A DNA stretch of 64,000 nucleotides from a virus. Its lineage: Duplodnaviria; Caudoviricetes. The notes under the pieces were generated by a model. It saw nothing but the letters and a program-made list of their open reading frames with translations, ran no database searches and was not told the origin of the DNA. Below are positions 1-64,000 of the stretch, one piece after another; positions within the stretch are counted from its first letter, which is position 1, and each line of letters begins with the position of its first letter. Location: positions 129,182 to 193,181 of IMG/VR virus record IMGVR_UViG_3300026549_000034; one strand, written 5' to 3'. The position numbers and the translations under genes are program-made.

Positions 1-197
1 TCTTCATAGCGAATTAATTCAGTATAATAAGTATAATTTCCAACGTTAATATATTGCTTTATCATTTAATATAAATAACTTAATTTACAATTATAATTAA
101 AAATATATTTTATACTATATTTTCTTTGATTTAATTAATGGATAATTAAAATTTCTTATATTTTATACTATATTAAAAATACTAAAATTTATATAAT

Positions 198-1016
198 ATG
201 AAGATAATAAGTAAATATAAAGATTTTTATGATTATATTGTACAGGATCATGATGCAGATCTTATATATGTTCGTAAAATAAATTGTATACATGATTATT
301 TTGATGATCTGTTCAAAAAGAATAATGATATGTATATGCCATATTATAACAAATATTATGGGTACATTTATACTTCATATTCTTTAAGAAGTCAAAAAGA
401 TGGTGATGTAGCACTTGGCAATTATATATTTGGTATATATCCTTTTATATATTCACAACCTTATATAAATGTCAGATATAGTAGTGTTACAGAACATGAA
501 GAACATATGATACTTATACTTCCAAAATCCATTATAGATAATCTATTGAATGATGAAACAAAAACACAAGGCTATGATGAATTGAAATGTTTTATCATGA
601 ATGAATATAATAAAATTCAATATAAGTCTGCTAAGTCATTTAAGATTAATATTGGAAATGGATTTGTTGATTTATTAAGAAAGTATGTTTGGAAAATAGA
701 TTGTAAGGAAATATTCTATAAGCTTAATGCACCCGTATTTATAAAGTATTATTCTGAACTATTTGTAAATAGTTGTTATTGGGAAGAACTATATTCTGAT
801 AAAAATCAAAAGCATTATATAACAAATATATCATTTCAAAAATTAGATAAGAATGTACTTAAGTATTGGTATGATGATCTAATGGATTTGAATACTTATA
901 TAAATATTGAGAATTTTCTATGGAGTGTTAAGCAAGAACCAGAAGCAAATCCAGACAATAAGACAAAAATTGTTGCTCATGGATTTGATTTGAAGACGTC
1001 TTTTAGAAAAATGTAA
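198..1016 (+). CDS. hypothetical phage protein
   Basis: 272-aa ORF with TACTATATT promoter-like element upstream; no motif recognised. Confidence 0.7.
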   Translation: MKIISKYKDFYDYIVQDHDADLIYVRKINCIHDYFDDLFKKNNDMYMPYYNKYYGYIYTSYSLRSQKDGDVALGNYIFGIYPFIYSQPYINVRYSSVTEHEEHMILILPKSIIDNLLNDETKTQGYDELKCFIMNEYNKIQYKSAKSFKINIGNGFVDLLRKYVWKIDCKEIFYKLNAPVFIKYYSELFVNSCYWEELYSDKNQKHYITNISFQKLDKNVLKYWYDDLMDLNTYINIENFLWSVKQEPEANPDNKTKIVAHGFDLKTSFRKM

Positions 1017-1048
1017 TTATTTTTAATTAAATAAATTATAAATATAAT

Positions 1049-1252
1049 ATGAAAACATTAAAGGATAGAATATTTGAAGAACGACAAATAAAATATAATG
1101 TTGCATTTGTTGGATGTACAGATAGTGAAGGTATTCCAGTATCTTGTACAATTTTGGTTGATGCAAATAATCAAAAGGAAATTGAAAAATATTTTGAAAA
1201 TGAACAAGACAATACATTTGTTCATGTAGAGGGAGGAAATATTGAATATTAA
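1049..1252 (+). CDS. small protein with capsid-targeting-like leader
   Basis: N-terminus MKTLKDRIFE, Glu at position 10. Confidence 0.6.
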   Translation: MKTLKDRIFEERQIKYNVAFVGCTDSEGIPVSCTILVDANNQKEIEKYFENEQDNTFVHVEGGNIEY

Positions 1253-1380
1253 ATTGAATATTAATTAAGAAATATTAAAAATTGTTAATATATAATAATA
1301 TATAATAAGAAATCCCTAAATTTTTTTAATAAAGTTTAGGGATTAACTATTTTAAAAAGGATATTAAAAATATAGTTATT

Positions 1381-1857
1381 ATGGAAAAGGCAATAGGTAC
1401 CGTAACATTTAAAAAGTTTACTGGTGAAAAGCTACCAGACATTTCTGAATATATAAAGAATTATATTCAGGAAAATAAAAACATAGAAATTATAATTGGA
1501 ACAGATTCTCAAAACAAAGGACATAATACAACATATTCTACAGTTGTTGTATTGTATAATCCTGGACATGGTGGCCATTGTATATTTAAAAGATGGAAGA
1601 CACCTAAGGAAAGAGTTCGTCAAGTTCGTTTATTAAAAGAGGTTGAAGAATCAATTAATCTTGCAAATGAATTGATGGAGCATGGATGTCCTAAACCAAA
1701 ATATATAGATATTGATATTAACCCAAATCCTAAGTTTAAGTCAAATGAAGTATATCAAGCAGCTAAAGGGTGGGTTGAAGCAAGTGGATATGAAGTTAGA
1801 TTTAAGACAATTGCACCATTAGTAACATCTGTTGCGGATTGGTTGGTAAAATCATAA
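1381..1857 (+). CDS. RNase H-like YkuK/DUF458 family protein
   Basis: IIIGTDSQ, RLLKEVEES and IDIDIN motifs. Confidence 0.8.
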   Translation: MEKAIGTVTFKKFTGEKLPDISEYIKNYIQENKNIEIIIGTDSQNKGHNTTYSTVVVLYNPGHGGHCIFKRWKTPKERVRQVRLLKEVEESINLANELMEHGCPKPKYIDIDINPNPKFKSNEVYQAAKGWVEASGYEVRFKTIAPLVTSVADWLVKS

Positions 1858-1864
1858 TATTAAA

Positions 1865-1894
1865 AAATGGTAAGAACTTAAGTTCTTACCATTT
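1865..1894. terminator. perfect 30-bp palindrome, probable bidirectional terminator
   Basis: aaatggtaagaactt|aagttcttaccattt between convergent genes. Confidence 0.75.
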
Positions 1895-1918
1895 ATTGTT
1901 AAATTATATCTTCATTTA

Positions 1919-2617
1919 TCATTTTCCTTCAAAATACCATTTTGCTTCTGCTTTACGACGTGCAATCAATCCAGGATATTTTTTTCCTTGTATGTCTGAT
2001 AAATGTGACCAAGTATTTCTTATTTGTGGATTATTTGGGTTTGCTATAATCATTTTACATATTTGTTTATTTAAGAATCCCATTCCAAAATTATAACAGC
2101 CAGATGCTATTGCGTCTTTTTGATTTTGATTTAGCTTTACTTTATTAGTATTTGCCCATTTATCTATTTTTGTAGAAGTAATTTTTGCATGTTCTAAGAA
2201 AAGATTTTCAAGTTCTTTTTGTGTCCATCTTTTCTTTACAGAATCCATAAATTTACCGTTAGGATGATATAAAAGCCCATATCCAAAAGTCAAATGTCCA
2301 TTAGCATCTTTAAGATCATATCCATTTAGATCTTTATAAGTCATTGTATATCCAAATTTTTTGCCAGTTTCATATCTACAAATAAAGTCAATCATACCAT
2401 CGCTAATTCCTACATTATTTGTATTATTTGTTTTTTGTAATATGATTGCCCATGACTTAGGACCTATTACACCATCAGGAGTAAGACCTTTTGATTTCTG
2501 CCATTCCTTTACCTTTTTATCTGTGTTAGGACCAAAATCACCATCAGCTGTAATACCCAAATATTTTTGTAATACTTTTACATCTTCACCTTTGGATCCA
2601 AGTTTAATAGTGTTCAT
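1919..2617 (-). CDS. endolysin: peptidoglycan-binding domain plus GH24-like lysozyme
   Basis: LGSKGEDVKVLQ/DGDFGPNT/DGVIGPKSW PG-binding motifs; RYE..GHLTFGYG, NQNQKDAIAS.CYNFG, GLIARRKAE lysozyme motifs. Confidence 0.9.
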   Translation of the reverse strand: MNTIKLGSKGEDVKVLQKYLGITADGDFGPNTDKKVKEWQKSKGLTPDGVIGPKSWAIILQKTNNTNNVGISDGMIDFICRYETGKKFGYTMTYKDLNGYDLKDANGHLTFGYGLLYHPNGKFMDSVKKRWTQKELENLFLEHAKITSTKIDKWANTNKVKLNQNQKDAIASGCYNFGMGFLNKQICKMIIANPNNPQIRNTWSHLSDIQGKKYPGLIARRKAEAKWYFEGK

Positions 2618-2664
2618 AATTATTGTAAAGTATTTTAATTAAAAATATTAATTTTATGAGAAAC

Positions 2665-2694
2665 AAAAAGGAACATCATTAAAGATGTTCCTTT
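2665..2694 (-). terminator. intrinsic terminator hairpin
   Basis: aaaggaacatc-attaaa-gatgttccttt with A-run on the left, downstream of the RimK-like gene. Confidence 0.65.
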
Positions 2695-2719
2695 ATTGTA
2701 TAAAAAATAAAATATGTTA

Positions 2720-4429
2720 TTATTTAGTTTCATTTGCTTTCTTTTCAGCTTCTTCTTTAAATTTCCATGACAATTCATCATCTAATACATGCTTCTTTGC
2801 TGGATTAATAAGATATCCCATTTTTGTCATGATGTCTCTATTAATAAGTATTTTTTGCTTTTTGTTTCTATTGTCAACTAAAGCAAATTCAGCATTTAAT
2901 AATTTACGTGATCCTATTTGAATACATGGTATAAGAACTGTTTTTCTATTTTCAGTTACTTGACCGACAATTGCATTTGATTCACCATGTTTCTTGAAAT
3001 AATATTTTTTGCCTTCAATTACTGCTTCAATTAAAGTACCGTTTTCTTCTAATGAATCACATCCAATTGTACTTGCCTTAGCACCATTTCCTGTATCAAA
3101 TTTTGCTTCAAGAGTAAATTGCTGTTCATTTTCTGTTGTAAATGTAATGTCTTCAAGATAACCTATTGATTTTGGTTCTAATACTAATTCATTTATATCA
3201 TTAATGTTGTCTAAAAGTATCTTTACAAAGTTTTCTCCAATTACTTCAGATATACCGTCAGTACCTGGTGAACTATTATATTCTAATACAACATTATCAC
3301 CAACTTCTGGATTACTTCCTGAAACTAACGGCATAATGTCTACAGCACACCATGGCATTCCAGATATTTTAGCAACCTTTAATGCAATTTCCTTTTGTTC
3401 TTCAGTCAGTTCAACCTTTTCTGCAGTTGCACCTAAAGATACATTACTTCTAAAATCACCAGATATCTTTACACGTTTCATAGCCGCAAGTATCTTTTGT
3501 TGTGTTCTCATAGTCAATACATGTACACGAATATCACCGCCATCAGCTTCTTCCTTCTTTTGTACTAACAATTCAAGATCTTCATCTACTGCAAACATTG
3601 CTTGAAGTATAGCTAAAATACCTTTACCATTTGTCATAAATACACCAGTACCGCCATGTCCATCAAGTATTTTTACAACATATTCAAACTTTTCATCTGC
3701 TTTTAAATCTTTACCAATTTCTTTATTTACTCTCTTAAGTTTCTTTGATAATGATTCTTCACCATTCTTAATATCATTTTTAGATACTAAAGTAAAACGT
3801 GGTTGTGGAATTTCATATCTTTCAAGTAATACTGCAGATGTATACTTATTAGATGCCTTCTTTGCCGATTGAATTGGATTTATTACAAAGAATCCCCATG
3901 CTTGAAGTTCTTTGATAAGTTCCATACATTCTTCGGATTCTTGAACTCCAAGACGAGTAATTACAATAGTATCAATATTTGATTGTTCATTGACTTTATA
4001 TTTTGTCTTATCATCACTAAATGAAATTTCTTTATCAGTAGCTTTATATGAAATTTCATCAGCAACAAATGTAAATATTTCTATATCTGTATTCTTTACA
4101 GCATCATTAAGATTTTTTAGAGTCTTATTTGTTTTTTCTTCTCTATCATTTGTAAAGAAAAGAATGTTCTTAAAGAAATAATTAGACTGTTCTATTTTGT
4201 CCTGAATACTATCTTTAGATTCAGAATCTTCCATTTTCTTATTAACTTCATCAGATATGTCATTATCATTTTTCTCATCAGGTTTATCATCCTTAATATC
4301 TAATAAATTGTCTAATTTAGTTTCTTCCTTAGTTTCTTCTTCCTTAATAATATTTTGTCTTTTCTGTTTAAGAGTTTCCATTACTTCTGCAATAGTTTCA
4401 GGATCTCTATAGTCATATTGCTTTTTCAT
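2720..4429 (-). CDS. RimK-like ATP-grasp ligase fused to C-terminal RimK-associated (retropepsin-like) protease domain
   Basis: VVKILDGHGGTGV, DIRVHV, DFRSNVSLG, AVDIM, LEYNSSPG (ATP-grasp); AKFDTGNGA..ILINRD (protease); acidic N-terminal extension. Confidence 0.85.
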   Translation of the reverse strand: MKKQYDYRDPETIAEVMETLKQKRQNIIKEEETKEETKLDNLLDIKDDKPDEKNDNDISDEVNKKMEDSESKDSIQDKIEQSNYFFKNILFFTNDREEKTNKTLKNLNDAVKNTDIEIFTFVADEISYKATDKEISFSDDKTKYKVNEQSNIDTIVITRLGVQESEECMELIKELQAWGFFVINPIQSAKKASNKYTSAVLLERYEIPQPRFTLVSKNDIKNGEESLSKKLKRVNKEIGKDLKADEKFEYVVKILDGHGGTGVFMTNGKGILAILQAMFAVDEDLELLVQKKEEADGGDIRVHVLTMRTQQKILAAMKRVKISGDFRSNVSLGATAEKVELTEEQKEIALKVAKISGMPWCAVDIMPLVSGSNPEVGDNVVLEYNSSPGTDGISEVIGENFVKILLDNINDINELVLEPKSIGYLEDITFTTENEQQFTLEAKFDTGNGAKASTIGCDSLEENGTLIEAVIEGKKYYFKKHGESNAIVGQVTENRKTVLIPCIQIGSRKLLNAEFALVDNRNKKQKILINRDIMTKMGYLINPAKKHVLDDELSWKFKEEAEKKANETK

Positions 4430-4455
4430 ATATTATATAAAAAATATTATAAATT

Positions 4456-5019
4456 TTAATATAAATTATCCATTATTGTTTTGGCATTGACATGGCCATC
4501 AGCCTTTTCATTATCTAATTTTTTGGAACTATATGGATCTATATGATCATTACCTTGTAGTATCTTATATAAAAAATATGCTGAATCATATATCTTATCG
4601 CCTGGATGTTTACATTTATTATCAAAGTTTGTTACCCATTCATCTTCATCTTGAATATTTATGTCTTTGTCATCCATTTTCAATATATTTTTCAATGCCC
4701 ACTTAACTACATCAACTTCGTCATTTGATGAATATAATATAATTTTATCAGGTGTAAAGTCTTCATATTCATCATTAAACATGGATATCATTTTAACCAT
4801 ATCAAAGAATGATGCAACATGAGGCAATTCATGATAATTATCTTTGTATACAAAATATTTTGCATCTGGTACTTCAAGCTCATTCCATGATCCATCCCAA
4901 TTATCTTCTTCATTTACAGGGAATTTTGGTATTTCTACAGATATCTTATTTCTATTTTGTTTTACGCTTATATTTTTTACGTTTAATTTTTCGACAATAT
5001 AGTTTGATAATTTTTTCAT
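4456..5019 (-). CDS. hypothetical protein with capsid-targeting-like leader
   Basis: starts MKKLSNYIVEKLNVKNI. Confidence 0.7.
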   Translation of the reverse strand: MKKLSNYIVEKLNVKNISVKQNRNKISVEIPKFPVNEEDNWDGSWNELEVPDAKYFVYKDNYHELPHVASFFDMVKMISMFNDEYEDFTPDKIILYSSNDEVDVVKWALKNILKMDDKDINIQDEDEWVTNFDNKCKHPGDKIYDSAYFLYKILQGNDHIDPYSSKKLDNEKADGHVNAKTIMDNLY

Positions 5020-5063
5020 AAATAGTACTATATTATTTTAATACTTATAATTAAAAATAATAA

Positions 5064-5927
5064 ATGTCAGCTAATTTATTTGAAAAATGTGAACCAATTT
5101 CTGCTATTTTAGCACCTCATGTACAGCAAATGATCATATCAGAATTAGAGGAATCATGTGATAATTTAGAATATCTGTGCATAGGTTCTGTAGGCAAGAA
5201 AAAGGATGAAGATTTTAATGGTGATATTGATATTGCTATTAAATGCAAAGATATTGAAGAACTTAAAAGAATAATATATCACACTTTTGGACATTTGAAT
5301 ATAGTTATATCTGAAACATTATATATTGTTTCTATAGAATATCCTTATATATATGATAATGAAGAAAAATATGTACAGTGTGATTTTATGGTGATGTGGT
5401 ATACTGATTATACTGCATTCAGATATTTTTGTCCAAACTATAGAAATGACGAATCAAAGTATAAAGTAGGTGCAAAAATAATGTTAACAAGTATTATATT
5501 AAATCATTGTATAAAAGAAAAAAATAAAGATTTGTTATATGATGAAATAGCTAAGTTTGATTTTAGACCTACTGCATTATATCGATTTATATATAGTAAT
5601 AGCAGAAAAGCATATAAAGAAGAATTTGTGACCGCTGACGTAAATAAAATTGTTGAAATGTGTTTTTATGATAATGATAGAAAACATTTTAATTCTGTTG
5701 AATCATTATGGGGTGCTATTCATAGTGATAATTTTAAATATTCTGATGAAGTAAAACAAATTGAAATGGTATGGTTTGTATGTTGTTTTAGAAAAGGATG
5801 GACCTCTATTGTTCCTGAAGATTTTAAAATAGAATATTGGACAAATGATCAAATATGGTATAATATAAATCAACAAAAAGAAATAAATAAAATAAATGAA
5901 TTTTTACAACAAGGTAAGGAAATATAA
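5064..5927 (+). CDS. nucleotidyltransferase (Pol beta superfamily)
   Basis: IGSVGKK...GDIDIAI (GS..DxD) plus a third Asp in VQCDF. Confidence 0.75.
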   Translation: MSANLFEKCEPISAILAPHVQQMIISELEESCDNLEYLCIGSVGKKKDEDFNGDIDIAIKCKDIEELKRIIYHTFGHLNIVISETLYIVSIEYPYIYDNEEKYVQCDFMVMWYTDYTAFRYFCPNYRNDESKYKVGAKIMLTSIILNHCIKEKNKDLLYDEIAKFDFRPTALYRFIYSNSRKAYKEEFVTADVNKIVEMCFYDNDRKHFNSVESLWGAIHSDNFKYSDEVKQIEMVWFVCCFRKGWTSIVPEDFKIEYWTNDQIWYNINQQKEINKINEFLQQGKEI

Positions 5928-5974
5928 ATATAAAAATTACTATATTAAAATAAATATATAAGATTAAAAAATAT

Positions 5975-6535
5975 ATGTATTTGCTAATTATTGAAGGTAC
6001 TGATAATATAGGTAAAGATACTTTGAAAAATCAATTGATAGATCTATTTGATACTGTTACATTAATTCATTGTAGTTCACCAAAATCAAGAGGATTTAAG
6101 TCTTATGAACAAGATAAGACATTCTTAACATATGCTGATAATATTGTAAATGGTGTATATGATGGAACGGAATGTATTATAATGAATAGATCACATTATG
6201 GAGAATATGTATATGGACAAATATATAGGCACAGAAATCCTATAGAAATTTCATCTATGATTAATGATTTTGATAAGCTAATAGATTCGAGAATTGATTT
6301 AAAAGTAAAATATATTCAATTATTAAGTACATCATTAGAATTAAGAAAGAAATATGATGACAATAAATCATTATCATTAATGGATGAACAAAAAATGGAA
6401 ATAGAAAATAAGCTTTTTATGGATGTATACAATCAATCAAAATTTGATAAAAAGCTTATATATGTAAATGACGGTGACAATTTTAGACGTAAAGAAGATA
6501 TTTATAAAGAAGCATTAGATTTTATAAATTCTTAA
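5975..6535 (+). CDS. dNMP/thymidylate kinase-like protein
   Basis: IIEGTDNIGKDT P-loop; NRSHYGEYVYG. Confidence 0.85.
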   Translation: MYLLIIEGTDNIGKDTLKNQLIDLFDTVTLIHCSSPKSRGFKSYEQDKTFLTYADNIVNGVYDGTECIIMNRSHYGEYVYGQIYRHRNPIEISSMINDFDKLIDSRIDLKVKYIQLLSTSLELRKKYDDNKSLSLMDEQKMEIENKLFMDVYNQSKFDKKLIYVNDGDNFRRKEDIYKEALDFINS

Positions 6536-6560
6536 AATTAGAAAAATATATAAAAGATAT

Positions 6561-7355
6561 ATGAATACAAAAGATATATTTAATATTTTTTTAGAAAAAT
6601 ATAATAATAGAGAATTTCGTACAATAGGTAATAATGTTCAGCAATCAATAACATTAGAAATTCAAAATGCCCATTTTGAAGTTGATAAACCATGGATTGT
6701 TAGAGAACCAAATTATGGCTATTATAAACGTGAAGAAAAATGGTATTATTCACAATCATTAAATGTTAATGATATTCCTGAAGGTGCACCAAAAATGTGG
6801 CAAGCTTGCGCAACACCAGATGGATTTATAAATTCTAATTATGGGTGGTGTATATTTTCAAAAGAAAATGGTGATCAGTATAAAAACTGTAAACAACATT
6901 TAATTGAAGATCCACATACTCGTGAAGCTATTATGATTTATAATCGTCCATCAATGCAACAAGAATATAATAAAAATGGAATGCATGATTTTATGTGTTG
7001 TCAGAATGTTCAATATTTTATAAATGAATATGATGAATATAATGATATACTTGATTGCATAGTTAATTTTAGAAGTAATGATGCAGTATTTGGATTTAAT
7101 AATGATGCACTTTGGGCAAATCATATATTAGAAAAACTTGCTAATGAATTAAGACCTATTTGGAATAATAAATATGATAAAAATATAGCGGCGGGTCATA
7201 TATATTGGAATGCCGGTTCATTACATATTTATGAAAGACATTTTAAAATTTTAACAGATTTTAATACTAAACAAAATGTCTATAAATATTATGAAGATAT
7301 TGAAAAACAAAATAACTTATTTAGAAAAACCCAAGAATCAATAAATAATGGATAA
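6561..7355 (+). CDS. dCMP hydroxymethylase-like enzyme (T4 gp42 family, thymidylate synthase fold)
   Basis: TREAIMIYNRPSM, DFMCCQNVQY, RSNDAVFGFNND (Asp at the dCMP-specificity position), GSLHIYERHF. Confidence 0.85.
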   Translation: MNTKDIFNIFLEKYNNREFRTIGNNVQQSITLEIQNAHFEVDKPWIVREPNYGYYKREEKWYYSQSLNVNDIPEGAPKMWQACATPDGFINSNYGWCIFSKENGDQYKNCKQHLIEDPHTREAIMIYNRPSMQQEYNKNGMHDFMCCQNVQYFINEYDEYNDILDCIVNFRSNDAVFGFNNDALWANHILEKLANELRPIWNNKYDKNIAAGHIYWNAGSLHIYERHFKILTDFNTKQNVYKYYEDIEKQNNLFRKTQESINNG

Positions 7356-7938
7356 AATTCGAGACATAAAATATAAGTTATTAAAAGAACTAAAATGGGA
7401 TCATATTAAAGAAACTGGATATGATTGTAATAGTGGTACAAAATATGTAGAGGTTAAAAATGCATTATTTGAAGTAGATAAAGACAGGATATTCAATACA
7501 ATTCCTCAACTTTCATATATGAGTCCACAATGGTATATAGATAATTATGATCCTATATTAAATAAGAATGATCAATTAAATAAATGTATAAGTAAATTAG
7601 TAGAAAATACAAATTCAAGACAAGCCGTTATTATAATGGGCGATACTAATGAATTTGATAATATAGATAATACTTTTATATGTACAATGTATATGCATAT
7701 ATTTCTAAATAAGATAAAATATGATGTATATGAATTAGAATATATTGTACATATGAGATCTAATGATTGTATAGAATTTATTACTGATTTACAATGGCAT
7801 AAGAAATTATATAATGATATCTTAAATCAATTAAGAGAAAAAACTAAATTAATGATTATGCCAAAAAATATTATATGGAATGCAGACACTATACATTTAT
7901 ATGAACAATTTTTTGAACAAGCATTAAAAGAATCTTAA
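7348..7938 (+). CDS. second, divergent thymidylate synthase/dCMP hydroxymethylase-fold protein
   Basis: SRQAVI, FICTMY, HMRSND..D.QW, IIWNADTIHLYE. Confidence 0.75.
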   Translation: MDKIRDIKYKLLKELKWDHIKETGYDCNSGTKYVEVKNALFEVDKDRIFNTIPQLSYMSPQWYIDNYDPILNKNDQLNKCISKLVENTNSRQAVIIMGDTNEFDNIDNTFICTMYMHIFLNKIKYDVYELEYIVHMRSNDCIEFITDLQWHKKLYNDILNQLREKTKLMIMPKNIIWNADTIHLYEQFFEQALKES

Positions 7939-7944
7939 TTTTAT

Positions 7945-8634
7945 ATGAAAAAACTTATTTCAGCTTCTATTATGTGTGCTAAGAACTTATTGAACTTAGA
8001 ACACGAAATTAAAGAACTAGAGAAAAACAATATTGATATGTTTCATCTAGATGCTATGGATGGACATTTTGTAAATAATATTACTTTTGGTCCAGACATA
8101 TTGAACGCTATTCATAAATGTGTTACAAAACCTTGTGATTATCATTTAATGATGGATGATCCTTTGACATTTATAGAACGTCTCGAGCTTTCGGCAGATG
8201 ATATTGTTACAATACATGCAGAAATTGATCCAGAAAAATTTGATGCAACTATAAAATATTTGAATTCTTTAAAGAAAAGAGGAATTAAGATTGGGGTTGC
8301 GATTAATCCAAAAACATCAATAGAAGGATTGTATGACTATTTGGAATATATAGACATGATATTAGTTATGCTTATTAATCCTGGATTTGCTGGTCAACCT
8401 ATTATTGGTGGTATTATGCAAAAGCCGATATATGTTCGTCAATATTTAGATTCTATAGGGTATGAAAATATAATGATATCTGTTGATGGCGGTGTATCTA
8501 ATGAACGTGCAGAAATATTAGCAAAAGGCGGTGTAAATGTATTTGTTGGCGGTACTTCTGGATTATTCAAAAGAAATCAAAATATTAAGACAAGTATTGA
8601 AAATTTACGAAAATCATTAAATACTTCTGATTGA
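7945..8634 (+). CDS. ribulose-phosphate 3-epimerase family protein, AlsE (allulose-6-P 3-epimerase)-like
   Basis: HLDAMDGHFV, DYHLM, NPGFAGQ, VDGG; SIMC and GTSGLF signatures recall AlsE rather than Rpe. Confidence 0.8.
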   Translation: MKKLISASIMCAKNLLNLEHEIKELEKNNIDMFHLDAMDGHFVNNITFGPDILNAIHKCVTKPCDYHLMMDDPLTFIERLELSADDIVTIHAEIDPEKFDATIKYLNSLKKRGIKIGVAINPKTSIEGLYDYLEYIDMILVMLINPGFAGQPIIGGIMQKPIYVRQYLDSIGYENIMISVDGGVSNERAEILAKGGVNVFVGGTSGLFKRNQNIKTSIENLRKSLNTSD

Positions 8635-8685
8635 AATTTCTATTTTTAATTAAAGAATTAATTGTTTTTAATATAATAAATTAAT

Positions 8686-10350
8686 ATGAAAGTATTTATA
8701 GCAACATCTGGTATAGGTTCTAGACTTTTAGAACTAACAAAATACACAAATAAGTCAATGATTAAGATAGGTAAGAAGCCAGTTATATCTTATATTATTG
8801 ATGAATATCCTGAAGATACAGAATTTGTAATTACTTTGGGATATTTTGGTGATCATGTACGGCAATATCTTGAATTGGCATATCCAAACAAGAAAATAAC
8901 ATTTGTAACAGTTGATAATTATGCAGGTCCAGGATCTTCACAAGTATATTCACAATTACAGGCAGAAAAATATCTTCAAGAGCCTTTTATATATCATGAT
9001 TGTGATACTATAATTGAGAATCTTCAGGATCAAATTCCAATGAAGTTCAATTATAATTTCTTAGTTGGATATGAGACAAATTCGGAATTATATGATGCAT
9101 TTGATTATGATATTAATACAAAGTCAAAATCAAAGAAGTACGAAGTATATGATTTGATTAAGACATATATGAAGCCAGATTCTTTAGTCGGTATGTTGGC
9201 TTTTGTCGGTATTTGTGGTATATATGATTATAAGGAATTTTGGAAATATATGCACATGGCTTATGAAAATGAACAAGTCCCTTATGATTTCTTAGTATAT
9301 CATAAATATGGTATGTTTAAAGATAATTTGAAAGCAATTAAGGTTACTAATTGGGTAGATACTGGAAATATAGCCGGTGTAAAGAATTATCGTAAGCAAT
9401 GTAAAGATCAATTTTTTATATTAGATAAGAATGATCAGGCAATTTTCATAATCAATAATAAAGTAATTAAGTTCTTTGCAAAAGATGGCGTTGTTGATGA
9501 TCTTTTGAAACATTATGAAACAATTAAAGATTTTTGTCAACCTATAACTGAACATACTAAGAATTTTATATGTTATGATTATATAGATGCTGAGGATGCT
9601 ATAGTAAAAATGAATCCTGTTCGTTTTGAAAATTTTTTATATTCATTAAAGAATAATAAATTTTGGTCTAAAGTAGAAAATATTGATGATAAATTGTTTT
9701 TTGAGTCTATGAAGAAATTCTATATAGACAAAAATATGCAACGGGTAAATCAATTTAAAGAATTCTATAAAGTATCTGAAGATGAAGACATATATGTAAA
9801 TGATATATTGATTCCTAAAGAATATACTATTGAAAGAATGCTTAATGAAATGATGAATATGAGAGAATGGAAAGAATCTGTTCCTTGTATTTGGCATGGT
9901 GATTTTGTATTAGACAATATTCTTTATAACCAAAAGGAAGATAAATATATTTTACTTGATTGGAGACCTAATTTTATAAACATTAAAGAATATGGAGATA
10001 GAAACTATGATTTTGGTAAAATGAATCATAATATTACTTTTAATTTCTATAGCGCATATAATGATCTCTATAATGTACAAATAAATGATAATAAGATTTA
10101 CATTAATATGCTTTGTAATAATTATGTATATGAATGTAAAGAAATATTAAAGAAATTTGTAAATGATAATTATAATGTAAGATTTGAATATATTGAAATG
10201 ATAACTGGTGCATGTTGGGTAAGTATGTCTCCATTATATTTCTTAAATCCTATTTCTAAACTATTGTTCTATATGGGTAAGCTTACTTTATATATTAATT
10301 TGATGAAGCTTCAAAATAAAAAAATAAATACTATATATGATGAATTATAA
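8686..10350 (+). CDS. sugar-phosphate nucleotidyltransferase fused to APH/choline-kinase-like phosphotransferase
   Basis: ATSGIGSRL..LTK..NKSM, DCD, WVDTGN; C-terminal HGDFVLDNIL, LLDWR, YDFGK. Confidence 0.85.
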   Translation: MKVFIATSGIGSRLLELTKYTNKSMIKIGKKPVISYIIDEYPEDTEFVITLGYFGDHVRQYLELAYPNKKITFVTVDNYAGPGSSQVYSQLQAEKYLQEPFIYHDCDTIIENLQDQIPMKFNYNFLVGYETNSELYDAFDYDINTKSKSKKYEVYDLIKTYMKPDSLVGMLAFVGICGIYDYKEFWKYMHMAYENEQVPYDFLVYHKYGMFKDNLKAIKVTNWVDTGNIAGVKNYRKQCKDQFFILDKNDQAIFIINNKVIKFFAKDGVVDDLLKHYETIKDFCQPITEHTKNFICYDYIDAEDAIVKMNPVRFENFLYSLKNNKFWSKVENIDDKLFFESMKKFYIDKNMQRVNQFKEFYKVSEDEDIYVNDILIPKEYTIERMLNEMMNMREWKESVPCIWHGDFVLDNILYNQKEDKYILLDWRPNFINIKEYGDRNYDFGKMNHNITFNFYSAYNDLYNVQINDNKIYINMLCNNYVYECKEILKKFVNDNYNVRFEYIEMITGACWVSMSPLYFLNPISKLLFYMGKLTLYINLMKLQNKKINTIYDEL

Positions 10351-11296
10351 TGACATAAAAATAGCTGGTGTAACATGTGCTTTTAATGAATCACAAATGG
10401 TAAAATACGTTATGCCATATTGGGAACGTATTAAGCCAGATAAATTAATTGTGTATGATAATATGTCAACTGATAATATGTGTGAACTATTAAGAAAATA
10501 TCCGTATGTAGAAATAAGAAAATTTGATACTGGCGGTAAATTTAGTGATGAAACACATATTAAAATAAAGTCAGAAACAGCCAAAGAATTAGCAGATGCT
10601 GGTTATGATTGGATTTATATAGGTGATTTTGATGAAATATTATATACAGAAAATGAAAACTTTAGAGAAGTATTATATGAAATTCAACAAATGGGCGGTA
10701 ATGTATTTTGTAGAGATATGGTATTACCGTTTGATACTACATTAGATGTTTCATTTGATACTAATAAATTACCTCATCAATGTGTACCGAATTATATTAC
10801 ATCTCATGATTGGTCTTCATTTTGGGGTTTTTCTAAAGTAACATTAATACATAAGTCAGTACCAAATATACGTTTTAACAATGGGTGTCATCAGGCATAT
10901 TTTCCGCAAAAAGGAAATGCTGATTTAGTTGTATTCGGATATCCTATTATTGGTATACATCTAAAATATATTGATTGGAATGTATTGGAAAAGAATTCAC
11001 ATGATAAGCATGATAGAATACAATGGAGAATTCCTGTAGCAAAATCAAAAGTTGATGTTCAATTTACAAAACATTTATATAGTAGATCATGTGGTATGAA
11101 TAATATAAACAACATGATATCTGCAATGAAGAAAAAATTTGATAAAGTAAATGTTAATGTAGATACAACAACTTGGGATAAGTTTAAAGAATATTATGAT
11201 AATGAATATGATGTAACAAAAGTTAAATTTAAGCAATATTTAAATAGAACAAATTTTATAACTAAAGATTATTATGAGACAAATAGAAATTCGTAA
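10337..11296 (+). CDS. glycosyltransferase family 2-like
   Basis: TCAFNE, IVYDNMSTD, DWIYIGDFDE (DxD). Confidence 0.8.
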   Translation: MMNYNDIKIAGVTCAFNESQMVKYVMPYWERIKPDKLIVYDNMSTDNMCELLRKYPYVEIRKFDTGGKFSDETHIKIKSETAKELADAGYDWIYIGDFDEILYTENENFREVLYEIQQMGGNVFCRDMVLPFDTTLDVSFDTNKLPHQCVPNYITSHDWSSFWGFSKVTLIHKSVPNIRFNNGCHQAYFPQKGNADLVVFGYPIIGIHLKYIDWNVLEKNSHDKHDRIQWRIPVAKSKVDVQFTKHLYSRSCGMNNINNMISAMKKKFDKVNVNVDTTTWDKFKEYYDNEYDVTKVKFKQYLNRTNFITKDYYETNRNS

Positions 11297-12623
11297 AGCA
11301 GAAAAGAACATTTTAATTGGTAAAATTGGAAAGTCAATTAAATTTAAACATTTGGATATTCGTATAGGCGGTGATGCTTGTATGATATTTTATTCATCAA
11401 TAGCAAGAATGAATCCGGAGTATAATTTCTTTTGGATTGGTCCTAATCAAATGAATAAATTAAGTGATGAAGAATATGATTATATCTTCCCAAATCATAA
11501 TGTATATTCAGCATATGATTCTAATTATGAAGATCCGAATCATCATCCTTTTTATCCTATTATTAAGTATTTTAAGGACAATAACATTAAGATAGATTTT
11601 GCATTACTTATGTCAGGAATGTGCTCTGGAATAAATGTACCTAACTTCTTAAGAAGTCCAAAGACAGGAGAATATGTAAAGATACTTAATGCATTCAAAA
11701 ATTATTGCGGTCCTTATATCTATACTCTTAATCAAACTGGAGTACCATTCTATCTTATTTCTGAAGATGCAAGATATATTACAACAAATGCTTCTGACTT
11801 ATATAATCGAGAAAGAATAATCTTCACACAGACTAATGGATATTTTGAACCAATAGAACATATTACTTCAGAAACTGATTGGACTAAGACTACAGAAAAA
11901 ATTAAATGTATATATGGATATGTAGAAAGAATATTCATGATGGGTCTTGATAAAAATTGGAAAGAAAATATTGATATTGACAGAAAGTTAAATAGTAAAG
12001 GAAATAGATTAATTGTAATATCTAATGGTTGTGGTCAAAAGGACATAAATCGTGCAAATGGTGGTAAAAGTTCACGTCTTCCTGGATATAAGAAATATAT
12101 TATAGACAATCTTAAGGGTACAGAATTTGAGAATACTAAGATATATGGACAATGGGACGATAAGACTTATGAAAAATATCCCCAAATAATTGATAAACCA
12201 TTAGTAGAACTTGATGATGAGGTGGCTGATGCAAGATATTCATTGGTATATTCTATTATGCCGGGCTTTGTAACCGTAAAAGCATGGGAAATGATTATCA
12301 AAGGTCTTATTCCATTTATTCATCCAGACTATGATAAAGACAGATTATTAGGTCTTCCAGAATATTGTTATCTTAAAGATGAAAAGGATCTATTAAACAA
12401 AATGAGAGAATTGGATTCAGATAATGACAAATATCTTAAGCTATTAAATGATTGTTTTGCATGTATTTCAGAAGATGATCTTAATGGAAAACGAATGAAT
12501 AACTTTATATTCAATAAGATTTCTGAAGATCTTGGATTTGATTATGTAGAAAAGAATGGTTGTGAATCTATTTTTGATCATTTCTCTAAAGATGTATTTG
12601 ATTTCAATAAGATTAAAAAGTAA
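11274..12623 (+). CDS. GT-B DNA glycosyltransferase, T4 beta-glucosyltransferase-like
   Basis: C-terminal GFVTVKAWEMIIKGLIPFIHPDYD...DLLNKMREL resembles the recalled BGT segment FITLRVWETMASDAVMLIDEEFD...ELIDRVNEL. Confidence 0.7.
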   Translation: MRQIEIRKAEKNILIGKIGKSIKFKHLDIRIGGDACMIFYSSIARMNPEYNFFWIGPNQMNKLSDEEYDYIFPNHNVYSAYDSNYEDPNHHPFYPIIKYFKDNNIKIDFALLMSGMCSGINVPNFLRSPKTGEYVKILNAFKNYCGPYIYTLNQTGVPFYLISEDARYITTNASDLYNRERIIFTQTNGYFEPIEHITSETDWTKTTEKIKCIYGYVERIFMMGLDKNWKENIDIDRKLNSKGNRLIVISNGCGQKDINRANGGKSSRLPGYKKYIIDNLKGTEFENTKIYGQWDDKTYEKYPQIIDKPLVELDDEVADARYSLVYSIMPGFVTVKAWEMIIKGLIPFIHPDYDKDRLLGLPEYCYLKDEKDLLNKMRELDSDNDKYLKLLNDCFACISEDDLNGKRMNNFIFNKISEDLGFDYVEKNGCESIFDHFSKDVFDFNKIKK

Positions 12624-12625
12624 GT

Positions 12626-13123
12626 ATGGATAAATGTATTGTTATAAGTGATGTAGACGGTTGCCTTACGGATGGCGGATTATACTATACTGAAGAAGGT
12701 AAAGTAATGAAACGTTTCGGTGCCGGTGATCATGAAGGTCTTAAATTATTGAAGAAAAATGGAATATCTGTAGAGTTCATTACTGCAGATAAAGTAGGAT
12801 ATCCTATTGTTGCTAAAAGAATGAAGGATATGTCTAATTCAACTATTCATATTTTTAATGAGATTGAAAGGTATGATTTTGTAAAGTCATTGAAAAACAA
12901 ATATGAAACTGTTGTATTCTTTGGTGATGGGCCTGGCGACGCTTCATTAGCAAGTAAGATGGCATGTGATATATTTGTATGTCCTAATCAATCTCGACAG
13001 GAGGTAAAGCTTGTAGCTGATTATATTACTGAAACAGATGGTGGACATGGCGCATTCTTAGACATGGCAATATGGGTATCTAAAAAAATAAATAAAGAAA
13101 ATTATAAAGAATTATATGACTAA
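12626..13123 (+). CDS. KdsC-like HAD sugar-phosphate phosphatase
   Basis: DVDGCLTDGGLYY, FFGDGPGD, GGHGAF. Confidence 0.85.
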   Translation: MDKCIVISDVDGCLTDGGLYYTEEGKVMKRFGAGDHEGLKLLKKNGISVEFITADKVGYPIVAKRMKDMSNSTIHIFNEIERYDFVKSLKNKYETVVFFGDGPGDASLASKMACDIFVCPNQSRQEVKLVADYITETDGGHGAFLDMAIWVSKKINKENYKELYD

Positions 13124-14396
13124 TAATATAAAATGGGCAGCAATACAACCATTGACTGGTGGTCTATATTTAGGAACAGAAGAAGCTATAGGTCATCCAG
13201 CAGAATGGATATTGACATATAAAGGATTAAATACAATTAAAAAGGATAAAGCCGATAATGTTACTGGTGTAGGTAATGAAGCATATCTATTAAACTATCT
13301 ACATAAAGTTGATAGGGAAGTACCATATTATCAAATGAATAGAAAAATGTTTGATACTAATTTGGATGATATGAATCCGGAAATATTACTTAATGATGAA
13401 CCTGCTAAGCCAAATTATGAAAATTTAGATTTAGTAGTTGCATTACCGGTATGTAGTGGATTATCTATGGTTACATCTGCTGGACAAGAAACAAAAGACG
13501 GTCGTAATTGTAATATGCTTTATTTAGCAAAATTGGCATTAACAACAATCAAACCAAAAATTTATATATTCGAAAACGCTCCTACTTTTATGGGTGAACG
13601 TGGTGATAGTTTACGAGTTAGTTTTGAAAAACTTGCTAAAGATAATGGTTATTTAATTGTATATTATAAGACAGATACACATAAACATTATAATTGTCAA
13701 CGACGTCCAAGAACTTTTATATTTTTTATAAGAAAGGATGTAACAAATAATCAATTGCCTGTATTAGATTTTGAAGACAAACCAATGTCTATTCAAGAAT
13801 TTTTCGACAATATTCCTTATGGTTTGACTAATCAAGAAGAATGTAAGCCACGTCCTCATAATTATATATTATTAGATTTCTTCAAAGAAAAATATGGAGA
13901 GGAATGGTTTAAGACATTAGACAATAAGTGCTTAATGAAATTGATAGTAACAGATAAACTATTTGATGAATTATTTGAATATTGTAAGACTTATACAAAA
14001 ATATCTGAAGATGATATGAATAAGTCTATAAAATATTTTAAGCATGTAAAAGATAAGACTGACAGGAAGTTAAATTGGTTTGGTTCAGATATAGTATTTT
14101 ATAAAAAGGAATTACCGTCAGTACAATTTAGAAGTATTACAACAACGATGCATCCAAATTGTAAACGAGTATTGACTATAAGAGAAAATCTTGAATTAAT
14201 GGGAATGCCACATGATTTTGATTGGTTTGGGGATGAATCTAATCTCCCTAAAATTGCACAAAATGTTCCTGTAAAAACAGCTAAATTTATAATGTCGCAA
14301 GCAGTCAATATATTAGAAAATAATATCAATATATTTATGGATGGTAATGTTTTATACATAAATAACATTAATAACAAAATTCAGTTAGTGGCATAA
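13116..14396 (+). CDS. atypical C5-cytosine DNA methyltransferase-like protein
   Basis: LPVCSGLS (motif IV), IFENA (VI), QRRPR (VIII), RVLTIRE..LMGMPHDF (IX), AQNVP (X); motif I reads QPLTGG. Confidence 0.75.
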   Translation: MTNNIKWAAIQPLTGGLYLGTEEAIGHPAEWILTYKGLNTIKKDKADNVTGVGNEAYLLNYLHKVDREVPYYQMNRKMFDTNLDDMNPEILLNDEPAKPNYENLDLVVALPVCSGLSMVTSAGQETKDGRNCNMLYLAKLALTTIKPKIYIFENAPTFMGERGDSLRVSFEKLAKDNGYLIVYYKTDTHKHYNCQRRPRTFIFFIRKDVTNNQLPVLDFEDKPMSIQEFFDNIPYGLTNQEECKPRPHNYILLDFFKEKYGEEWFKTLDNKCLMKLIVTDKLFDELFEYCKTYTKISEDDMNKSIKYFKHVKDKTDRKLNWFGSDIVFYKKELPSVQFRSITTTMHPNCKRVLTIRENLELMGMPHDFDWFGDESNLPKIAQNVPVKTAKFIMSQAVNILENNINIFMDGNVLYINNINNKIQLVA

Positions 14397-14418
14397 AAAC
14401 AATTATTCTTTTTATATG

Positions 14419-14447
14419 AAATGAGGATCTTAAAGATCCTCATTTTT
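14419..14447 (+). terminator. intrinsic terminator
   Basis: aaatgaggatct-taa-agatcctcattttt. Confidence 0.75.
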
Positions 14448-14481
14448 ATTTTTAAATATAAGAATATGAAACAAAATATTA

Positions 14482-15549
14482 ATGAAAATTTTTCAAATAT
14501 TATTAAATAAAACAAAAAATAGTTCATATAGATATGCTGAAGAATTATATCTATCATTATCATCTATAGAAGATATTGATATTGACCAAAGTATAATAGT
14601 TGATAAAAGTGAATTTAATCCAGATTTGATAGATATAATTAATTCTTATGATTACGTTTTTATTCATTCAATATCAAAAGATAAAGATTTATATAACATA
14701 TTAATAAATTTTATTAAACCTAAAAAGATATTATTTATTACTCATACTATATTAAAGCAATGGCATAATGATATTAATTTATCATATATTATTCCATTAT
14801 TGCGAAATGTAAGTAAAATAGTAATTAATCCACTTGCATTAGATATAATAAATGAAATTAAGGAAAAAATATCTGATGATCAGTTTAACAAAAAATATGT
14901 AGAACTTAAATATGTTTATAATTTTTATTTGTTTAATACAATAAATAAAGATAATATCATATCAATGATATCAAATAAGGGAGTACGAACTAATTATGAT
15001 TTATTCATTAATTTATTTAAAAACAAAGAAATATTAAATAGAGATTTTATTTGGAAATTATACGGTGTAACAAAGAACATTCAAACTTATTATATTAATG
15101 ATTTATATATAAACAATAAAACACAAAAACCTTCATTAATAACTAATTTTGATACAACAGTTATTTCAAAAAATATGATAAATGTATATGGAGAAATAGA
15201 CAGAAATACATATAAAGAAGTTATAGAAAAATCATTATTTACATGCAATTTTGATAATGAATCTTATATAAGTTATAATATAATAGATATAATAGGCAAT
15301 GGATCTATTCCAATAATGTCAAAAACTGTAGCGCAAAACATAAGAATAAATCAAAAACAAACATTATATGATCTTAAATGCGGTATATTTATTAATGATA
15401 CATTTGATGAACAAGCTATAATAACTATAAATAAATTAGTACAAAGTCCTAATACATACATAAATACATTAAATAAGCATGTAAATATTTTTAAACAAAT
15501 TTTCAATAATTCAGAAACAATCAATAAATTATTACAAAATATAATATGA
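14482..15549 (+). CDS. divergent GT-B glycosyltransferase, T4 alpha-glucosyltransferase-like
   Basis: YDYVFIHS..IKPKKILFITH and YNIIDIIGNGSIPIMSK resemble recalled AGT segments DILIINS..IKP..VVYQH and YTHLELGACGTIPVFWK. Confidence 0.55.
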   Translation: MKIFQILLNKTKNSSYRYAEELYLSLSSIEDIDIDQSIIVDKSEFNPDLIDIINSYDYVFIHSISKDKDLYNILINFIKPKKILFITHTILKQWHNDINLSYIIPLLRNVSKIVINPLALDIINEIKEKISDDQFNKKYVELKYVYNFYLFNTINKDNIISMISNKGVRTNYDLFINLFKNKEILNRDFIWKLYGVTKNIQTYYINDLYINNKTQKPSLITNFDTTVISKNMINVYGEIDRNTYKEVIEKSLFTCNFDNESYISYNIIDIIGNGSIPIMSKTVAQNIRINQKQTLYDLKCGIFINDTFDEQAIITINKLVQSPNTYINTLNKHVNIFKQIFNNSETINKLLQNII

Positions 15550-16250
15550 AAAACATAAATAATTACATATCAGAGAAGCTCAATATAAAAAATATTAAAG
15601 TACATCAATATAAGTATTTTCCAAAGACAAAAGAAGAACTTAGAAAAATCTTAGAAAAAAGATTAGATGAAGACAATAATGCGGATTTGAATGATATTGA
15701 TGTTAGTGAAATAACTGATATGTCATTACTATTTAATAAGTTAGATCCACATAATATAAATATATCTGGCTGGGATGTAGGTAATGTTACTGCAATGGGT
15801 GCAATGTTTAATGGATGTGATAATTTTAATTCTGACTTAAGTAAATGGGACGTTAGTAAGGTTACTAATATGGATTCAATGTTTGCTGATTGTGGAGAAT
15901 TTAATTCTGATCTAAGTGAATGGGATGTATCTAAAGTTACAAATATGCAAGCTATGTTTACTAGATGTCATAAACTTGATACCGACTTAAATAAATGGGA
16001 TGTATCTAATGTTACTGGAATGGATTCAATATTTTATGGTTGTAATAACTTTAATTCTGACTTAAGCAATTGGAATGTATCTAATGTTACTGATATGTAT
16101 AAAATGTTTTATGATTGTAACAGCTTTAATTCTGATCTAAGTAAATGGGATGTAAGTAATGTTACTGATATGCGTAATATGTTTTTTGGATGTGATTCGC
16201 TAAAAAATAAACCAAGCTGGTACAAGAATAAAATAAAAATTAAAAAATAA
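15546..16250 (+). CDS. DUF285/BspA-like repeat protein with leader
   Basis: 25-aa repeats WDVSNVTxMxxMFxxCxxFNSDLSK; leader MKNINNYISEKLNI. Confidence 0.9.
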   Translation: MKNINNYISEKLNIKNIKVHQYKYFPKTKEELRKILEKRLDEDNNADLNDIDVSEITDMSLLFNKLDPHNINISGWDVGNVTAMGAMFNGCDNFNSDLSKWDVSKVTNMDSMFADCGEFNSDLSEWDVSKVTNMQAMFTRCHKLDTDLNKWDVSNVTGMDSIFYGCNNFNSDLSNWNVSNVTDMYKMFYDCNSFNSDLSKWDVSNVTDMRNMFFGCDSLKNKPSWYKNKIKIKK

Positions 16251-16271
16251 TATATAATATATATAAATGAT

Positions 16272-16955
16272 ATGAAAAACCTAAAAGACGTCATTATAGA
16301 GAAGCTCAATATAAAAAATATTAAAATACAATATACTTGTCATCCAAAAACAAAAGTAGAACTTCAATTAATATTGAGAGAAAGACTATCAAAAGATAAT
16401 AATGCTAATTTGAATGATATTGATGTTAGTGATATAACCGATATGTCTAATTTATTTGAAAAATTAAATCCTCATAATATAGATATATCTGAATGGAATG
16501 TATCAAATGTTATCAATATGAGTTATATGTTTTATGATTGTCAAAATTTTAACTGTGACTTAAGTAAATGGGACGTAAGTAATGTTACAAATATGATAAA
16601 TATGTTTTATGATTGCAAAGAATTTAATTCTGACTTAAGCAAATGGAATGTAAGTAATGTTAAAAAAATGAATGGTACATTTGCTGGCTGTATAAAATTT
16701 AATTCTGATCTAAGCAATTGGGATGTTAGTAATGTTAATAATATGGGTGGACTATTTGCTAGATGCCAAAATTTTAATGCAGATCTAAGTAATTGGAATG
16801 TATCTAATGTTCAAAACATGGTAAATATGTTTTATGAATGTGAAAAATTTAAAGGCAAAGGATTAGAAAAATGGAAACCAACCAAATTATTAATATATAA
16901 GAATATATTTTATAAGACTCAATTAGAAAAAAATCCTCCAAAATGGTATAAATAA
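16272..16955 (+). CDS. DUF285/BspA-like repeat protein with leader
   Basis: same repeats; leader MKNLKDVIIEKLNI. Confidence 0.9.
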   Translation: MKNLKDVIIEKLNIKNIKIQYTCHPKTKVELQLILRERLSKDNNANLNDIDVSDITDMSNLFEKLNPHNIDISEWNVSNVINMSYMFYDCQNFNCDLSKWDVSNVTNMINMFYDCKEFNSDLSKWNVSNVKKMNGTFAGCIKFNSDLSNWDVSNVNNMGGLFARCQNFNADLSNWNVSNVQNMVNMFYECEKFKGKGLEKWKPTKLLIYKNIFYKTQLEKNPPKWYK

Positions 16956-16996
16956 TAATTAAATATAAAGAATAGATTAAAGTAGTATTAATTAAC

Positions 16997-17029
16997 AAAG
17001 GGAATTTCTTTTGAAAGAAATTCCCTTTT
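16997..17029. terminator. bidirectional intrinsic terminator
   Basis: aaagggaatttcttt-tg-aaagaaattcccttt between convergent genes. Confidence 0.8.
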
Positions 17030-17061
17030 ATTATGTTATGTTTATGTTATGTAAATTTTAC

Positions 17062-18963
17062 TTATTGAATTGAAAAATCACTATCTGCTAATATATAGAA
17101 TAATTTAGTATTATATTCTTTTGCCAATTCTTTCATTTCTGATTGAGAATCATTATTAGCAATAAATATAACCATACCAGCAATATCATTAATAAGTTTT
17201 TTGACTTTATTCTTATCAACCGAAGATGCGGCATCTGTAATAATAATATTTATAAGGAATGTATTTGTTTCATTTTTTATGTAATCAAATATATCACTAA
17301 AATCGCATGTTCCACCATCTGCAGATGCCTTCTTACCATAAGGTATTTCCTTAATATTCATATCAAATGCGAATATCTTAAATACTACTTCATCTACAAC
17401 AGCTTCTTTACTAAATTGTTTTTTAAGTGATTCACAAATAGTATAACATGCTTTAAATACATTATCTATAGAACCTCCCATTGATCCGGACTTATCAATA
17501 TAGAATGCTGCATTAATAGTTAATTTATCATCTTTTATCTTTTTTCCAGGATTAATAATTGTTCCACTTGTTACAAAACCTGCACCTCTTTTAAATCTTG
17601 AATATGTTTTCTTATATTGACGTTTCTTTTGGAATACTTTATTCTTCACATATTTATTTATAATTGAATTCATTTCAAGATTCCATGAAGCAGTTCCCTT
17701 TGAAATTTTTTGTGCTAATCCATTCTTTTCAAGTTTAATTGATGATTTACATTTATTAATGAATTTACCAAAATCACCAGCAATTCTACTTTTATACTTT
17801 TCAATGATATTTTGTGCTTTTGTTTTAATTTGTTCTAAATCAGCATCACTTATTGTATCATTTGATGAATTTGAGTTTCCTTTACCACTACCTGAAGCAT
17901 TGGTTTTGTTACCGTCATTTGCATTACTATCTGTATTAGTATCTACATTAGCCTTTTCAGCAGCCTTTTTTGCTTTATCTAATGCATCTTTAGCTTCCTT
18001 AGCAGCTTTTTCTTCACCAGATTTGTCATTAGCATCTTTAGCTTCTTGTGCTCTTTTAGCAGCATCTTTAGCTTCTTTAGCAGCATCTTTAGCTTCCTTA
18101 GCAGCATCATCTAATTTTCCATCATTATTAGCTTTATTTATATTATCGCTAATTTCTTTAGCTTTCTGCGCATTTTGTTTTGCACCTTCTGCTGTATTGT
18201 CATCAGCTGAATTACCACCATTATTGCTATTATTGCTATTACTACTATTGCTTTGATTATTATCTTGACTGCCTTGACTATCTTGACTACCTTGACCACC
18301 TTGGCTACTTTGTGAATTTGATTCCTGGCCATCACCCTCTGAATCTTGTTCATCCATCATTTGCTTGAGTTTGTCCTTGTCTTTTTCTATTTCTTTTTTC
18401 TTTTCAAGTAATTTAAGATATAATGTATATTGAGTATCTGACTTTCTATCATAGTCAACATCATATTCTTTCTTTAAGTATTCAGGAAAAATACCATCTT
18501 CAAATCTTTCCTTTTTTCTGTAATAATAAAGATAGTCATTAATTACACAGTCAGATGCAATGTTTAAAAGCATATGATTATACTCATAACCGGCAGCTTT
18601 AATTTTTTCAGCTACACCAAAAGTATCCCATAGTTGATGAAGGCACTCATGATCATATACAAATTCCCATTTTCTTATACTTTTACCTATGATATCATTA
18701 GGAGCATTTAAGTATATTAATTTATTTGGGTCTGTAAATGCAACATGTTTAGCTGCTTCTGGATTTTCATACGGATTCAAAAATCTAGTAAATTCAAGCA
18801 TATCATAAAAGAACATATCATCATTATTATCTGCAGTATCATCAATATACTCTATTAGTTTTACTCTAAAGTTTTCTTCATGATCATGTTCAGATACTTC
18901 TATTAAAGACTGTTTTGTTAATGCAAAATCTTTACTATTTAATAATGAACTTTTTATTTCCAT
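17062..18963 (-). CDS. HExxH metallopeptidase-like domain, low-complexity linker and VWA domain (MoxR partner)
   Basis: DHECLHQL and NIASDCVIN; S/Q/N/AKEA-rich linker; MIDAS YIDKSGSMG, GGT, IITD; ATG at 18963 preferred. Confidence 0.85.
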   Translation of the reverse strand: MEIKSSLLNSKDFALTKQSLIEVSEHDHEENFRVKLIEYIDDTADNNDDMFFYDMLEFTRFLNPYENPEAAKHVAFTDPNKLIYLNAPNDIIGKSIRKWEFVYDHECLHQLWDTFGVAEKIKAAGYEYNHMLLNIASDCVINDYLYYYRKKERFEDGIFPEYLKKEYDVDYDRKSDTQYTLYLKLLEKKKEIEKDKDKLKQMMDEQDSEGDGQESNSQSSQGGQGSQDSQGSQDNNQSNSSNSNNSNNGGNSADDNTAEGAKQNAQKAKEISDNINKANNDGKLDDAAKEAKDAAKEAKDAAKRAQEAKDANDKSGEEKAAKEAKDALDKAKKAAEKANVDTNTDSNANDGNKTNASGSGKGNSNSSNDTISDADLEQIKTKAQNIIEKYKSRIAGDFGKFINKCKSSIKLEKNGLAQKISKGTASWNLEMNSIINKYVKNKVFQKKRQYKKTYSRFKRGAGFVTSGTIINPGKKIKDDKLTINAAFYIDKSGSMGGSIDNVFKACYTICESLKKQFSKEAVVDEVVFKIFAFDMNIKEIPYGKKASADGGTCDFSDIFDYIKNETNTFLINIIITDAASSVDKNKVKKLINDIAGMVIFIANNDSQSEMKELAKEYNTKLFYILADSDFSIQ

Positions 18964-18965
18964 AC

Positions 18966-19289
18966 TTAACAATTAATAAATTTTTTCTTCTTTTCGAAAA
19001 TCTTAGTATAATACCATGGCTTAACATTATCAACCTTCTTAGATATTGTTCTATATGATACAACATTATTATGCTTTAATATTTGTGAATCTTTATCATT
19101 TATAACAAATATTGTAGCATTATTAATAGCATCAGTATATCCAGGAGTAAAATTAAAATCTAAATATTGATCAATTTCCCCATTGTTGTTTGTATATTCT
19201 CTTGATACTAATTGAGGTTCTACGCAAAATTGATAAAAATCATCATCATTATCAAAATATATAACATTTAAGTCATTATCTATTAACAT
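18966..19289 (-). CDS. hypothetical protein between the MoxR and VWA genes
   Basis: 107-aa ORF, same orientation as its neighbours. Confidence 0.7.
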   Translation of the reverse strand: MLIDNDLNVIYFDNDDDFYQFCVEPQLVSREYTNNNGEIDQYLDFNFTPGYTDAINNATIFVINDKDSQILKHNNVVSYRTISKKVDNVKPWYYTKIFEKKKKFINC

Positions 19290-19351
19290 TATTAATTATA
19301 CTAAAATATATTTTGCTTTAATATTAAAATAGTAAACTAAATTTACAATGT

Positions 19352-20638
19352 TTAATCTTCGAATGGATCCTTATATCCTTCCTTCTTCCATTGTTCATCT
19401 TTAGTAAACTTATACTTAATATTATCAGTCTCTAATTTACGGAGATATCTTTCTACCATTTCTGCATTAAGATCACCTAATTCACAGAATGTCTTTACTA
19501 TATTTTCTTCTGAAATACCATATCTTACAACTTTACCATTTTCTTCTTGGGCAATAAATCCGTTCTCTATACCAAATTTAATTCCATCCTTTATTTGTTG
19601 TGTAAGCATATCTGAATCTTTTTTGTTTCCTGAACGACCAGTGGTATTTTCATCTTTCTTTTCAGCAGAATTCATAAAGTCATAGCAAGCTTCTGCTAAT
19701 TCATCAATTTCTTTTTCTTGTGTTCTAGAAAGATCATCTTTTACAAGACCTTGAATTTGTTCTTTCCAATCATCTGCATCAAATATATCATAGTCACCGT
19801 CTTCACGAAGGTTAAAGATAGATTCAATCATGAAACTTTCTACATCACGAGGATTTTTGAATATAGATGCGTGATCTTTAAATGTGTCTAATAATTCTTT
19901 AGATAATTTGTCATCCCATTTCTTATGTAAATGTGCAAAGGCAGCATCCCAATCGCCACTTTCCCAAGTAATGATACCGCCAAAACGAGAAAGCAGTGGT
20001 CCAGAAAGTTCATTAACTGCTCCATTTTCTGATTCAAAGTTACCAGCAGCACCAACAATAAAGTTTTCAAACTTATGACCGCATACTTCATTCTTAAGTA
20101 CAATAGGCATAAGAGCATTCATTACGTCAGGAGCAGCTTGGTTCATTTCATCAAAGAACAATAAGAATTGTGTTTCAGGATTGTCATACATAACTTTTGC
20201 CCAAGCTGGCATAAGTGTAGCTACATAATCAGCACCCTTCTTTGATTTCTTAGCAACTGGAAGACCACCTAAGTCAGTAGCTTCAGCTTTATCAAGATAT
20301 ACTGTTATAACTGTACGTTTGCATTGATGAGCAAGCTGTGTAATAATAGATGTCTTACCCCAACCAGCTTCACCTTGAATAAAGAATGGCTTCTTTGACT
20401 TAAGACGCATTAAGATTCTTTTCTTGTTACGGGTTAATGTATTTTTGTCAATACCGTTAACTATATCATCTTCTGTAGGAGGTTCAACAGCCCATACACC
20501 GCCTGAGCCATTTTCTTCTTCATCCTGTCCCTTTACATCTTTCAATTCAGGAGCTTCTTCTTTATCAGACTTTTTTGTACGATATTCATTAATGATACCT
20601 TCATTAATTTCATTTACAAATGTATTTAATGATTTCAT
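19352..20638 (-). CDS. MoxR-like AAA+ ATPase with capsid-targeting-like leader
   Basis: Walker A GEAGWGKT, Walker B LFFDEMN, AAGN sensor, LLSRF arginine finger; leader MKSLNTFVNE. Confidence 0.85.
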   Translation of the reverse strand: MKSLNTFVNEINEGIINEYRTKKSDKEEAPELKDVKGQDEEENGSGGVWAVEPPTEDDIVNGIDKNTLTRNKKRILMRLKSKKPFFIQGEAGWGKTSIITQLAHQCKRTVITVYLDKAEATDLGGLPVAKKSKKGADYVATLMPAWAKVMYDNPETQFLLFFDEMNQAAPDVMNALMPIVLKNEVCGHKFENFIVGAAGNFESENGAVNELSGPLLSRFGGIITWESGDWDAAFAHLHKKWDDKLSKELLDTFKDHASIFKNPRDVESFMIESIFNLREDGDYDIFDADDWKEQIQGLVKDDLSRTQEKEIDELAEACYDFMNSAEKKDENTTGRSGNKKDSDMLTQQIKDGIKFGIENGFIAQEENGKVVRYGISEENIVKTFCELGDLNAEMVERYLRKLETDNIKYKFTKDEQWKKEGYKDPFED

Positions 20639-20798
20639 ATATATTATAAGTATTTTTATATTTTCTTTCTTCTATATATTTAAAAATAAAAATTTGGTTT
20701 TACTATAATTATAACAACATATATTTTTTTAGAATAATTATTAAATTGAATTTCTATAAATTTTTATTCTATTTTAAATAAATTTATAAATATAAGAT

Positions 20799-21464
20799 AT
20801 GTTAAGTAAAATTGATAAAATATACATTATATCATATACTAAAAATGATATATCACGACAACATATAAAAGAACAACTTAATTATCATGGAATAACTGAC
20901 TTTGAATTTATATATACTTATAATGTATCTGAAAATATTATAAACAACCCACATAATCTTAGTATTCAGCACCTAAGTGTATCTTTTACTCATTATGATA
21001 TTATTAAGAAAAGTTATGAATTAGGATTAGAAAGAATACTTATTTTTGAAGATGATGTACTTTTTCTACAAGACAAAAAGTTATTTAATGAAGTTTTGAA
21101 TAAAGGTATAGAATCATCTGCGGACATATATATGTATGATTATAGTAAAAGAAATACAAATATAGAAAATGTATATGCTTTTATATTAACATCAGGATAT
21201 ATGCTAAATAGAAATGGTATGAAGTTTATGATTGATAATTATGAAAATGACCCATTTATAATTGATGAATATTTTTATTATGATGAAACAAATAAATACT
21301 TTATAGATAATATATATTTTAATTTAAATAAAAATTCATTTACTTTATATATTCAGAATAGAAATACAACACTTAAATATGCTGATATACATTTATGTCA
21401 TCAAGGACCTAATTATTATGTAGAAAATGATAATATAAATGAAGACTTATATTTTAAATATTAA
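20799..21464 (+). CDS. glycosyltransferase family 25-like
   Basis: KIYIIS, THYDIIKKS, ILIFEDD, GYML. Confidence 0.75.
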   Translation: MLSKIDKIYIISYTKNDISRQHIKEQLNYHGITDFEFIYTYNVSENIINNPHNLSIQHLSVSFTHYDIIKKSYELGLERILIFEDDVLFLQDKKLFNEVLNKGIESSADIYMYDYSKRNTNIENVYAFILTSGYMLNRNGMKFMIDNYENDPFIIDEYFYYDETNKYFIDNIYFNLNKNSFTLYIQNRNTTLKYADIHLCHQGPNYYVENDNINEDLYFKY

Positions 21465-21495
21465 TTGAATTTCTACAGATTTTTTACTATATTTT
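21464..21495 (+). promoter_or_regulatory. phage promoter motif copy
   Basis: attgaatttctacagattttttactatatttt upstream of the topoisomerase large subunit. Confidence 0.6.
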
Positions 21496-21523
21496 ATTAC
21501 TATAGATAATTAATTGAAATAAT

Positions 21524-23425
21524 ATGACAAAGAAAATTGAAGAAAAGTATACATCAATGTCAGAACGTCAACATATATTAAGTCGTTCTGGAATGTATAT
21601 TGGTTCTATTAAAGAGGAGGAAAATCAAGTATTTATATATGATGCTGATGAAAATAAGATGATTATGAAGGATGTCATCTATTCACCAGCAATGCTTAAA
21701 TTGTTTGATGAAATATTGTCAAACTCATGTGATGAATTCCGTCGCAAAGATAATATGGGATTGACAACTATATCTATACTAATAGATAGAACAACAAATG
21801 CAATTACTATTGAAGACAACGGCGGTATTCCTATTGTAAAGCATAAGGAAGCAAAAGTATATGTTCCTGAATTTATTTTTGGACAACTTAGAACATCTTC
21901 AAACTATGATGATACTGAAGATAGAAATGTTATTGGAACAAATGGTCTTGGTTCAGTATTAAGTAATATCTTTTCAAAAAAGTTTATTGTAGAATCCGCG
22001 GACAAGAAAAACAAACTTCATGTAGAATGGACGGATAATATGGAGCATAAATCTGAACCAGTAATCAGTAAATGTTCAGATCATTATACAAAAACTACAT
22101 TCTATATTGATTTTGATAGGTTTGACCAAAAGACATTCGGTATTACTGATGATTTTGTATCTATACTTCATAAACGTTGTATAGATGCTGCAGCAGCTAA
22201 TTTGGGATTAACTATTAACTTTACTGAAAAAACAAAAGAAACAACAAATAAGAATAAATGGAAGTTTAAGAAGTTTGAAGAATACATGGAACTTTATTCA
22301 GACTACATTGATCTTTCATGTATTATATCTTATAAGGATAATAAAAAACAAATTTGGATATGCCCGGACAGTGAAGTTGATGTGGCATTTGTAAATGGTG
22401 CGGAATGTTCAAAAGGTACACATATCAAAGCAGTAAGATATCCAGTAGGTCATGTCATTACTGAAATACTTAAAAAGAAACATAAGATAGATGTAACTAA
22501 TAAAGCAATAGATACTAAATATGGAGTGTTTGGAATATTTGATATAAGTAATCCAACATATAGTTCACAGACTAAAGAAGAACTTACAAATTCACAAGAT
22601 AGCTTCTATAAGGATGGATCGGAATTCAAATTGTCTGATGACTTTCTTAAGAAATGCCAGAAATCAGAAATTGTTGATCTGGTAATAGATTGGTATAAGA
22701 AAAAATGTGAAGCAGAAGATCAAGCAAAAATCCGTAAACTTAATCGTGAAGCAAAGAAACTATTAAGATCTGACAAATTTATTAATTGTACATCAAAGAA
22801 AAATAGAGAAAAAGAACTCTGGGTCTATGAGGGAGACTCCGCCCACACAGGATTCAGAATGGCAAGAAATCCACAAACACAAGCAAGTTATAGAATGAGA
22901 GGAGTACCTTTAAATTGTATTGGTATGACAGCAACGCAGGTAATGAAAAACCAAGTATTTAATGATATAGTAAATATTATTGGTCTACAATGGGGTCAAT
23001 ATAATAATGTAGATGATTTGAAATTTGGTAAGTTCATTATTACTTCTGATGCTGACTATGATGGTGATAAGATTGCAAGTCTATTACTTGTATTTGCTAT
23101 GCATTTTCCTGAGCTGTTTGATCAAGGATTTATATATAGGGTTGTTACCCCAATTATAACAGCAACTAAAGGAAAAGACCATAGAGTTTATTATACCAGA
23201 GAAGAATATGAAAAAGATTCTAAAAAACTTAAAGGATATGTCATAAAGTATTTGAAAGGAGTAGGTACACAAACTAATGCAGATACTAAAGAAATGATGA
23301 CAAATCCTAAACTTATTAAATTTACTAAAGACAATATGGCTGAACTTATGATTAAGAAATGGTTTGGTAAGGGTGAAGCAAGTACAAGAAAGAGTATATT
23401 AAAAGATGATGTAGAAGCAGAATAA
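21524..23425 (+). CDS. type II DNA topoisomerase, ATPase/TOPRIM subunit (T4 gp39+gp60/GyrB-like)
   Basis: HILSRSGMYIGS, FDEILSN, GTNGLG, EGDSA, DADYDG, YLKGVG. Confidence 0.95.
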   Translation: MTKKIEEKYTSMSERQHILSRSGMYIGSIKEEENQVFIYDADENKMIMKDVIYSPAMLKLFDEILSNSCDEFRRKDNMGLTTISILIDRTTNAITIEDNGGIPIVKHKEAKVYVPEFIFGQLRTSSNYDDTEDRNVIGTNGLGSVLSNIFSKKFIVESADKKNKLHVEWTDNMEHKSEPVISKCSDHYTKTTFYIDFDRFDQKTFGITDDFVSILHKRCIDAAAANLGLTINFTEKTKETTNKNKWKFKKFEEYMELYSDYIDLSCIISYKDNKKQIWICPDSEVDVAFVNGAECSKGTHIKAVRYPVGHVITEILKKKHKIDVTNKAIDTKYGVFGIFDISNPTYSSQTKEELTNSQDSFYKDGSEFKLSDDFLKKCQKSEIVDLVIDWYKKKCEAEDQAKIRKLNREAKKLLRSDKFINCTSKKNREKELWVYEGDSAHTGFRMARNPQTQASYRMRGVPLNCIGMTATQVMKNQVFNDIVNIIGLQWGQYNNVDDLKFGKFIITSDADYDGDKIASLLLVFAMHFPELFDQGFIYRVVTPIITATKGKDHRVYYTREEYEKDSKKLKGYVIKYLKGVGTQTNADTKEMMTNPKLIKFTKDNMAELMIKKWFGKGEASTRKSILKDDVEAE

Positions 23426-23513
23426 TTAATTATAAAGGAGATATTTTTTATCTCTTTTATATTAAATTGCAAAAATAATATTATTATTAATTAAATAATA
23501 TAATTATTAAATT

Positions 23514-23720
23514 ATGAGATATATAGTTAAAAAGAATATATATACAAATGAAATTGAAGATTGTTGGGATTCATTAAAAAAATGTGCAGATGAAATTGGA
23601 GTAAAACCGCCAACAATTAAACAAGCAATTCGTACAAAAGGTAAATGTAAAAATTATTTTTTTGCATATAAAGAATTAGACAAAAAATATATTTTAGAAT
23701 TATTAAAAAATGACAGATAA
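23514..23720 (+). CDS. NUMOD1-like HTH protein (homing-endonuclease DNA-binding module)
   Basis: WDSLKKCADEIGVKPPTIKQAIR..GKCKNYFF. Confidence 0.6.
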   Translation: MRYIVKKNIYTNEIEDCWDSLKKCADEIGVKPPTIKQAIRTKGKCKNYFFAYKELDKKYILELLKNDR

Positions 23721-23880
23721 TGATGCTATAAATTGTTGGACTATACGAGATGTATTGAAACGAAATACTGCTAAACAAAACAATTTAAATTATTTGAAAT
23801 TTTTTACTATATTAGAATTAGAAAATTGGTTAAAAACATATGAAGCAGAATCAAAACATTACGGAGAGAACAATATCTAA
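23710..23880 (+). pseudogene. probable C-terminal remnant of a homing endonuclease (ORF not in the supplied track)
   Basis: manual translation MTDNDAINCWTIRDVLKRNTAKQNNLNYLKFFTILELENWL..., resembling Vsr/DUF559-like nuclease C-termini. Confidence 0.45.
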
Positions 23881-25240
23881 TTTTTTGGATAAGGAATATA
23901 GAGGCTACTCGAATTACGTCATACAAAATCGAGCCTGCCCCTCATTGATTGACGGATTTAAGACGGGTGCAAGAAAGATTATGCATGCAGCTATGAAGGG
24001 TTCACTTAAAAATGGCGAGACTAAGAAGGTTACTGCATTAGCTGGTGAGACTATGACGCATTCACTTTATCAGCATGGTGACGCAAGCCTCAATGGAACA
24101 ATCATTACCTTATCACAAGAATTTGACTTCAATCTAAATCCTCTCTTTATTGATGGTCAAAATGGTTCTTTAAGATCTCAAGATGCAGCAAGTCCTCGTT
24201 ATCTTTATGTACGTCATTCTAAATATACTCCTATTTGGAAGACTGACTATGATCTTTTGGAATTTGAAGAGGAAGAAGGAGAACAAGTAGAACCTAAGTA
24301 TTATTTACCAATTATACCTGTATTACTTGCACAACGGCAAGAAGGGATGGCTCCGGGCTACAGATTCTCAAATATGTCGTATGATCCTGTAGACATTATA
24401 GATGCATGTATAACAGTTTTAAATTCAAAGAAGAAAGAAAATAAGCTTGATGGATTTGTGTTGCATCCTTATATTAAAGGGATTAAGAAAAAGAATTGGA
24501 AATATGAGACTGAAGAAAATGAAGTATCTCATTGGGTAAACTATGGAGAATTTAAATGGGATGAGAAAAGAAAAGAAATAATTATAAAAGATCTTCCTTA
24601 TGATATGGATTTTGATTCCTTTGAAAAGCTTTTAAATAAATTAGTTGAAAAGGAAGAAATTAAAGATTGGAAAAACTTATCTTCAGGTACGGACATTGAA
24701 TATCATATTGATTGTAAAAGGGGCAAATGGGCAGCTACTTTAAAAGGTAAGTTAGTAAATAAGAAAATAGAGCAAAAACTTAAATTACGTAAAGTTGTAC
24801 CTGATGATTTGCTTTGGGTTATTGATGAAAATAAGAAAGTAAAGCATTTTAGTACACCTTATGAATTAATAGAATATTTTGTAAACTTCAGATTGCTGAA
24901 ATATAACGATAGAAAGAAACGTTTAGTAAAGATTCTTGAAGAACGTCTTAAGAAGAATGATGATTTAGTTAAGTTTATTGAATTGGTTTGTAAAGGAAAA
25001 CTTAAGATTAGAAATCGTTCTAAGAAAGAAATTAAAGTAGACATGGATAGTTACAAATTACCTATGGAGTTAATTAGCACACCAATGAGTAAAGTAACTA
25101 TTGAAGAACGTGATGAATTACTTAAGCAAAATGAAGCAATGAGAAAAGAGCTTGAATATATTAAGAAAACAACAGAAAAGCAAATGTATATTAATGATCT
25201 GAATGATCTTAGAAAAGACTTAGAAAAGGATTTTAAATAA
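23840..25240 (+). CDS. type II DNA topoisomerase, breakage-reunion subunit (T4 gp52/GyrA-like)
   Basis: RACPSLIDGFKTGARK, YQHGDASL, AASPRY catalytic Tyr. Confidence 0.95.
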   Translation: MKQNQNITERTISNFLDKEYRGYSNYVIQNRACPSLIDGFKTGARKIMHAAMKGSLKNGETKKVTALAGETMTHSLYQHGDASLNGTIITLSQEFDFNLNPLFIDGQNGSLRSQDAASPRYLYVRHSKYTPIWKTDYDLLEFEEEEGEQVEPKYYLPIIPVLLAQRQEGMAPGYRFSNMSYDPVDIIDACITVLNSKKKENKLDGFVLHPYIKGIKKKNWKYETEENEVSHWVNYGEFKWDEKRKEIIIKDLPYDMDFDSFEKLLNKLVEKEEIKDWKNLSSGTDIEYHIDCKRGKWAATLKGKLVNKKIEQKLKLRKVVPDDLLWVIDENKKVKHFSTPYELIEYFVNFRLLKYNDRKKRLVKILEERLKKNDDLVKFIELVCKGKLKIRNRSKKEIKVDMDSYKLPMELISTPMSKVTIEERDELLKQNEAMRKELEYIKKTTEKQMYINDLNDLRKDLEKDFK

Positions 25241-25258
25241 AAAATAAATATATAAATT

Positions 25259-25555
25259 ATGAATAAACAAAATCAATTAGGAAATATAAGATTACATGTT
25301 TTTGAACCTAAAGATTCAATAGAACAAAATGATTGGTATAAAGACATAACAACATTTAGTTATTCTAAGTGTTTTGAACATCCAGAATATATACAAATAG
25401 GTCATATTGTAGAGGATGATATGGGTGGTCGTTTTAGAATATTGTCAATACATCATAAGTGGATGAAAGATGAAAATAATAATCCACAACCAGTTATTGA
25501 ATTTACTGCTGAAAGATATATGAGACATGGAAAACAGAATCCATATATGATTTAA
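25259..25555 (+). CDS. hypothetical protein
   Basis: ORF in a same-strand gene run. Confidence 0.65.
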   Translation: MNKQNQLGNIRLHVFEPKDSIEQNDWYKDITTFSYSKCFEHPEYIQIGHIVEDDMGGRFRILSIHHKWMKDENNNPQPVIEFTAERYMRHGKQNPYMI

Positions 25556-25591
25556 GTAAACGAATATAATCAACAAAAACAACATTACAAA

Positions 25592-25909
25592 ATGAAAACA
25601 TTAGGTGAATTGAAAATTGGGGATGAATTTTATATTGTTCATTATGATGGTGGACATATATATGATATTGAAAAACATATAATTTCTATTGTTAATGAAA
25701 CAAGGATAGGAGAGATAATTAAGTTTTTTGATAGTAGAAATGATTTAATCAGTTTATCTATTGAAAGGGAAGATTACGGAAAGACTAACACATATGCATT
25801 TTATTGCGCATTAATAGCTTCAAATAAAGAGACAGTAAAATTACTTCTAGAAGATGATATGAAACTATTTATAAATAATGTTGAAAGATTAAACACAATT
25901 ATAAAATAA
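25592..25909 (+). CDS. hypothetical protein
   Basis: ORF in a same-strand gene run. Confidence 0.65.
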   Translation: MKTLGELKIGDEFYIVHYDGGHIYDIEKHIISIVNETRIGEIIKFFDSRNDLISLSIEREDYGKTNTYAFYCALIASNKETVKLLLEDDMKLFINNVERLNTIIK

Positions 25910-25913
25910 CTAT

Positions 25914-26372
25914 ATGACAATATTTTTGACAGGAACTATAGCTGATACCGCTGATGATTTAGATGTTAAGCGTTTCAATAAGCAAATTTTGGAATGTCAA
26001 TGGATAATAAATATGGCTGAAGGAAGAACAAAGCCGTCTAATCATCCAGCATATTTAATGTATAAAGATCATATTGAATGGGTGAAAAAATATCAAGAAT
26101 GTTTCATTGCCTATAAAGATAAAGATTACGGATTATACCAGTCAATATCTAAAACTGCTGAAAAAATACAGCCAAGTTTCATTTGCGAAGATCTTTATAA
26201 CAATTTTAAAAGAAGACTATATACAAAAGATCCAAATTATTATGAAAGATGGGCATATCTTGGAAATTCATATGCAAACTATTATTATGTAGATGGTAAT
26301 TGGATTAAGTATGAAAATGGTAAAAAGGAAATAGATAATACATTTGGTAAATTAAAAAATGGAAGACAATAA
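25914..26372 (+). CDS. pyrimidine-dimer DNA glycosylase/endonuclease V-like protein
   Basis: LDVKRFNKQILE..I and NHPA..MY motifs; LYTKDP. Confidence 0.7.
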   Translation: MTIFLTGTIADTADDLDVKRFNKQILECQWIINMAEGRTKPSNHPAYLMYKDHIEWVKKYQECFIAYKDKDYGLYQSISKTAEKIQPSFICEDLYNNFKRRLYTKDPNYYERWAYLGNSYANYYYVDGNWIKYENGKKEIDNTFGKLKNGRQ

Positions 26373-26703
26373 GAAATATCCACTACAACAATGTCAAGAT
26401 GATACTATAACTACCGCATTTAGAAGACTTCATGAACGATTGGTTGATGAAGTCATAGGTTTTTGTCGTGCTTATGATATATCAATTGATGAACTATATT
26501 TTAATGCAGATTCATTAGAAGATTCAATTAAACATGGAAGTTGGCAACCGTGTACTGATTCTTGTCTACAATTTAATAAGTTTACACAAGAATACAAAGA
26601 TTGTGTAAACATGAAAAATGAAGAATCTACACAAAAAATTACTAATTATAATGAATATAAAAGAATTATAAATGAACAAAAACCATTTTTAATAAGTATG
26701 TGA
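26359..26703 (+). CDS. hypothetical protein
   Basis: ORF overlapping the upstream stop. Confidence 0.65.
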   Translation: MEDNKKYPLQQCQDDTITTAFRRLHERLVDEVIGFCRAYDISIDELYFNADSLEDSIKHGSWQPCTDSCLQFNKFTQEYKDCVNMKNEESTQKITNYNEYKRIINEQKPFLISM

Positions 26704-26793
26704 TGCTTATAGAAAAAATTATTAAATGATTGTATTTTTTAGAAATTTATACTATATTTAATTTATAAGTTTAATAAGTAAATTAAATATTAT

Positions 26794-27618
26794 ATGAAAT
26801 TTGGAAATGTAGTTTTGCTTTGCAAGAATTGGTATCAAACGCGTGATCATAACAATTTTGATACATTTTGGATGGATATGGCTCATGCTATTGATGCTGA
26901 TGGTTGGTCGTGTATTTCTAAGAATGATGTTTATCTTTGGTGTCTGCATCGTCTTGATGAAATGAAAAATGATGAGAAACTGTATAATATAAGTAATCAA
27001 CTTACATTATCATATATATTTAATGAAGTTGAAAACATGATTCGTAGGGCTTTATGGTATGACAAAAAAGATTTGGATTATCGAGATGCATTGATTTGGG
27101 TATATCGGTCAATTATATCAAATATGGAAAAGTCATATTTTGATGAAGAACTATTACCGAATTCAAATGTACTTCCATTTAGTTTGCATGAAGCATGGGT
27201 TGATAATGAGAAATATTCAAAAAATCCGCAATGGCATCCTGCTCAAATGACTTGTGATTATCTTGAACATGTTAATAATATAATGGCTAATGGTAAAGCC
27301 CAAGATATTGATGAAAATCGCTTCAATCAAATAGAAGCATCTTTATATAAGAATTCATATAAGGATGTCCGCATTCCTATTGGGGAAGATAATTTGAATG
27401 ACTGTATTGAATTGGAACTTTCCGCAAGCAATCTGCAAAAACATAATGCAAAAATTGATGGTGAAGACGTTTGGTTTGAAATAGGAGTATTTGACCATTG
27501 TAATGATTTGCAATATCCTAAAAATTTGAATAAGTCATATAAATGCAGATTAAAGAAAACATATGATGATTTCTTTGATGAATATAAATATGAATTGAAA
27601 TCAGTTCAAGAAATCTAA
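26794..27618 (+). CDS. hypothetical protein
   Basis: 274-aa ORF preceded by a promoter motif copy (26729-26760). Confidence 0.75.
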   Translation: MKFGNVVLLCKNWYQTRDHNNFDTFWMDMAHAIDADGWSCISKNDVYLWCLHRLDEMKNDEKLYNISNQLTLSYIFNEVENMIRRALWYDKKDLDYRDALIWVYRSIISNMEKSYFDEELLPNSNVLPFSLHEAWVDNEKYSKNPQWHPAQMTCDYLEHVNNIMANGKAQDIDENRFNQIEASLYKNSYKDVRIPIGEDNLNDCIELELSASNLQKHNAKIDGEDVWFEIGVFDHCNDLQYPKNLNKSYKCRLKKTYDDFFDEYKYELKSVQEI

Positions 27619-27624
27619 ATAATA

Positions 27625-27656
27625 TTTGAATTTCTGTTGTTTTTATACTATATTAA
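27625..27656 (+). promoter_or_regulatory. phage promoter motif copy
   Basis: tttgaatttctgttgtttttatactatattaa. Confidence 0.65.
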
Positions 27657-27659
27657 ATT

Positions 27660-27857
27660 ATGAAAACAAATATCAAAGTTAGAAATTTCTTAGACAAGCA
27701 CCGTTTAAATATTACATTGGCTGCTCATACAGATACAATGTTATTTAGTGAACTAGAAAGACTATTTCAAGAGATGTATGACCTTGGACATTCAGATGGC
27801 TGGGCGGAAGGTTATTTAGATGCTTTATCAGAAATGAACTATTATGAAAATCTTTAA
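27660..27857 (+). CDS. hypothetical protein
   Basis: small ORF directly after the promoter motif. Confidence 0.6.
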   Translation: MKTNIKVRNFLDKHRLNITLAAHTDTMLFSELERLFQEMYDLGHSDGWAEGYLDALSEMNYYENL

Positions 27858-27872
27858 TAAATAAAAAATATT

Positions 27873-29204
27873 ATGTTTGAAATAGTAGGAAAGTATACAA
27901 AGGCAATTGTTTATAATGATAATATAGAAGATGAAGCGGTTGCACAGATATATGGTATAGTCAATTGTAAAGCTTATGAAGGTCAGACAATACGAATCAT
28001 GCCCGATACACACTGTGGAAAAGGGTCTGTCATAGGTTTCTGCTCAACCTTTGGAAAGTACATTGACCCAAGAACAGTTGGTGTAGATGTGGGCTGTGAA
28101 ATCTCAATGCATCTTTATGATAGACCTGTTCCTGCAGATAAGTATGCTGAGCTAAATCATAAGATTCTTAAAGAATGTGGTTGGGGATTCAATTTGTCTC
28201 CTAAGAAGATGTATGAAGACAAGGAGCTTTATAAGTTTATGTCAACAGAGTTCAGAAAGGCAAAGTCAAGACATCCTGAGAGTTTTGCAGAACTTCCTGA
28301 TACTGTTACTGAAAAGTGGGTTATGGATATGCTTAATCGTTTAGGAATGGATCCTAAGACATGGTATTATTCAATTAACAGCTTTGGTGGAGGTAATCAT
28401 TATTGTGAATATGATGTTAATGAAGAAAATAATCTTTACGGAATAACTGTTCATTGTGGTTCTCGAAACTTTGGTGTCAAGGTTTGTAAGTATTGGGAAA
28501 ATAAGTCAAAAGGTGCAGCTCTTTCAAAATCAGAGGTGAAAGAATATACTGATTTATTTAAAAAGAAGTATATTGAAGAACATGGACGAAAGAACATGGA
28601 AGGCTTTAAGGATGCTCTTAAGAAATATCTTGATTCAAGGACAGAAGGACATATTGAAGGTTTCTTGACAGGTGATAATATGCTTGGATATTTCTGCGAT
28701 ATGTATACAGCAAGAACATATGCACGTTTCAACCATATTATTCTTCACCGTACTATTGACAAAATAGTTGCAAAGTATGGGTGTAAGGTAATTAAGGAGA
28801 TTGTTTCTACGCATAATTATATTGACTTTGATGAAGATATTCCTATTATTCGTAAGGGTGCTATCCGAGCTTATGAAGGCGAGGAAATGCTTGTTCCTTT
28901 CAATATGAGAGATGGCGTAGCTGTTTGCGAAGGACTTTCAAATTCTGAATGGTTGAATTCCTGTGCTCATGGTGCTGGTCGTAAGATGTCTCGTTCAAAG
29001 GCTAAAGAAAATGTTTCTATGGAAGAGTTTAAGGAATCAATGAAGGATGTATATTCAACTACAGTTTGCAAGGGAACTATTGATGAGTCTCCTATGGCTT
29101 ATAAGGACACTAATGAGATTAAGGAATTGATTCAGGAAACTTGTAAGATTAAGTTCATGATGATACCTAAGATCAATATTAAAGCAGCAGATGGTGGAGA
29201 TTGA
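27873..29204 (+). CDS. rtcB: RtcB RNA 3'-phosphate ligase
   Basis: MPDTHCG, VGVDVGC, GGGNHY, VHCGSR, HNY, RKGA, HGAGR, DESPMAYK. Confidence 0.95.
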   Translation: MFEIVGKYTKAIVYNDNIEDEAVAQIYGIVNCKAYEGQTIRIMPDTHCGKGSVIGFCSTFGKYIDPRTVGVDVGCEISMHLYDRPVPADKYAELNHKILKECGWGFNLSPKKMYEDKELYKFMSTEFRKAKSRHPESFAELPDTVTEKWVMDMLNRLGMDPKTWYYSINSFGGGNHYCEYDVNEENNLYGITVHCGSRNFGVKVCKYWENKSKGAALSKSEVKEYTDLFKKKYIEEHGRKNMEGFKDALKKYLDSRTEGHIEGFLTGDNMLGYFCDMYTARTYARFNHIILHRTIDKIVAKYGCKVIKEIVSTHNYIDFDEDIPIIRKGAIRAYEGEEMLVPFNMRDGVAVCEGLSNSEWLNSCAHGAGRKMSRSKAKENVSMEEFKESMKDVYSTTVCKGTIDESPMAYKDTNEIKELIQETCKIKFMMIPKINIKAADGGD

Positions 29205-29251
29205 TTTCTCCATCATTTGTTACTATTTTAAATAAAATTATAAATACTTAT

Positions 29252-30079
29252 ATGAAATCGCTTTCACAAATAATAAAAGAATCATTTAATAGTACTGACA
29301 TAAATGAATTTGATTCATATATTGTTGAGGGCTTAAATATTGATCCAATATCTAAAACGGTATCATTGACAGATACTCATAGTAATGGTGTTGACTTTTC
29401 ATTATTAAATAATCCGGTCTATTCAAAATATAAAGAATATGATGTTATATCAATATTTAAGAGAACTAAGTTATATGATATAGATAATCAGCAAAGAGAT
29501 GGAAATCCTTTTATATATGCATTAAAGAATAAATATGGATGGAAATTTAACATAACAAATGAAGAAATCTATAAGTACATTAAAAGATTTTTAACTATTT
29601 GTAAAAAAATAAATTCACAATATGATACTATTATTGTTACACCATCAACAAGTGATATTAATGAAAAATTCATGAAAGTCATTTCCAATCAAATAAAGTC
29701 TAAAGACATATTAAATGAATTTTTTGTTAAGTTATCTATTGAAGAAATTATTGATGATGATTTAATTGACAAAGAACAAATACAAAATGACTACCCAAAT
29801 GAATTCAATAAAGTAATTGCCGAAATTCACCATAGTTTTAGAAGAATGAAAGGGACATCATTTGAAGCAAAAATAATGAATAAAAAATATTTAAAATATA
29901 TAAAATACATAAGCACTGAGTATAATGAAGATATCAGATCAAAAATTGATAATAAAGATATATTGATTTTAGATGATACAATATCTTCAGGAGAAACAAT
30001 TAGTCAATGTATTAATGGAGTATTATCAAATTTTGTTCCGAAATCAATTACAATTATAATATTATTATCAAAATTATAA
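29252..30079 (+). CDS. phosphoribosyltransferase-fold protein with capsid-targeting-like leader
   Basis: PRPP-binding loop ILILDDTISSGET; ATG at 29252 gives MKSLSQIIKE. Confidence 0.75.
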   Translation: MKSLSQIIKESFNSTDINEFDSYIVEGLNIDPISKTVSLTDTHSNGVDFSLLNNPVYSKYKEYDVISIFKRTKLYDIDNQQRDGNPFIYALKNKYGWKFNITNEEIYKYIKRFLTICKKINSQYDTIIVTPSTSDINEKFMKVISNQIKSKDILNEFFVKLSIEEIIDDDLIDKEQIQNDYPNEFNKVIAEIHHSFRRMKGTSFEAKIMNKKYLKYIKYISTEYNEDIRSKIDNKDILILDDTISSGETISQCINGVLSNFVPKSITIIILLSKL

Positions 30080-30132
30080 CATTATTATCAAAATTGTGAA
30101 AAGCATATCAAAGAAGTAAAATTTTAATATAG

Positions 30133-30164
30133 TTTGAATTTTTCTATATTTGTTTCTATATTAT
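30133..30164 (+). promoter_or_regulatory. phage promoter motif copy
   Basis: tttgaatttttctatatttgtttctatatt. Confidence 0.55.
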
Positions 30165-30189
30165 ATATGTAAACAATTAAAAATATATA

Positions 30190-33089
30190 ATGAAAAGACC
30201 ATTTAATACATACACAACTACTCACGGTCATACACTTCCTAAGTCTGCAATTATTCAGACAAGTCCTGAAATTTTAACATGGCTTAAGGAAAATTTTCAT
30301 TTTGCTTGGACAAATGCTGGAAAAATGATTGATGAGACTAAACCATATATTGTAATTGGTATAAGTGCTTCACATCAAGGATATATTTATTTTCATATTT
30401 CTACTTGTGATGAACGTGAAATCTCTATGTATGATCCAAATATGATTAAAGACTTTACTGATGAGGAAGCATTCAAGAAGTATTTAAATTGGGCTCGTAA
30501 ATTTCCTAAGAAACTTGTTAATATGAAATTTGATTAAATGAAATTAAATTAATTATTATGAATATATTAGATATTATAGAAGCAATGATTGAATGGAATC
30601 TCATTGATTGTTCACGTCTTTATGATACTGATTATGTAGCCGAAAGAGTTACTTCTTACATAAAGGCTAGAAATTTTGTTCATGAAAACTTTAAATGTTG
30701 TTTTTAATACATAAATACACTATGAAACTTGAAAATGTTAAATTCGGTGATAAATTCATTACTCGCGATGGACGTATTGCTGTTGTCGTAGGTGAGCATA
30801 AAACAGTAAGGAAACATTGGTATGATTTTGTTGCCTTGGAAGAAGGAGTAGATATGATTAATAATACACCTTATAAGTTTAGTGCATATGATAATGGAAT
30901 AGCATTTGAAGGATTTGAATGGTTAGACATTATTTGTAAAAAATAATTGAAGAAGTTAAAAATAAAAATAGAATAGTATGAAAGCAAGAATAATTAAGAC
31001 AGGAAAGATTGTACATATAGAAAAGAATCAAGAATTAGATGCTTGTTTATATGTGAATTCAAAAACTGGTGAAAAGTATTATAAAGAAGAAGTTCAAATA
31101 ATAAACGATAGTGATGAAATACAAAAATATCTTGAATCTTTGGACAAAGGAGCTCTTCTATCAATCATAAAATATGGGTTACGTGGTTCTAATGCACCTG
31201 AAGGAGTAACTGTTGAAGATATTTATGAATGTATTGGGTGCGAATATGTAGGAGAAATAATGTAGATAAATAATATGTAGATTTTTATGATAACTATACG
31301 AATAGGGGATGGTCAAACAATATCTGGAAAAATATTGGATGGCAGTACTGAATGGTATACTGACAAAGAATTTGATCATGCCATAGAAGCTGCATTAAAA
31401 ACTAATAAACAAATTTGGATACGTTCTGCTAATAGAGCATATCATCCTATCTCATTAGAACAATTGATTAAACTATCAAAAAAATATAAATAATCAATTT
31501 TATATATAATTTAAATTTTTTAGTTATTTGTTTCTATATTAAAATAGAAAATTAAAAATTTATATATGAAAAATCAAAATACGACAGAATCAAAATATAC
31601 AAAATATATTGAGAATCTTTGGCAAAGTAATTCAAAAATTCCTTTTATGCAATCAAAGGAAATATTAAAGTATGGATTTGATCAAGGATATCGATATAAA
31701 GAATCTGAAATCCCTAATGAGCCAAAAGTTGAACAAAATAAACAAAATGATAAGTCTTCTAAAGAAGTAAAGCATAATAAAAGTGAAAAAACTTCTAAGG
31801 AAATGATAGAATATGGAAAAGAATATAATAAAATACTTAATAAACAACTTATACAAGAAAAAATTAATTTGACTGCAGATATACTATTATATATGAATAA
31901 ACATCGTGATTTTATTGAAGTATATACTTATATTAAACAGCTAAACAATAATATACAACGAGAACTTGCAAAACAAAATAATAATGCATATATTGAAATT
32001 GTTTAATTTTTAATACATATAAAAAGTATAATATGGAAAATAATGAAATGAACATTAATGCTTTTAAAAAGGCATTACATGAAGGAAAGGTAGAATTTAA
32101 GTATACAAAAAAGAATGGTGAAGAGCGTTCTGCTATTGGTACGTTAAATATCAACATTATGGGTGAAGAAAATACTCCAAAAGGAACAGGGTATGAGACT
32201 AATGATACAACTATTAGATATTATGATTTGAATTCTGAAGGCTGGCGTTCATTTGTAATTGATAATCTTATTGAATGGAAATCTGTTAATTAAATGGAAG
32301 AAAAAACTTTTAAAGTACCTAAGTATGTTCTTGAGAATATTGAAAATACTCTGAGTATTGCATACATGAATAGAAGTACAACTGTTGAAACATGTTTTGA
32401 TAGGGCTGTGAAATGCTGTTTAAGTTGTGTCCGTAAAATATTAAATAATGTTGAATTGACAGGTAAGGAGAGACTTGAAAAGGTATATCAATAAATTATT
32501 AATTTCACTAAAACTTAAATAAAAAATGAAAAATATTGCAAATCGTTATTTTGATTACTTTGATTATGAGGATAACTATGAGGATGATTATGATAATAAT
32601 TATGATAATAGTTATACAAAGGGTGGTACTCAAAAGATTAGTAAGAAGCATAACTGGAATTGAAGAATGAAATATTAGATCATGAACTTAAAAAGAATAT
32701 TAAGACATTATTGTCCGGTTTATATAAATACATTAAATATTTTTAAACCTTTTAGAACTTTAATGAAAAATATAAAACAAGTATATCATATGGGTATACC
32801 TCATATTTCATTAAAGTTCTATAATAGATCATATGAATGGCTAGAAGAAAATTTTTATACTTGGTATTTTTGGGATCATCCTTCTATATGGAATTTTGAA
32901 CATAAAATACTATTGGTCATTATAGATGATGTTATGTATAAAACAACATTTAGATTTAATGAATTTCAACAATCGCCATTTATATTAATAAGATTTTTTA
33001 ATTATAATTTTATATTTCAAATAAAATCGCCTAAAGGAATGGATAATTATACATTTTGGGAAAGTCTTAAATATAAATACATTAGTTAA
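30190..33089 (+). CDS. run of small hypothetical genes (30190, 30695, 30978, 31287, 31566, 32294, 32682)
   Basis: closely spaced same-strand ORFs typical of phage accessory regions. Confidence 0.6.
32033..32293 (+). CDS. WYL_2/DUF2693-like SH3-fold protein
   Basis: VEFKYTKKNGEER..GTL...YYDL..EGWRSF. Confidence 0.75.
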   Translation: MENNEMNINAFKKALHEGKVEFKYTKKNGEERSAIGTLNINIMGEENTPKGTGYETNDTTIRYYDLNSEGWRSFVIDNLIEWKSVN

Positions 33090-33104
33090 AATTTCATTTA
33101 CAAA

Positions 33105-33572
33105 TTATAAATAATTTATTTTATTATTATCATTTTTGAATATTTTATAAATATAATATTTACTATGCCAATGATCTATAAAAAATAAATAAAATTCATG
33201 TAAGTCATCATTATCATATGATTTTTGTTTAAATACATAAATATATAAATCTACTTCACTATTTTTATATAATCTTGAAAAATCATTAATTTTTATACTT
33301 GGATGATTAATTAATTCTGCTCCATAATTAAATAAAAATTTGTTATCATCATTATATTTTTCTAGTGGTATATATTCAAATGTATATTTATCTATTTTAT
33401 CAGTAAATAATGGACACGTACTAAATAATACATTATCAAGTTTTTCTTTTGATAATAGATTATTTAGGTTTTTATATAAATCATTTATAAATTCTTTTGA
33501 CGATAAATGCGTATTTAGTTTAATATTTTTTATATTAAGCTTCTCTATAATGATATCTTTTAAGTTTTTCAT
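33105..33572 (-). CDS. hypothetical protein with leader
   Basis: MKNLKDIIIEKLNIKNIK, nearly identical to the leader of 16272. Confidence 0.7.
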   Translation of the reverse strand: MKNLKDIIIEKLNIKNIKLNTHLSSKEFINDLYKNLNNLLSKEKLDNVLFSTCPLFTDKIDKYTFEYIPLEKYNDDNKFLFNYGAELINHPSIKINDFSRLYKNSEVDLYIYVFKQKSYDNDDLHEFYLFFIDHWHSKYYIYKIFKNDNNKINYL

Positions 33573-33577
33573 ATCCT

Positions 33578-34267
33578 TTATTTAACCTTGACGAAATTAG
33601 AACCATAATTTATATTTGAACTTTTTACTCCTCCAGTGAACCATGATGAAATGTCTATATGAAGTTTTGGACAATTTGAAAACATTTCTTCATACATATT
33701 TTTACTTTGTGCTATACTTATATTAACATCTTCAATACCACGTATACGAATTAAATTTGTACAATCAGCAAACATGTATTGACATTTTTCAACATTTTCT
33801 AAGGTTGTATCATTTAAATCAACAGATACTAATGATTTACAATTTTCAAATGTACCTACAGTATTTTTTAATTTTTCGTTATTGAATTTTGGTAATTGTA
33901 TTTTACTTAATGTTGAACAATTTTTGAACATAAAAGATATATTTTCAACATTTTTTACGTTCCATTCAGAAATATCAATATTTATAAGTTTATTTGTATT
34001 GTAGAACATTTTGGACATATTTGTAACATTGCTTACATCCCATCTTGAAATATCACCGTTGAAATTAATATCTTTAAAAATTCCACTCATATCAGTAATC
34101 TTTGAAGTATCTATATCATTAAGATTAACATTACGTCCTTCCCTTTTTATTCTATCTTCAACGATTTTTCTTAGTTCTTCATTAGTTGTTGGGAAATATT
34201 TTGGTTTATAAATATCTAATTGGCCGACATTTAACTTTTCATTTACATATGCGTTTAAGTCTTTCAT
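33578..34267 (-). CDS. DUF285/BspA-like repeat protein with leader
   Basis: LNDIDTSKITDMS, WDVSNVTNMSKMF; leader MKDLNAYVNEKLNV. Confidence 0.85.
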   Translation of the reverse strand: MKDLNAYVNEKLNVGQLDIYKPKYFPTTNEELRKIVEDRIKREGRNVNLNDIDTSKITDMSGIFKDINFNGDISRWDVSNVTNMSKMFYNTNKLINIDISEWNVKNVENISFMFKNCSTLSKIQLPKFNNEKLKNTVGTFENCKSLVSVDLNDTTLENVEKCQYMFADCTNLIRIRGIEDVNISIAQSKNMYEEMFSNCPKLHIDISSWFTGGVKSSNINYGSNFVKVK

Positions 34268-34297
34268 ATATTATGTTATATTTATATATTTTAAAGT

Positions 34298-35209
34298 TTA
34301 AGGTAATTTCTTTGGTTGTGGTTTTATAATTGAATCACAGTATACATTAGCAAGTATATCGTTATGTCTCCAATGGTATATGTTACCAACCGTTTTTAGT
34401 TTTTTACAGCCAACAAACATTCCTTTTGTGTTCATATCTTCTGTAATGTTCCAATTTGATAAGTCATCTACATATTTCAAATTGCTGCACCAAGAAAACA
34501 TAAATGACATATCTGTAACATCATTTATATCCCAAGTGTTTAATCCTTTTATTTCTTCTAGATATTTACAATCACTAAACAAACTACGTAATGATGTAAT
34601 ATTTTTAGTATTCCATCCAGTAATATCTATTTTTCGTGGTAATACTAATGCTAATTTATTGAATACATAACTTAATGAATCTAAATTAGAAACATCTATA
34701 TATGACAAATCTACAAAGTCTTTATTGTCTAAATAATCAATAGTTTTAAAAAGATATTTGACTAGATCTTCTTTTGATTTTGCTTTATATGTATATTTGT
34801 TTATTTTAATATCATTAATGTTAAGCTTCTCATTTAGACTATTTTTATCATAAATTATTTTACTATCATCATCAATAAATTTTATGCAAGATACATTTCT
34901 GTAAGTTGTATGCCGTATAGTTTTATCAAATATATTTGCTATATATGATTTCTTGTATGACATAAATAATGATCGTAGTCCATTTATTCCAAAATTAAAT
35001 ATAAGGTTATCATCTATATCATAAGTTGACCATTTTGAATCATCTTTTTGTATTTTGTATATATCTACATCAACATCGGTATTTCCACATATTTGTATTG
35101 TAAATGGTAGAACAACACCAGTATTATTAGAAAACCAATATATGTTATTTTGTAAATTTATTTTTTTGACATTTAATTTTTCAGTTATGTATGCATCAAT
35201 GTTCTTCAT
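34298..35209 (-). CDS. two-domain protein: leader, unknown domain, internal LNEKLNI, DUF285-like repeats
   Basis: [14 protein letters not shown]; internal SLNEKLNINDIK; WDINDVTDMSFMF. Confidence 0.8.
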   Translation of the reverse strand: MKNIDAYITEKLNVKKINLQNNIYWFSNNTGVVLPFTIQICGNTDVDVDIYKIQKDDSKWSTYDIDDNLIFNFGINGLRSLFMSYKKSYIANIFDKTIRHTTYRNVSCIKFIDDDSKIIYDKNSLNEKLNINDIKINKYTYKAKSKEDLVKYLFKTIDYLDNKDFVDLSYIDVSNLDSLSYVFNKLALVLPRKIDITGWNTKNITSLRSLFSDCKYLEEIKGLNTWDINDVTDMSFMFSWCSNLKYVDDLSNWNITEDMNTKGMFVGCKKLKTVGNIYHWRHNDILANVYCDSIIKPQPKKLP

Positions 35210-36255
35210 TAAAATAATTCATCTGCTTTATTTATATCTTTATTGACTATAGATGTCATTACTTTATCTTCTATTTCTTCTAAAAGTTCTGGATTGTCAT
35301 TCAATATATCAATTACTGCTTGTTTTCCTTGTCCTATTTTTGTGTCTTCATAAGAGAACCAAGATCCTGATTTATGTATGATGTCTGATTCAATTGCTAA
35401 GTCAAGGATTTCCGCAAACTTATTTATTCCCTTTCCATATTCAATTTCAAATTCAGCTTTTCGGAATGGTGGTGCGCATTTATTTTTTACTATTTTTACT
35501 TTAGTAAGATTTGCCGTAGCTTCATCACCGTCTTTAATTTGCGTGGATTTACGAACTTCTAATCTCATACTTGCGTAAAACTTAAGAGCATTGCCGCCTG
35601 TTGTTGTTTCTGGATTACCAAACAATACGCCAATTTTTTCACGAATTTGATTGATGAAGATACATAAACAATTTGATTTTTTAATTATGCCCACCATTTT
35701 ACGTAGTGCTTGGCTCATTAAACGTGCTTGAAGACCAATACGAGCATCACCCATGGCACCTTCAAGTTCAACTCTTGGAATTAATGCCGCAACAGAATCA
35801 ATTACACATATACCAATTTGACCGGATGATATAAGTTTTGTTGCTATGTCTAAACAATCTTCACCACAATCAGGTTGAGCAAAATATAGTTTGTTTACGT
35901 CCACCCCTAAAGCACTTGCATATTCTCTGTCGAATGCATTTTCGGCATCTATATAAGCAGCTTTCAATCCTATCTTTTGAGCTTCAGCTACTGCATGTAT
36001 TGCCAATGTTGTCTTACCTGAACTTTCTGGTCCATATATTTCAACAATTCTTCCTAATGGATATCCTCCTATGCCAGTAGCAATGTCCAATGATAATGAA
36101 CCAGTAGATACAACATCTATATCCATATTAGGTGATTCTCCAAGAAGCATGACAGAACCTTCACCATATTGTTTAGAAATTTCCTTCAATACGGCGTCTA
36201 ATTCATGGTTTTTACCGAATTCATTTTCTAATATAGTATCTTTTTTAGATGGCAT
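35209..36255 (-). CDS. recA: RecA recombinase
   Basis: [55 protein letters not shown]. Confidence 0.98.
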
Positions 36256-36361
36256 ATCAAGTTTATGTATTAATTAAAAATAACAAATATTATTAAAATC
36301 AATTAAATATTTAGCATATAGTTTCTATTTTATTTTTAAGTTATGTTTAAATATTTATAAT

Positions 36362-37480
36362 ATGCTAAATAAAGAAAAGATTTTAGAAAATATTATTGAA
36401 TGCTTTAATGATTTTAATTCTAGTAAAGATGATTATTTGGGATCTGTTTATATTTCTATTTATAAAGAGCTTCCATTTGTATATAGATTAAATTTCAATA
36501 ATAAACGAAAGTTGATATATAAATTTGGGTATGAAAAGAATAATCTTATTAAAGAACCTATAAATAACTATATTAATGAACGAAAATTATTGATTAATTT
36601 ATATGAACATCGTGAGGAATTGGGGATATATGTATTTAACTATTCACTTTCAGAATATTTGATAATAAGTACAGAAGATGTTCCTTTTATAATTAATATT
36701 GCATTATCAGAATCTTCAGATTGTGAATTAATGTTTGAATATGTATATACAACTGACATTGAAAAGACATTTGAAAAAATATCTAAGTATTTTGAAATCA
36801 TTAACAAGAATAGAGAAGTAGAATTTGGTATTGCCGCGGTTGATGGTACTACTAACTGTTTGTATACAAGTTGGTATGACTATAAATCAAAGAAATGTGA
36901 TATAAAGAAAAACTATAATGATGACATCCCATATGACAGAATAAAAGAGCTATTGCAAAGTGAAGATAGTAATGAATTGCTGTTGTTTTATGGGGATCCT
37001 GGTACTGGTAAGTCAACATTAATTAAGCATTTTATATCAATAATGCCAGAAAAGGATTTTATCTTTATTGACGGTGCAATGTTAGCCAATATGCAGCAAG
37101 AAAAAATTATGTCATACTTTCTTGAAAATCAAAATGCAATATTTATTCTTGAAGATTGTGAACGTGTTCTTATAGATCGTGAACATAATTTTAATCCAGT
37201 AATGCCATTGATTCTTAATGTTACTGACGGTATTATAGGTGATGTTCTTGGAATTAAACTAATATGCACATTCAATACTTCTTTAAATAATATTGATAAA
37301 GCATTATTACGTAAGGGTAGACTTTCTTTGAAATATGAATTTAAAGCACTTGACAAAGAAAAGGTACGAAAACTTCTTAAAGATAATTCAATAAATGAAA
37401 ATATGACTCTTGCAGATTTATATAATATGAAGCAAGAAAATGATTATAGTAGGAAACAAACAAGAAAAATAGGATTTTAA
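36362..37480 (+). CDS. AAA+ ATPase
   Basis: YGDPGTGKS, FILEDCE, TFN, DKALLRKGRL. Confidence 0.85.
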   Translation: MLNKEKILENIIECFNDFNSSKDDYLGSVYISIYKELPFVYRLNFNNKRKLIYKFGYEKNNLIKEPINNYINERKLLINLYEHREELGIYVFNYSLSEYLIISTEDVPFIINIALSESSDCELMFEYVYTTDIEKTFEKISKYFEIINKNREVEFGIAAVDGTTNCLYTSWYDYKSKKCDIKKNYNDDIPYDRIKELLQSEDSNELLLFYGDPGTGKSTLIKHFISIMPEKDFIFIDGAMLANMQQEKIMSYFLENQNAIFILEDCERVLIDREHNFNPVMPLILNVTDGIIGDVLGIKLICTFNTSLNNIDKALLRKGRLSLKYEFKALDKEKVRKLLKDNSINENMTLADLYNMKQENDYSRKQTRKIGF

Positions 37481-37485
37481 AACAT

Positions 37486-37776
37486 ATGAAACTTAAAGAA
37501 AATCAAAAATTGACAAGTTTTGTTAATAAGATATTAAATTATAATGATATTCTTATTGATGATACAAGATATCTTTTCTTAGGTTCTATGATAAGTGCAG
37601 ATTCAATGATGACTAAGGAAGATTGTGAAGAAATAATAGAATTAGCAACATTCATAAAGAACAATATTGAACTATTTATATTAGAACCGGAACAAAAGGA
37701 AGAGACATTGAAATACATGTATAACGCAATTGAATTAGCTAATAACGAATTAAAAGAATTAAACAACAAAAAATAA
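37486..37776 (+). CDS. hypothetical protein
   Basis: ORF in a probable operon. Confidence 0.65.
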   Translation: MKLKENQKLTSFVNKILNYNDILIDDTRYLFLGSMISADSMMTKEDCEEIIELATFIKNNIELFILEPEQKEETLKYMYNAIELANNELKELNNKK

Positions 37777-37788
37777 ATACAACTAATT

Positions 37789-38298
37789 ATGAACATAGCA
37801 TTAGTAGCACATGATGGTCGAAAGAAAGAATTGATAGAATGGGTGAAGTATAATTGGATGACATTATCTGATACGGACAATATTATATATGCAACAGGAA
37901 CAACAGGAAAACTTGTAGCACAAGCTCTTACTGAAGCTCATTTAGAGTTTATTGAAGAAGAAACTAATTCTGATTTTTATACTGATAGATTAGAATCAAA
38001 ATATAAGAATAAAGTTACATGTCTTTTAAGCGGTCCATTGGGTGGCGATCAACAAATCGGTGCAATGATAGCTGAAGGAAAGATAGATGTACTTATTTTC
38101 TTTTGTGATAATCTTATAATGCAAGGCCACCAAAATGATGTATCTGCTCTTACACGTTTAGCATCTTTGTATAATATAGCATTTGCAACAAATCGTACAA
38201 CAGCAGATATGATTCTTACTTCTCCTCTTTTTAAAGACAATTCATATAAACGAATATTGCCTGCTGCTATAGAAAATTATAAGAACAGACAATTATAA
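37789..38298 (+). CDS. mgsA: methylglyoxal synthase
   Basis: IALVAHD..K, ATGTTG, SGPLGGDQQIG, H..DV.AL.R, ATNRTTAD. Confidence 0.95.
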   Translation: MNIALVAHDGRKKELIEWVKYNWMTLSDTDNIIYATGTTGKLVAQALTEAHLEFIEEETNSDFYTDRLESKYKNKVTCLLSGPLGGDQQIGAMIAEGKIDVLIFFCDNLIMQGHQNDVSALTRLASLYNIAFATNRTTADMILTSPLFKDNSYKRILPAAIENYKNRQL

Positions 38299-38364
38299 CA
38301 AAGTTTATTATTGTATATAAATTGTATAATAAAACATAAAAAATTTATTTATATTTGATTAACA

Positions 38365-38559
38365 ATGAAACGTTTGACAGATTTTTTGGATATTGATTTA
38401 AATACTTTTAACATCTCAAAGGAAGAACTTAAGCAAGAACATTTAGAAACATATAAAATATTTAAAGAAACTATGCTTGAGCTAAATCCTGATTATGATG
38501 AAGAAACAATAAAATCTGCATTTAAATCAAAATTTAACTATAATGATATAGATATCTAA
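38365..38559 (+). CDS. hypothetical protein
   Basis: 64-aa ORF. Confidence 0.5.
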   Translation: MKRLTDFLDIDLNTFNISKEELKQEHLETYKIFKETMLELNPDYDEETIKSAFKSKFNYNDIDI

Positions 38560-38789
38560 ACAAATTCGTATTTTAGATTTCTCATATTAGATCCTATAGT
38601 TATTTGTTTTTCATAGGGTGCCAATACTTTACAATCAAAAAGTATTTCACTATTCCTTAACGTTATATCTTTTATAATACAAACTACATCAAAATTTGGA
38701 AAGAATTCGCAATCAGAAGTAAAATGCACTTTCTTTCCAAATAAGGTGTTGTGTATTTCTATGTATGATAATTCCGATACTCTTTTCAT
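38556..38789 (-). CDS. hypothetical protein
   Basis: ATG at 38789 (MKRVSEL...). Confidence 0.55.
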   Translation of the reverse strand: MKRVSELSYIEIHNTLFGKKVHFTSDCEFFPNFDVVCIIKDITLRNSEILFDCKVLAPYEKQITIGSNMRNLKYEFV

Positions 38790-38853
38790 ATATTTAAAAA
38801 TATCAAAAAATAATATATTTTTAAACAAATTAAGTTATATATATATATATATT

Positions 38854-39249
38854 ATGATCAATTTAATAGATTACATATATGAAAAACTGGATGTAAACAA
38901 TATAGATCCTAACAAAATAAAAGAAAAAAATCTCGATAATCCTAAAGACTGGGATAAGGGTGACATACTTTGTGGTATATATGGATATAACATGTCATTA
39001 CCTGCATGGTATGAAATTATAAAGAAAACACCAAGTGGATTTACTGTAGTAGAACGTACGGGCAAAATTGTATCGGGCCATTACAATGGATCATGGGAAG
39101 AAATACCTGACAATACTAAACGTAATGAAGATCTAGCTGGTAAGAAAATTAGTTGTAGAATAAAGAAATATGGTGGTCTAAAAATAGGAAGTGTATGGGT
39201 ACATTTATGGGATGGAAAAACACCGTTAAGCTGTAATGATATGGACTAA
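38854..39249 (+). CDS. hypothetical protein with leader
   Basis: ATG at 38854 gives MINLIDYIYEKLDV. Confidence 0.7.
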   Translation: MINLIDYIYEKLDVNNIDPNKIKEKNLDNPKDWDKGDILCGIYGYNMSLPAWYEIIKKTPSGFTVVERTGKIVSGHYNGSWEEIPDNTKRNEDLAGKKISCRIKKYGGLKIGSVWVHLWDGKTPLSCNDMD

Positions 39250-39268
39250 ATATATTTTTGACTAATAG

Positions 39269-39778
39269 ATGAAGAACTTAAATAACTATATATCAGAAAA
39301 ATTAAACATAGGCAAAGATTTTAAAATCCCTTATTATGTTGACGATTTGACTAATCAAGATATGGTTTTGTATTCAGATGTTGATGATGAACTTGATATT
39401 GATTGGAATGACTTTAAGGATGAATTAGATCAAATAGGTGATAAATATGATAGAACTGTTGGTGGATATTTTTTCTGTGCGAAACCTTTGTCTAAATATA
39501 ATGGACAAACATTACTTGAACACATAACATGCCTTGAATATATAGATGATGTAATATCGGAGATTTGTACAGGTAAAGACGCAGGATATGTAATAAAATT
39601 AGTTCATGGTCATATTGAAGTTTCTGCAATAAACAGTGGATCTAGATCAACATATTACGTATATGCAGTTGAACCAAAAATGTACGATAGACTATTAGCG
39701 TGGTATGAAGGTGATGATAGTATAGAATCATTAGATTTCATATTTAAAAAAGGAACTATTATACCTATTGAATTATAA
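39269..39778 (+). CDS. hypothetical protein with leader
   Basis: MKNLNNYISEKLNI. Confidence 0.75.
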   Translation: MKNLNNYISEKLNIGKDFKIPYYVDDLTNQDMVLYSDVDDELDIDWNDFKDELDQIGDKYDRTVGGYFFCAKPLSKYNGQTLLEHITCLEYIDDVISEICTGKDAGYVIKLVHGHIEVSAINSGSRSTYYVYAVEPKMYDRLLAWYEGDDSIESLDFIFKKGTIIPIEL

Positions 39779-39833
39779 GTTTAAATAATTTCAATTAATT
39801 AACTATATTTATATATAAGTTCTTTGAAATATT

Positions 39834-40186
39834 GGGGTGTTTTTTGGATTTGATTGGATATGTGACTACAAGAATCATGCAGGAGCGTTGAATCCTTAAA
39901 TTTGACAAAATAATAAATGACGATACAACAACTTATCGTATGGCTGCCTAACCTTTAGAAGGTTGATTTATATATCTTTTAGGGCAATGCCGGCGCAGTG
40001 AGAACCTTTACGGTCGTGCAACAGAAGTCTCACATAAAAGTTTTTCTATTCGCGATAATCTTTGACTTGATAATAAAGAAACACGAACCCCCTTATTTAC
40101 AGTTGCTGATTCACAATCAGATAAGCATGTAAGCAAATTCTTTTAGAAGTGTATTTAAGACGAGGGTTCGAGTCCCTCACACTCCA
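39834..40186 (+). ncRNA. ssrA: tmRNA, tag (A)DDTTTYRMAA
   Basis: 5' GGGGTGT pairs with 3' ACACTCC-A (G3:U alanine identity); T-arm GAGGG-TTCGAGT-CCCTC; tag ORF 39919-39951 after ATAAAT, ending AA-stop; smpB nearby. Confidence 0.92.
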
Positions 40187-40359
40187 CAGAATATAAGGCA
40201 ATGCCAAAATATCTAAATCAAAATATAGATTTGGATCATTGGAGACTATTCATTATTATAGTTTCCAAACATACTAAAAATATATGAGAAATAGAGGCTA
40301 TGACAAAGCAAAATTTCGTTTTTTATAATTTTAAGTTACAGTCTTTATTCTGTAACTAA

Positions 40360-41004
40360 ATGAATCGACTATTTATTTTATTTTTTACATGTATACTTAA
40401 TATTAGTATGCGTGCTCAACAGATTGCAAAAGCAGATGCAATAAATTCACTAGAAATAATTCTTTCACATCATACTTTAGTAAATCCAGCTGATGATGTC
40501 TATGATGATAGTTGGGATCATACAAAAGTAAACTGCTACAAATCATTATTACCAGAAAAAAACTATTTGATAGACATAAGAGATTTTTGTATGCCTATTA
40601 AAAAGAACAATATCATAGTAACATCTAAATATGGCTATAGAAAATCATTCAAAAGAAACCATCACGGTATTGATTTGAAAGCATACATAGGTGATACTAT
40701 ATATGCTACATTTTCTGGAAAGATACGTATATCTAACTATGAAAGGAATGGATATGGTCATTATATAGTAGTAAGGCATTTTAATGGTCTTGAGACAATA
40801 TACGGCCACCTGTCAAGAAGACTTGTGAAAGAAAATGAATATGTATATGCAGGACAGCCAATAGGTCTTGCTGGCAATACTGGTAGATCAACGGGGCCAC
40901 ATCTTCATTTAGAGACTCGTTTTTGTGGTATATCAATAAATCCTACTAAGATATTTAATTTTGAATATCAGGATGTGACAGATGACAAGTATATTTTTAA
41001 ATAG
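40360..41004 (+). CDS. M23 family peptidase with possible signal peptide
   Basis: HHGIDL, YGHL, STGPHLHLE; hydrophobic N-terminus. Confidence 0.9.
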   Translation: MNRLFILFFTCILNISMRAQQIAKADAINSLEIILSHHTLVNPADDVYDDSWDHTKVNCYKSLLPEKNYLIDIRDFCMPIKKNNIIVTSKYGYRKSFKRNHHGIDLKAYIGDTIYATFSGKIRISNYERNGYGHYIVVRHFNGLETIYGHLSRRLVKENEYVYAGQPIGLAGNTGRSTGPHLHLETRFCGISINPTKIFNFEYQDVTDDKYIFK

Positions 41005-41045
41005 TGAATTTTAAATTTTATCTTATGATGAACTATATTTAGTAT

Positions 41046-41477
41046 ATGAAAATAGTTAATCGCAAAGCAAAATTTGAATATGAGATTCTTGATACATATG
41101 TAGCAGGAATTGTACTACAAGGATCAGAAGTAAAGTCTATTAGAAATGGTAGATGCAATATTTCTGATTCCTTTTGTATTGTTGACAATAATGAAGTCAT
41201 ATTAAAGAATTGTCATATATCAAAATATGATTCAGATAAGTTTACAAATCATGAAGAACTTAGGGATCGTAAGCTATTATTGACTAAGAAAGAAATATTG
41301 AAACTTAAAGAAAAGTCTCAAACTATTGGCATAACTATAATTCCACTTAAATTATTTCTACAACATAATCTTATTAAAGCAGAAATTGGATTATGCAAAG
41401 GAAAGAAATTATATGACAAACGAGAATCTATAAAAGAAAGAGACATTGAAAGAGAACTTAATAGAATTAAATTTTAA
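41046..41477 (+). CDS. smpB: SsrA-binding protein SmpB
   Basis: NRKAKFEY, AGIVLQGSEVKSIR, RKLLL, GKKLYDKRE. Confidence 0.97.
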   Translation: MKIVNRKAKFEYEILDTYVAGIVLQGSEVKSIRNGRCNISDSFCIVDNNEVILKNCHISKYDSDKFTNHEELRDRKLLLTKKEILKLKEKSQTIGITIIPLKLFLQHNLIKAEIGLCKGKKLYDKRESIKERDIERELNRIKF

Positions 41478-41482
41478 TATTA

Positions 41483-41514
41483 TTTGAATAATTATCATAA
41501 AATTACTATATTAA
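41483..41514 (+). promoter_or_regulatory. phage promoter motif copy
   Basis: tttgaataattatcataaaattactatattaa. Confidence 0.6.
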
Positions 41515-41541
41515 AATATTAAACATTAAAATTTAAGATTT

Positions 41542-41757
41542 ATGTCAAGTATTTTTAGTTTTGCTTATTTATTGATAGGATGCATTATTGCAGTGCTATT
41601 TACTATCAAGTATTGTAAGAATCAGACAAAAGAAGAGAAAATTGAAGAGAATCCGTCTTTAATTGTTGCTTGGGTTATAATTATATTGTTATGGCCTATT
41701 GCTATTGGATGTTTTGTATATGGATCAATCAAAAATAAATCATTATGGAGAAGGTAA
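41542..41757 (+). CDS. small membrane protein (two predicted TM segments)
   Basis: two hydrophobic stretches. Confidence 0.65.
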   Translation: MSSIFSFAYLLIGCIIAVLFTIKYCKNQTKEEKIEENPSLIVAWVIIILLWPIAIGCFVYGSIKNKSLWRR

Positions 41758-41885
41758 AATGTCCAAAATGTGATAGAGAAGTTGAAATTGACATAAGTAA
41801 TGCGGCTGATGAGAATGCTGAAAGTTATATATGTCCTCATTGCCATTTTATATTTGGATTTTGTAACAACTAAAATATATAAAAA

Positions 41886-42194
41886 ATGAAGATTGTAGAA
41901 GAAAAGAAATTAGCAGACGGTTCAGTAAAGATTTTTTATAGTACTCTTAGAGACAATATTCTTTACAATTTCCTGCATAAGTATTACAAGTGTTCTATCA
42001 TTAGTAACAAACGATGCATTCTTTCAGATCTTATAAATAGATGCCCATTTAGATTTGAAGTATTGGATGACAACTTTAGTCAAATAAAGTTTATTATAGA
42101 TGAAGGACAAAATCTTACTATAACATATGAACTTATTTGGGAAGAAAGACCATCTGAAAATATAGTAAGATACTACTTGAAAGATATTGTCTAA
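41886..42194 (+). CDS. hypothetical protein
   Basis: 102-aa ORF. Confidence 0.6.
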   Translation: MKIVEEKKLADGSVKIFYSTLRDNILYNFLHKYYKCSIISNKRCILSDLINRCPFRFEVLDDNFSQIKFIIDEGQNLTITYELIWEERPSENIVRYYLKDIV

Positions 42195-42224
42195 GTTAAA
42201 GACGTATAAAAGTAAAAACGACAC

Positions 42225-42309
42225 TTCTGATGAATGGAGTTAACATCTTTTAATAATAGATATATAAATTTATTATAATGATATTAGATGTTAACTCCAT
42301 TCATCGGAA
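42225..42309. repeat. 24-bp inverted repeat with 37-nt AT-rich spacer
   Basis: ttctgatgaatggagttaacatct ... agatgttaactccattcatcggaa (one G:T pair). Confidence 0.85.
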
Positions 42310-42372
42310 TATTATCAGATGACATATTTATGAGCTGTTTGGCATTGTATTTTTAAGAAAGTTCAAAATTTA

Positions 42373-42404
42373 TTTGAATAATTACGCTTTTTATACTATA
42401 TTTA
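42373..42404 (+). promoter_or_regulatory. phage promoter motif copy
   Basis: tttgaataattacgctttttatactatattta. Confidence 0.65.
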
Positions 42405-42439
42405 ATTATACTTATAATTATACTTATTAAAAAAGAAAT

Positions 42440-42718
42440 ATGAGTAGATCATTTAAGAACAGAAAAGATCCGAACGCAGTACATATAACGTGGTGCGGAA
42501 AATCAAACAAGAAAGACAAAAGAATAGCCAATCGTAAGTTCAGACGTAAGGAGAACAGTGAGGCGAGAAAGTCAATGATCAACCGAGAAGACATGTTCAA
42601 TACTAAAGATTTGAAAGATGTTTCTAATACGTATAATTTTTCTTCTGATGGTTTAGCTCATTATTTTAACTTTAAGGATTGGGAAGTAGAAGACAAGTAT
42701 AGATTTAAAAATAAGTAA
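42440..42718 (+). CDS. basic hypothetical protein
   Basis: MSRSFK..KKDKRIANRKFRRK. Confidence 0.7.
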   Translation: MSRSFKNRKDPNAVHITWCGKSNKKDKRIANRKFRRKENSEARKSMINREDMFNTKDLKDVSNTYNFSSDGLAHYFNFKDWEVEDKYRFKNK

Positions 42719-42722
42719 GTAT

Positions 42723-43292
42723 ATGCCAAGTGAAAAAAGACAACTTCAGTATGACAAAGCCTATATGAAGATGGCTAAAGCAATGGGTGAGCTTAGTTAT
42801 GCATATCGAAACAAAGTAGGTTGTGTAATAGTTTCTAAGGATGGCCAACTTATTTCCCAAGGATTTAACGGTACACCTACAGGATATGACAACTGCTGTG
42901 AAGATGCCCATTGTTCTTGTCAGTATGTTAGAGGATGTTGTTATACTGAAAAGCCTATTTCCGAACAAATGAGTGTTGAGTTTTGTGCAAATGCATTGAA
43001 GCCACTTGGACATGCTAATGATAAGAAGGGCTATCCTTGCCATTATTTGACTTTGACAACAAAACGAGAAGTATTGCATGCCGAAACAAATGCTATAAGT
43101 AAATGTTCAAAATGGCATTCATCTACTGAAGGTGCAACTTTGTATGTTACTTTAAGTCCTTGTTTTGATTGTGCTAAGCTTATCATTCAGGCAGGTATTG
43201 CAAGGGTTTGTTATCTTGAAGTCTATAGAGATGCATCTGGTATAGATTTTCTTCGTAAGAATGGTATAGTTGTTGATAATATACAAATCTAA
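42723..43292 (+). CDS. dCMP deaminase with Cys-rich insertion
   Basis: KVGCVIV, GFNGTP.G, HAETNAI, TLSPCFDC. Confidence 0.92.
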   Translation: MPSEKRQLQYDKAYMKMAKAMGELSYAYRNKVGCVIVSKDGQLISQGFNGTPTGYDNCCEDAHCSCQYVRGCCYTEKPISEQMSVEFCANALKPLGHANDKKGYPCHYLTLTTKREVLHAETNAISKCSKWHSSTEGATLYVTLSPCFDCAKLIIQAGIARVCYLEVYRDASGIDFLRKNGIVVDNIQI

Positions 43293-45102
43293 AAATATGG
43301 TAGAAGATATTCAAAATAGAGTAAGAAATCATCTATGTGTATTTCAAACAGTTAAAGAACTTATTGAATCAAAAGATACACAAACATTGTCTGCATTTTT
43401 AAAAAATACAAATTTGACAGAAATAATGCAAAAGCAAATTGATTGGTTTATTTCATTAGGAAAAGCCATGGACAATAAGATTGCGGACAAATCATTTGAT
43501 GTAGAAAAATATATTAACAATTTTAAAAAATAGTTAAAAATATATTAACGAATTAAAATAAAGAAAGATATAGAAGTTAAACAAACACAATTTTTATATA
43601 TGGAATACAAAGAAAAACTTGAAGAAGCTAAAGAACTTTATAAAACTGCTAATGCTGACCAAAAGTATGCATTGGAACTTCTTTTTCCTGAAATCAAAGA
43701 GAATGAGGAGGAGAGGATAAGGAAAACATTAATTGAATATTTTAATGCTTATCCTAAAGATTATTTTGGAGGGCTGAAAAAGAGCTATATTGTTGCTTGG
43801 CTTGAAAAACAAGATGAGCAAGACAAGATTGAAGCTCTTCGGACAGAGTATGAAAAGGGCAGAGCTGATACTATTGTTGAAATGAAATCATCTTGGAGTG
43901 AAGAGGATGAAAAGAATCTTATAGAAATCATAAGTATTGTTCAAAATATCAGTAATTATGACAAACAATATGATGGATATATTAATTGGCTTAAATCTAT
44001 TAGACAAAGGCACACTTGGAATCCAACAAAGGAACAGATGTATATGATAGAATGGCTTACAACAAATGTTCTTGATGATGGCCCTGTAGGAAAGAAGGCA
44101 AAAGAAGTATTGTACACATTGATTGAACAACTAAAATCGCTTTGATATGAAATACATTGATGCAAAAAAACTGAAAGAGCAAATAGAATGTATTGGTTTA
44201 GTTCCGACTATAAGTTCTGACTATAATGATGGCCGCGATGACGTAAAAATGATGGTACTTGACCTAATCGACTCTCTACAGCAGGAGTCAATAGAGGAGG
44301 ATTTAGAGAAAGAGATTGATAAATATTGCGAACCAATACAGGCATGGCAAATACAGGAAGCACCGTATACAAGTATTGAAAAATGTGCTCGTCATTTCTA
44401 TGAACTTGGACTTAAAAGACAGAAAGGAGAATAAATTATGATACTGGAAAAAGAACTATTTAAAGAAGTTTTCAATGAGTTGCAAAACCATTATCCAAGA
44501 TTGAGTATGATAGGCACTATAGTATGCTATGATAATAAGGAAAAGTTCAATACTGATGGTTTTAATCTTGCGTATAATCTGCATCGCTTGACTAACTTAT
44601 TGAATGAACAAGGAGAATTTAAATAATTAATAACTATGAACACAAGTAAAGCAGACAAGAGATGGTGGCACATTGAGGAACGTGTTTCTGGTAAGAAGTC
44701 ACTCATCATCGGAAGAAAGATACAGATTAATTGGTACAAGGACAAGGAAGTCCGCAACCAATTCAAGTGGTTCAACTCGGTGGATATGTTCTATTGGCAT
44801 ATTGTACTATTCGGTAAGATTTTAGAATTTCAATATTTTCACAGACTATGACGTATATTTTATTATTTATTCTTGGAGTAATAGTCGGAGCACTATTGAT
44901 TCCATTTATCATCTACTTCCGAGCAAGAAGAAGCGGTTGGGATGATAGTAATATTTTTAATGTTCTTCGAGTAATATGTCATTTGGCATTACATCCTGAA
45001 GATTTTCTAAAGATGAGATATGAAGATGGTAAGAATCCATTTTGGTATTTGACTAAAGATGAATTTTCTGAAGTAGTTGATAGCAGACCGCAAAAAAATT
45101 AA
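43270..45102 (+). CDS. run of hypothetical genes (43270, 43600, 44147, 44438, 44636, 44848)
   Basis: tightly packed same-strand ORFs. Confidence 0.6.
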
Positions 45103-45105
45103 AAA

Positions 45106-46005
45106 ATGGAAAATAACTATAAAGAAATTTTTGAAAAGATGGTTAAAAGTACGCAGAAGTATCTTGAGGACAATCATCTTTATGCAATGATACTTGGTAT
45201 TTCTGGTGGACTTGATTCAACTGTTACTGCTACAATTTGCTATGAGGTTGAAAAAAGAAATCCTGAACTTAAATTTTATGGTGTTTCACTTCCTTGCTCT
45301 TCAAATACCGATGAAGAAAATGATTCAGCAAAAGTATGCATGAAAGGATTTTGCAAGTCTGGTCAATGGTTGGTAGAGAATCTTCAAAAGGAATATATGC
45401 TTATGAAGGCAACTTGCTCACAAAGGCATCTTCCTACAACTATTGGGCAAGGAAATATTAAAGCAAGACTTCGTATGATGTATCTTTATGACCTTGCAAA
45501 CTATACAAAAGGTCTTGTTATGGATACTGACAATCTAACTGAGCATTATCTTGGATTCTTTACAATTCATGGTGACCAAGGCGATTTGAATCCAATTGGT
45601 GGACTTTGGAAACATGAAGTGTATGAGCTCGCAAAGTATCTTCATGATGAATATTACAATAACCCTTTGGAATTTGAAGGATATAGATTAATGGCACTTA
45701 ATGCGGCTATTAATATTACACCTACTGATGGAAACGGTGTAAATGATCTTGGTGATATGGGACAAATTGCTCCTGAGTTTGCTCATGATAATAATATTGA
45801 AGCATATACTAAAGTAGATGACATTGTGAAGACGTATATTGATTGCCGAGGTCTTCATTCAGAACAGTATCTTATAGAAATGAACAAACTATATAATAAG
45901 TATAGTGTAAAGACTGTTGAGGATATTGTCAATAGAATTATTAGGACAGAATATAAGAGAAAGAGGTTGCCAATTGTTCCTGACATAACAAAGGCTAGAA
46001 CTTAA
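45106..46005 (+). CDS. nadE: NH3-dependent NAD+ synthetase
   Basis: LGISGGLDS, GNIKARLRM, TDNLTE..LGFFT.HGD, PIGGLWKHEV, PTDG, EYKR. Confidence 0.92.
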   Translation: MENNYKEIFEKMVKSTQKYLEDNHLYAMILGISGGLDSTVTATICYEVEKRNPELKFYGVSLPCSSNTDEENDSAKVCMKGFCKSGQWLVENLQKEYMLMKATCSQRHLPTTIGQGNIKARLRMMYLYDLANYTKGLVMDTDNLTEHYLGFFTIHGDQGDLNPIGGLWKHEVYELAKYLHDEYYNNPLEFEGYRLMALNAAINITPTDGNGVNDLGDMGQIAPEFAHDNNIEAYTKVDDIVKTYIDCRGLHSEQYLIEMNKLYNKYSVKTVEDIVNRIIRTEYKRKRLPIVPDITKART

Positions 46006-46017
46006 GTTCTAGCCTTT
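45990..46017. terminator. perfect 28-bp palindrome centred on overlapping stop codons
   Basis: aaaggctagaactt|aagttctagccttt. Confidence 0.8.
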
Positions 46018-46250
46018 TGTATGATAACATCCCCATCCCAAAAATCTTCAACAAAATCAATAATGAAATTTTGATATACATTTGGAATGATATACAATTC
46101 ATAGTCATCTTTATTAATCCTATTCAATTCTTCATCAGTAACTATATAGCCTTCTGGATTTATTGCAAGATCTGATGAATGTCTTGAATGAGTTTTAATA
46201 AGTTCATTGTCTAATTCTTTTGATAACGGTTTAATGAAAAAATACGTCAT
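46002..46250 (-). CDS. hypothetical protein
   Basis: 82-aa ORF convergent with nadE. Confidence 0.6.
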   Translation of the reverse strand: MTYFFIKPLSKELDNELIKTHSRHSSDLAINPEGYIVTDEELNRINKDDYELYIIPNVYQNFIIDFVEDFWDGDVIIQKART

Positions 46251-46382
46251 ATAAATCTATAAGATATGTTTTTCTATTTTAAAATAGAAATTGATTATGA
46301 ACAGATTCATAAAAATTTTTATATATAATTTGAATTTATATGAACTTTTATCTATATTATAATATCTAAAATAATTAAAAAT

Positions 46383-49300
46383 ATGTATGCATTAATTTAC
46401 AAAAGTGGAATGTTTCTTGGTGTTTTCTCAAGTAAGAAAACTATGAGAATTGTTATTGAGGCTCTTATTAAAGATCAATATGAAACGAATGGATATCATG
46501 GTGATTATCACTTCCAATATGTAAAGTTTAATCCTGATGAACCTTGGATAACTTCAAAGGATGAAGCACCAAAAGAAACACGTGCATTGCTTTCACTTAG
46601 CACAATGCATTCTGAAAAGTTTATTCATAAAGTAAAGACAGACTGGTCAACTGGAAAAATTCTTGATATGGATGCAGATACTACAAATAATCTTAATGAC
46701 AAAGAATAAACATAATGACTTATAAGCAAGGACAGAAATTATTGAAGGAAGCTGACAAATATATTCAGGAAAACAATATAGATGTAGCTAAAGAAATATT
46801 TGATAAAGTTTTTGAAAATGACACAAACTATATACATGCTGTTATATTAACTGAGTCAAATTACGAATATTCAATATTTTCTAAAGAGTTCAATAAGTTG
46901 CTTAATGAATATTATATTGATACATTAATGAATAATAGATAAATTATGAAAGCAAGAATAAAGAAGACAGGTGAGATAGTTAATATTGCTGACTATGCTA
47001 CAATTACACTTGATAGTCATGATTCGTGGGGAAATCCTATAGAAGTGAAGCCTGAAGAAGTAGAGCTTATCGATGAAAATGAAGAAATTGATGAAAACGT
47101 AAAAGAGATGTATGAACAGTGGGGTATCGAAAGTCCACTTCAAGACTATTGGTATGAAGTCAAGGAACGTGCATCAATAGCTATATTGCAAGGGTTGTTA
47201 TCAAATTCCAGCGCAAAAGGCAATATAAAAGATTATGTTAAGTGTGCAACGGAATATGCTGATACATTGATTGCAGAACTTAAAAAAGAAATAGTATGAA
47301 AAGTTACACCGATGTAGATCAAAGTAAAATTTCTATTTGGAAAAGAATTATCAAAAAAGTCCTATTTCCATTTATTTTTTGTTGGTTTGGGGTCTGTTGG
47401 TGTATTATGAAACTTGGTAGAGGAATCTATTGGTTTGGAAATAAGCTAAGCGGTGATAGATTTGACCCATATAATTGGACTGAAGAAGTTTAATATAATA
47501 ATAAATAATATAATAAAGTTATGAAATCATATGCAGACATAAAACAATGCAGAAAGTTGGCTGAGTTCCTACCAATTAAAAGTGCTGATATGTGTTTTAA
47601 TATATCACAACGCCATAATATGCCGCCACTAATGACTCCTTATAGCAAATTCAATGAATTTTTCGACATAAGTCCAACACCTGATTTTTTGATTCCTTGT
47701 TGGTCGCTTGCCGCATTGCTTAATGTATTGCCGTCATCTACGTTAGATAGTTCTGATGACCACCATTATAGGGTGCATTGCATGGAAAGATTCACCGAAT
47801 GGTACGATAATCAAATAGATGCTTGCTATGAAATGATATTGAAGTTACATGAACAAAATCTATTGTAATTAATGAATAATAATGGATAAGGAAAAGGCTA
47901 AAGAGTTTCTTATTAAGTACAGAAACAAGGATATTGTGAACTTATAAACAAATAAACTTATATATATTTATGAACTATTTAATGCAAGAAAATGGATTCT
48001 GTAAAGGAATCGAACTAAAGAGAGAACCTACATGGGATGAAACAAAATATTGTCTTGAAGAAATTCTTGGCTTTAATTTAGATTATATGTTCGAGATTGA
48101 TAAGCCTGATGAAGAATGGGCATATGAATATGAAATAAATGACTATAATGAAGAAGTAGCAGAAGAAATAAAAGATATTCATAAGACATTTATTGACTTC
48201 ATAAAAGGTGAATGTACTTGGCATTGGCTTTGTGACACATTATATTGTTATGACGATCTTGATGAATTTACAATCGGTAATTTTGCATATCTAATCAAAT
48301 ATTTAGATGAAAAGGAAATCATATGAAAACAAAAGATAAGATTTTTAAGTTAATTGATATACGCCCGGGAACTTGGCCAAGCTATTATGATGATTGTGCC
48401 GCTAAAGAATATTATGAATATTTTATTAAAGGCACTAATATCAAACTTGGTTTTAGATATATTGATGGAGAAACCAATGAAGAAAATTTTTATTGCATAG
48501 TATGTGACGGATATGATCAAATGGACTCTTATGATTCTGAAGCAGAACTATTTGAGCATTTTGAATGGATGCTAATGAATGAAGAATTAACATGGAGATA
48601 TTATGAATAAGATTCATAAAAGATATTATGAATAAGATTCTTAAAATATATTATGAATAAGATTCTCAAAAATGAGAATCTTTTTTGTTGAATTTTTCCA
48701 GTTTTTATACTATATTAAATTATCAAAATAAAAAATAAGTTATATGACAAACAAAGAATCAAATCTTATCAGTAAGTGCAAAGAAATTAATAATGAAATT
48801 GAAGAATACATTGCTTCAAATAATGATTGGGTTTATTACTTTCTTAATCCTCTTGCAGGTGGTAATGAAGAGTTGTTTAATGTTGTGAAAGAAAATCCTG
48901 ATGATTGGAGTGACTATGTTACTTTTGCAATCACTAATGTAACTTCAACAGGTATTGTCAATATATGTATTAATATTGATGATAATTCTGAACTTGGTGT
49001 AAGTATTAGACGTTATATTATTTTAAGTCATTTTAATGAAACAGTGGCAAAAAATAAAAAATTATATGAAGGTGAACTGAATGATATACGTAAGAATAAT
49101 CTTGAAGAAGAAATTGAATACTATGAAAAGTTAATAGTCAAAAAGAAAGAAGAATTAAAGCAATATAGTTAAATCATGGATAGAGAAGAACTATTAAAAA
49201 CATTTGAAAATTGTGTAAGAAATAATGAAGCATATTACAATAAGTTTCTCACAAATCTTCATAATAAGATCATAGTTACTAAGTATCAATATGTACCTAA

Positions 49301-49418
49301 TTTTGAAATCACATATCTACAATCTATTGATGGCGGTAAAGAAGTAGTAGAACTGTCACAATCTCATTTAGGGCCTTTTGATTGCCTTAATCTTATAGAA
49401 GAACTAATGGAAAACTAA
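46383..49418 (+). CDS. run of small hypothetical genes (46383, 46715, 46946, 47296, 47521, 47970, 48323, 48744, 49176)
   Basis: same-strand ORFs; promoter copies at 46329 and 48687. Confidence 0.6.
48598..48672 (+). repeat. 3 x 25-bp tandem repeat running into a terminator
   Basis: unit atattatgaataagattc followed by ataaaag / ttaaaat / tcaaaaa. Confidence 0.85.
48659..48686 (+). terminator. intrinsic terminator
   Basis: aagattctca-aaaa-tgagaatctttttt. Confidence 0.75.
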
Positions 49419-49632
49419 AAAAGGAAATATTTATGGAAAAGACATTTGATGATATAACAGATATATGTTACAAAGAAAGCCAAGAAAGTGAACTTATCTC
49501 AGTTTCTATAGTAGTTAAAGATCATAATTCTGGAGAAATACGTATATATAATTCTAATGAATATAACGGTATAAGTGAGTATGTCGAAAATTAAAATTAT
49601 TTTTAATCAAATAAATTTAAATATAACTAACA

Positions 49633-50007
49633 ATGAAAAGTATTAATGACTTCATAAAAGAATCAAAGGGTAATGTAAAGCATGATGATTTGGGTGGTCG
49701 TGGTATGTTTTATACTTCAAATGGTGAATTAACATATTTTGAAGATTGCTATACTTATCCGGTTGATACAGATGATTGTATTGAAATTACTTTGCTTAGA
49801 ACAGATGTATCTAAACAAGGCACTGGAACAGATCTGTTGCAAGCTTTAATTGAGTATGCAAAATCTGTTAATAAGAAAATTGTAGTCTATGCAAGTCCTG
49901 TGGGTGATAAAATTTCTGAAAAGGATCTTATTGATTTTTATATGAAAAATGGATTTGTACAAGATGAAAGAACAGATGATAAGCATTGTTTAATTTATAA
50001 TGTTTAA
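49633..50007 (+). CDS. GNAT acetyltransferase with capsid-targeting-like leader
   Basis: KQGTGTDLLQALIEYA, LIDFYMKNGF; leader MKSINDFIKE. Confidence 0.8.
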   Translation: MKSINDFIKESKGNVKHDDLGGRGMFYTSNGELTYFEDCYTYPVDTDDCIEITLLRTDVSKQGTGTDLLQALIEYAKSVNKKIVVYASPVGDKISEKDLIDFYMKNGFVQDERTDDKHCLIYNV

Positions 50008-50032
50008 TTTGGATATATAGTATTTACATATT

Positions 50033-50062
50033 AAAAGACCTTCCAAAAGAAGGTCTTTTTTT
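50033..50062 (+). terminator. intrinsic terminator
   Basis: aaaagaccttc-caaaa-gaaggtcttttt. Confidence 0.8.
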
Positions 50063-50115
50063 ATGTTTAATTTCTGCAAAAATTACTATATTAAAATAAA
50101 AATTTATTTAAATGT

Positions 50116-50802
50116 ATGAAAAGTTGGGCAGAAAACGAATGTAGGATTGCTTGTAAACGAGAGAATCCGAATTATGATTTTGATAGTGATGAATTTGACT
50201 ATGGGTGTTCTTGTTATAAATCAGCATTGAAAGCTTATGAAAGTCTTTGTGATGATGAACATTCTGGTTTTTCATGGGGAGTTACAAAAAATATTCTCAT
50301 TAGACTTATGAATGGTCAACCTCTTACACCAATTACTGATGAAGATTTCTTTGATGAGAATTCCCATAAGTTAGAATCTTCAGAATCTTTAATGAAACGT
50401 GGATTAAAATCATCTATTCAATGTTCACGTATGAGTTCATTGTTCAGAGAAGAAACTTTAGACGACAAAGTAATTTATCACGATATTGATAGATTCTATT
50501 ATATTGATATTGATAATGGATCTACATATCATTCAAGTGCAAAATTTCTTGATGAAATGTTTCCAATTACCATGCCTTATATGCCTAAGATTAATAAGTA
50601 TAAGATCTATGCTCGAGAATTTTTGACTAATAGAAAAAATGGAGATTTTGATACTAAAGAAATTAAGTATATGATTACTCCTGAAGGCGAGAAAATTGAA
50701 TTGAACTTGTATTATTCCGAAGCACTTTCTGGTAAATGGGAACAAATAACAAAGGAACAATATGATGAATTACGAAAGAAAGAAATAATTTATGAAATAT
50801 AA
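50116..50802 (+). CDS. conserved-looking phage hypothetical protein
   Basis: HSGFSW, PLTPIT, QCSRMSSLFR, FPITMPYMP segments. Confidence 0.75.
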   Translation: MKSWAENECRIACKRENPNYDFDSDEFDYGCSCYKSALKAYESLCDDEHSGFSWGVTKNILIRLMNGQPLTPITDEDFFDENSHKLESSESLMKRGLKSSIQCSRMSSLFREETLDDKVIYHDIDRFYYIDIDNGSTYHSSAKFLDEMFPITMPYMPKINKYKIYAREFLTNRKNGDFDTKEIKYMITPEGEKIELNLYYSEALSGKWEQITKEQYDELRKKEIIYEI

Positions 50803-50826
50803 TTTTTTAATATAATTTGAATATAA

Positions 50827-50858
50827 TTTGAATTTCTAAAGTTTTTATACTATATTTG
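50827..50858 (+). promoter_or_regulatory. Bacteroidota-type promoter (TTTG-N20-TATATTTG)
   Basis: tttgaatttctaaagtttttatactatatttg. Confidence 0.75.
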
Positions 50859-51207
50859 ATTATATAAAAATTATTTAATTATGAAAATTATTTAAAAATG
50901 ATTTAAATTATGACTGCTGAAGATAAAAAACGTATAGTAGAATTTTTAAAGGAAAATCTCCATACCCATACAGATTGGACTGGAACAAGAGTTGAAACGG
51001 TTAATCATTGTGAAAGTGTAGAAGAATTTATTGATAAACTTTTTAACTATGTTGAGCAATGACACAAGAAGAAAAAGAATTACTATTGGAGTTACTTCAA
51101 AAGGCAAATTGCGAAGACTGTTTAAGAGTATATACAACTGAACAAGAATATGAATTAGAATGGTGTTTTATAGACAATGATAAACTTTGCATAAGAATTG
51201 AAGAGCT

Positions 51208-51585
51208 ATGAAACAAGAAGATAAAGAATTATTGTTAAAATACCTTTGCGCAATGTTGCCATATAACCCAGTAGTTCATATTAAAGATATAAATGTTTGT
51301 TATTATGACAATTATCTATGCGAAGATTATTTAGCTAAATTTAGAGTTAATTCTATTATAATTATGCCATATCTTCGTCCAATGTCAAGTATGACTGAGG
51401 AAGAGGAAGAAGAGTTTGTTTTACTTACAGATATAATGCTTAGATATGGCAAAAATAATAACCTTTGTTGTTTGCCACTAGATGCTATTCAATGGCTTCT
51501 TAAAAAACATTTTGATTTTATGGGATTAATTCCAAAAGGTCTTGCTATTGAAGTAACAGAAGAAAATAATCCATATAAAGAATAA
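51208..51585 (+). CDS. hypothetical protein, paralog of 52293
   Basis: EDKELLLKYLCA..PYLRPMSSMTEEE..GLAIEVTEENNPY shared. Confidence 0.75.
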   Translation: MKQEDKELLLKYLCAMLPYNPVVHIKDINVCYYDNYLCEDYLAKFRVNSIIIMPYLRPMSSMTEEEEEEFVLLTDIMLRYGKNNNLCCLPLDAIQWLLKKHFDFMGLIPKGLAIEVTEENNPYKE

Positions 51586-52292
51586 AAATTATGAAACAAT
51601 ACATTGATAAAGCCACTGTAGTAGCACAAGCCAATATTGAGATAACAAATCTTCGTATTGCAGAAAAGGAAGGCTACCTCACAGAATATGGAAGAGGTAT
51701 GTTGGAGGGCTTAGAAGGAATAGTGGATTTCATTAACACCCTTGAAGTGAAAAAGGTGGACTTGGAATACAAAAATGATTAAGGATTTCAAAAACTATAT
51801 GAAAGGAAAATAAGATATGAAACTGATATTTCAAGATAAAGAAGTCTATATAAAAGACGATAATGTATATGAAAAAGACACTAACAAATACCTTGGAAAT
51901 TGCTATGTGGATGAGTTGGGTGATATGTATGTAAAATCACCCTATCATAAAGGAGAAATATTATACATTGAATAGTGAACGTGGTTATATATTATGTGAG
52001 AAAATTATGACACAAGAAGAAAAGATTAAAATTTTGATAGAAACATGTAAACCTTGTATTATTGTAAAACCAAGAGTTAATTATAATACTAATACAGGAA
52101 GAAGATATGTATATGGTTTAACTATTTTAGGAGAATCGTCTGAACAATTAGGTCATAGTCATGGCGTTGGAAGTTATTATGATTACGGCTTTATGCAATT
52201 AGATACTGAAAATGGTATTTCGGTTATAGTCTTAACTTAAAAGTTTATAAATCAAAATTAAAAACAAACATTAATTAAAATTTAGAAATATT

Positions 52293-52760
52293 ATGACACA
52301 AGAAGATAAAGAACTGCTCCTTAAATACCTTTGTGCAATATTGCCTTATGGAGTAATTGTTAGACATGCTGATTATTTAATAGATTCAGATGGTAATTAT
52401 ACTGGACAATTTTGGTATAAACGAGGTTATCTATATAATATTTGTAGAATGGATAACATGACAACTACAATTATTGAAAGCGAAGGTAGTGACGAAGAAG
52501 GTTATGAACATATTTGTGATTTAGAAAGATCTCTACCATATCTCCGTCCAATGTCGAGTATGACTGAGGAAGAACTAAAGGAGTTTCGTGCATGTCATTG
52601 TGTATATGATTTGCATCCAGATTTTCAACCAATGATGTGTAACCTATCTAATCTAACAAATATGTTTAATTGGCTCCTTTCTAATCACTTTGACCTTTTA
52701 GGTTTAATTGCCAAAGGTCTTGCTATTGAAGTAACTGAAGAGAATAACCCATATGAATAA
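52293..52760 (+). CDS. hypothetical protein, paralog of 51208
   Basis: same conserved blocks, different central segments. Confidence 0.75.
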   Translation: MTQEDKELLLKYLCAILPYGVIVRHADYLIDSDGNYTGQFWYKRGYLYNICRMDNMTTTIIESEGSDEEGYEHICDLERSLPYLRPMSSMTEEELKEFRACHCVYDLHPDFQPMMCNLSNLTNMFNWLLSNHFDLLGLIAKGLAIEVTEENNPYE

Positions 52761-53015
52761 AGATCCAGTTGATATAAATTCATTTGATATAATTGATGAA
52801 CGATTACATAATCATTACTATGATGAACTTCCACCATTTTCTTATAGTAAAGATATAGCAACAACAGGTTATTTGTTTGGTTATTGCTCAAAAATTGATT
52901 ATAACCTCGTGAAATTTAAGTATGAATTTTTTAATAGCTCTGATAAAATAAAATCTTTAGTTATATTGTAATGAATTGCTTAGATTAATTTTTTAATATA
53001 GTTTTTTTAATATAG

Positions 53016-53047
53016 TTTGAATTTCTGAAGTTTTTATACTATATTAA
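53016..53047 (+). promoter_or_regulatory. phage promoter motif copy
   Basis: tttgaatttctgaagtttttatactatattaa. Confidence 0.75.
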
Positions 53048-53076
53048 AATATCAAAATTAAAAAATTAGCAATATT

Positions 53077-56000
53077 ATGAAGCGTTTTTTAAATGGAATT
53101 GAAGAACATCGCTGGGCAGATTTTTGTCAGGATTGGATAGAAAGACGCGATGGTAAAAAACATAATAATGATTGCAATTACGGAAGTCCTCTGTCTGACT
53201 ATGGAGAGTTCTATAATCCACATGGCGGTTCAACTATTCATCTAAGAGCTGAAGATATTTCATCAGGTGCACTTTTTGAAATTCGTCTTCTTTGTGCAGA
53301 TAGGAAAGGTGCATACCCAATTATTGCATTGGTCAATATTGATGGTATTGCTGATGGTATTGAGGTAATTGAACAGTTCAACAATGATGGAATTTCTTCA
53401 ACTGGATTGATGAAACTACATTATGAAGCAATATATTTTGAACCTGGTGATTATGTTGTGACTACTCAAGATGCTATTGGAATATATGCTAATCATTGGT
53501 ATATGTTTGCATCTATTGAGAAAGACGGAACAGAAAATTTAGAATTGAACGGTATAGGCAGTTATAAAAGACTTGCAACCGAAGATGAAATTTCTAAGTT
53601 GAATGAAATGCTATTTGTTCATAATAAGAAATGGAATAATGAAACTAAACAATTAGAAGATCTTTAATCATGTATCATTTTATAAAGTTTAACAATACTT
53701 GGTATCTTAAGCCTGAGAAACTTGAGGATGTTACAGAGCACTTCAAGAAGTTTTGTGGACGTGAATTCAAGGAAGGTTTTGAAGATTTCAGAGATAATGT
53801 AAGTATTAAGAAAGATTATAATGGCGAAAAGTATCTTTATAGTAAGAATCATTCAAGCTCACTTTGGAGATATGCTGTTGAAATGACAATGCAATTCGGT
53901 GGTGAAAGTTGGCTTAACGCAGCAAATTCACTTGAAGAGCAAACTTATAAAAACAGGATTGAAAGATTTCTTGAAGGCAAGCCTATATTCCTTACTGATG
54001 GACTTCCGTATTTTCCTCCTAAAGAATGGCCTGAATATGATGAAGAAGTTTGGAAAGATGAACTTGAATTTCCCTATAAATATAATTATGAAGATTGTAG
54101 ATTCTTACAATGGTCTAATGGAAGACATTGGTATGTGAAGATTGGTAACATTGATATTGGGGATAAATATGGTAATTACAAATTCTCTGATAAGTCTTAT
54201 GCACAAAAGGTAGCTAAAGCTTGGTGTAAATGTGGAGGTGATTGGTCAAAGATATGAAAAATCTTAATATAGTTTGAATTTCTGAAGTTTCTTTACTATA
54301 TTTGAATATTAATTAATTTAAAAAACAAAAAGATATGAAATTTATACTTGGAATTAAGCCTACCGTTATTACTGGTTATGGCACTACAAAAGATGCTAAA
54401 GAGAGATTCAGAAGTTCAATTCGTGGATGCTTTACTTATTCATCTAAGTTTGGGTCTGCATGGACAAATACTTATGGTACGGAAGCCACTGCAGTCTACG
54501 GATATAATATTGAGGTATTCAAGCGTAGAAAGCATCGTGGTCCTAATAAGCATTATGTAATCTACCGTTATATATTTCCTGTTGCAATGTTTGATCTTTT
54601 GAATGTTGAAATTAAGCAGGGTCCAAGAACATTTAAGATTATGCCAAAAAAGAAATGAATAGTGAATATCCATATATAGTTGTACCTATCGATGAAGCTA
54701 ATAAACTATTAGCTAAGCAAAAAGGTTTATCAGATACATTTTGTAAGACTTATCAAATAGCTCAACAGGTAGAAGAAAGACAAAATTTGTATTCTGGGGT
54801 TAAATGGAAAATTAAGAAAACAACTACCGAAAAAATAAATTGGCAATTATAACAATAAATATGATAGCTAAAAGAGATATTATAGAATTTTTCAAGTCTC
54901 AGAAGTGTGAAACTTGTCCATTTAAAAAAGAATGTGATAATTTATATCAAGTTACAAGAGCAGCTTCTACTAATGCTCATAATATTTGTGATGCTATATT
55001 TGGTTCAGTGAATCTTGATTAGTGAAACTTTTTATAAAATTATGGGAACAACAAACTATCCTTATTATATAGCAGTTTCATATGATGCTGGCATATTGAA
55101 GAAAATTAGATTTGGAACATCTGATGGTAGAAAATTCAAAACTTGGTCAGATTGTGCAGAGGCTATTAGACGAAGGTATGCAAATTTCCCATCAACAAAA
55201 AATCAACAAATTCTGATTCTTGAATATTCTGGACAATATGAAAGTAAGATTATTGAAATATGTCAGGGAGATAATTGGATATCTGTTGAAGCACCTATTA
55301 AGTTGATGTAAGAAAGAATATCATAAAATCTTCAAAGACTCTTAGAAATGAGGGTCTTTTTTGTTTTAAATATGGAAAAAAATAAATTATATTTGAATTT
55401 CTGAAGTTTCTTTACTATATTAGAATATTAAAAATAAAAAATATGGAAAGAACATATTGTACTAAGGACTACAACAATCTCTCAGAGATTTTCTTCAATA
55501 ATCTTTCAAAGGAGAATACAAGGTATACAGTTGAAGAAGCTATTAAAGAGCTTGGAATTTTTGTCAAGGGTTACAATAAGAATGCAAAGCGGCATAATTA
55601 TTGGGTAAATTTCAAACCTTTCGAGAATCCCAAGAATACTCCTCAGGCATTTGCAAATTCAATTCATTTTGCAGAAATTGAGAAGCCTGAAGAATCTATT
55701 TATGTAAAGGGTATGAAGACTCAGCAACTTCAATTTGAGGCTCTTGAAAAGGCAATTCTTAGATTCATCTCCGGACTTTCCGAAAAGGAACAGAATAAGA
55801 TCATTAAAAAGATCAATACACGAAAAAATAAAATGAATTTCTAAAATAAAAAAATTAAACTATAAAAAATAAATTATATTTGAATTTCTGAAGTTTTTAT
55901 ACTATATTTGAATATAAAAATTAAAATTAAATCAAACAAAAAACAAGTAAAACTATTAAAATTATTAAAACTATGGAAGGATTTATTTATTTTATTCTTG

Positions 56001-56296
56001 TAATTGCAGCAATTATCTGTGGTATTCTTAATGGTATTCTGTTCTGGAAAATTTGGCATATGTGTGATGATGTCAAGGCAATGCGTAATGAGTTTGTAAA
56101 GGAAAATGAAACTGAACAAGTGCCTGAGCAAACTGTTTATGATGATAATTTGCCTTTCCATGTAGGAGACACAGTAAGAATTGATGGAACATTTAATGAA
56201 GTAGAAATTATTCAGATTAAAAATAATAAGTACTGTGTAAATTTGAATGGTAAATCGATATGGTATAATGAAAATGAAATTAAACATATAAAATAA
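53077..56296 (+). CDS. run of hypothetical genes (53077, 53670, 54335, 54655, 54840, 55015, 55443, 55973)
   Basis: same-strand ORFs, several directly preceded by promoter copies. Confidence 0.65.
54273..54304 (+). promoter_or_regulatory. Bacteroidota-type promoter
   Basis: tttgaatttctgaagtttctttactatatttg. Confidence 0.78.
55334..55362 (+). terminator. intrinsic terminator
   Basis: aaagactctt-agaaat-gagggtcttttt. Confidence 0.65.
55392..55423 (+). promoter_or_regulatory. phage promoter motif copy
   Basis: tttgaatttctgaagtttctttactatattag. Confidence 0.75.
55879..55910 (+). promoter_or_regulatory. Bacteroidota-type promoter
   Basis: tttgaatttctgaagtttttatactatatttg. Confidence 0.78.
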
Positions 56297-56317
56297 ATAA
56301 AATAAAAATAATTAAAT

Positions 56318-56346
56318 AAAGACTCTCAAAAATGAGGGTCTTTTTT
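56318..56346 (+). terminator. intrinsic terminator
   Basis: aaagactctca-aaaa-tgagggtctttttt. Confidence 0.75.
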
Positions 56347-56435
56347 GTTTAAATTCAATAGTTTTCACAGATAATAAATATTTTTATATAAAGATATAAA
56401 TTAAAGAAATAAATATATAAGATTATTTAAATTCT

Positions 56436-59400
56436 GTGAAATCTATTATTGAATTTATTAATGAAGATCGCCGCAAAAAGCAAGAACAAGAAATCCATAT
56501 AGAAGGTAATAGTATTCTTGATAAAATAATGAATGATAAAGAAACTAATATAGATGAGTTTGTTAAGGAATTTGTAAGACCTAATGGACCAACTATATAT
56601 GCATTTACCACAGATAAAGTTGATTCTGCAGTTAAAGTTGGATATACAGACCAACATCCTGAAGCTCGTATAGCACAATGGAAAGAGATATATGGTAAAG
56701 AAGAAGGTGAAGTTGTTACCTTAGGTTGGTGGAGTTCAGAAGAATTTAATCAAGCTGGTGAACGTGTATTTTTCTGGGATCATGCTATTCATAAGAAACT
56801 TAGAGATAAAGGATATAAACAACTAGAAAGAGATGAGTTTATGGCTACTTTAACAGAAAAGGGTAAGCAATTAGTTGATATTCATTATTCTCGTGAATTC
56901 TTTTCTAAATATAAGAAATTATTGCAAGGACAATTAAGTGATGAAGATAAAGAAGAATTGTCTGCACAATTACTTGAAGATCTTATTAAACAAATGAAAG
57001 CAAATATCCATGCTGGTACTGCCGATTTTAAGTTATATTCATTTGATGAAGAAGGTAAGACAAGTAAAAAACAAGCGGATAAGATATGGGGAGCTCCTGA
57101 TACATATCCTAATACTGATCTTCAAAAGGAAGCAATTAAAAACGGTGTCAAAGCTATTGATGAAGGTAAAAAGAACATATTGATGGCTGCTGTTATGAGA
57201 TTTGGTAAGACTCATGCTTCTTATGAAATTGTTAAACAAGCAGGATTAAAACGTGTTATAGTATGTTCTGCCAAAGCTGATGTTCGTACTGCTTGGAGAG
57301 AAGATATTAATCATGAGCATTTCTATAAAGATTTTGTATTCATCGAAGTTCTTGGTCCTAATAATTGTGATATGACTTATTGTAAAGGTGATAAACTTGT
57401 TACAGAACATGGTACACCTAATATAGAGAATCTTGAAAAGGCTGGTAAGACAATTATATATTTCTTTACTTTACATGATTTAGGTGGTTCTGTTAAGGAA
57501 TTAAAAGAAAAGCATAAAGGCATATTTGATAAAGAATTTGATATGATGATTGTTGATGAAACACACTATGGGTCTCATGCAAATACTTTTGGACAAGCAA
57601 CAGGATTAGGCAAAAATAAGATTAAAGATGGCGAAGATGATGAAGATAATGCAGCAATTGAAGAAGAACAAAAAATTGCACAAGAATCCGCTGAAACATT
57701 AAAGAAGCTAAATATAAAATATAAACGAGTTCTTCAAGTTTCTGGAACACCTTATTACATATTAGCATCAAATGAAATGATTGCCGAAGATGCTGAAATT
57801 ATATCTAAAGTTTCTTATACTGATATGTTGAATGCTCGTGATAAATATGAAAAGGAACATAAAGGAGAAGATCCAAGCACTTCACCTTATTTCGGTATAC
57901 CTACTTTACATAAGATTGGATTAAGATTAAATAAAGAATGCCGTAAAGTAATGCAAAATGCTGGTGTGACTGATTCTATGACTGAATTATTCAAAGTTGA
58001 TGGACAGAAGTTTGTACATGAAAAGGCTGTAGAGGGATTAATGAAAAGTATATTTGGTGATGGTAAAGGTTCGTTAGCATTCTTGAAAAACAAATCAGTA
58101 GAAGGAAATAAAGTTTGCAAACATACTTTGATAGTTCTTCCTCGTGTTAAGGCATGTAGAGTTATGAAAGACTTGTTGACTAAATTCATATCAGAAAAAA
58201 ATCGTAAAGTATTCTGTATTGTCAATAATTGGGGAGGCACCGCTGATGTTAAAGATGTAGATGACTTAAATAACCAATTAGAAACACTTGATAGCAAAGG
58301 TATAGGAAGTATTATATTGACAGTAAACAGATTCTTGACGGGTGTTTCTATGCCTTGTGTAGATAGTATGATATATCTTAAGAATGCAAGTAGCCCACAA
58401 GAATATGACCAAAATATATTCAGACTTTGTACAAGAAGGGTTAAGAAAGTCAAAGATCCAGATGATGAAAGTAGAAGCAAGAAGGTAAATATGAAAGATA
58501 ATGTTTACTTGATAGACTTTAACATGACAAATATGTTTAATATGATTGCTAATTCTGCTCGTATGAAAGCTGCTGCAGAAGGTAATCCAACAACTGAACG
58601 TATCAAAGAACTTATGGAAGATGATGTGAAAGCTGTACCAATATTTGCAGAAGACAAAGCAAGTTCTGAAATACTTGGTAAGATGCACAAGATTGATTCC
58701 AAAGATATGATGATACTATATTCAAATTATAATAAGAACAAGAGTATTGCGGATATAGTAAGTGATGAAATTGACCTGTTTGATAATTTATTTGTTGATG
58801 ATACATTCCAAAAGATCATAGCAGGAATTGATATAGAAGGTGACAATAGTAAGATTAATTTGGGAAATGGCTCAGAAGAAGGTGAAGAATTAGATAATTT
58901 ACCAAGTGGAAGCGAAGTACCAAGTAGTAAAGATGACAAGAAAATGAAATCATTACTAGATAAACTTAAGGAAGCTAACATAACTAAAAATGAAAAGAAA
59001 CAGCTTGAAGATTTGACTAAGAAGAAATTCAAAGCTATTACCAAGAACTTATTATATTGTGACTTATGCTTAGATGAACCTTGCGTAGATATAGACGGTA
59101 TATTAAAGAAAGCTAAAGAGGATAAAGACTTTAAGAAAATGCTACATGAATTCAAAATTAATGAGAAAGATATAGAAAAAGTTTATAATGCTATGTCTAC
59201 TAATTTTAAACAAGCATATAATTCATTATTGACTCGTATGGCTTTACTTGCACAAGATACATCAAAGAGCGGTTATGATAAATTCAGTAAAGCATTAGAA
59301 GGACTTGGAAGACTTGGTAAAAATGAAGTAGTGACACCTCCCGAAATTGTTGAAAAAATGATTAATAAACTTTCAAAAGAAGACTATGATAAAGCAGAAA

Positions 59401-60533
59401 GCATATTAATTGTTAATGAGAAACAAGCAGAATTCACAATGGGCTTAATAAATAAATTTGGAAAGAAAATTGCTAAGAAAATTAAGATAGTTGCAAGTAG
59501 TGAAGTTGGTAAACACTTAAGTAGGAAAATGTTAAAAAGTTCACTTGGAAAAAACTATATTAAATCAATAATATTAAATATAGGTGACGTAGATGGCAAT
59601 GGCTATTACGATGTCAATGATTTTTTGAAGATGGATAATAAAGAAATTTTAAAAGAGAATAATAATAAACGTTTTGATATTTTACTTTCTAACCCACCGT
59701 ATGCAAGAAATTTACATATGAAATTTTTAGAAAAATATGTTGATTTGGCCGATAAAATAATAAGTATACAACCATTATCTTGGTTACAAAATATATTTAG
59801 TGATCAAAATAAAAATTCTAAAATAAATAAAATTCCACTTACAGATGTAGAGTATGTTGGAAATATTAAAAATGCATTTAAATATGATTCTCCGGGTCAC
59901 GCAACTTATGATACTGGCATTTATGTAATAGATAATAATGCAAAAACAAATAATGAAGAATTATTGTATAAATTTATTGATTTATATCCTGGAGAACGTA
60001 TTGATCCTAAACTTATAAAATCAATTAAATATAAAATATTAAATTATTGTAAAGAACATAATTTAGAAGATAATATAAAATATGGAAATGTTGATGAAAA
60101 TACAAAATATACAATAATTATGCCTACTTTATTAGGAAATGCTGGTTGTAAAAATGATAGATATTTTTGGAAAACTTCAAAACGATGGGGTAGAATATTT
60201 TATAAAGGAAAATCTGAAGGGAAATTTATGGGAGAATATAAAAAGAAATTATCTAATGTTAAAAATTATACTAATTTCCCTTATTTAGAGTTTAATACTG
60301 AAGATGAATGTAAAAATTGGATTGATTCACAAGATTCAGATATTATGAGATTTATTTCAATTCTTAATTACGTCGATTCGAATCGACGCTGTAAATTTGT
60401 CCCTTATATGGAAGATTATAGTAAAGTATGGACAGATGATATGTTAGCTAAATTTTTTAATATAACGAAAGATGAAAGAGAACAGATTCATCATTATATA
60501 ACTTTATTTGATAAAAAATTTAATAAAAAATGA
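56436..60533 (+). CDS. GIY-YIG-like nuclease, SF2 helicase and N6-adenine-MTase/TRD multidomain protein (Type ISP/IIG-like) with leader
   Basis: TIYAF..VKVGYT..EARIAQW; AVMRFGKT; IVDETH; SGTP; QNIFRLCT; NEVVTP; FDILLSNPPY; GTG start MKSIIEFINE. Confidence 0.8.
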   Translation: MKSIIEFINEDRRKKQEQEIHIEGNSILDKIMNDKETNIDEFVKEFVRPNGPTIYAFTTDKVDSAVKVGYTDQHPEARIAQWKEIYGKEEGEVVTLGWWSSEEFNQAGERVFFWDHAIHKKLRDKGYKQLERDEFMATLTEKGKQLVDIHYSREFFSKYKKLLQGQLSDEDKEELSAQLLEDLIKQMKANIHAGTADFKLYSFDEEGKTSKKQADKIWGAPDTYPNTDLQKEAIKNGVKAIDEGKKNILMAAVMRFGKTHASYEIVKQAGLKRVIVCSAKADVRTAWREDINHEHFYKDFVFIEVLGPNNCDMTYCKGDKLVTEHGTPNIENLEKAGKTIIYFFTLHDLGGSVKELKEKHKGIFDKEFDMMIVDETHYGSHANTFGQATGLGKNKIKDGEDDEDNAAIEEEQKIAQESAETLKKLNIKYKRVLQVSGTPYYILASNEMIAEDAEIISKVSYTDMLNARDKYEKEHKGEDPSTSPYFGIPTLHKIGLRLNKECRKVMQNAGVTDSMTELFKVDGQKFVHEKAVEGLMKSIFGDGKGSLAFLKNKSVEGNKVCKHTLIVLPRVKACRVMKDLLTKFISEKNRKVFCIVNNWGGTADVKDVDDLNNQLETLDSKGIGSIILTVNRFLTGVSMPCVDSMIYLKNASSPQEYDQNIFRLCTRRVKKVKDPDDESRSKKVNMKDNVYLIDFNMTNMFNMIANSARMKAAAEGNPTTERIKELMEDDVKAVPIFAEDKASSEILGKMHKIDSKDMMILYSNYNKNKSIADIVSDEIDLFDNLFVDDTFQKIIAGIDIEGDNSKINLGNGSEEGEELDNLPSGSEVPSSKDDKKMKSLLDKLKEANITKNEKKQLEDLTKKKFKAITKNLLYCDLCLDEPCVDIDGILKKAKEDKDFKKMLHEFKINEKDIEKVYNAMSTNFKQAYNSLLTRMALLAQDTSKSGYDKFSKALEGLGRLGKNEVVTPPEIVEKMINKLSKEDYDKAESILIVNEKQAEFTMGLINKFGKKIAKKIKIVASSEVGKHLSRKMLKSSLGKNYIKSIILNIGDVDGNGYYDVNDFLKMDNKEILKENNNKRFDILLSNPPYARNLHMKFLEKYVDLADKIISIQPLSWLQNIFSDQNKNSKINKIPLTDVEYVGNIKNAFKYDSPGHATYDTGIYVIDNNAKTNNEELLYKFIDLYPGERIDPKLIKSIKYKILNYCKEHNLEDNIKYGNVDENTKYTIIMPTLLGNAGCKNDRYFWKTSKRWGRIFYKGKSEGKFMGEYKKKLSNVKNYTNFPYLEFNTEDECKNWIDSQDSDIMRFISILNYVDSNRRCKFVPYMEDYSKVWTDDMLAKFFNITKDEREQIHHYITLFDKKFNKK

Positions 60534-60731
60534 AATAATGAATAATTTTAGCATAGAATATTTTTTAAATTTAACATGTTATGAATAGATCTATAAAAAC
60601 AGATTAATGATTACTTGAAGTTTATAAATGTCCTAAAAATAAAGTAAAGGAATATACATATTATTGTAAGAAAATATTAAAGAAGTAGATAATAAATAAC
60701 TATTTTTACATTAAATATTAATATAAAAAAT

Positions 60732-61025
60732 ATGAATATACTTAAATCAAAATATATTTATAATAAATTAAGACAGGATTATTTGTGTAAAAATCCCATA
60801 TTAATATTGTATAATGATGGTCATTCAGAAGGATATGATAAATATTATACATATGAAGAATTTAAACAATTTAAAAATTCAGAAATCATTAATCTATTTA
60901 AACAAAAATATTTTTATGATACAAATTTATTTAGTTTGTGGAGAAAAGCTAAAAATCATAAATGGACAATTGCCGGATTTATTATATCAATTATATTAGC
61001 AATATACTATGGTAATAAAATATGA
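60732..61025 (+). CDS. hypothetical protein with C-terminal TM segment
   Basis: WTIAGFIISIILAIYYG. Confidence 0.55.
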   Translation: MNILKSKYIYNKLRQDYLCKNPILILYNDGHSEGYDKYYTYEEFKQFKNSEIINLFKQKYFYDTNLFSLWRKAKNHKWTIAGFIISIILAIYYGNKI

Positions 61026-61522
61026 ATTTAACAGATTTTAATATAGAGCAATTTTTAGACTTAAGTAATTACGCAACAGATGAACGTGTATCTCGTCGAA
61101 AGAATTCAGAAATAAATTCTCAAGAATTCTTCACTCCTTATTCAATAGTTAAGCGTATGTGTGATAAGGTTTCTGAAGCTGATTGGGCAGATCCTACAAA
61201 AGTATTTTGTGAACCATGTTTCGGAAATGGGCAGTTTGTCATTTATATAATTTGGAATAGACTTCAGCATGGTATACATTGGAAAACTACATTAGAAACG
61301 CTATGGGGGGTTGAACTAATGCAAGATAATGTAGCGGAATGTAAGGATAGAATTTGTGAAATGCTGACAAATATTTGTGAAGATTTTAATGAAGATAAAG
61401 CAAGACTCATTATGGATTCACAATTGATCTGTCATGACTTTTTCACATGGAATTTTGAAGAATGGCGTCCGTATACTGAAGATGAAATTAAACAAAACAA
61501 AAAGAAGAAAAACAAAAAATAA
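61022..61522 (+). CDS. SAM-binding half of an N6-adenine methyltransferase
   Basis: QEFFTP, EPCFGNGQF, WGVEL, CHDFF; no NPPY. Confidence 0.8.
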   Translation: MNLTDFNIEQFLDLSNYATDERVSRRKNSEINSQEFFTPYSIVKRMCDKVSEADWADPTKVFCEPCFGNGQFVIYIIWNRLQHGIHWKTTLETLWGVELMQDNVAECKDRICEMLTNICEDFNEDKARLIMDSQLICHDFFTWNFEEWRPYTEDEIKQNKKKKNKK

Positions 61523-61544
61523 AATTTAAGTAATTTATCTAAAT

Positions 61545-61573
61545 AAAAAAAGGAAGCATCGAGGCTTCCTTTT
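61545..61573. terminator. bidirectional terminator
   Basis: aaaaggaagc-atcgag-gcttcctttt between convergent genes. Confidence 0.8.
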
Positions 61574-61577
61574 GTAG

Positions 61578-62036
61578 TTATTTATTTTCATACCATTTTG
61601 GCTTATCTATAGACTTACAATCAAAGAACATATCATACATTTCTTCAACATTAGATACATCCCATTTATTTAAGTCAGTATCAAGTTTATGACATCCAGT
61701 AAACATTGCTTGCATATTTGTAACTTTAGATACGTCCAATTCACTTAGATTACAATTGAAGTTTTCACAAAAGAAGAACATAAATGATGTATTAGTAACA
61801 TTGCTTACGTCCCATTTAGATATGTTTATGTCATGAGGATCTAACTTAGCAAATAGATGATTCATGTCGGTTATTTCGCTAACATTAATATCGTTTAAGT
61901 CAGCATTCTTATTTTCTTTTAAACGTTCCTCCAATATCTGTTTAAGTTCATCTTTTGTTTTTGGACAACAGCTATATTGACGTTTGATATCTTTTAAGTT
62001 AAGCTTCTCAAATATGTAGTTATGTAAATCTTTCAT
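61578..62036 (-). CDS. DUF285/BspA-like repeat protein with leader
   Basis: MKDLHNYIFEKLNL; WDVSNV repeats. Confidence 0.9.
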   Translation of the reverse strand: MKDLHNYIFEKLNLKDIKRQYSCCPKTKDELKQILEERLKENKNADLNDINVSEITDMNHLFAKLDPHDINISKWDVSNVTNTSFMFFFCENFNCNLSELDVSKVTNMQAMFTGCHKLDTDLNKWDVSNVEEMYDMFFDCKSIDKPKWYENK

Positions 62037-62038
62037 AT

Positions 62039-62572
62039 TTATTCTTTATACCACTTTGGCTTATTTTTTAATGAATCACATCTAAAGAACATGTTATGCA
62101 TATCAGTAACCTTACTAACATCCCATTTATTTAGATCGGAATTAAAATTTTTACATTCCCAAAACATAGCTCTCATATCGGCAACATTACTAACATCCCA
62201 TTTGCTTAGATCTGCATTAAAGTTCACGCAAACAGAAAACGTATACTGCATACTAGTAACCTTACTAACATTCCATTTACTTAGATCAGAATTAAAGTTA
62301 TCGCAACTAAAAAACATGCCATTCATATTAGTAACATTACTAACGTCCCATCCGGAGATATCTATGTTATGAGGATCTAACTTAGAAAATAGATTAGACA
62401 TATCGGTTATTTTACTAACACCAATATCATTTAGATCAGCATCCTTATTTTCTTTTAAACGTTTTTCCAATATATCTCTAAGTTCATCTCTTGTCTTAGG
62501 GAAATAATTATATTGACTTTTTATATCTTTTATATTAAGCTTCTCAAATATGTAGTTATTTAGGTTCTTCAT
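62039..62572 (-). CDS. DUF285/BspA-like repeat protein with leader
   Basis: MKNLNNYIFEKLNI; repeats. Confidence 0.9.
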   Translation of the reverse strand: MKNLNNYIFEKLNIKDIKSQYNYFPKTRDELRDILEKRLKENKDADLNDIGVSKITDMSNLFSKLDPHNIDISGWDVSNVTNMNGMFFSCDNFNSDLSKWNVSKVTSMQYTFSVCVNFNADLSKWDVSNVADMRAMFWECKNFNSDLNKWDVSKVTDMHNMFFRCDSLKNKPKWYKE

Positions 62573-62575
62573 TTT

Positions 62576-63109
62576 TTATTCTTTGTACCAGCTTGGCTTA
62601 TTTTTTAATGAATTGCACTCCCAAAACATATCATGCATATCAGTAACATTGCCTACGTCCCAACTATTTAAATCACTATCAAATTTTTTACAGCCATCAA
62701 ACATTTTATACATATCAGTAACCTTACTAACATTCCATTTGCTTAAATCAGAATTAAATTTTTCGCAAAGTAGAAACATGCGATTCATATTAGTAACATT
62801 AGATACGTCCCATTTGTTTAGATTACAAGCAAAGTTTACACATGAAGCAAACATAAATTTCATATCTTTAACAGCGCTTACATTCCATTCAGATATATCT
62901 ATGTCATGAGGATCTAAATCAACAAATAAGAAAGACATATCAGTTATTTTACTAACATCTATATCATTTAGATCAGCATCCTTATTTTCTTTTAAACGTT
63001 TTTCCAATATACTTTTAAGTTCATCTCTTGTCTTTGGACAACAGCTATATTGATGTTTAATATCTTTTATGTTAAGCTTCTCAAATATGTAGTTATATAA
63101 ATCTTTCAT
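62576..63109 (-). CDS. DUF285/BspA-like repeat protein with leader
   Basis: MKDLYNYIFEKLNI; repeats. Confidence 0.9.
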   Translation of the reverse strand: MKDLYNYIFEKLNIKDIKHQYSCCPKTRDELKSILEKRLKENKDADLNDIDVSKITDMSFLFVDLDPHDIDISEWNVSAVKDMKFMFASCVNFACNLNKWDVSNVTNMNRMFLLCEKFNSDLSKWNVSKVTDMYKMFDGCKKFDSDLNSWDVGNVTDMHDMFWECNSLKNKPSWYKE

Positions 63110-63111
63110 AT

Positions 63112-63642
63112 TTATTCTTTATACCAACTTGGTTTATTTTTTAGTGAATTGCATCTATAAAATATTCTATTCATATCATTAATATTACTAACATTCCAAT
63201 TGTTTAGATCACTATTAAATTTTTTACAATATGCAAACATATTATACATATCCTTAACATTACTTACATCCCATTTACTTAGATCAGAATTAAAATTTGT
63301 ACAACCAGCAAACATTTTATACATATCTTTAACCTTACTAACATTCCATTTACTTAGATCAGATGTAAAATTCTCACAATATATAAACATACAGTTCATA
63401 TTAGTAACATTGCTTACGTCCCATCCAGATATATCTATGTCGTGTGGATCTAATTCATAAAACAGATGATCCATATCTTTTATTTCGCTAACATCAATAT
63501 CATTTAGGTTAGCACTCTCATTTTCACTTAGACGTTCTTTTAATATTTGTATAAGTTCTTTTTTTGTCTTAGGAAAATATACATAATCTTTGATATTTCT
63601 TACATTAAGCTTCTCAAATATGTAGTTATGTAAATCTTTCAT
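63112..63642 (-). CDS. DUF285/BspA-like repeat protein with leader
   Basis: ATG at 63642 gives MKDLHNYIFEKLNV. Confidence 0.9.
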   Translation of the reverse strand: MKDLHNYIFEKLNVRNIKDYVYFPKTKKELIQILKERLSENESANLNDIDVSEIKDMDHLFYELDPHDIDISGWDVSNVTNMNCMFIYCENFTSDLSKWNVSKVKDMYKMFAGCTNFNSDLSKWDVSNVKDMYNMFAYCKKFNSDLNNWNVSNINDMNRIFYRCNSLKNKPSWYKE

Positions 63643-63647
63643 ATTTA

Positions 63648-64000
63648 TTATTTGTACCAGCTTGGAATATTTTTTAGTGATGAGCAACCATCAAACATAT
63701 GACGCATAGTTTTAACATTACTTACATTCCAACTACTTAGATCGCAGTCAAAATTTTTGCAATTAATAAACATATCATGCATACTAATAACATTAGATAC
63801 ATCCCAATTATTTAAGTCAGAATTAAAAATTTTACAACCATCAAACATTTTATACATATCAACAACTTTAGATACATTCCATTTGCTTAAATCAGAATTA
63901 AATTTTTCGCAAAGTAGAAACATGCGATTCATATTAGTAACATTAGATACGTCCCATTTGTTTAGATTACAAGCAAAGTTTACACATGAAGCAAACATAA
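63648..64000 (-). CDS. DUF285/BspA-like repeat protein (5' part outside the window)
   Basis: repeats and PSWYK C-terminus; the frame runs off the window edge. Confidence 0.85.
   Translation of the reverse strand, partial: MFASCVNFACNLNKWDVSNVTNMNRMFLLCEKFNSDLSKWNVSKVVDMYKMFDGCKIFNSDLNNWDVSNVISMHDMFINCKNFDCDLSSWNVSNVKTMRHMFDGCSSLKNIPSWYK

What the first reader, a model, noticed from the sequence alone, without database searches (positions are those of the whole stretch)
1049..63642. A shared 10-residue N-terminal leader on 17 unrelated proteins: a putative capsid-targeting system for injected effectors
Seen in sequence: 17 ORFs start with M-(K/I)-x-(L/I)-x-x-(Y/F/I/V/R)-(I/V)-x-E, with Glu at exactly position 10. 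They are 1049 MKTLKDRIFE, 5019c MKKLSNYIVE, 15546 MKNINNYISE, 16272 MKNLKDVIIE, 20638c MKSLNTFVNE, 29252 MKSLSQIIKE, 33572c MKNLKDIIIE, 34267c MKDLNAYVNE, 35209c [10 protein letters not shown], 38854 MINLIDYIYE, 39269 MKNLNNYISE, 49633 MKSINDFIKE, 56436 MKSIIEFINE, 62036c MKDLHNYIFE, 62572c MKNLNNYIFE, 63109c MKDLYNYIFE and 63642c MKDLHNYIFE. Twelve continue KL(N/D)(I/V/L). The cargoes are unrelated: repeat solenoids, MoxR ATPase, PRTase, GNAT, nuclease-helicase-MTase and unknowns. The core enzymes (RecA, topoisomerase, RtcB, NadE, SmpB) lack the leader. Established knowledge: T4 internal proteins IPII/IPIII carry the 10-aa capsid-targeting sequence MKTYQEFIAE, which the prohead protease gp21 removes after (I/L)-x-E; they are ejected into the host, and IPI is an anti-restriction factor. 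Inference: this phage uses a portable tag to load a large, diverse set of effectors into the head for delivery at infection.
Basis: partly seen in the sequence, partly recalled or inferred. Interest (0 to 1): 0.92.

Follow-up and report, generated by a model that had tools for sequence, protein, structure and literature searches.

The report
Capsid-loading tag on many phage proteins
An uncultured giant T4-like phage from cattle rumen starts about one in six of its proteins with a ten-residue tag like the one phage T4 uses to load proteins into its head. This suggests an unusually large protein cargo delivered with the DNA, but neither packaging nor cutting has been measured.

Summary
All 17 N-termini are as described. 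A weight matrix built from the leaders hits 38 places among 197,156 stop-free ten-residue windows of the 193-kb contig: 37 at an ATG and one at the GTG of the 1365-aa gene, none elsewhere.

Across the contig, 46 of 274 ORFs carry the leader, on 33 BLAST-unrelated bodies. In the window, however, 8 of the 17 are paralogues of one DUF285 repeat family.

The conserved positions (2, 4, 7, 8, 10) include the four that mutagenesis showed to matter in the T4 capsid-targeting sequence: 4 and 7 for targeting, 8 and 10 for cutting.

The contig is about 68% complete and holds no head protease or major capsid gene. Two near-complete relatives have a gp21-type protease next to a gp23-type capsid gene, with the catalytic His and Ser kept, and one of them has 38 such leaders.

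The cultured relative PAU has about 20 proteins with a similar nine-residue leader. Its depositors annotated two of them as internal capsid proteins and one as scaffolding.

My verdict is a T4-type capsid-targeting propeptide, greatly expanded and partly carrying a second, genome-specific segment. Packaging, cutting and injection remain untested.

This scan had already noted the same leader elsewhere in this genome and in other uncultured T4-like phages.

The parts
1049..1252 (+). 67-aa leader protein, class A (leader only), body unannotated
   Evidence: TATTTTTAAT motif 31 nt upstream
4456..5019 (-). 187-aa leader protein, class A+B (leader followed by KLNV...), body unannotated
15546..16250 (+). 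234-aa DUF285 repeat protein with A+B leader
   Evidence: Pfam PF03382 E=1e-71; paralogue cluster
16272..16955 (+). 227-aa DUF285 paralogue with A+B leader
19352..20638 (-). 428-aa AAA_5 (MoxR/GvpN-like) ATPase with class A leader; the ATPase domain starts near residue 70-85
29252..30079 (+). 275-aa class A leader protein with a second, degenerate leader-like stretch at residues 22-30; weak PRTase-like C-terminus, below family cut-offs
33105..33572 (-). 155-aa A+B leader protein, body unannotated
33578..34267 (-). 229-aa DUF285 paralogue with A+B leader
34298..35209 (-). 303-aa DUF285 paralogue with A+B leader
   Evidence: Pfam PF03382 E=5e-16
38854..39249 (+). 131-aa A+B leader protein (KLDV variant); the true start is probably this internal ATG
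39269..39778 (+). 169-aa A+B leader protein, body unannotated
49633..50007 (+). 124-aa class A leader protein; weak GNAT-like match below cut-offs
56436..60533 (+). 1365-aa class A leader protein starting at GTG; SF2 helicase (ResIII, GKT and DETH motifs) and an NPPY motif at residue 1086
   Evidence: PWM 17.4 bits, the only non-ATG hit in the contig; Pfam ResIII E=2e-8; motifs
61578..62036 (-). 152-aa DUF285 paralogue with A+B leader
62039..62572 (-). 177-aa DUF285 paralogue with A+B leader; modelled
   Evidence: AF2 mean pLDDT 89.9; residues 1-20 at pLDDT 55-58, helix 4-12, confident fold from about residue 21
62576..63109 (-). 177-aa DUF285 paralogue with A+B leader
63112..63642 (-). 176-aa DUF285 paralogue with A+B leader
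63648..63998 (-). DUF285 paralogue running into the contig end, so its N-terminus cannot be judged

Best explanation
The ten residues M-K-x-(L/I)-x-x-(Y/F)-(I/V)-x-E are a capsid-targeting propeptide of the T4 type. The proposed mechanism has four steps:
1. During prohead assembly the leader docks the tagged protein onto the scaffolding core. Positions 4 and 7 would carry the targeting.
2. The gp21-type serine protease of the prohead cuts after Glu10, at an (I/V)-x-E site, and frees the body inside the shell.
3. DNA is packaged around the freed proteins.
4. At infection the proteins leave the head with the DNA.

This phage lineage has expanded the system to at least 46 proteins on this contig, about 17% of its ORFs, and 17 of them lie in the window. 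The cargo includes a diversified DUF285 repeat family and enzymes up to 1365 residues long. About half of the leaders carry a second segment (KLN-I/V-KNIK here) that differs from phage to phage.

Shown here:
- The motif, and that it occurs only at protein starts.
- That conservation ends at Glu10.
- That the bodies behind it are diverse.
- That relatives with the same leader hold the protease and capsid genes.

Inferred: docking, cutting, packaging, ejection and any anti-host function.
For: 1. The motif is exclusive to protein starts: 38 of 197,156 windows, all at start codons. The expected count is 0.03 against 35-37 seen.

2. In the 18 leaders without the second segment, information content is high at positions 1, 2, 4, 7, 8 and 10 and falls to about zero from position 12. 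In T4 IPIII, amber-suppressor work mapped targeting to residues 4 and 7 and processing to residues 8 and 10 (PMC9026906, read). T4 gp21 cuts after Glu in I/L-x-E (PMC12991175).

3. The matrix trained here, run over all 1429 ATG starts of T4, ranks gp61.1, IPIII and IPII among its four best.

4. Forty-six leader proteins form 33 BLAST-unrelated clusters.

5. The leader is an add-on in front of complete domains. The NDK domain starts at residue 19 and the HAD domain at residue 22. The AF2 model of a DUF285 cargo has a detached low-confidence helix at residues 4-12 and a confident fold from about residue 21.

6. Synonymous codons vary at the conserved residues (K2 AAA 26, AAG 10; E10 GAA 26, GAG 11; Y7 TAT 17, TAC 10), so selection acts on the peptide.

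7. The two near-complete relatives have Peptidase_S77 next to a Gp23 capsid gene: G005 (376 kb, 98% complete, 38 leaders) and G003 (223 kb, terminal repeats, 3 leaders). In three further related contigs, 4 to 7 leader genes lie within 10 kb of the protease gene. His85 and Ser140 of T4 gp21 are invariant in all six relatives aligned.

8. Cultured phage PAU has 19 proteins starting MK(T/S)(L/I)xx(L/M)(Y/F)E, plus one with Glu at position 10. Its depositors annotated gp142 and gp154 as 'internal capsid protein' and gp152 as 'scaffolding'.

9. The mature PAU capsid protein has 520 residues by N-terminal sequencing (PMC5646251). Within one residue, that fits a cut after L-M-E64.

10. Leader proteins turn over fast. 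Seven of 46 have a G005 orthologue against 94 of 228 other proteins (p = 7e-4). The T-even internal-protein loci behave the same way.
Against: - No protease, capsid or portal gene lies on this contig, so the link rests on relatives that share about 50-60% identity in conserved proteins.
- No virion proteomics exists for this lineage.
- The cargo does not look like the classic small basic internal proteins. Median pI is 5.8, the same as the other proteins.
- The cargo includes housekeeping-type enzymes (NDK, HAD phosphatase), whose delivery with the DNA has no obvious use.
- A 1365-aa protein would have to pass through the tail.
- No shared late-promoter signal could be proved. The TATTTTTAAT motif is only weakly enriched.
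- The second segment of the leader has no counterpart in T4 and is unexplained.
- The PAU annotations are the depositors' notes, and I could not find the data behind them.
Confidence: 0.7

Rival explanations
1. The tagged proteins are loaded into the head and trimmed as proposed, but most are not effectors. They would serve inside the particle, for example as core, inner-body or DNA-organising proteins or as assembly factors, and are degraded or stay behind.
For: In PAU the same kind of leader sits on the annotated scaffolding protein and on genes inside the head module. The protease itself starts with a conserved (L/I)-(I/V)-x-E, and Glu9 of T4 gp21 is invariant. A 65-aa leader protein copies part of the capsid protein's N-arm.
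Against: There are thirty-three unrelated bodies, including ATPase, helicase, NDK, HAD and a variable repeat family. Turnover between relatives is fast, which is unlike structural parts. pI is not basic, so a charge-neutralising role is unlikely.
Confidence: 0.12
2. The leader is an address or docking helix for something other than the capsid, such as a replication or nucleotide-synthesis complex or another phage-made compartment. Alternatively it is a handle for timed destruction by the protease in the cytoplasm.
For: Several bodies are metabolic enzymes (NDK, HAD, PRTase-like). The leader models as a free helix on a flexible linker.
Against: The conserved positions coincide with the T4 targeting and cutting positions. 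PAU proteins with the related leader are annotated as capsid-internal. Leader genes cluster next to protease and capsid genes in relatives. The replication enzymes themselves lack the leader.
Confidence: 0.08
3. The shared start has no protein-level function. It would be a DNA- or mRNA-level feature: a translation-initiation optimum in a host without Shine-Dalgarno sites, or a recombination site left by cassette shuffling.
For: No Shine-Dalgarno sequences are seen upstream and the codons are AT-rich. Doubled or truncated leaders (29252; contig 60448 and 120242) and phage-specific second segments point to recombination at the leader.
Against: Synonymous codons vary while the residues stay fixed. 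C-ending and G-ending codons are actually over-used at Y7 and E10. Glu at exactly codon 10 and an aromatic at codon 7 have no rationale for initiation. Relatives keep the peptide pattern at different nucleotide sequences. Recombination at the leader fits the tag model and is also proposed for T-even phages.
Confidence: 0.05
4. The leader is a recognition sequence for a modifying enzyme, as in RiPP systems.
For: Only the general precedent (earlier finding e1-127136).
Against: No Radical_SAM domain is found on the contig, while all 14 control genomes ring. The motif matches the protease rule instead.
Confidence: 0.02

Closest known systems
Capsid-targeting sequence of phage T4 internal proteins IPI, IPII, IPIII (and Alt), removed by the gp21 prohead protease
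   Same: Both are ten-residue N-terminal peptides starting MK, with an aromatic at position 7, an aliphatic at 8 and Glu at 10. Both sit on proteins with nothing else in common and occur in a T4-superfamily phage with a gp21-type protease. In both, the cargo genes are variable and clustered (PMC3012670, PMC9026906, PMC12373910).
   Different: T4 has three such proteins, and about ten are reported across the T-even phages. Here at least 46 lie on two thirds of one genome. Position 4 is L/I here, not Tyr. The cargo is not small and basic and includes enzymes up to 1365 residues and a 12-member repeat family. Half of the leaders carry a second, phage-specific segment. The likely host is a rumen Bacteroidota member, not an enterobacterium.
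Leader MK(T/S)(L/I)xx(L/M)(Y/F)E on about 20 proteins of cultured Sphingomonas phage PAU, including the annotated internal capsid proteins gp142 and gp154 and the scaffolding protein gp152
   Same: PAU gave the strongest match among cultured phages to this phage's baseplate protein. It has the same MK-x-(L/I) start, a hydrophobic-x-E or hydrophobic-E end and often a KLN continuation. It sits on many unrelated small proteins in and around the head module.
   Different: In PAU the Glu is at position 9 and Leu-Tyr/Phe takes the place of Tyr/Phe-Ile-x. I did not find this leader described in the papers I could search. The annotations are depositors' notes.
Propeptides of head and ejection proteins of phiKZ-like giant phages (phiKZ, SPN3US), cut by a gp21-related protease
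   Same: Dozens of head proteins, many of them ejected, are trimmed by a related protease after Glu (PMC5694885, PMC10052503; abstracts).
   Different: From my own knowledge, those sites are (S/A/G)-x-E and the propeptides are long and dissimilar to one another. Here the P3 residue is I or V in all strict leaders, and one short uniform tag is used.
N-terminal decapeptide of T4 gp24 and the N-terminus of gp21 (L-I-E9)
   Same: Structural head proteins of T4 also start with a short peptide ending in hydrophobic-x-E. The protease of this lineage starts with a conserved L-I-Y-E10.
   Different: Those are single essential head proteins, not a portable tag on accessory cargo.

Membership tests
T4-type capsid-targeting sequence / internal-protein system | Short peptide of about 10 residues found only at the extreme N-terminus | tested here: met
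   All 38 matrix hits of 12 bits or more lie at start codons, among 197,156 windows.
T4-type capsid-targeting sequence / internal-protein system | Function-critical residues at positions 4 and 7 (targeting) and 8 and 10 (processing), ending in (I/L)-x-E | tested here: met
   Information peaks at positions 2, 4, 7, 8 and 10 and drops to zero after position 11. The T4 mapping is from PMC9026906. Position 8 is I or V in 37 of 37 leaders and position 10 is E in 37 of 37.
T4-type capsid-targeting sequence / internal-protein system | The same tag on proteins that share nothing else | tested here: met
   Thirty-three BLAST-unrelated clusters among 46 proteins. Pfam finds DUF285, AAA_5, ResIII, HAD and NDK.
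T4-type capsid-targeting sequence / internal-protein system | Genome encodes a gp21-type (Peptidase_S77) prohead protease with its catalytic His and Ser | tested here: inconclusive
   Absent from this contig, which is 68% complete. Present in both near-complete relatives and in PTm1 and PAU. His85 and Ser140 are invariant.
T4-type capsid-targeting sequence / internal-protein system | T4-type head (gp23-family capsid protein) built on a scaffolding core | tested here: inconclusive
   PF07068 is absent from this contig. It lies next to the protease gene in G003 and G005. The gp6-like baseplate wedge is present here.
T4-type capsid-targeting sequence / internal-protein system | Tagged proteins present in virions with the new N-terminus at residue 11, and ejected at infection | not testable with these tools
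   There is no cultured member and no proteome. The indirect evidence is the depositors' annotations of PAU gp142, gp152 and gp154.
T4-type capsid-targeting sequence / internal-protein system | Cargo is small and basic (typical of IPII and IPIII, not strictly defining) | tested here: not met
   Median pI is 5.8, equal to the other proteins. Median length is 160 residues and the maximum is 1365.
phiKZ / SPN3US-type head propeptides | Cut sites with a small residue at P3, (S/A/G)-x-E, after long and dissimilar propeptides | tested here: not met
   P3 is I or V in all strict leaders, and the tag is a uniform ten residues. The rule for phiKZ-like phages is from my own knowledge.
RiPP-like recognition leader served by a radical-SAM enzyme | A radical-SAM/SPASM enzyme gene linked to the tagged genes | tested here: not met
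   No PF04055 match on the contig, while all 14 controls ring. The contig is incomplete.

The most novel reading that the evidence does not exclude
The leader is a two-part address code. Part A (ten residues, cut after Glu10) admits a protein to the prohead. Part B, which is specific to each phage and stays on the mature protein, sets a second property such as copy number, position in the head or order of exit. With this code one phage would ship sixty or more different proteins, among them a diversifying library of DUF285 repeat binders and large nucleic-acid enzymes. That would make its injected proteome an order of magnitude richer than any described.
Probability: 0.2. Interest if true: 0.85.

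Novelty: new variant of a known kind. Interest (0 to 1): 0.6.

Why it matters
If the tag works as in T4, the proteins a phage brings into the cell can be read straight from sequence, even for uncultured phages. In this rumen lineage that list would be about ten times longer than in any studied phage.

The list is a ready catalogue of candidate first-minute counter-defence and take-over proteins, most without any known fold. The short portable tag could also serve to load foreign proteins into large capsids.

The phage-specific second segment, and the small protein that copies the capsid protein's N-arm, are new handles on how cargo and scaffold recognise each other.

PAU is cultured and carries about 20 proteins with a similar leader, so the central claim can be tested at the bench now.

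Tried and rejected
- PHROGs gave nothing for ten giant ORFs outside the window, and Pfam, PHROGs and NCBIfam gave nothing for most cargo bodies.
- A PDB sequence search of the 1365-aa protein found no match.
- The ESM Atlas look-up of the 187-aa cargo rested on a model with pTM 0.22 and gave only TM scores below 0.5, so I did not use it.
- k-mer enrichment upstream of leader genes found no clean shared promoter. T4's late box TATAAATA occurs in front of 6 of 46 leader genes against 9 of 227 others, and TATTTTTAAT is shared with many non-leader genes. I therefore leave expression timing open.
- My first guess for the capsid-protein cut site, the conserved I-x-E at the aligned position (I-K-E49 in PAU), does not fit the published mature length of the PAU protein. 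L-M-E64 fits within one residue. The site in the rumen lineage is therefore unknown.
- Homology between the 65-aa leader protein and T4 gp61.1 is limited to the leader.
- A search of the large protein collection with residues 1-45 of a DUF285 cargo found only ten close metagenomic relatives.
I re-ran it from references.
- Read laying was not used, because contigs of metatranscriptome runs cannot show timing.

Full report
**Observation**

I called ORFs on the whole 193,181-base contig in which the window lies. It is an IMG/VR virus record of 26.7% G+C that CheckV estimates at 68% complete.

Two thousand shuffles of residues 2-30 never gave more than 2. A weight matrix of residues 2-10 reaches 12 bits at only 38 of 197,156 stop-free windows in six frames. 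Thirty-seven are ATG starts. The thirty-eighth is the GTG at 56436, which was not used for training. The motif is therefore real and confined to protein starts, and the GTG start of the 1365-aa gene is very probably correct.

With looser variants, 46 ORFs carry the leader. Seventeen of about 105 window ORFs do.

**Anatomy of the leader**

There are two classes.
- In 18 strict leaders, conservation sits at positions 1, 2, 4, 7, 8 and 10, is weak at 11, and is nil from 12 on.
- In 19 others, the Glu is followed by KLN-(I/V)-KNIK, conserved to about residue 18.

Synonymous codons vary at the fixed residues, so the peptide is under selection, not the DNA.

An AlphaFold2 model of the DUF285 cargo at 62039-62572c has a mean pLDDT of 89.9. 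Residues 1-20 score only 55-58, with a helix at 4-12 and then a linker, and the confident fold begins near residue 21. In the NDK and HAD cargoes the Pfam domain starts at residues 19 and 22. The leader is thus an add-on in front of complete domains.

**Cargo**

After removing the first 20 residues, the 46 proteins fall into 33 BLAST-unrelated clusters. One cluster of 12 is a DUF285 repeat family and takes 8 of the 17 window cases.

The statistically supported identities are:
- DUF285
- an AAA_5 ATPase
- a ResIII helicase domain in the 1365-aa protein, which also has GKT, DETH and NPPY motifs
- HAD
- NDK.

The PRTase and GNAT calls fall below family thresholds. The rest has no annotation. The mature cargo is not basic: median pI is 5.8, as for the other proteins. 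Topoisomerase II, RtcB, RecA, SmpB and NAD synthase lack the leader.

**Comparison with T4**

Reviews of the T4 head state that the internal proteins share only a ten-residue capsid-targeting sequence. In IPIII, residues 4 and 7 govern targeting and residues 8 and 10 govern processing. gp21 cuts after Glu in I/L-x-E (PMC3012670, PMC9026906, PMC12991175). Those four positions are among the ones conserved here.

The matrix trained on this phage, run over all 1429 ATG starts of T4, puts gp61.1, IPIII and IPII among its top four. T4 gp24 has a similar decapeptide.

**Protease and head genes**

Peptidase_S77 and Gp23 are not on this contig. The baseplate-wedge protein places the phage with Sphingomonas phage PAU, the Tenacibaculum jumbo phages, the Lak megaphages and the T4-like cyanophages.

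Five related IMG/VR contigs were found. The two that are near-complete have an S77 protease next to a Gp23-family capsid gene: G005 (376 kb, 98% complete) and G003 (223 kb, terminal repeats). The three fragments, like this contig, have neither gene. This contig has no orthologue of the G005 region that holds protease, capsid, sheath and tube. The missing third of the genome is therefore the likely home of those genes.

Counts of matrix hits of 8 bits or more:

| Genome | Size searched | Hits |
|---|---|---|
| G005 | 376 kb | 38 |
| G002 | 158 kb | 25 |
| G001 | first 80 kb | 9 |
| G004 | 148 kb | 5 |
| G003 | 223 kb | 3 |

In three further contigs found through the protease, 4 to 7 leader genes lie within 10 kb of it. 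His85 and Ser140 of T4 gp21, the pair mutated in the published dead enzyme, are invariant in the six relatives aligned. So is Glu9 of the N-terminal L-I-E.

**The cultured relative**

PAU has 19 ORFs that start MK(T/S)(L/I)xx(L/M)(Y/F)E, and one more with the Glu at position 10. Many lie in its head module and several continue with KLN. Its GenBank record annotates two of them (gp142, gp154) as internal capsid protein and one (gp152) as scaffolding.

The mature PAU capsid protein has 520 of 585 residues by N-terminal sequencing (PMC5646251). A cut after L-M-E64 would leave 521, which agrees with an L-x-E rule in this clade. I found no paper that describes the PAU leader.

**Other features**

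- Leader genes are strongly strand-biased. They make up 33 of 86 minus-strand genes against 13 of 188 plus-strand genes (p = 6e-10).
- Few have orthologues in G005: 7 of 46 against 94 of 228 other proteins. That is the behaviour of accessory, fast-changing genes.
- The second leader segment differs between phages but is uniform within each, even on unrelated bodies. This points to spread by recombination, or to co-evolution with a phage-specific partner.
- The DNA is found in bovine and sheep gut metagenomes from more than ten studies.

**Rival readings**

- A DNA-level or translation-level signal does not fit the codon data or the fixed Glu10.
- A non-capsid address cannot be excluded, but nothing specific supports it.
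- It remains open whether the packaged proteins are effectors or internal parts. The diversity and turnover of the bodies favour effectors for most of them.

**Standing**

The kind of system is known from T-even phages. New here are its scale, its cargo types, the second leader segment and the lineage. Earlier notes of this scan reached the same reading for other stretches of this genome and for other uncultured T4-like phages. I re-derived it independently and added the PAU link.

Noticed in passing
contig 41028-41225 (-), outside the window (locus L013:3029-3226): A 65-aa leader protein whose body copies two segments of the lineage's major capsid protein N-arm (short-query BLASTP against the G005 capsid protein, E=6e-12). 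T4 has the same arrangement: gp61.1 (54 aa) aligns without gaps to gp23 residues 57-93 at 46% identity (E=6e-9), with its Glu10 on Glu65 of gp23, which I recall, without checking here, to be gp23's maturation cut. This looks like a conserved 'leader plus capsid N-arm mimic' mini-protein of unknown role.
   Followed up: partly
window leaders at 4456-5019c, 15546, 16272, 33105-35209c, 38854, 39269, 61578-63642c; relatives G001, G002, G003: The segment after Glu10 is uniform within a phage but differs between phages: KLN(I/V)KNIK here, KLQIGSNTKLG in G002, KL(V/I)(I/L)GKNIIH in G001 and RLKITS.. in G003. It sits on unrelated bodies. Some DUF285 genes of G003 start directly at this segment, without part A.
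   Followed up: partly
window 29252-30079 (+); contig 60448-61290 (-) and 120242-120652 (-): Doubled or truncated leaders. These are a second leader-like stretch at residues 22-30 of the 29252 protein, a tandem repeat of seven leader residues at 60448, and a shortened part A at 120242. They look like recombination footprints at the leader.
   Followed up: no
whole contig, e.g. window 1018, 5059c, 15486, 20688c, 49598: TATTTTTAAT lies 25-60 nt upstream of giant ORFs, two endolysin-like genes and the first genes of leader arrays. In G005 it lies upstream of the 2830-aa gene that opens the head module. It is a candidate phage promoter class, and its timing is unknown.
   Followed up: partly
whole contig: Leader genes make up 38% of minus-strand genes and 7% of plus-strand genes (p = 6e-10).
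   Followed up: partly
window 35209-36255 (-), 41046-41477 (+), 45106-46005 (+), 27873-29204 (+): The phage encodes a bacterial-type RecA (Pfam 410 bits), SmpB (191 bits), NAD synthase and RtcB. None carries the leader.
   Followed up: partly
window 2720-4429 (-): A 569-aa protein with a RimK-like ATP-grasp domain (E=1.5e-24) lies next to a leader gene. Its function in a phage is unclear.
   Followed up: no
relatives G005 212552-214165, G003 214501-216414, PTm1 217778-219547: In these phages the S77 protease domain is the N-terminal third of a 537-637-aa protein with a long acidic or coiled C-terminal extension. PAU's protease is only 246 aa. This may be a protease-scaffold fusion.
   Followed up: no
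T4 record NC_000866, 18966-19130 (-): T4 gp61.1, a hypothetical protein, starts with a capsid-targeting-like decapeptide and is the best T4 hit of the matrix built here. Whether it is packaged seems not to be recorded in the papers I read.
   Followed up: partly

Follow-up and report, generated by a model that had tools for sequence, protein, structure and literature searches.

A candidate cytosine hypermodification operon with its own sugar-activation genes in an uncultured giant phage

Organization of the operon and its relatives

The window, a 64,000-nucleotide stretch of DNA, comes from an uncultured, AT-rich giant phage whose genome (G000) is 68% complete. Within it, a tightly packed set of genes with overlapping ORFs occupies positions 5975-14396 on the + strand. 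No terminator-like hairpin was found in any intergenic gap upstream of 14418; a hairpin with a 13-pair stem and a T run (14418-14446, +) closes the set, at the point where synteny with the close relative L002 stops. We take 5975-14396 as the conserved operon because the preceding ORF (ORF1, 5064-5927) is absent from relatives, and the gene at 14482-15549 lies beyond the hairpin and is absent from the close relative. The ten gene types listed by the first-pass annotation were all recovered on the + strand, at or close to the positions given for them.

ORF1 (+ strand, 287 amino acids) is not the dNMP kinase of the cluster: its translation carries a polymerase-beta-type nucleotidyltransferase-like motif, GS...DIDI (GS...DxD), it gave zero matches in Pfam, PHROG, NCBIfam and PDB, and the kinase is encoded at 5975-6535. 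ORF1 has no counterpart in L002/L016 or L015, which are otherwise syntenic, and is an accessory gene and, by its motif, a candidate nucleotidyltransferase. DNA-metabolism genes surround the operon, including those for a type II topoisomerase and a dCMP deaminase, and a GT25-like enzyme is encoded nearby. Homologs of T4 gp41, gp43, gp44, gp61, gp62 and UvsX were not found within 193 kb of phage sequence.

We mapped 30 related loci (27 IMG/VR loci plus L003, L005 and L007). The conserved core over 27 viral loci consists of a TS homolog, a BGT-like glycosyltransferase (GT) and a C5-methyltransferase (MTase)-like protein, and a gp42-type TS occurred together with a BGT-like gene in 22 of the 30 loci mapped. 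Many loci have these three genes without the sugar module, which is an optional addition to the core; the first-pass annotation had not brought out this difference between the MTase-like gene and the sugar genes. An epimerase, a nucleotidyltransferase/kinase fusion, a KdsC-like phosphatase and the BGT-like gene are found together in the window, L015, L016, L021, L005, L007 and L023; in these seven loci, which represent three or more diverged lineages, the genes of the sugar module and those of the core are interleaved in one operon. This recurrent synteny, together with the gp42 signature and the GT-B folds described below, gives good support to the original proposal that the operon hypermodifies cytosine in DNA and supplies the NDP-sugar for it.

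Hydroxymethyl-dCMP genes, glycosyltransferases and the methyltransferase-like partner

The ORF at 6561-7355 (+) encodes a gp42-type dCMP hydroxymethylase (5-hm-dCMP synthase), 47% identical to T4 gp42 and 45% identical to gp42 of an Aeromonas T4-like phage. Enzymes of this type are recognized (E. coli ThyA numbering) by the catalytic Cys146, N177D for dCMP specificity, L143D/E for water access and retention of D169; the alignment placed Cys, Asp, Asp and Asp at these four positions (C146, N177D, L143D and D169) and also identified W80, Y94, H207 and Y209. The signature is the same as that of T4 gp42 and departs from that of RB69 gp48 at D169, where D169N marks a 5-hydroxy-dCMP synthase of the RB69 gp48 type (PMC13326640). 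Asp169 is present in both TS paralogs of the window, whereas RB69 gp48 has Asn, and the 5-hydroxy-dCMP synthase assignment was rejected. The residues thus predict that the product is 5-hydroxymethyl-dCMP, not the 5-hydroxy-dCMP of RB69, and the earlier identification of a gp42-like dCMP hydroxymethylase stands. The same hmC signature was found in the TS of 23 related loci and the window, with no exception among the TS found.

A short TS-fold paralog follows (7348-7938, +; 196 amino acids; PF00303, 28.6 bits). It retains C146, R126, R166, S167, D169, Asp at 177, H207 and Y209; the W80 segment is missing, and L143T and G173E are present. Among the loci mapped, its orthologs occur only in L002/L016. 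The Tmk-like P-loop nucleotide kinase (5975-6535, +) matched RB69p045, a 'thymidylate kinase', in hhalign (95% probability, E 3e-8), and its orthologs adjoin TS in L002, L005, L007, L015, L020, L021 and L026. We infer that it is an hm-dCMP kinase. A search for a recognizable MazG-type dCTPase found none, only a Dut-family gene, and full exchange of C for hmC is not assured.

The AlphaFold model of the GT-B encoded at 11274-12623 (+; pLDDT 92.9) had T4 BGT as its best structural match: Foldseek ranks 1 to 4 were all T4 BGT entries, and VIA-align gave a Z of 21.9 and an rmsd of 3.8 with 309/333 residues aligned, the next match having a Z of 18.0. The protein had no Pfam match at E <= 0.01, and hhalign gave a weak match to the BGT sequence (40% probability, 62 columns only), in which the invariant K336 and E339 line up with the UDP-binding R269 and E272 of BGT. 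More than 350 homologs were found, and among the loci mapped the gene is present wherever the sugar module is. The model suggests a DNA hmC glycosyltransferase, which would use a phage-made NDP-sugar. Past the hairpin, 14482-15549 (+) encodes an AGT-like GT-B (model pLDDT 85.3), whose fold matched T4 alpha-glucosyltransferase (1y6f_A) with a Z of 29.0 and an rmsd of 3.9 over 338 aligned residues (runner-up, Z 20.2) and whose atlas neighbors are viral GT1-family proteins. L002 lacks an ortholog; the AGT-like gene is a separate, lineage-specific transcription unit. Among all solved chains, the two GT-Bs match the two DNA glucosyltransferases of T4 best, in agreement with the first reading of both ORFs. 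The GT2-like (GT-A) enzyme (10337-11296, +; PF13704, 43.7 bits, cut-off 27.5), which has orthologs only in L002/L016 and is missing in L015 and in L005/L007-type loci, possibly adds a second sugar.

The last gene of the conserved operon (13116-14396, +) encodes a C5-cytosine-MTase-like protein (PF00145, 58.5 bits, cut-off 22). C5-MTases were recognized by the catalytic Cys of motif IV, the ENV Glu of motif VI, the QxRxR of motif VIII and motifs I, IX and X, together with the PF00145 cut-off; the protein has all of these, and its PLTGG, PVCSGLS, ENAP, QRRPRTF, TIRE and QNVP motifs are kept in orthologs, including those of phages XG4 and S-TIM5. The cytosine C5-carboxymethyltransferase CmoX is marked by SPPC and by an Arg where HhaI has N304 (PMC12783734); the window's protein has PVCSG instead, with Asn (QNVP) in place of the Arg, and a CmoX identity was rejected.

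If all cytosines were substituted at C5, a catalytically intact C5-MTase-like enzyme would be difficult to account for. One explanation, which concerns the role of this protein and is compatible with our main explanation for the other genes, is that hmC is partial and that the protein is a SAM-dependent 5mC MTase acting on leftover C, in which case virion DNA would contain both glycosyl-hmC and 5mC. The catalytic and SAM-binding motifs are all conserved, the subfamily stands alone in cyanophage S-TIM5, with no BGT-like gene within ~9 kb, and the negative MazG-type dCTPase search is also consistent with leftover C. However, the MTase-like gene adjoins the BGT-like gene in most loci, in a tight pairing with frequent overlap, and the pair is duplicated in L007 and L021, which suggests a coupled function; moreover, the Dut-family gene, a possible dCTPase, recurs next to the cluster in relatives. 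We consider mixed modification a serious prospect, a little short of even.

The sugar-activation module

The ORF at 7945-8634 (+) encodes an Rpe/AlsE-family sugar-phosphate 3-epimerase (PF00834, E 2e-48). The likeness of its SIMC and GTSGLF motifs to AlsE, pointed out in the first-pass annotation, is genuine. Chan et al. reportedly found in 2008 that the AlsE loop after beta8 (T196-S197-G198) is one residue longer than that of Rpe, and that AlsE and Rpe are each promiscuous for the other's substrates. The GGTSGLF segment of the window's epimerase aligned without a gap to VGTSGLF of AlsE, whereas a one-residue gap was needed for Rpe 2fli, 7b1w and E. coli Rpe, and the best PDB match was AlsE 3ct7 (AlsE, 137.7 versus 127.3 bits). 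In a loop survey, the AlsE-length loop was present in this epimerase and every linked homolog; the sole short-loop match clusters with E. coli Rpe in the tree, and one bacterial homolog with the long loop is part of a hexose-type, mannose-family PTS operon. The claim that the epimerase is closer to AlsE than to Rpe gains some support from the PDB match and loop length, but none from the AlsE equivalog NF007266 (177.1 bits, under the 271-bit cut-off) or from phylogeny, which did not join the epimerase to AlsE and placed AlsE on a long branch outside the window protein's clade. On the Rpe side, the protein passes the cut-off of subfamily NF004076 (185.6 bits; cut-off, 165) and falls under that of equivalog TIGR01163 (184.7 bits; cut-off, 212.6), its loop being long, not short. 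The enzyme may prefer fructose-6-P/allulose-6-P to pentulose-5-P.

A fusion of an N-terminal sugar-1-phosphate nucleotidyltransferase and a C-terminal APH/fructosamine-kinase-like kinase is encoded at 8686-10350 (+; Pfam and NCBIfam matches). In hhalign, the kinase half matched RB69p052 (86% probability, 243 columns) and the nucleotidyltransferase half RB69p053 (63%), with no BLAST-level similarity. Orthologs in L002 and L005 are 80% and 29% identical, and the only deposited-phage homolog, from Marine virus AG-345-E15, belongs to a sugar-nucleotide island of a general kind, which also encodes a GHMP kinase and SDR epimerases and dehydratases. The ORF at 12626-13123 (+) encodes a KdsC/KDN-9-P-type HAD-IIIA sugar-phosphate phosphatase (TIGR01670, E 2e-20); its score of 73.2 bits does not reach the cut-off of 106.95 bits, so the resemblance is at the family level only and the match does not fix the substrate. 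An ortholog in L005 is 49% identical, and hhalign against RB69p051 gave 3% probability, the HAD fold alone being in common.

Searches for an aldose-ketose isomerase gave no PF01380 (SIS) match, either in G000 (68% complete) or in the relative G001, which is 97% complete, and RB69p055 as a tblastn query also drew a blank. The relatives L005, L007 and L021 have a SIS protein that scored 110 bits as a 6-phospho-3-hexuloisomerase versus 21 bits as KpsF, and its assignment as an arabinose-5-P isomerase of the KpsF/KdsD type was rejected. Since no phage isomerase was found in these genomes, an aldose product would require a host enzyme. We favor a hexulose-6-phosphate route (allulose/allose type) over a pentose route because of the AlsE-length loop and the hexuloisomerase-like SIS protein in relatives. 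The same two observations speak for the dedicated rare NDP-sugar first suggested for this locus, whereas the AlsE equivalog cut-off, the tree and the lack of an isomerase in the lineage speak against it.

On a pentose route, the epimerase would be an ordinary Rpe (xylulose-5-P to ribulose-5-P) merely feeding the pathway, a host KdsD- or Rpi-type isomerase would give arabinose-5-P or ribose-5-P, and the fusion and phosphatase would produce an NDP-pentose, as in RB69/HY126, for arabinosyl-hmC or another pentosyl-hmC. The passed Rpe subfamily cut-off fits this route, as do the probable distant homology of the fusion to an RB69 arabinose-5-P-handling enzyme (PMC13326640) and the documented pentose-modified cytosine of several phages (PMC12838424). 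Against it stand the AlsE-length loop of every linked epimerase, a SIS partner in relatives that is hexuloisomerase-like and not KpsF/KdsD-like, a phosphatase of a different HAD subfamily from RB69p051, and a lineage in whose two searched genomes no phage isomerase was found; we consider a pentose product unlikely.

Proposed pathway and comparison with known systems

From the observed genes, their signature residues, their folds and the shared gene order we infer all substrates and the identity of the sugar, and we consider it moderately probable that cytosine is hypermodified in two stages, formation of hmC and then addition of a phage-activated sugar, with a rare hexose favored. The sugar on hmC is probably a rare six-carbon sugar so far unreported on DNA. 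Before replication, the gp42-type TS homolog would, very likely, convert dCMP to 5-hydroxymethyl-dCMP, and the Tmk-like kinase would move this towards the triphosphate; hmC would therefore enter phage DNA. On DNA, the hydroxymethyl group would receive a sugar from the BGT-like GT-B, the NDP-sugar donor being made by the phage in four steps. The AlsE-type epimerase would act on a host ketose phosphate, most likely converting fructose-6-P to allulose-6-P; the kinase half of the fusion would phosphorylate the anomeric position and the KdsC-like phosphatase would take off the terminal phosphate, in either order; and the nucleotidyltransferase half would form the NDP-sugar. Direct use of the ketose would give a psicofuranose (allulose) type of sugar on hmC, and an intervening isomerase, a host enzyme here or the phage SIS protein in some relatives, would give an allose type. 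An NDP-donor with a ketose would be out of the ordinary. Further sugars may be added, or the sugars varied, by the GT2-like and AGT-like enzymes and by the GT25-like one nearby.

C5-MTases perform atypical reactions in vitro. A joint reading would combine psicofuranose or allose on hmC with a non-methylating Cys-C6 chemistry of the MTase-like protein on hmC or glycosyl-hmC, for example one that exchanges or installs a group at the 5-CH2, as a natural counterpart of those in vitro reactions; we think this combination rather improbable. That the sugar genes serve auxiliary metabolism or protein or host-surface glycosylation, the hmC transferases using host UDP-glucose, is very improbable: the sugar-nucleotide island of AG-345-E15 and the many core loci without a sugar module would agree with it, but not the interleaving in seven loci of at least three lineages, the overlapping ORFs, the hairpin-free gaps before 14418, or the constant company of a BGT-like transferase.

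The two-stage pathway that we favor shares with the T-even glucosyl-hmC system (T4 gp42, gp1, gp56 and alpha- and beta-glucosyltransferases) a gp42-type TS with the same specificity residues, two GT-Bs structurally nearest to BGT and AGT, and a dCMP deaminase. T4, however, takes host UDP-glucose, whereas this phage has its own sugar-activation module; its kinase is Tmk-like, no gp56-type dCTPase was found here, and the window additionally has the C5-MTase-like partner, the GT2-like enzyme and the short TS paralog. RB69-type phages had been cited at the outset as arabinosylating hmC; the base arabinosylated in RB69 is instead 5-hydroxycytosine, the Afh system being found in RB69, DLP3 and HY126, with published biochemistry of AfhE-type enzymes (PMC13326640). 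The window and the Afh system have in common a TS homolog, homologous Tmk-like kinases, a HAD phosphatase, GT-B transferases, a bifunctional nucleotidyltransferase/kinase (with the same two domains, and probably a distant homolog) and an enzyme diverting a host ketose phosphate. They differ in the base (hmC type with D169 kept, versus 5hoC type with D169N), in the entry enzyme (AlsE-type 3-epimerase versus arabinose-5-P isomerase), in the phosphatase, which is KdsC-type here and related to RB69p051 by HAD fold only, and in the BGT-like transferase and MTase-like protein of the window's core; the Afh arabinose-5-phosphate isomerase (SIS) and an AfhF-type phosphatase were not found here (PF01380, tblastn and hhalign).

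A chemical precedent only is provided by angustmycin (psicofuranine) biosynthesis by AgmD/AgmC/AgmB, where an AlsE-like epimerase converts fructose-6-P to allulose-6-P, C2 (the anomeric position) is then activated, and the 6-phosphate is removed by a HAD phosphatase (PMC8599513). The AlsE-like entry, anomeric activation and HAD dephosphorylation are alike; in contrast, a PRPP-synthetase-like pyrophosphokinase carries out the activation in angustmycin biosynthesis, adenine is the acceptor, and the pathway has no NDP-sugar, glycosyltransferase or DNA. Phage C5-MT/TET/GT clusters carry out post-replicative hmC glycosylation, and their survey noted that GT-B genes can have ThyS, methyltransferase and APH phosphotransferase genes as neighbors (PMC8256090; bioRxiv 10.1101/2023.12.21.572611). 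As in these clusters and in CmoX systems, a C5-MTase-family enzyme lies beside DNA glycosyltransferases; however, a TET/JBP gene was undetected here, hmC would come from the TS homolog, and, unlike CmoX, the MTase-like protein has neither SPPC nor the Arg.

If the favored pathway is correct, psicofuranose or D-allose on hmC would be without precedent on any DNA, and the system would be a novel form of a known phage defense against restriction.

A conserved operon in a probable jumbo phage

Eleven ORFs, all on the same strand, fill positions 5064-15549, and their assignments were checked by Pfam, PHROG, and NCBIfam scans. These identify two thymidylate synthase (TS)-fold proteins (6561-7355 and 7348-7938), a PF00834 epimerase (7945-8634), a fusion of a nucleotidyltransferase with an APH/fructosamine-kinase-like protein (NT/kinase fusion; 8686-10350), a GT2-like protein (10337-11296), a KdsC-type HAD phosphatase (12626-13123), and a PF00145 C5-methyltransferase-like (MTase-like) protein (13116-14396). 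Two ORFs without a family match, 11274-12623 and 14482-15549, were folded from family alignments. The first gave a model with a pLDDT of 92.9, for which two independent aligners placed T4 β-glucosyltransferase above every other solved chain (Foldseek ranks 1 to 4; VIA-align Z, 21.9); the second (pLDDT, 85.3) matched T4 α-glucosyltransferase with a Z of 29.0, the next match being nine units lower. We refer to these proteins as BGT-like and AGT-like, respectively. The family scans and structural matches bear out the by-eye gene calls of the first-pass annotation, with one correction. The kinase is the Tmk-like protein at 5975-6535, which hhalign relates to RB69p045 with 95% probability; ORF 5064-5927 carries a polymerase-beta-type nucleotidyltransferase motif, has no detectable relatives, and gave no informative match to PDB sequences.

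The conserved operon spans 5975-14396. Its ORFs are closely spaced or overlapping, and a hairpin of 13 pairs followed by a T run lies at 14418-14446, 3' of the MTase-like gene. The same nine genes occur in the same order, at 49 to 84% identity, on the 410-kb contig of a close relative, from which ORF 5064-5927 and the AGT-like gene are missing. Promoter-like sites were no more frequent than expected by chance. Directly 3' of the AGT-like gene, and overlapping its end, are genes for two DUF285/BspA-like repeat proteins (15546-16955, + strand); a second terminator-like hairpin (16997-17028) closes this unit. A GT25-family glycosyltransferase gene (20799-21464, +), lying immediately 5' of the genes for type II topoisomerase (21524-25240), adds a fourth glycosyltransferase class inside 11 kb.

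The source record is a single contig of 193,181 bases, of which the window is the final 64 kb; its G+C content is 26.7%, and CheckV estimates its completeness at ∼68%. The source is probably a jumbo phage, since the 410-kb contig of its close relative is 97% complete. A tblastn search of the 193 kb with T4 queries matched SbcCD-like genes only, with no match for gp41, gp43, gp44, gp61, gp62, or UvsX, and the phage is therefore not a T4 relative. No near-identical DNA was found among deposited phages. Genes of DNA metabolism surround the cluster: the topoisomerase subunits, a dCMP deaminase (42723-43292, +; PF00383, E = 2e-24), and the RNA ligase RtcB (27873-29204, +; PF01139, E = 2e-50). T4 also has a dCMP deaminase; the 97%-complete relative gave no match to this family. 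A tmRNA predicted by ARAGORN (39834-40187, +) would encode the tag peptide DDTTTYRMAA.

The predicted base and its supply

A 2026 NAR paper on RB69 and DLP3 (PMC13326640) lists diagnostic residues, numbered as in E. coli ThyA: N177D indicates dCMP specificity, L143D/E indicates a nonmethyl product, and D169N is the mark of 5-hydroxy-dCMP synthases. We compared the two TS paralogs in one alignment with E. coli ThyA, T4 gp42, and RB69 gp48. The protein encoded at 6561-7355, TS264, has C146, L143D, and N177D and keeps D169, as does T4 gp42, to which it is 47% identical; identity to RB69 gp48, which carries Asn at 169, is 22%. From this residue signature and the identity to T4 gp42, the predicted base is 5-hydroxymethylcytosine (hmC). 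The first-pass annotation took hmC to be the base arabinosylated by RB69, a view now superseded; that base is 5-hydroxycytosine (PMC13326640).

The second TS paralog (196 aa; 7348-7938, +) retains the Cys and the nucleotide-/dCMP-binding residues, lacks the W80 segment, and has L143T and G173E. It is present only in the source phage and its closest relative and may form a heterodimer with TS264 or act as a folate-independent enzyme. A 569-aa RimK/MptN-family ATP-grasp glutamate ligase is encoded divergently from the operon (2720-4429, −) and keeps this position in three related loci (L015, L016, and L020). Among its best models are ligases for the glutamylation of pterin-type and F420 cofactors, and its role might be to polyglutamylate the folate of the TS homologs or to serve the modification pathway.

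No MazG-type dCTPase was found in the source genome (G000) or in its 97%-complete relative (G001). Outside the window, locus L046 of the source genome (148-1698; G000:C1:99647-101197) encodes a GT2-family glycosyltransferase followed directly by a Dut-family dUTPase that is extended by ∼55 residues at its N terminus. Because it is 41% identical to the Dut gene flanking the cluster in the related locus L005, the Dut-family gene is a candidate dCTPase/dUTPase of the pathway.

The epimerase and the predicted sugar donor

From its motifs, the epimerase had been judged in the first-pass annotation to resemble E. coli AlsE more than Rpe. It scores nearly equally against Rpe and AlsE models, and the Rpe subfamily cutoff is the only one it passes; among solved structures, E. 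coli AlsE matches best (137.7 bits, versus 127.3 bits for S. pyogenes Rpe). By the account of Chan et al. 2008, the structural discriminator is reportedly the loop after β8, one residue longer in AlsE, the extra residue lengthening the phosphate site and making room for a six-carbon substrate. In HMMER alignments, GGTSGLF of the phage epimerase aligns without gaps to VGTSGLF of AlsE, whereas both Rpe structures need a one-residue gap. We surveyed this loop in 120 aligned sequences (114 homologs from databases, the window protein with three relatives, and the E. coli AlsE and Rpe anchors); the short form occurs only in E. coli Rpe and one database homolog, P0231, which the tree groups with E. 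coli Rpe. More distant epimerases linked to the clusters of L005, L007, L021, and L023 likewise have the long loop. A long-loop protein from Tepidanaerobacter, annotated as "Rpe," is encoded together with two SIS proteins in a PTS operon of the mannose family, a hexose-phosphate catabolic context. An SIS protein also adjoins the epimerase in three relatives (L005, L007, and L021), and that of L005 scores 110 bits against 6-phospho-3-hexuloisomerase versus 21 bits against KpsF/GutQ arabinose-5-phosphate isomerase. Together, the loop, the PTS operon, and the SIS proteins favor six-carbon ketose phosphates as substrates. Against this reading stand the promiscuity of AlsE and Rpe, each of which accepts the other's substrate, and a quick tree, with the AlsE and Rpe anchors both on long branches, that did not place the phage enzymes with AlsE.

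It also counts against a six-carbon route that no SIS isomerase was found in the source genome (∼68% complete) or in G001 (97% complete). With no isomerase in this lineage, the pathway would end in a ketose donor, which would be unusual, or in an aldose relying on a host enzyme. Angustmycin biosynthesis supplies a chemical precedent for an allulose-6-phosphate route: there, allulose-6-phosphate is formed by an AlsE-like enzyme, activated at its anomeric carbon, and relieved of the 6-phosphate by a HAD phosphatase (PMC8599513). A Kdo-type pathway, brought to mind by the KdsC-like phosphatase, was rejected on reasoning, because the cluster has no KdsA- or KdsB-type gene and the CMP-Kdo route needs no kinase.

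Profile-profile comparison with RB69 proteins by hhalign showed distant homology of the NT/kinase fusion, in both its halves, to a split RB69 gene (kinase half, 86% probability over 243 columns; NT half, 63%). The Tmk-like kinase is homologous to its RB69 counterpart (95%), but the phosphatase has no specific relation to the RB69 phosphatase (3%), and the isomerase of the RB69/HY126 pathway is replaced here by the epimerase. The design parallels that of RB69/HY126, with two of the four sugar enzymes nonorthologous, which fits a different substrate. We conclude that the phage probably glycosylates hmC with a donor of its own making; a six-carbon sugar derived from allulose-6-phosphate is our favored, still tentative, identification of that donor's sugar.

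Related clusters and the methyltransferase-like partner

Homologs of the BGT-like protein at ≥47% identity number more than 350 and lie on contigs of up to 442 kb. We mapped 27 IMG/VR loci and three assembly loci with small family HMMs. The recurrent core of the mapped loci, whose ORFs frequently overlap, consists of a gp42-type TS, a BGT-like glycosyltransferase, and the MTase-like protein; every TS found has the hmC signature. The sugar module (epimerase, NT/kinase, and KdsC-like phosphatase) occurs in only seven loci, always with a BGT-like gene, and the MTase-like gene is missing from most loci that have a TAGT-family transferase. In two loci (L007, 8609-17377; L021, 1222-9993), the MTase-like and BGT-like pair is doubled and flanks the sugar module, which suggests two modification specificities in one phage.

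Among deposited phages, Pseudoalteromonas phage vB_Psh_XG4 (PP712099) has TS, NT/kinase-like, BGT-like, and MTase-like genes and lacks the epimerase, and cyanophage S-TIM5 has the MTase-like gene alone. Enterococcus phage Planchet has genes for a kinase, a "pyrimidine hydroxymethylase," a dUTPase, an NT/kinase-like protein, and a BGT-like protein, without an MTase-like gene. Planchet PLANC_62 (L044, 6368-7999), annotated as "Glycosyltransferase," adjoins the BGT-like and hydroxymethylase genes and is of the sugar-1-phosphate nucleotidyltransferase type, belonging to the NT/kinase fusion family (99 bits to the family HMM, with NCBIfam nucleotidyltransferase matches as well). Marine virus AG-345-E15 (L001, 7707-19211) holds the sole deposited-phage homolog of the NT/kinase fusion itself, in a large sugar-nucleotide island with an APH-type kinase, a HAD protein, two SDR epimerases/dehydratases, a GHMP kinase, and a 2OG oxygenase; the region inspected showed neither a TS nor a BGT-like gene.

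The MTase-like family keeps every catalytic and cofactor motif, in a distinctive set (PL[TIV]GG, PxC[AS]GLS, ENAP, RxRxF, T[IV]RE, and QNVP). It is not CmoX, as the SPPC motif is missing and the position of HhaI N304 is Asn, not Arg. Full replacement of C would leave a C5 methyltransferase without a substrate, and two readings remain. Replacement by hmC may be partial, leaving substrate for the enzyme, which is consistent with the Dut-family gene with its N-terminal extension being all that was found in place of a MazG-type dCTPase. Alternatively, the enzyme may perform another reaction on modified DNA. A predicted BGT-like/MTase-like complex scored 0.00, uninformative in either direction, and a TET/JBP search without matches was equally uninformative, as its control also matched nowhere.

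The modification strategy has precedents in T4 and RB69, and GT-B genes in the vicinity of ThyS, methyltransferases, and APH kinases had been recorded in a metagenomic survey; the literature searched mentions neither an AlsE-type route nor an allulose (psicose)- or allose-type sugar on DNA. The predicted pathway parallels the recently published RB69/HY126 route but differs from it in entry enzyme and phosphatase, and the pairing of C5-MTase-like and BGT-like proteins beside an hmC synthase is widely conserved. The core is carried by the cultured phage vB_Psh_XG4. Which restriction, CRISPR, and type IV systems are able to act on a phage depends on the sugar coat of its DNA, and such coats also supply enzymes that serve as hmC-mapping tools. 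Clusters of this type are common among uncultured large phages, and the one described here predicts a DNA sugar other than glucose or arabinose.

What the first reader, a model, noticed from the sequence alone, without database searches (positions are those of the whole stretch)
61578..64000. Recombining library of tagged DUF285/BspA-like solenoids with hypervariable repeat positions
Seen in sequence: nine paralogs in three loci (15546-16955, 33578-35209, 61578-64000 and continuing). Most share the leader, a PKTxxEL...LNDIDVS cap, 25-aa repeats W(D/N)VS(N/K)VxxMxxMFxxCxxFNSDLSK with constant scaffold and variable x positions, and a PxWY end. Repeat number varies. None has a signal peptide or anchor, unlike the bacterial surface proteins that usually carry this repeat. 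There is direct evidence of module exchange: 62730-62856 and 63874-64000 are identical over 127 bp, and 15924-16013 matches the reverse complement of 61647-61736 with only 4 mismatches in 90 bp although the loci are ~46 kb apart. Inference: this is a repertoire of binding proteins diversified by gene conversion and repeat shuffling (phage RecA is encoded beside one locus), possibly injected to neutralise variable host defence proteins.
Basis: partly seen in the sequence, partly recalled or inferred. Interest (0 to 1): 0.85.

Follow-up and report, generated by a model that had tools for sequence, protein, structure and literature searches.

The report
Capsid-tag-bearing DUF285 repeat-protein gene family
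An uncultured giant T4-like rumen phage carries at least 13 small leucine-rich-repeat (DUF285) genes that start with a short tag like the one phage T4 uses to load proteins into its head, and one copy has demonstrably been overwritten by a neighbour, so this is probably a slowly reshuffled set of virion-carried binding proteins whose targets are unknown.

Summary
Nine DUF285 (PF03382) genes lie at the stated coordinates. They have an exact 25-residue repeat, a constant hydrophobic scaffold, variable exposed positions and no membrane signal.

The 127-bp identity is real but truncated by the contig end. Another assembly shows a 212-bp exact tract. A 5%-diverged sister strain with a complete 10-gene array shows that copy 5 overwrote part of copy 3, which is gene conversion.

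"Recombining library" is nevertheless overstated:
- The paralogs are old (synonymous difference about 0.5).
- The array is identical in three other samples.
- Gene order and repeat number are conserved between strains.
- Variable sites evolve at dN/dS about 1, which is not clearly positive selection.

The leader is conserved at the residues (4, 7, 8, 10) that matter in the T4 capsid-targeting sequence. It also sits on dozens of unrelated ORFs. Related phages encode the gp21-type protease.

New here: a homologue with the same architecture in the cultured Campylobacter phage IBB_35 was found by mass spectrometry in purified virions. Injection and anti-defence roles are untested.

The repeat family (PARCEL/DUF285) and the tag principle are known, but their combination is not in the papers I searched. 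This scan has already flagged the same combination in several other phage genomes.

The parts
61548..61573 (.). Bidirectional intrinsic terminator that closes the E array against the convergent methyltransferase-like gene
   Evidence: 10-bp stem with 4 G-C pairs and T tails on both strands.
61578..62036 (-). E1, DUF285 gene, 152 aa, 3 repeat units, last gene of the tandem array
   Evidence: PF03382 E 1.4e-28. The orthologue R1 in strain L094 is 91.6% identical at nucleotide level.
62039..62572 (-). E2, DUF285 gene, 177 aa, 4 units. This is the protein that was modelled.
   Evidence: PF03382 E 2.4e-59. AlphaFold pLDDT is 92: residues 1-20 are flexible, residues 28-41 form a helix, and an LRR solenoid follows. 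A 13-mismatch patch in unit 3 relative to strain L094 changes only variable positions.
62576..63109 (-). E3, DUF285 gene, 177 aa, 4 units, the recipient of a gene-conversion tract
   Evidence: PF03382 E 2.5e-47. Against its orthologue R3 it is about 96-97% identical outside gene positions 229-345 and about 60% identical inside them.
62730..62941 (-). 212-bp tract in E3 that is identical to E5 (the conversion tract).
   Evidence: Exact run of 212 bp in the E3/E5 alignment, using L074 to complete E5. The block is 116/117 identical to R5 of the sister strain, and it shares the three substitutions that separate E5 from R5.
63112..63642 (-). E4, DUF285 gene, 176 aa, 4 units
   Evidence: PF03382 E 4.5e-47. 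The exact protein occurs on three other contigs. It is 97% identical to R4.
63648..64000 (-). E5, the 3' 351 bp of a 201-aa, 5-unit DUF285 gene cut by the contig end, and the donor of the tract
   Evidence: PF03382 E 2.2e-38. The full gene was recovered from L074. Upstream of it lies the end of a further family gene. The sister strain has 10 genes in this array.
15546..16250 (+). C1, DUF285 gene, 234 aa, 6 units. Its start overlaps the stop of the upstream 355-aa gene.
   Evidence: PF03382 E 1.1e-71. Coordinates.
15924..16013 (+). Unit 3 of C1, which is 86/90 identical to unit 2 of E1 (61647-61736, minus strand)
   Evidence: It is the second most similar of 861 unit pairs. The identity has a sharp 3' boundary.
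16272..16955 (+). C2, DUF285 gene, 227 aa, 5 units plus a divergent tail, followed by a terminator at 16997-17028
   Evidence: PF03382 E 1.7e-60. Terminator.
33578..34267 (-). D1, a divergent DUF285 gene, 229 aa, with the leader
   Evidence: PF03382 E 6.1e-29. Its 90% cluster has 23 members and is syntenic beside RecA in related contigs.
34298..35209 (-). D2, 303 aa: the leader, an unrelated N-terminal part, a second internal leader remnant, then DUF285 repeats. Its start abuts the RecA stop.
   Evidence: PF03382 E 5.2e-16 over residues 178-283. Sequence.
33105..33572 (-). 155-aa ORF with the same 18-residue leader but no DUF285 body
   Evidence: No Pfam or PHROG hit. The leader is visible. 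This shows that the tag is modular.

Best explanation
These genes are a multigene family of small cytoplasmically made leucine-rich-repeat solenoids of the DUF285/PARCEL type, in a T4-related giant phage.

Each protein has three parts:
1. A flexible 10-residue leader, M-K-x-[LI]-x-x-[YF]-I-x-E.
2. A conserved helix-containing cap.
3. Three to six 25-residue repeats with a fixed hydrophobic core and free exposed positions.

The likely mechanism (inferred) is this. The leader works like the T4 capsid-targeting sequence. It docks the protein on the prohead core, and a gp21-type protease cuts after the Glu at position 10. The solenoid then stays in the virion, probably inside the head, and enters the cell with the DNA, where it binds host molecules.

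The family diversifies (shown) by tandem duplication, by substitutions at exposed repeat positions at about the neutral rate, and by occasional short-tract gene conversion between copies. The binding targets are unknown. An anti-defence role is a guess.
For: Fold and family:
- PF03382 hits on all nine ORFs.
- High-confidence LRR model. Best PDB match is 4fs7 (Z 10.8, rmsd 2.8 over 133 residues). BFVD matches are BspA-type LRRs.

The leader is a separate module:
- Residues 1-20 are low-confidence and detached in the model.
- The same leader sits on non-DUF285 ORFs.
- Its codons vary synonymously, so the conservation is at protein level.
- The relative G001 has paralogues both with and without it.

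Register:
- 50 of 327 ORFs have [ILVMF]-x-E with the Glu at residue 10. Every other offset has 3-12.
- In G002 the figure is 27 of 112.
- 96 of the 120 best database homologues start this way, with K2 97%, L/I4 97%, Y/F7 88% and I8 96%.

Match to T4:
- The T4 tag is a decapeptide cut after its Glu-10 (PMC8442874).
- Residues 4 and 7 govern targeting and residues 8 and 10 govern processing (PMC9026906).
- T4 internal proteins share only this tag (PMC3012670).

Machinery in relatives:
- Related phages with tagged DUF285 genes encode Peptidase_S77 (gp21) and Gp23 capsid protein.
- The protease ORFs themselves have [VI]-x-E ending at residue 10, and tagged arrays abut the head module.

Experimental anchor:
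- Gene 1-30 of Campylobacter phage vB_CcoM-IBB_35 (24670-25212, 21,402 Da) is the same architecture: a leader ending I-Y-E at residue 9, then cap and repeats. BLASTP against E2 gives 2e-29 over residues 3-176.
- It is listed among the 38 proteins found by MS/MS in purified virions (PMC3322345).
- Two DUF285 proteins are also in Aureococcus virus particles (PMC7507832).

Diversification:
- E5-to-E3 conversion tract.
- C1/E1 shared unit.
- Between strains, dN/dS is 1.07 at variable positions against 0.17 at scaffold positions, 0.22 in the N-terminal module and 0.05 in the flanking helicase.
Against: - No protease, capsid or scaffold gene is on this contig, which is 68% complete. The tag-protease link therefore rests on relatives that share about 42-44% protein identity.
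- No cleavage or packaging has been shown for any member. The IBB_35 detection has only 7.2% coverage. It does not say whether the protein is inside the head or whether its N-terminus is cut.
- The IBB_35 gene lies near baseplate genes (gp5-like, PAAR), not head genes.
- The tag sits on more than 10% of ORFs, including enzyme-like proteins. That is far more cargo than T4 carries.
- The C and D loci are joined to a DNA-modification gene set and to RecA (start/stop overlaps). In T4 such genes are early functions.
- The proteins have pI 4.8-8.6, unlike the basic T4 internal proteins.
- dN/dS of about 1 fits relaxed constraint as well as it fits selection for new specificities.
Confidence: 0.45

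Rival explanations
1. They are external virion decorations or adhesins. The conserved N-terminal 70 residues would dock the protein on the capsid, tail or baseplate. The variable solenoid would bind host-cell or environmental surfaces, as with BspA-type surface proteins or the variable receptor-binding modules of other phages.
For: - A homologue is a virion protein, and its gene lies three genes from the gp5-like and PAAR baseplate genes.
- The N-terminal module is under purifying selection (dN/dS 0.22) while the solenoid surface varies. That is the usual layout of anchor plus binding domain.
- Many cultured jumbo phages carry very large DUF285 proteins annotated as surface proteins.
Against: - The first 10-18 residues are shared with dozens of unrelated small proteins, some enzyme-like, which a docking anchor does not explain.
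- The leader is predicted to be flexible and detached rather than part of a folded anchor.
- The conserved leader positions coincide with those needed for T4 head targeting and cleavage.
Confidence: 0.2
2. They are cytoplasmic host-takeover or anti-defence binders that are never packaged. The shared leader would serve another purpose, such as efficient translation start, recognition by a chaperone, or regulated turnover.
For: - Two loci are translationally joined to early-type genes: the DNA-modification unit and RecA.
- The tag is on too many genes for an ordinary head cargo.
- G001 keeps leaderless paralogues that presumably act in the cell.
- The proteins have mixed pI.
Against: - The homologue with the same architecture was detected in purified virions.
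- Tagged arrays sit beside the head module on the same strand in G002 and G001.
- Conservation is at protein level and position-specific at residues 4, 7, 8 and 10, not a general A-rich start region.
Confidence: 0.2
3. They are a selfish or near-neutral expansion of a mobile repeat-coding element (PARCEL). The copies would persist as a reservoir without a specific role for each one.
For: - PARCEL ORFs without membrane signals were proposed to be reservoirs of variants spread by horizontal transfer and intragenomic shuffling (PMC2996958).
- Exposed positions evolve at dN/dS of about 1.
- Copy number varies widely between relatives: 93 PF03382 matches in G001 against 6 in G002, which is only a 74.6-kb, 26%-complete fragment.
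Against: - All copies are intact ORFs in compact operons with 2-5-nt gaps.
- Scaffold, cap and leader are under clear purifying selection (dN/dS 0.17-0.22).
- Orthologous copies, their order and their repeat numbers are retained between strains.
- The palindromic DNA signature of PARCELs is not detectable here.
Confidence: 0.1

Closest known systems
PARCEL / DUF285 (PF03382; 'bacterial surface protein 26-residue repeat', BspA-like LRR) repeat proteins, Roske et al. 2010 (PMC2996958)
   Same: - 25-residue tandem repeat in variable number.
- Conserved hydrophobic positions and variable hydrophilic ones.
- Open frames on the opposite strand.
- Members that lack membrane signals.
- Spread by horizontal transfer and intragenomic shuffling.
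- Strong HMM match.
   Different: - Here the proteins are small (150-300 aa) and phage-encoded.
- They carry an N-terminal T4-like tag plus a conserved helical cap instead of a lipoprotein or transmembrane signal.
- The DNA dyad symmetry that gives PARCELs their name is not significant here (34/75 matches against 36 +/- 2 in shuffles).
Phage T4 internal proteins IPI/IPII/IPIII and Alt, with the 10-residue capsid-targeting sequence cut by the gp21 prohead protease
   Same: - A 10-residue leader starting M-K.
- Hydrophobic or aromatic residues at 4 and 7, I at 8 and E at 10.
- Unrelated bodies behind a shared tag.
- Genes in plastic loci.
- Relatives encode the gp21-type protease and gp23-type capsid protein.
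   Different: - No sequence homology of the bodies.
- The bodies are LRR solenoids of mixed charge rather than small basic proteins.
- The tag is on dozens of genes, not a handful.
- A conserved stretch follows the Glu (E-K-L-N-I-K type).
- Cleavage and packaging are not shown.
Gene 1-30 product of Campylobacter phage vB_CcoM-IBB_35 (also CPt10 gp076, CP21_043, CP20), T4-like Firehammervirus
   Same: - The same three-part architecture: leader ending hydrophobic-x-E, a P-K-T-K..E-L helix and D-I-D-T-S cap, then DUF285 repeats.
- 35% identity over residues 3-176.
- Found in purified virions by MS/MS.
   Different: - A single copy per genome rather than an array.
- The leader is 9 rather than 10 residues.
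- It has never been discussed in the literature beyond 'conserved hypothetical protein'.
DUF285 paralogue expansions in Aureococcus anophagefferens virus and other giant eukaryotic viruses
   Same: - Large multigene DUF285 families in a virus genome.
- Two members were detected in particles (PMC7507832).
- They are the best structural matches in BFVD.
   Different: - They belong to a eukaryotic virus of a different realm.
- The proteins are larger and often fused to other domains.
- No T4-type leader is known for them.
Lamprey variable lymphocyte receptors (LRR repertoires assembled by gene-conversion-like copying)
   Same: An LRR scaffold with variable exposed residues, and copying of repeat modules between genes.
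   Different: This is an analogy only:
- Here the events are rare, germline-type conversions.
- Repeat number is stable between strains.
- There is no evidence of programmed assembly.
- The structural match is weak (Foldseek E about 0.3).

Membership tests
DUF285 / PF03382 (PARCEL, BspA-like LRR) | Match to the Pfam HMM above its gathering score | tested here: met
   All nine ORFs score 58.9-238.6 bits against a cut-off of 25. The contig gives 20 matches.
DUF285 / PF03382 (PARCEL, BspA-like LRR) | Tandem 25-residue repeat with conserved hydrophobic and variable hydrophilic positions, in variable number | tested here: met
   42 units with spacing of exactly 25 residues, except in one divergent gene. 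See the entropy profile. There are 3-6 units per gene.
DUF285 / PF03382 (PARCEL, BspA-like LRR) | Dyad symmetry of the repeat-coding DNA | tested here: not met
   The consensus unit against its cyclic reverse complement gives 34/75 matches. Shuffles give 36.2 +/- 2.3. Long antisense open frames are present. The PARCEL authors note that the symmetry can be eroded.
DUF285 / PF03382 (PARCEL, BspA-like LRR) | LRR-type solenoid fold | tested here: met
   Model pLDDT 92. All top PDB matches are LRR proteins, led by 4fs7 at Z 10.8. BFVD BspA-type LRRs match at E down to 4e-12.
T4-type capsid-targeted (CTS) internal/ejected proteins | N-terminal roughly 10-residue leader with targeting residues at 4 and 7 and the processing motif (L/I)-x-E at 8-10 | tested here: met
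   set against the T4 data in PMC9026906 and PMC8442874.
T4-type capsid-targeted (CTS) internal/ejected proteins | A gp21-type (Peptidase_S77) prohead protease and a gp23-type capsid in the same phage | tested here: inconclusive
   Neither was found on this 68%-complete contig. Both are present in three related phages that carry DUF285 genes (G003's are large proteins whose leaders were not checked).
T4-type capsid-targeted (CTS) internal/ejected proteins | Presence of the protein in the mature virion | tested here: inconclusive
   Not testable for this uncultured phage. A 35%-identical homologue with the same architecture is in the published virion proteome of Campylobacter phage IBB_35.
T4-type capsid-targeted (CTS) internal/ejected proteins | Cleavage of the leader after Glu by the prohead protease, and ejection into the host | not testable with these tools
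   This needs N-terminal peptide mapping and infection experiments.
Bacterial BspA-type surface proteins / Mollicute DUF285 lipoproteins | Signal peptide, lipobox or membrane anchor | tested here: not met
   No hydrophobic stretch: the maximum 19-residue Kyte-Doolittle mean is 0.16-0.99, and the N-termini are hydrophilic.

The most novel reading that the evidence does not exclude
A clade of giant T4-like phages of gut, rumen and mouth uses a T4-type capsid-loading tag as a general delivery address. It loads, among dozens of cargoes, a germline repertoire of LRR binders into the head. Gene conversion between copies makes new binding surfaces. The phage would then inject a diversifiable panel of inhibitors against variable host immunity proteins, a viral counterpart of LRR-based recognition repertoires.
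Probability: 0.15. Interest if true: 0.85.

Novelty: new variant of a known kind. Interest (0 to 1): 0.62.

Why it matters
If the tag really loads these proteins into the head, this phage lineage delivers far more pre-made protein into its host than T4 does, and far more varied protein. That cargo would include a whole family of customisable binding scaffolds. It would open a route to finding new anti-defence proteins and their bacterial targets. It would also supply a natural delivery tag and LRR scaffold for engineering.

The idea is directly testable in cultured Campylobacter phages that carry a single copy. Even on the cautious reading, the data give a clean, polarised example of gene conversion reshaping a repeat protein in an uncultured phage population.

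Tried and rejected
- **Assembly artefact for the 127-bp identity: rejected.** The junction is reproduced at 100% identity in three other assemblies (L074, L075, L076). L074 crosses the contig end. The contig, and a 199.5-kb contig from another sample, simply break inside the repeat.
- **Pervasive concerted evolution: rejected.** Synonymous difference between N-terminal modules is 0.36-0.66.
- **Nucleotide-level mobile cassette as the source of the shared leader: rejected.** The codons differ synonymously and the upstream regions are unrelated.
- **PARCEL dyad symmetry: not found**.
- **Head genes on the contig itself: none found.** The searches were for PF03420 and PF07068.
- **Sequence and fold searches.** Megablast of the neighbouring helicase against the phage records gave no match. 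Foldseek against PDB gave nothing at E <= 0.001. PHROGs gave only families of unknown function.
- **Promoter scan: uninformative.** The sigma-70 scan found 12 sites where 31 were expected from shuffles. The 180 bp upstream of the complete array in L094 show no obvious T4 late-promoter box by eye.
- **Leader enrichment in Campylobacter phage IBB_35: weak.** Eleven ORFs have hydrophobic-x-E ending at residue 9, against about 5 at other offsets. Five of the eleven are virion proteins.
- **Literature.** No paper in the searched library holds the leader-extension motifs. The jumbo-phage comparative review does not mention LRR, BspA or capsid targeting.
- **Larger ENA contigs (392 kb, 199.5 kb).** These could not be searched for head genes because the records are not held.
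- **Mapping variable residues onto one face of the model.** This was not possible because no coordinates are returned.
Full report
**Context**

The window is the last 64 kb of a 193,181-bp IMG/VR viral contig, which is linear and 68% complete by CheckV. GC content is about 26-27%. Window position 64000 is the contig end.

About 53 ORFs have homologues in G001, a complete 223-kb phage with terminal repeats, at a median 42% identity. A 74.6-kb fragment, G002 (25.7% GC), is a similarly distant relative. G001, G002 and a 340-kb phage, G003, all encode a T4-type prohead protease (Peptidase_S77) and a Gp23-type capsid protein. This contig has neither, presumably because the head module lies in the missing third. 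The lineage is therefore a T4-related giant phage. Related contigs come from rumen metagenome assemblies.

**The observation**

All nine ORFs are present and match Pfam DUF285 well above threshold. The rest of the contig holds four more, giving 13 genes at six loci.

I parsed 42 repeat units. The spacing is exactly 25 residues in all canonical genes.
- Positions 1, 3, 4, 6, 9, 12, 13 and 16 are almost invariant.
- Positions 7, 8, 10, 11, 14, 15, 17 and 18 have entropies of 2.1-3.4 bits.

No protein has a hydrophobic segment, and pI ranges from 4.8 to 8.6.

An AlphaFold model of the 177-residue E2, built on 57 aligned sequences, has mean pLDDT 92.
- Residues 1-20 are low-confidence: a short helix at 4-11, then disorder.
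- Residues 28-41 form a helix.
- The rest is a solenoid.

An exhaustive structural comparison returns only LRR proteins, led by a Bacteroides LRR protein (4fs7, Z 10.8, rmsd 2.8 A over 133 residues). Among viral models, the BspA-type LRRs of Aureococcus virus, Megaviridae and several jumbo phages match.

These repeat properties are those published for PARCELs (PMC2996958). The repeat itself is therefore a known kind. The one PARCEL feature I could test and did not find is the DNA dyad symmetry.

**The identities**

The 127-bp identity is exact, but it ends at the contig end. I looked up the exact E4 protein in other assemblies and found three short contigs from three other samples. They are 100% identical to the window over 1.0-1.2 kb.

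One of them, L074, runs 265 bp past the contig end. It completes E5 (201 residues, 5 units) and shows the end of yet another family gene upstream. With it, the exact E3/E5 identity is 212 bp (gene positions 169-380). The flanks are about 90% and 85% identical.

A 199.5-kb contig from another sample is 100% identical over 11.3 kb and also ends inside E3. A third sample differs by 1 base in 3.7 kb. The tract is therefore real, and it is the reason assemblies break there.

**Direction of the exchange**

A sister strain (L094, 24.8 kb, and L095) has the array fully assembled. It holds ten tandem genes, the last five orthologous to E5-E1 in the same order. The flanking helicase is 94.6% identical and the array 91.7%.

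- E3 is about 96-97% identical to its orthologue R3, except at gene positions 229-345, where identity drops to about 60%.
- That block of E3 matches R5 at 116 of 117 bases.
- Across the 212-bp tract, E3 carries the same three substitutions that distinguish E5 from R5.

The simplest reading is a conversion from E5 into E3 in this phage's lineage after it split from the sister strain.

E2 differs from R2 by a 13-mismatch patch confined to the variable codons of one unit. The best candidate donors are only 83-87% identical, so that case stays open.

The C1/E1 shared unit (86/90) is confirmed. It is the second most similar of 861 unit pairs, in genes whose N-terminal modules differ at 64% of synonymous sites.

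**How dynamic is the family?**

Less than "recombining library" suggests.
- Synonymous differences between the N-terminal modules of paralogues are 0.36-0.66. They are lowest within the E array, so the copies are old and are not being homogenised.
- Between the two strains (dS about 0.19), gene order is kept. Repeat numbers are kept apart from 1-2-residue indels.
- Between strains, dN/dS is 0.05 for the helicase, 0.22 for the leader-plus-cap module, 0.17 for scaffold positions and 1.07 for variable positions. However, 22 of the 26 amino-acid changes at variable positions lie in the E3 tract and the E2 patch.
- A paralogue-based estimate gives 1.06-1.23 at the variable positions and 0.06-0.11 at scaffold positions. 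This estimate is circular, because the sites were chosen for being variable.

The data therefore show a strongly constrained scaffold and an exposed surface that is free to change, mostly by patches. They do not demonstrate positive selection.

**The leader**

It is not a feature of this family alone.
- In this contig, 50 of 327 ORFs of at least 60 residues have [ILVMF]-x-E with the Glu at residue 10. Every other offset has 3-12. Thirty-seven fit a strict M-K pattern, including proteins unrelated to DUF285.
- G002 shows the same: 27 of 112 ORFs.
- The leader codons vary synonymously and the upstream DNA is unrelated. The conservation is therefore at peptide level.
- Of the 120 best database homologues of E2 (out of 5,007 with E <= 1e-5), 96 begin this way, with K2 97%, L/I at 4 97%, Y/F at 7 88% and I at 8 96%.

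The T4 capsid-targeting sequence is a decapeptide starting M-K, with aromatic residues at 4 and 7, I at 8 and E at 10. It is cut once after that Glu (PMC8442874). Suppressor analysis placed targeting at residues 4 and 7 and processing at residues 8 and 10 (PMC9026906). T4 internal proteins are otherwise unrelated anti-restriction proteins that share only this tag (PMC3012670).

In relatives:
- The protease ORFs of G001 and G002 themselves carry [VI]-x-E ending at residue 10.
- Arrays of tagged ORFs lie next to the protease and capsid genes, on the same strand.
- G001 carries both DUF285 paralogues with a 9-residue version of the leader and paralogues that start just after it. This shows that the leader is an add-on to a complete domain.

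**An experimental anchor**

Among 50,697 phage records, only the T4-like Campylobacter phages (Firehammervirus) have a hit that also covers the N-terminal module. Their single 178-180-residue protein has a leader ending I-Y-E at residue 9, the same helix and cap, and DUF285 repeats. BLASTP against E2 gives 2e-29 over residues 3-176.

In the genome-and-proteome paper on vB_CcoM-IBB_35 (PMC3322345), this is gene 1-30, at coordinates 24670-25212 with a mass of 21,402 Da. That mass is exactly what I compute from the sequence. The protein is one of the 38 identified by ESI-MS/MS in purified particles, at 7.2% coverage. Two DUF285 proteins are also in Aureococcus virus particles (PMC7507832).

This makes virion association likely for the architecture. 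It does not tell head interior from surface, and it says nothing about cleavage. The Campylobacter gene lies near baseplate genes.

**Points against the capsid-loading reading**

- No head genes are on this contig.
- The number of tagged genes is very large.
- C1 overlaps the stop of a gene that ends a DNA-modification unit, bounded by terminators at 14418-14446 and 16997-17028. D2 abuts RecA. By analogy with T4, these are early functions.
- The proteins are not basic.

**Verdict**

- The solenoid family and the tag are real.
- Exchange between copies is shown, but it is occasional.
- Diversifying selection is not shown.
- Injection and anti-defence function remain hypotheses.

The repeat family and the tag principle are each known. 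Their combination, in a multigene array, is not described in the papers I could search. Earlier notes of this scan reached the same reading on this genome and on several other phage genomes. I treated those notes as leads only.

Noticed in passing
whole contig G000 (e.g. window 1049, 5019c, 20638c, 29252, 33572c, 39269, 49633; genome 22003, 62487c, 101595c, 133637c, 168450): About 37-50 ORFs, more than 10% of the genes, start with the same M-K-x-[LI]-x-x-[YF]-I-x-E leader. Most are unrelated to DUF285 and some are enzyme-like. A subset also shares the next 8 residues (E-K-L-N-I-K-N-I-K type).
   Followed up: partly
window 34298-35209 (-): D2 carries the leader at its N-terminus and a second, internal leader remnant just before its cap. 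It looks like an upstream tagged ORF fused to a DUF285 gene. The orthologue in a 392-kb rumen scaffold is 339 residues and is followed by extra ORFs that are absent here.
   Followed up: partly
L094:3094-8710 (sister strain), beyond window 64000: The complete array in a strain about 5% diverged has ten tandem DUF285 genes (201, 178, 226, 201, 152, 202, 176, 177, 177 and 154 residues). This contig therefore probably lacks five or more further copies.
   Followed up: yes
G001 (loci L062-L073), e.g. 216488-223076 and 186300-191028: A complete 223-kb relative has 93 PF03382 matches, roughly 50 genes, including arrays at both genome ends and next to the prohead protease. About half of these genes lack the leader.
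   Followed up: partly
window 62091-62372, 62583-62909, 63200-63460, 63757-63999 (+): Long open frames (81-108 residues) run antisense to the DUF285 genes and encode their own periodic pattern. This is a property reported for PARCEL coding regions. There is no evidence that they are genes.
   Followed up: partly
window 56436-60533 (+) and 61022-61522 (+): A 1,365-residue protein (ResIII helicase region on its orthologue; weak PHROG DNA-methyltransferase hit) and a separate 166-residue methyltransferase-like ORF lie just before the array. The large gene evolves under strong constraint (dN/dS 0.05 between strains).
   Followed up: no
window 17062-18972 (-): A 636-residue ORF next to C2 has a long low-complexity middle region rich in Ser/Asn/Gly/Gln and K-E-A-K-D-A-type repeats. 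It has no PHROG hit.
   Followed up: no
upstream of most leader-bearing genes: The translation starts lack a recognisable Shine-Dalgarno motif and sit in A/T-only context. The host may therefore not rely on Shine-Dalgarno pairing.
   Followed up: no
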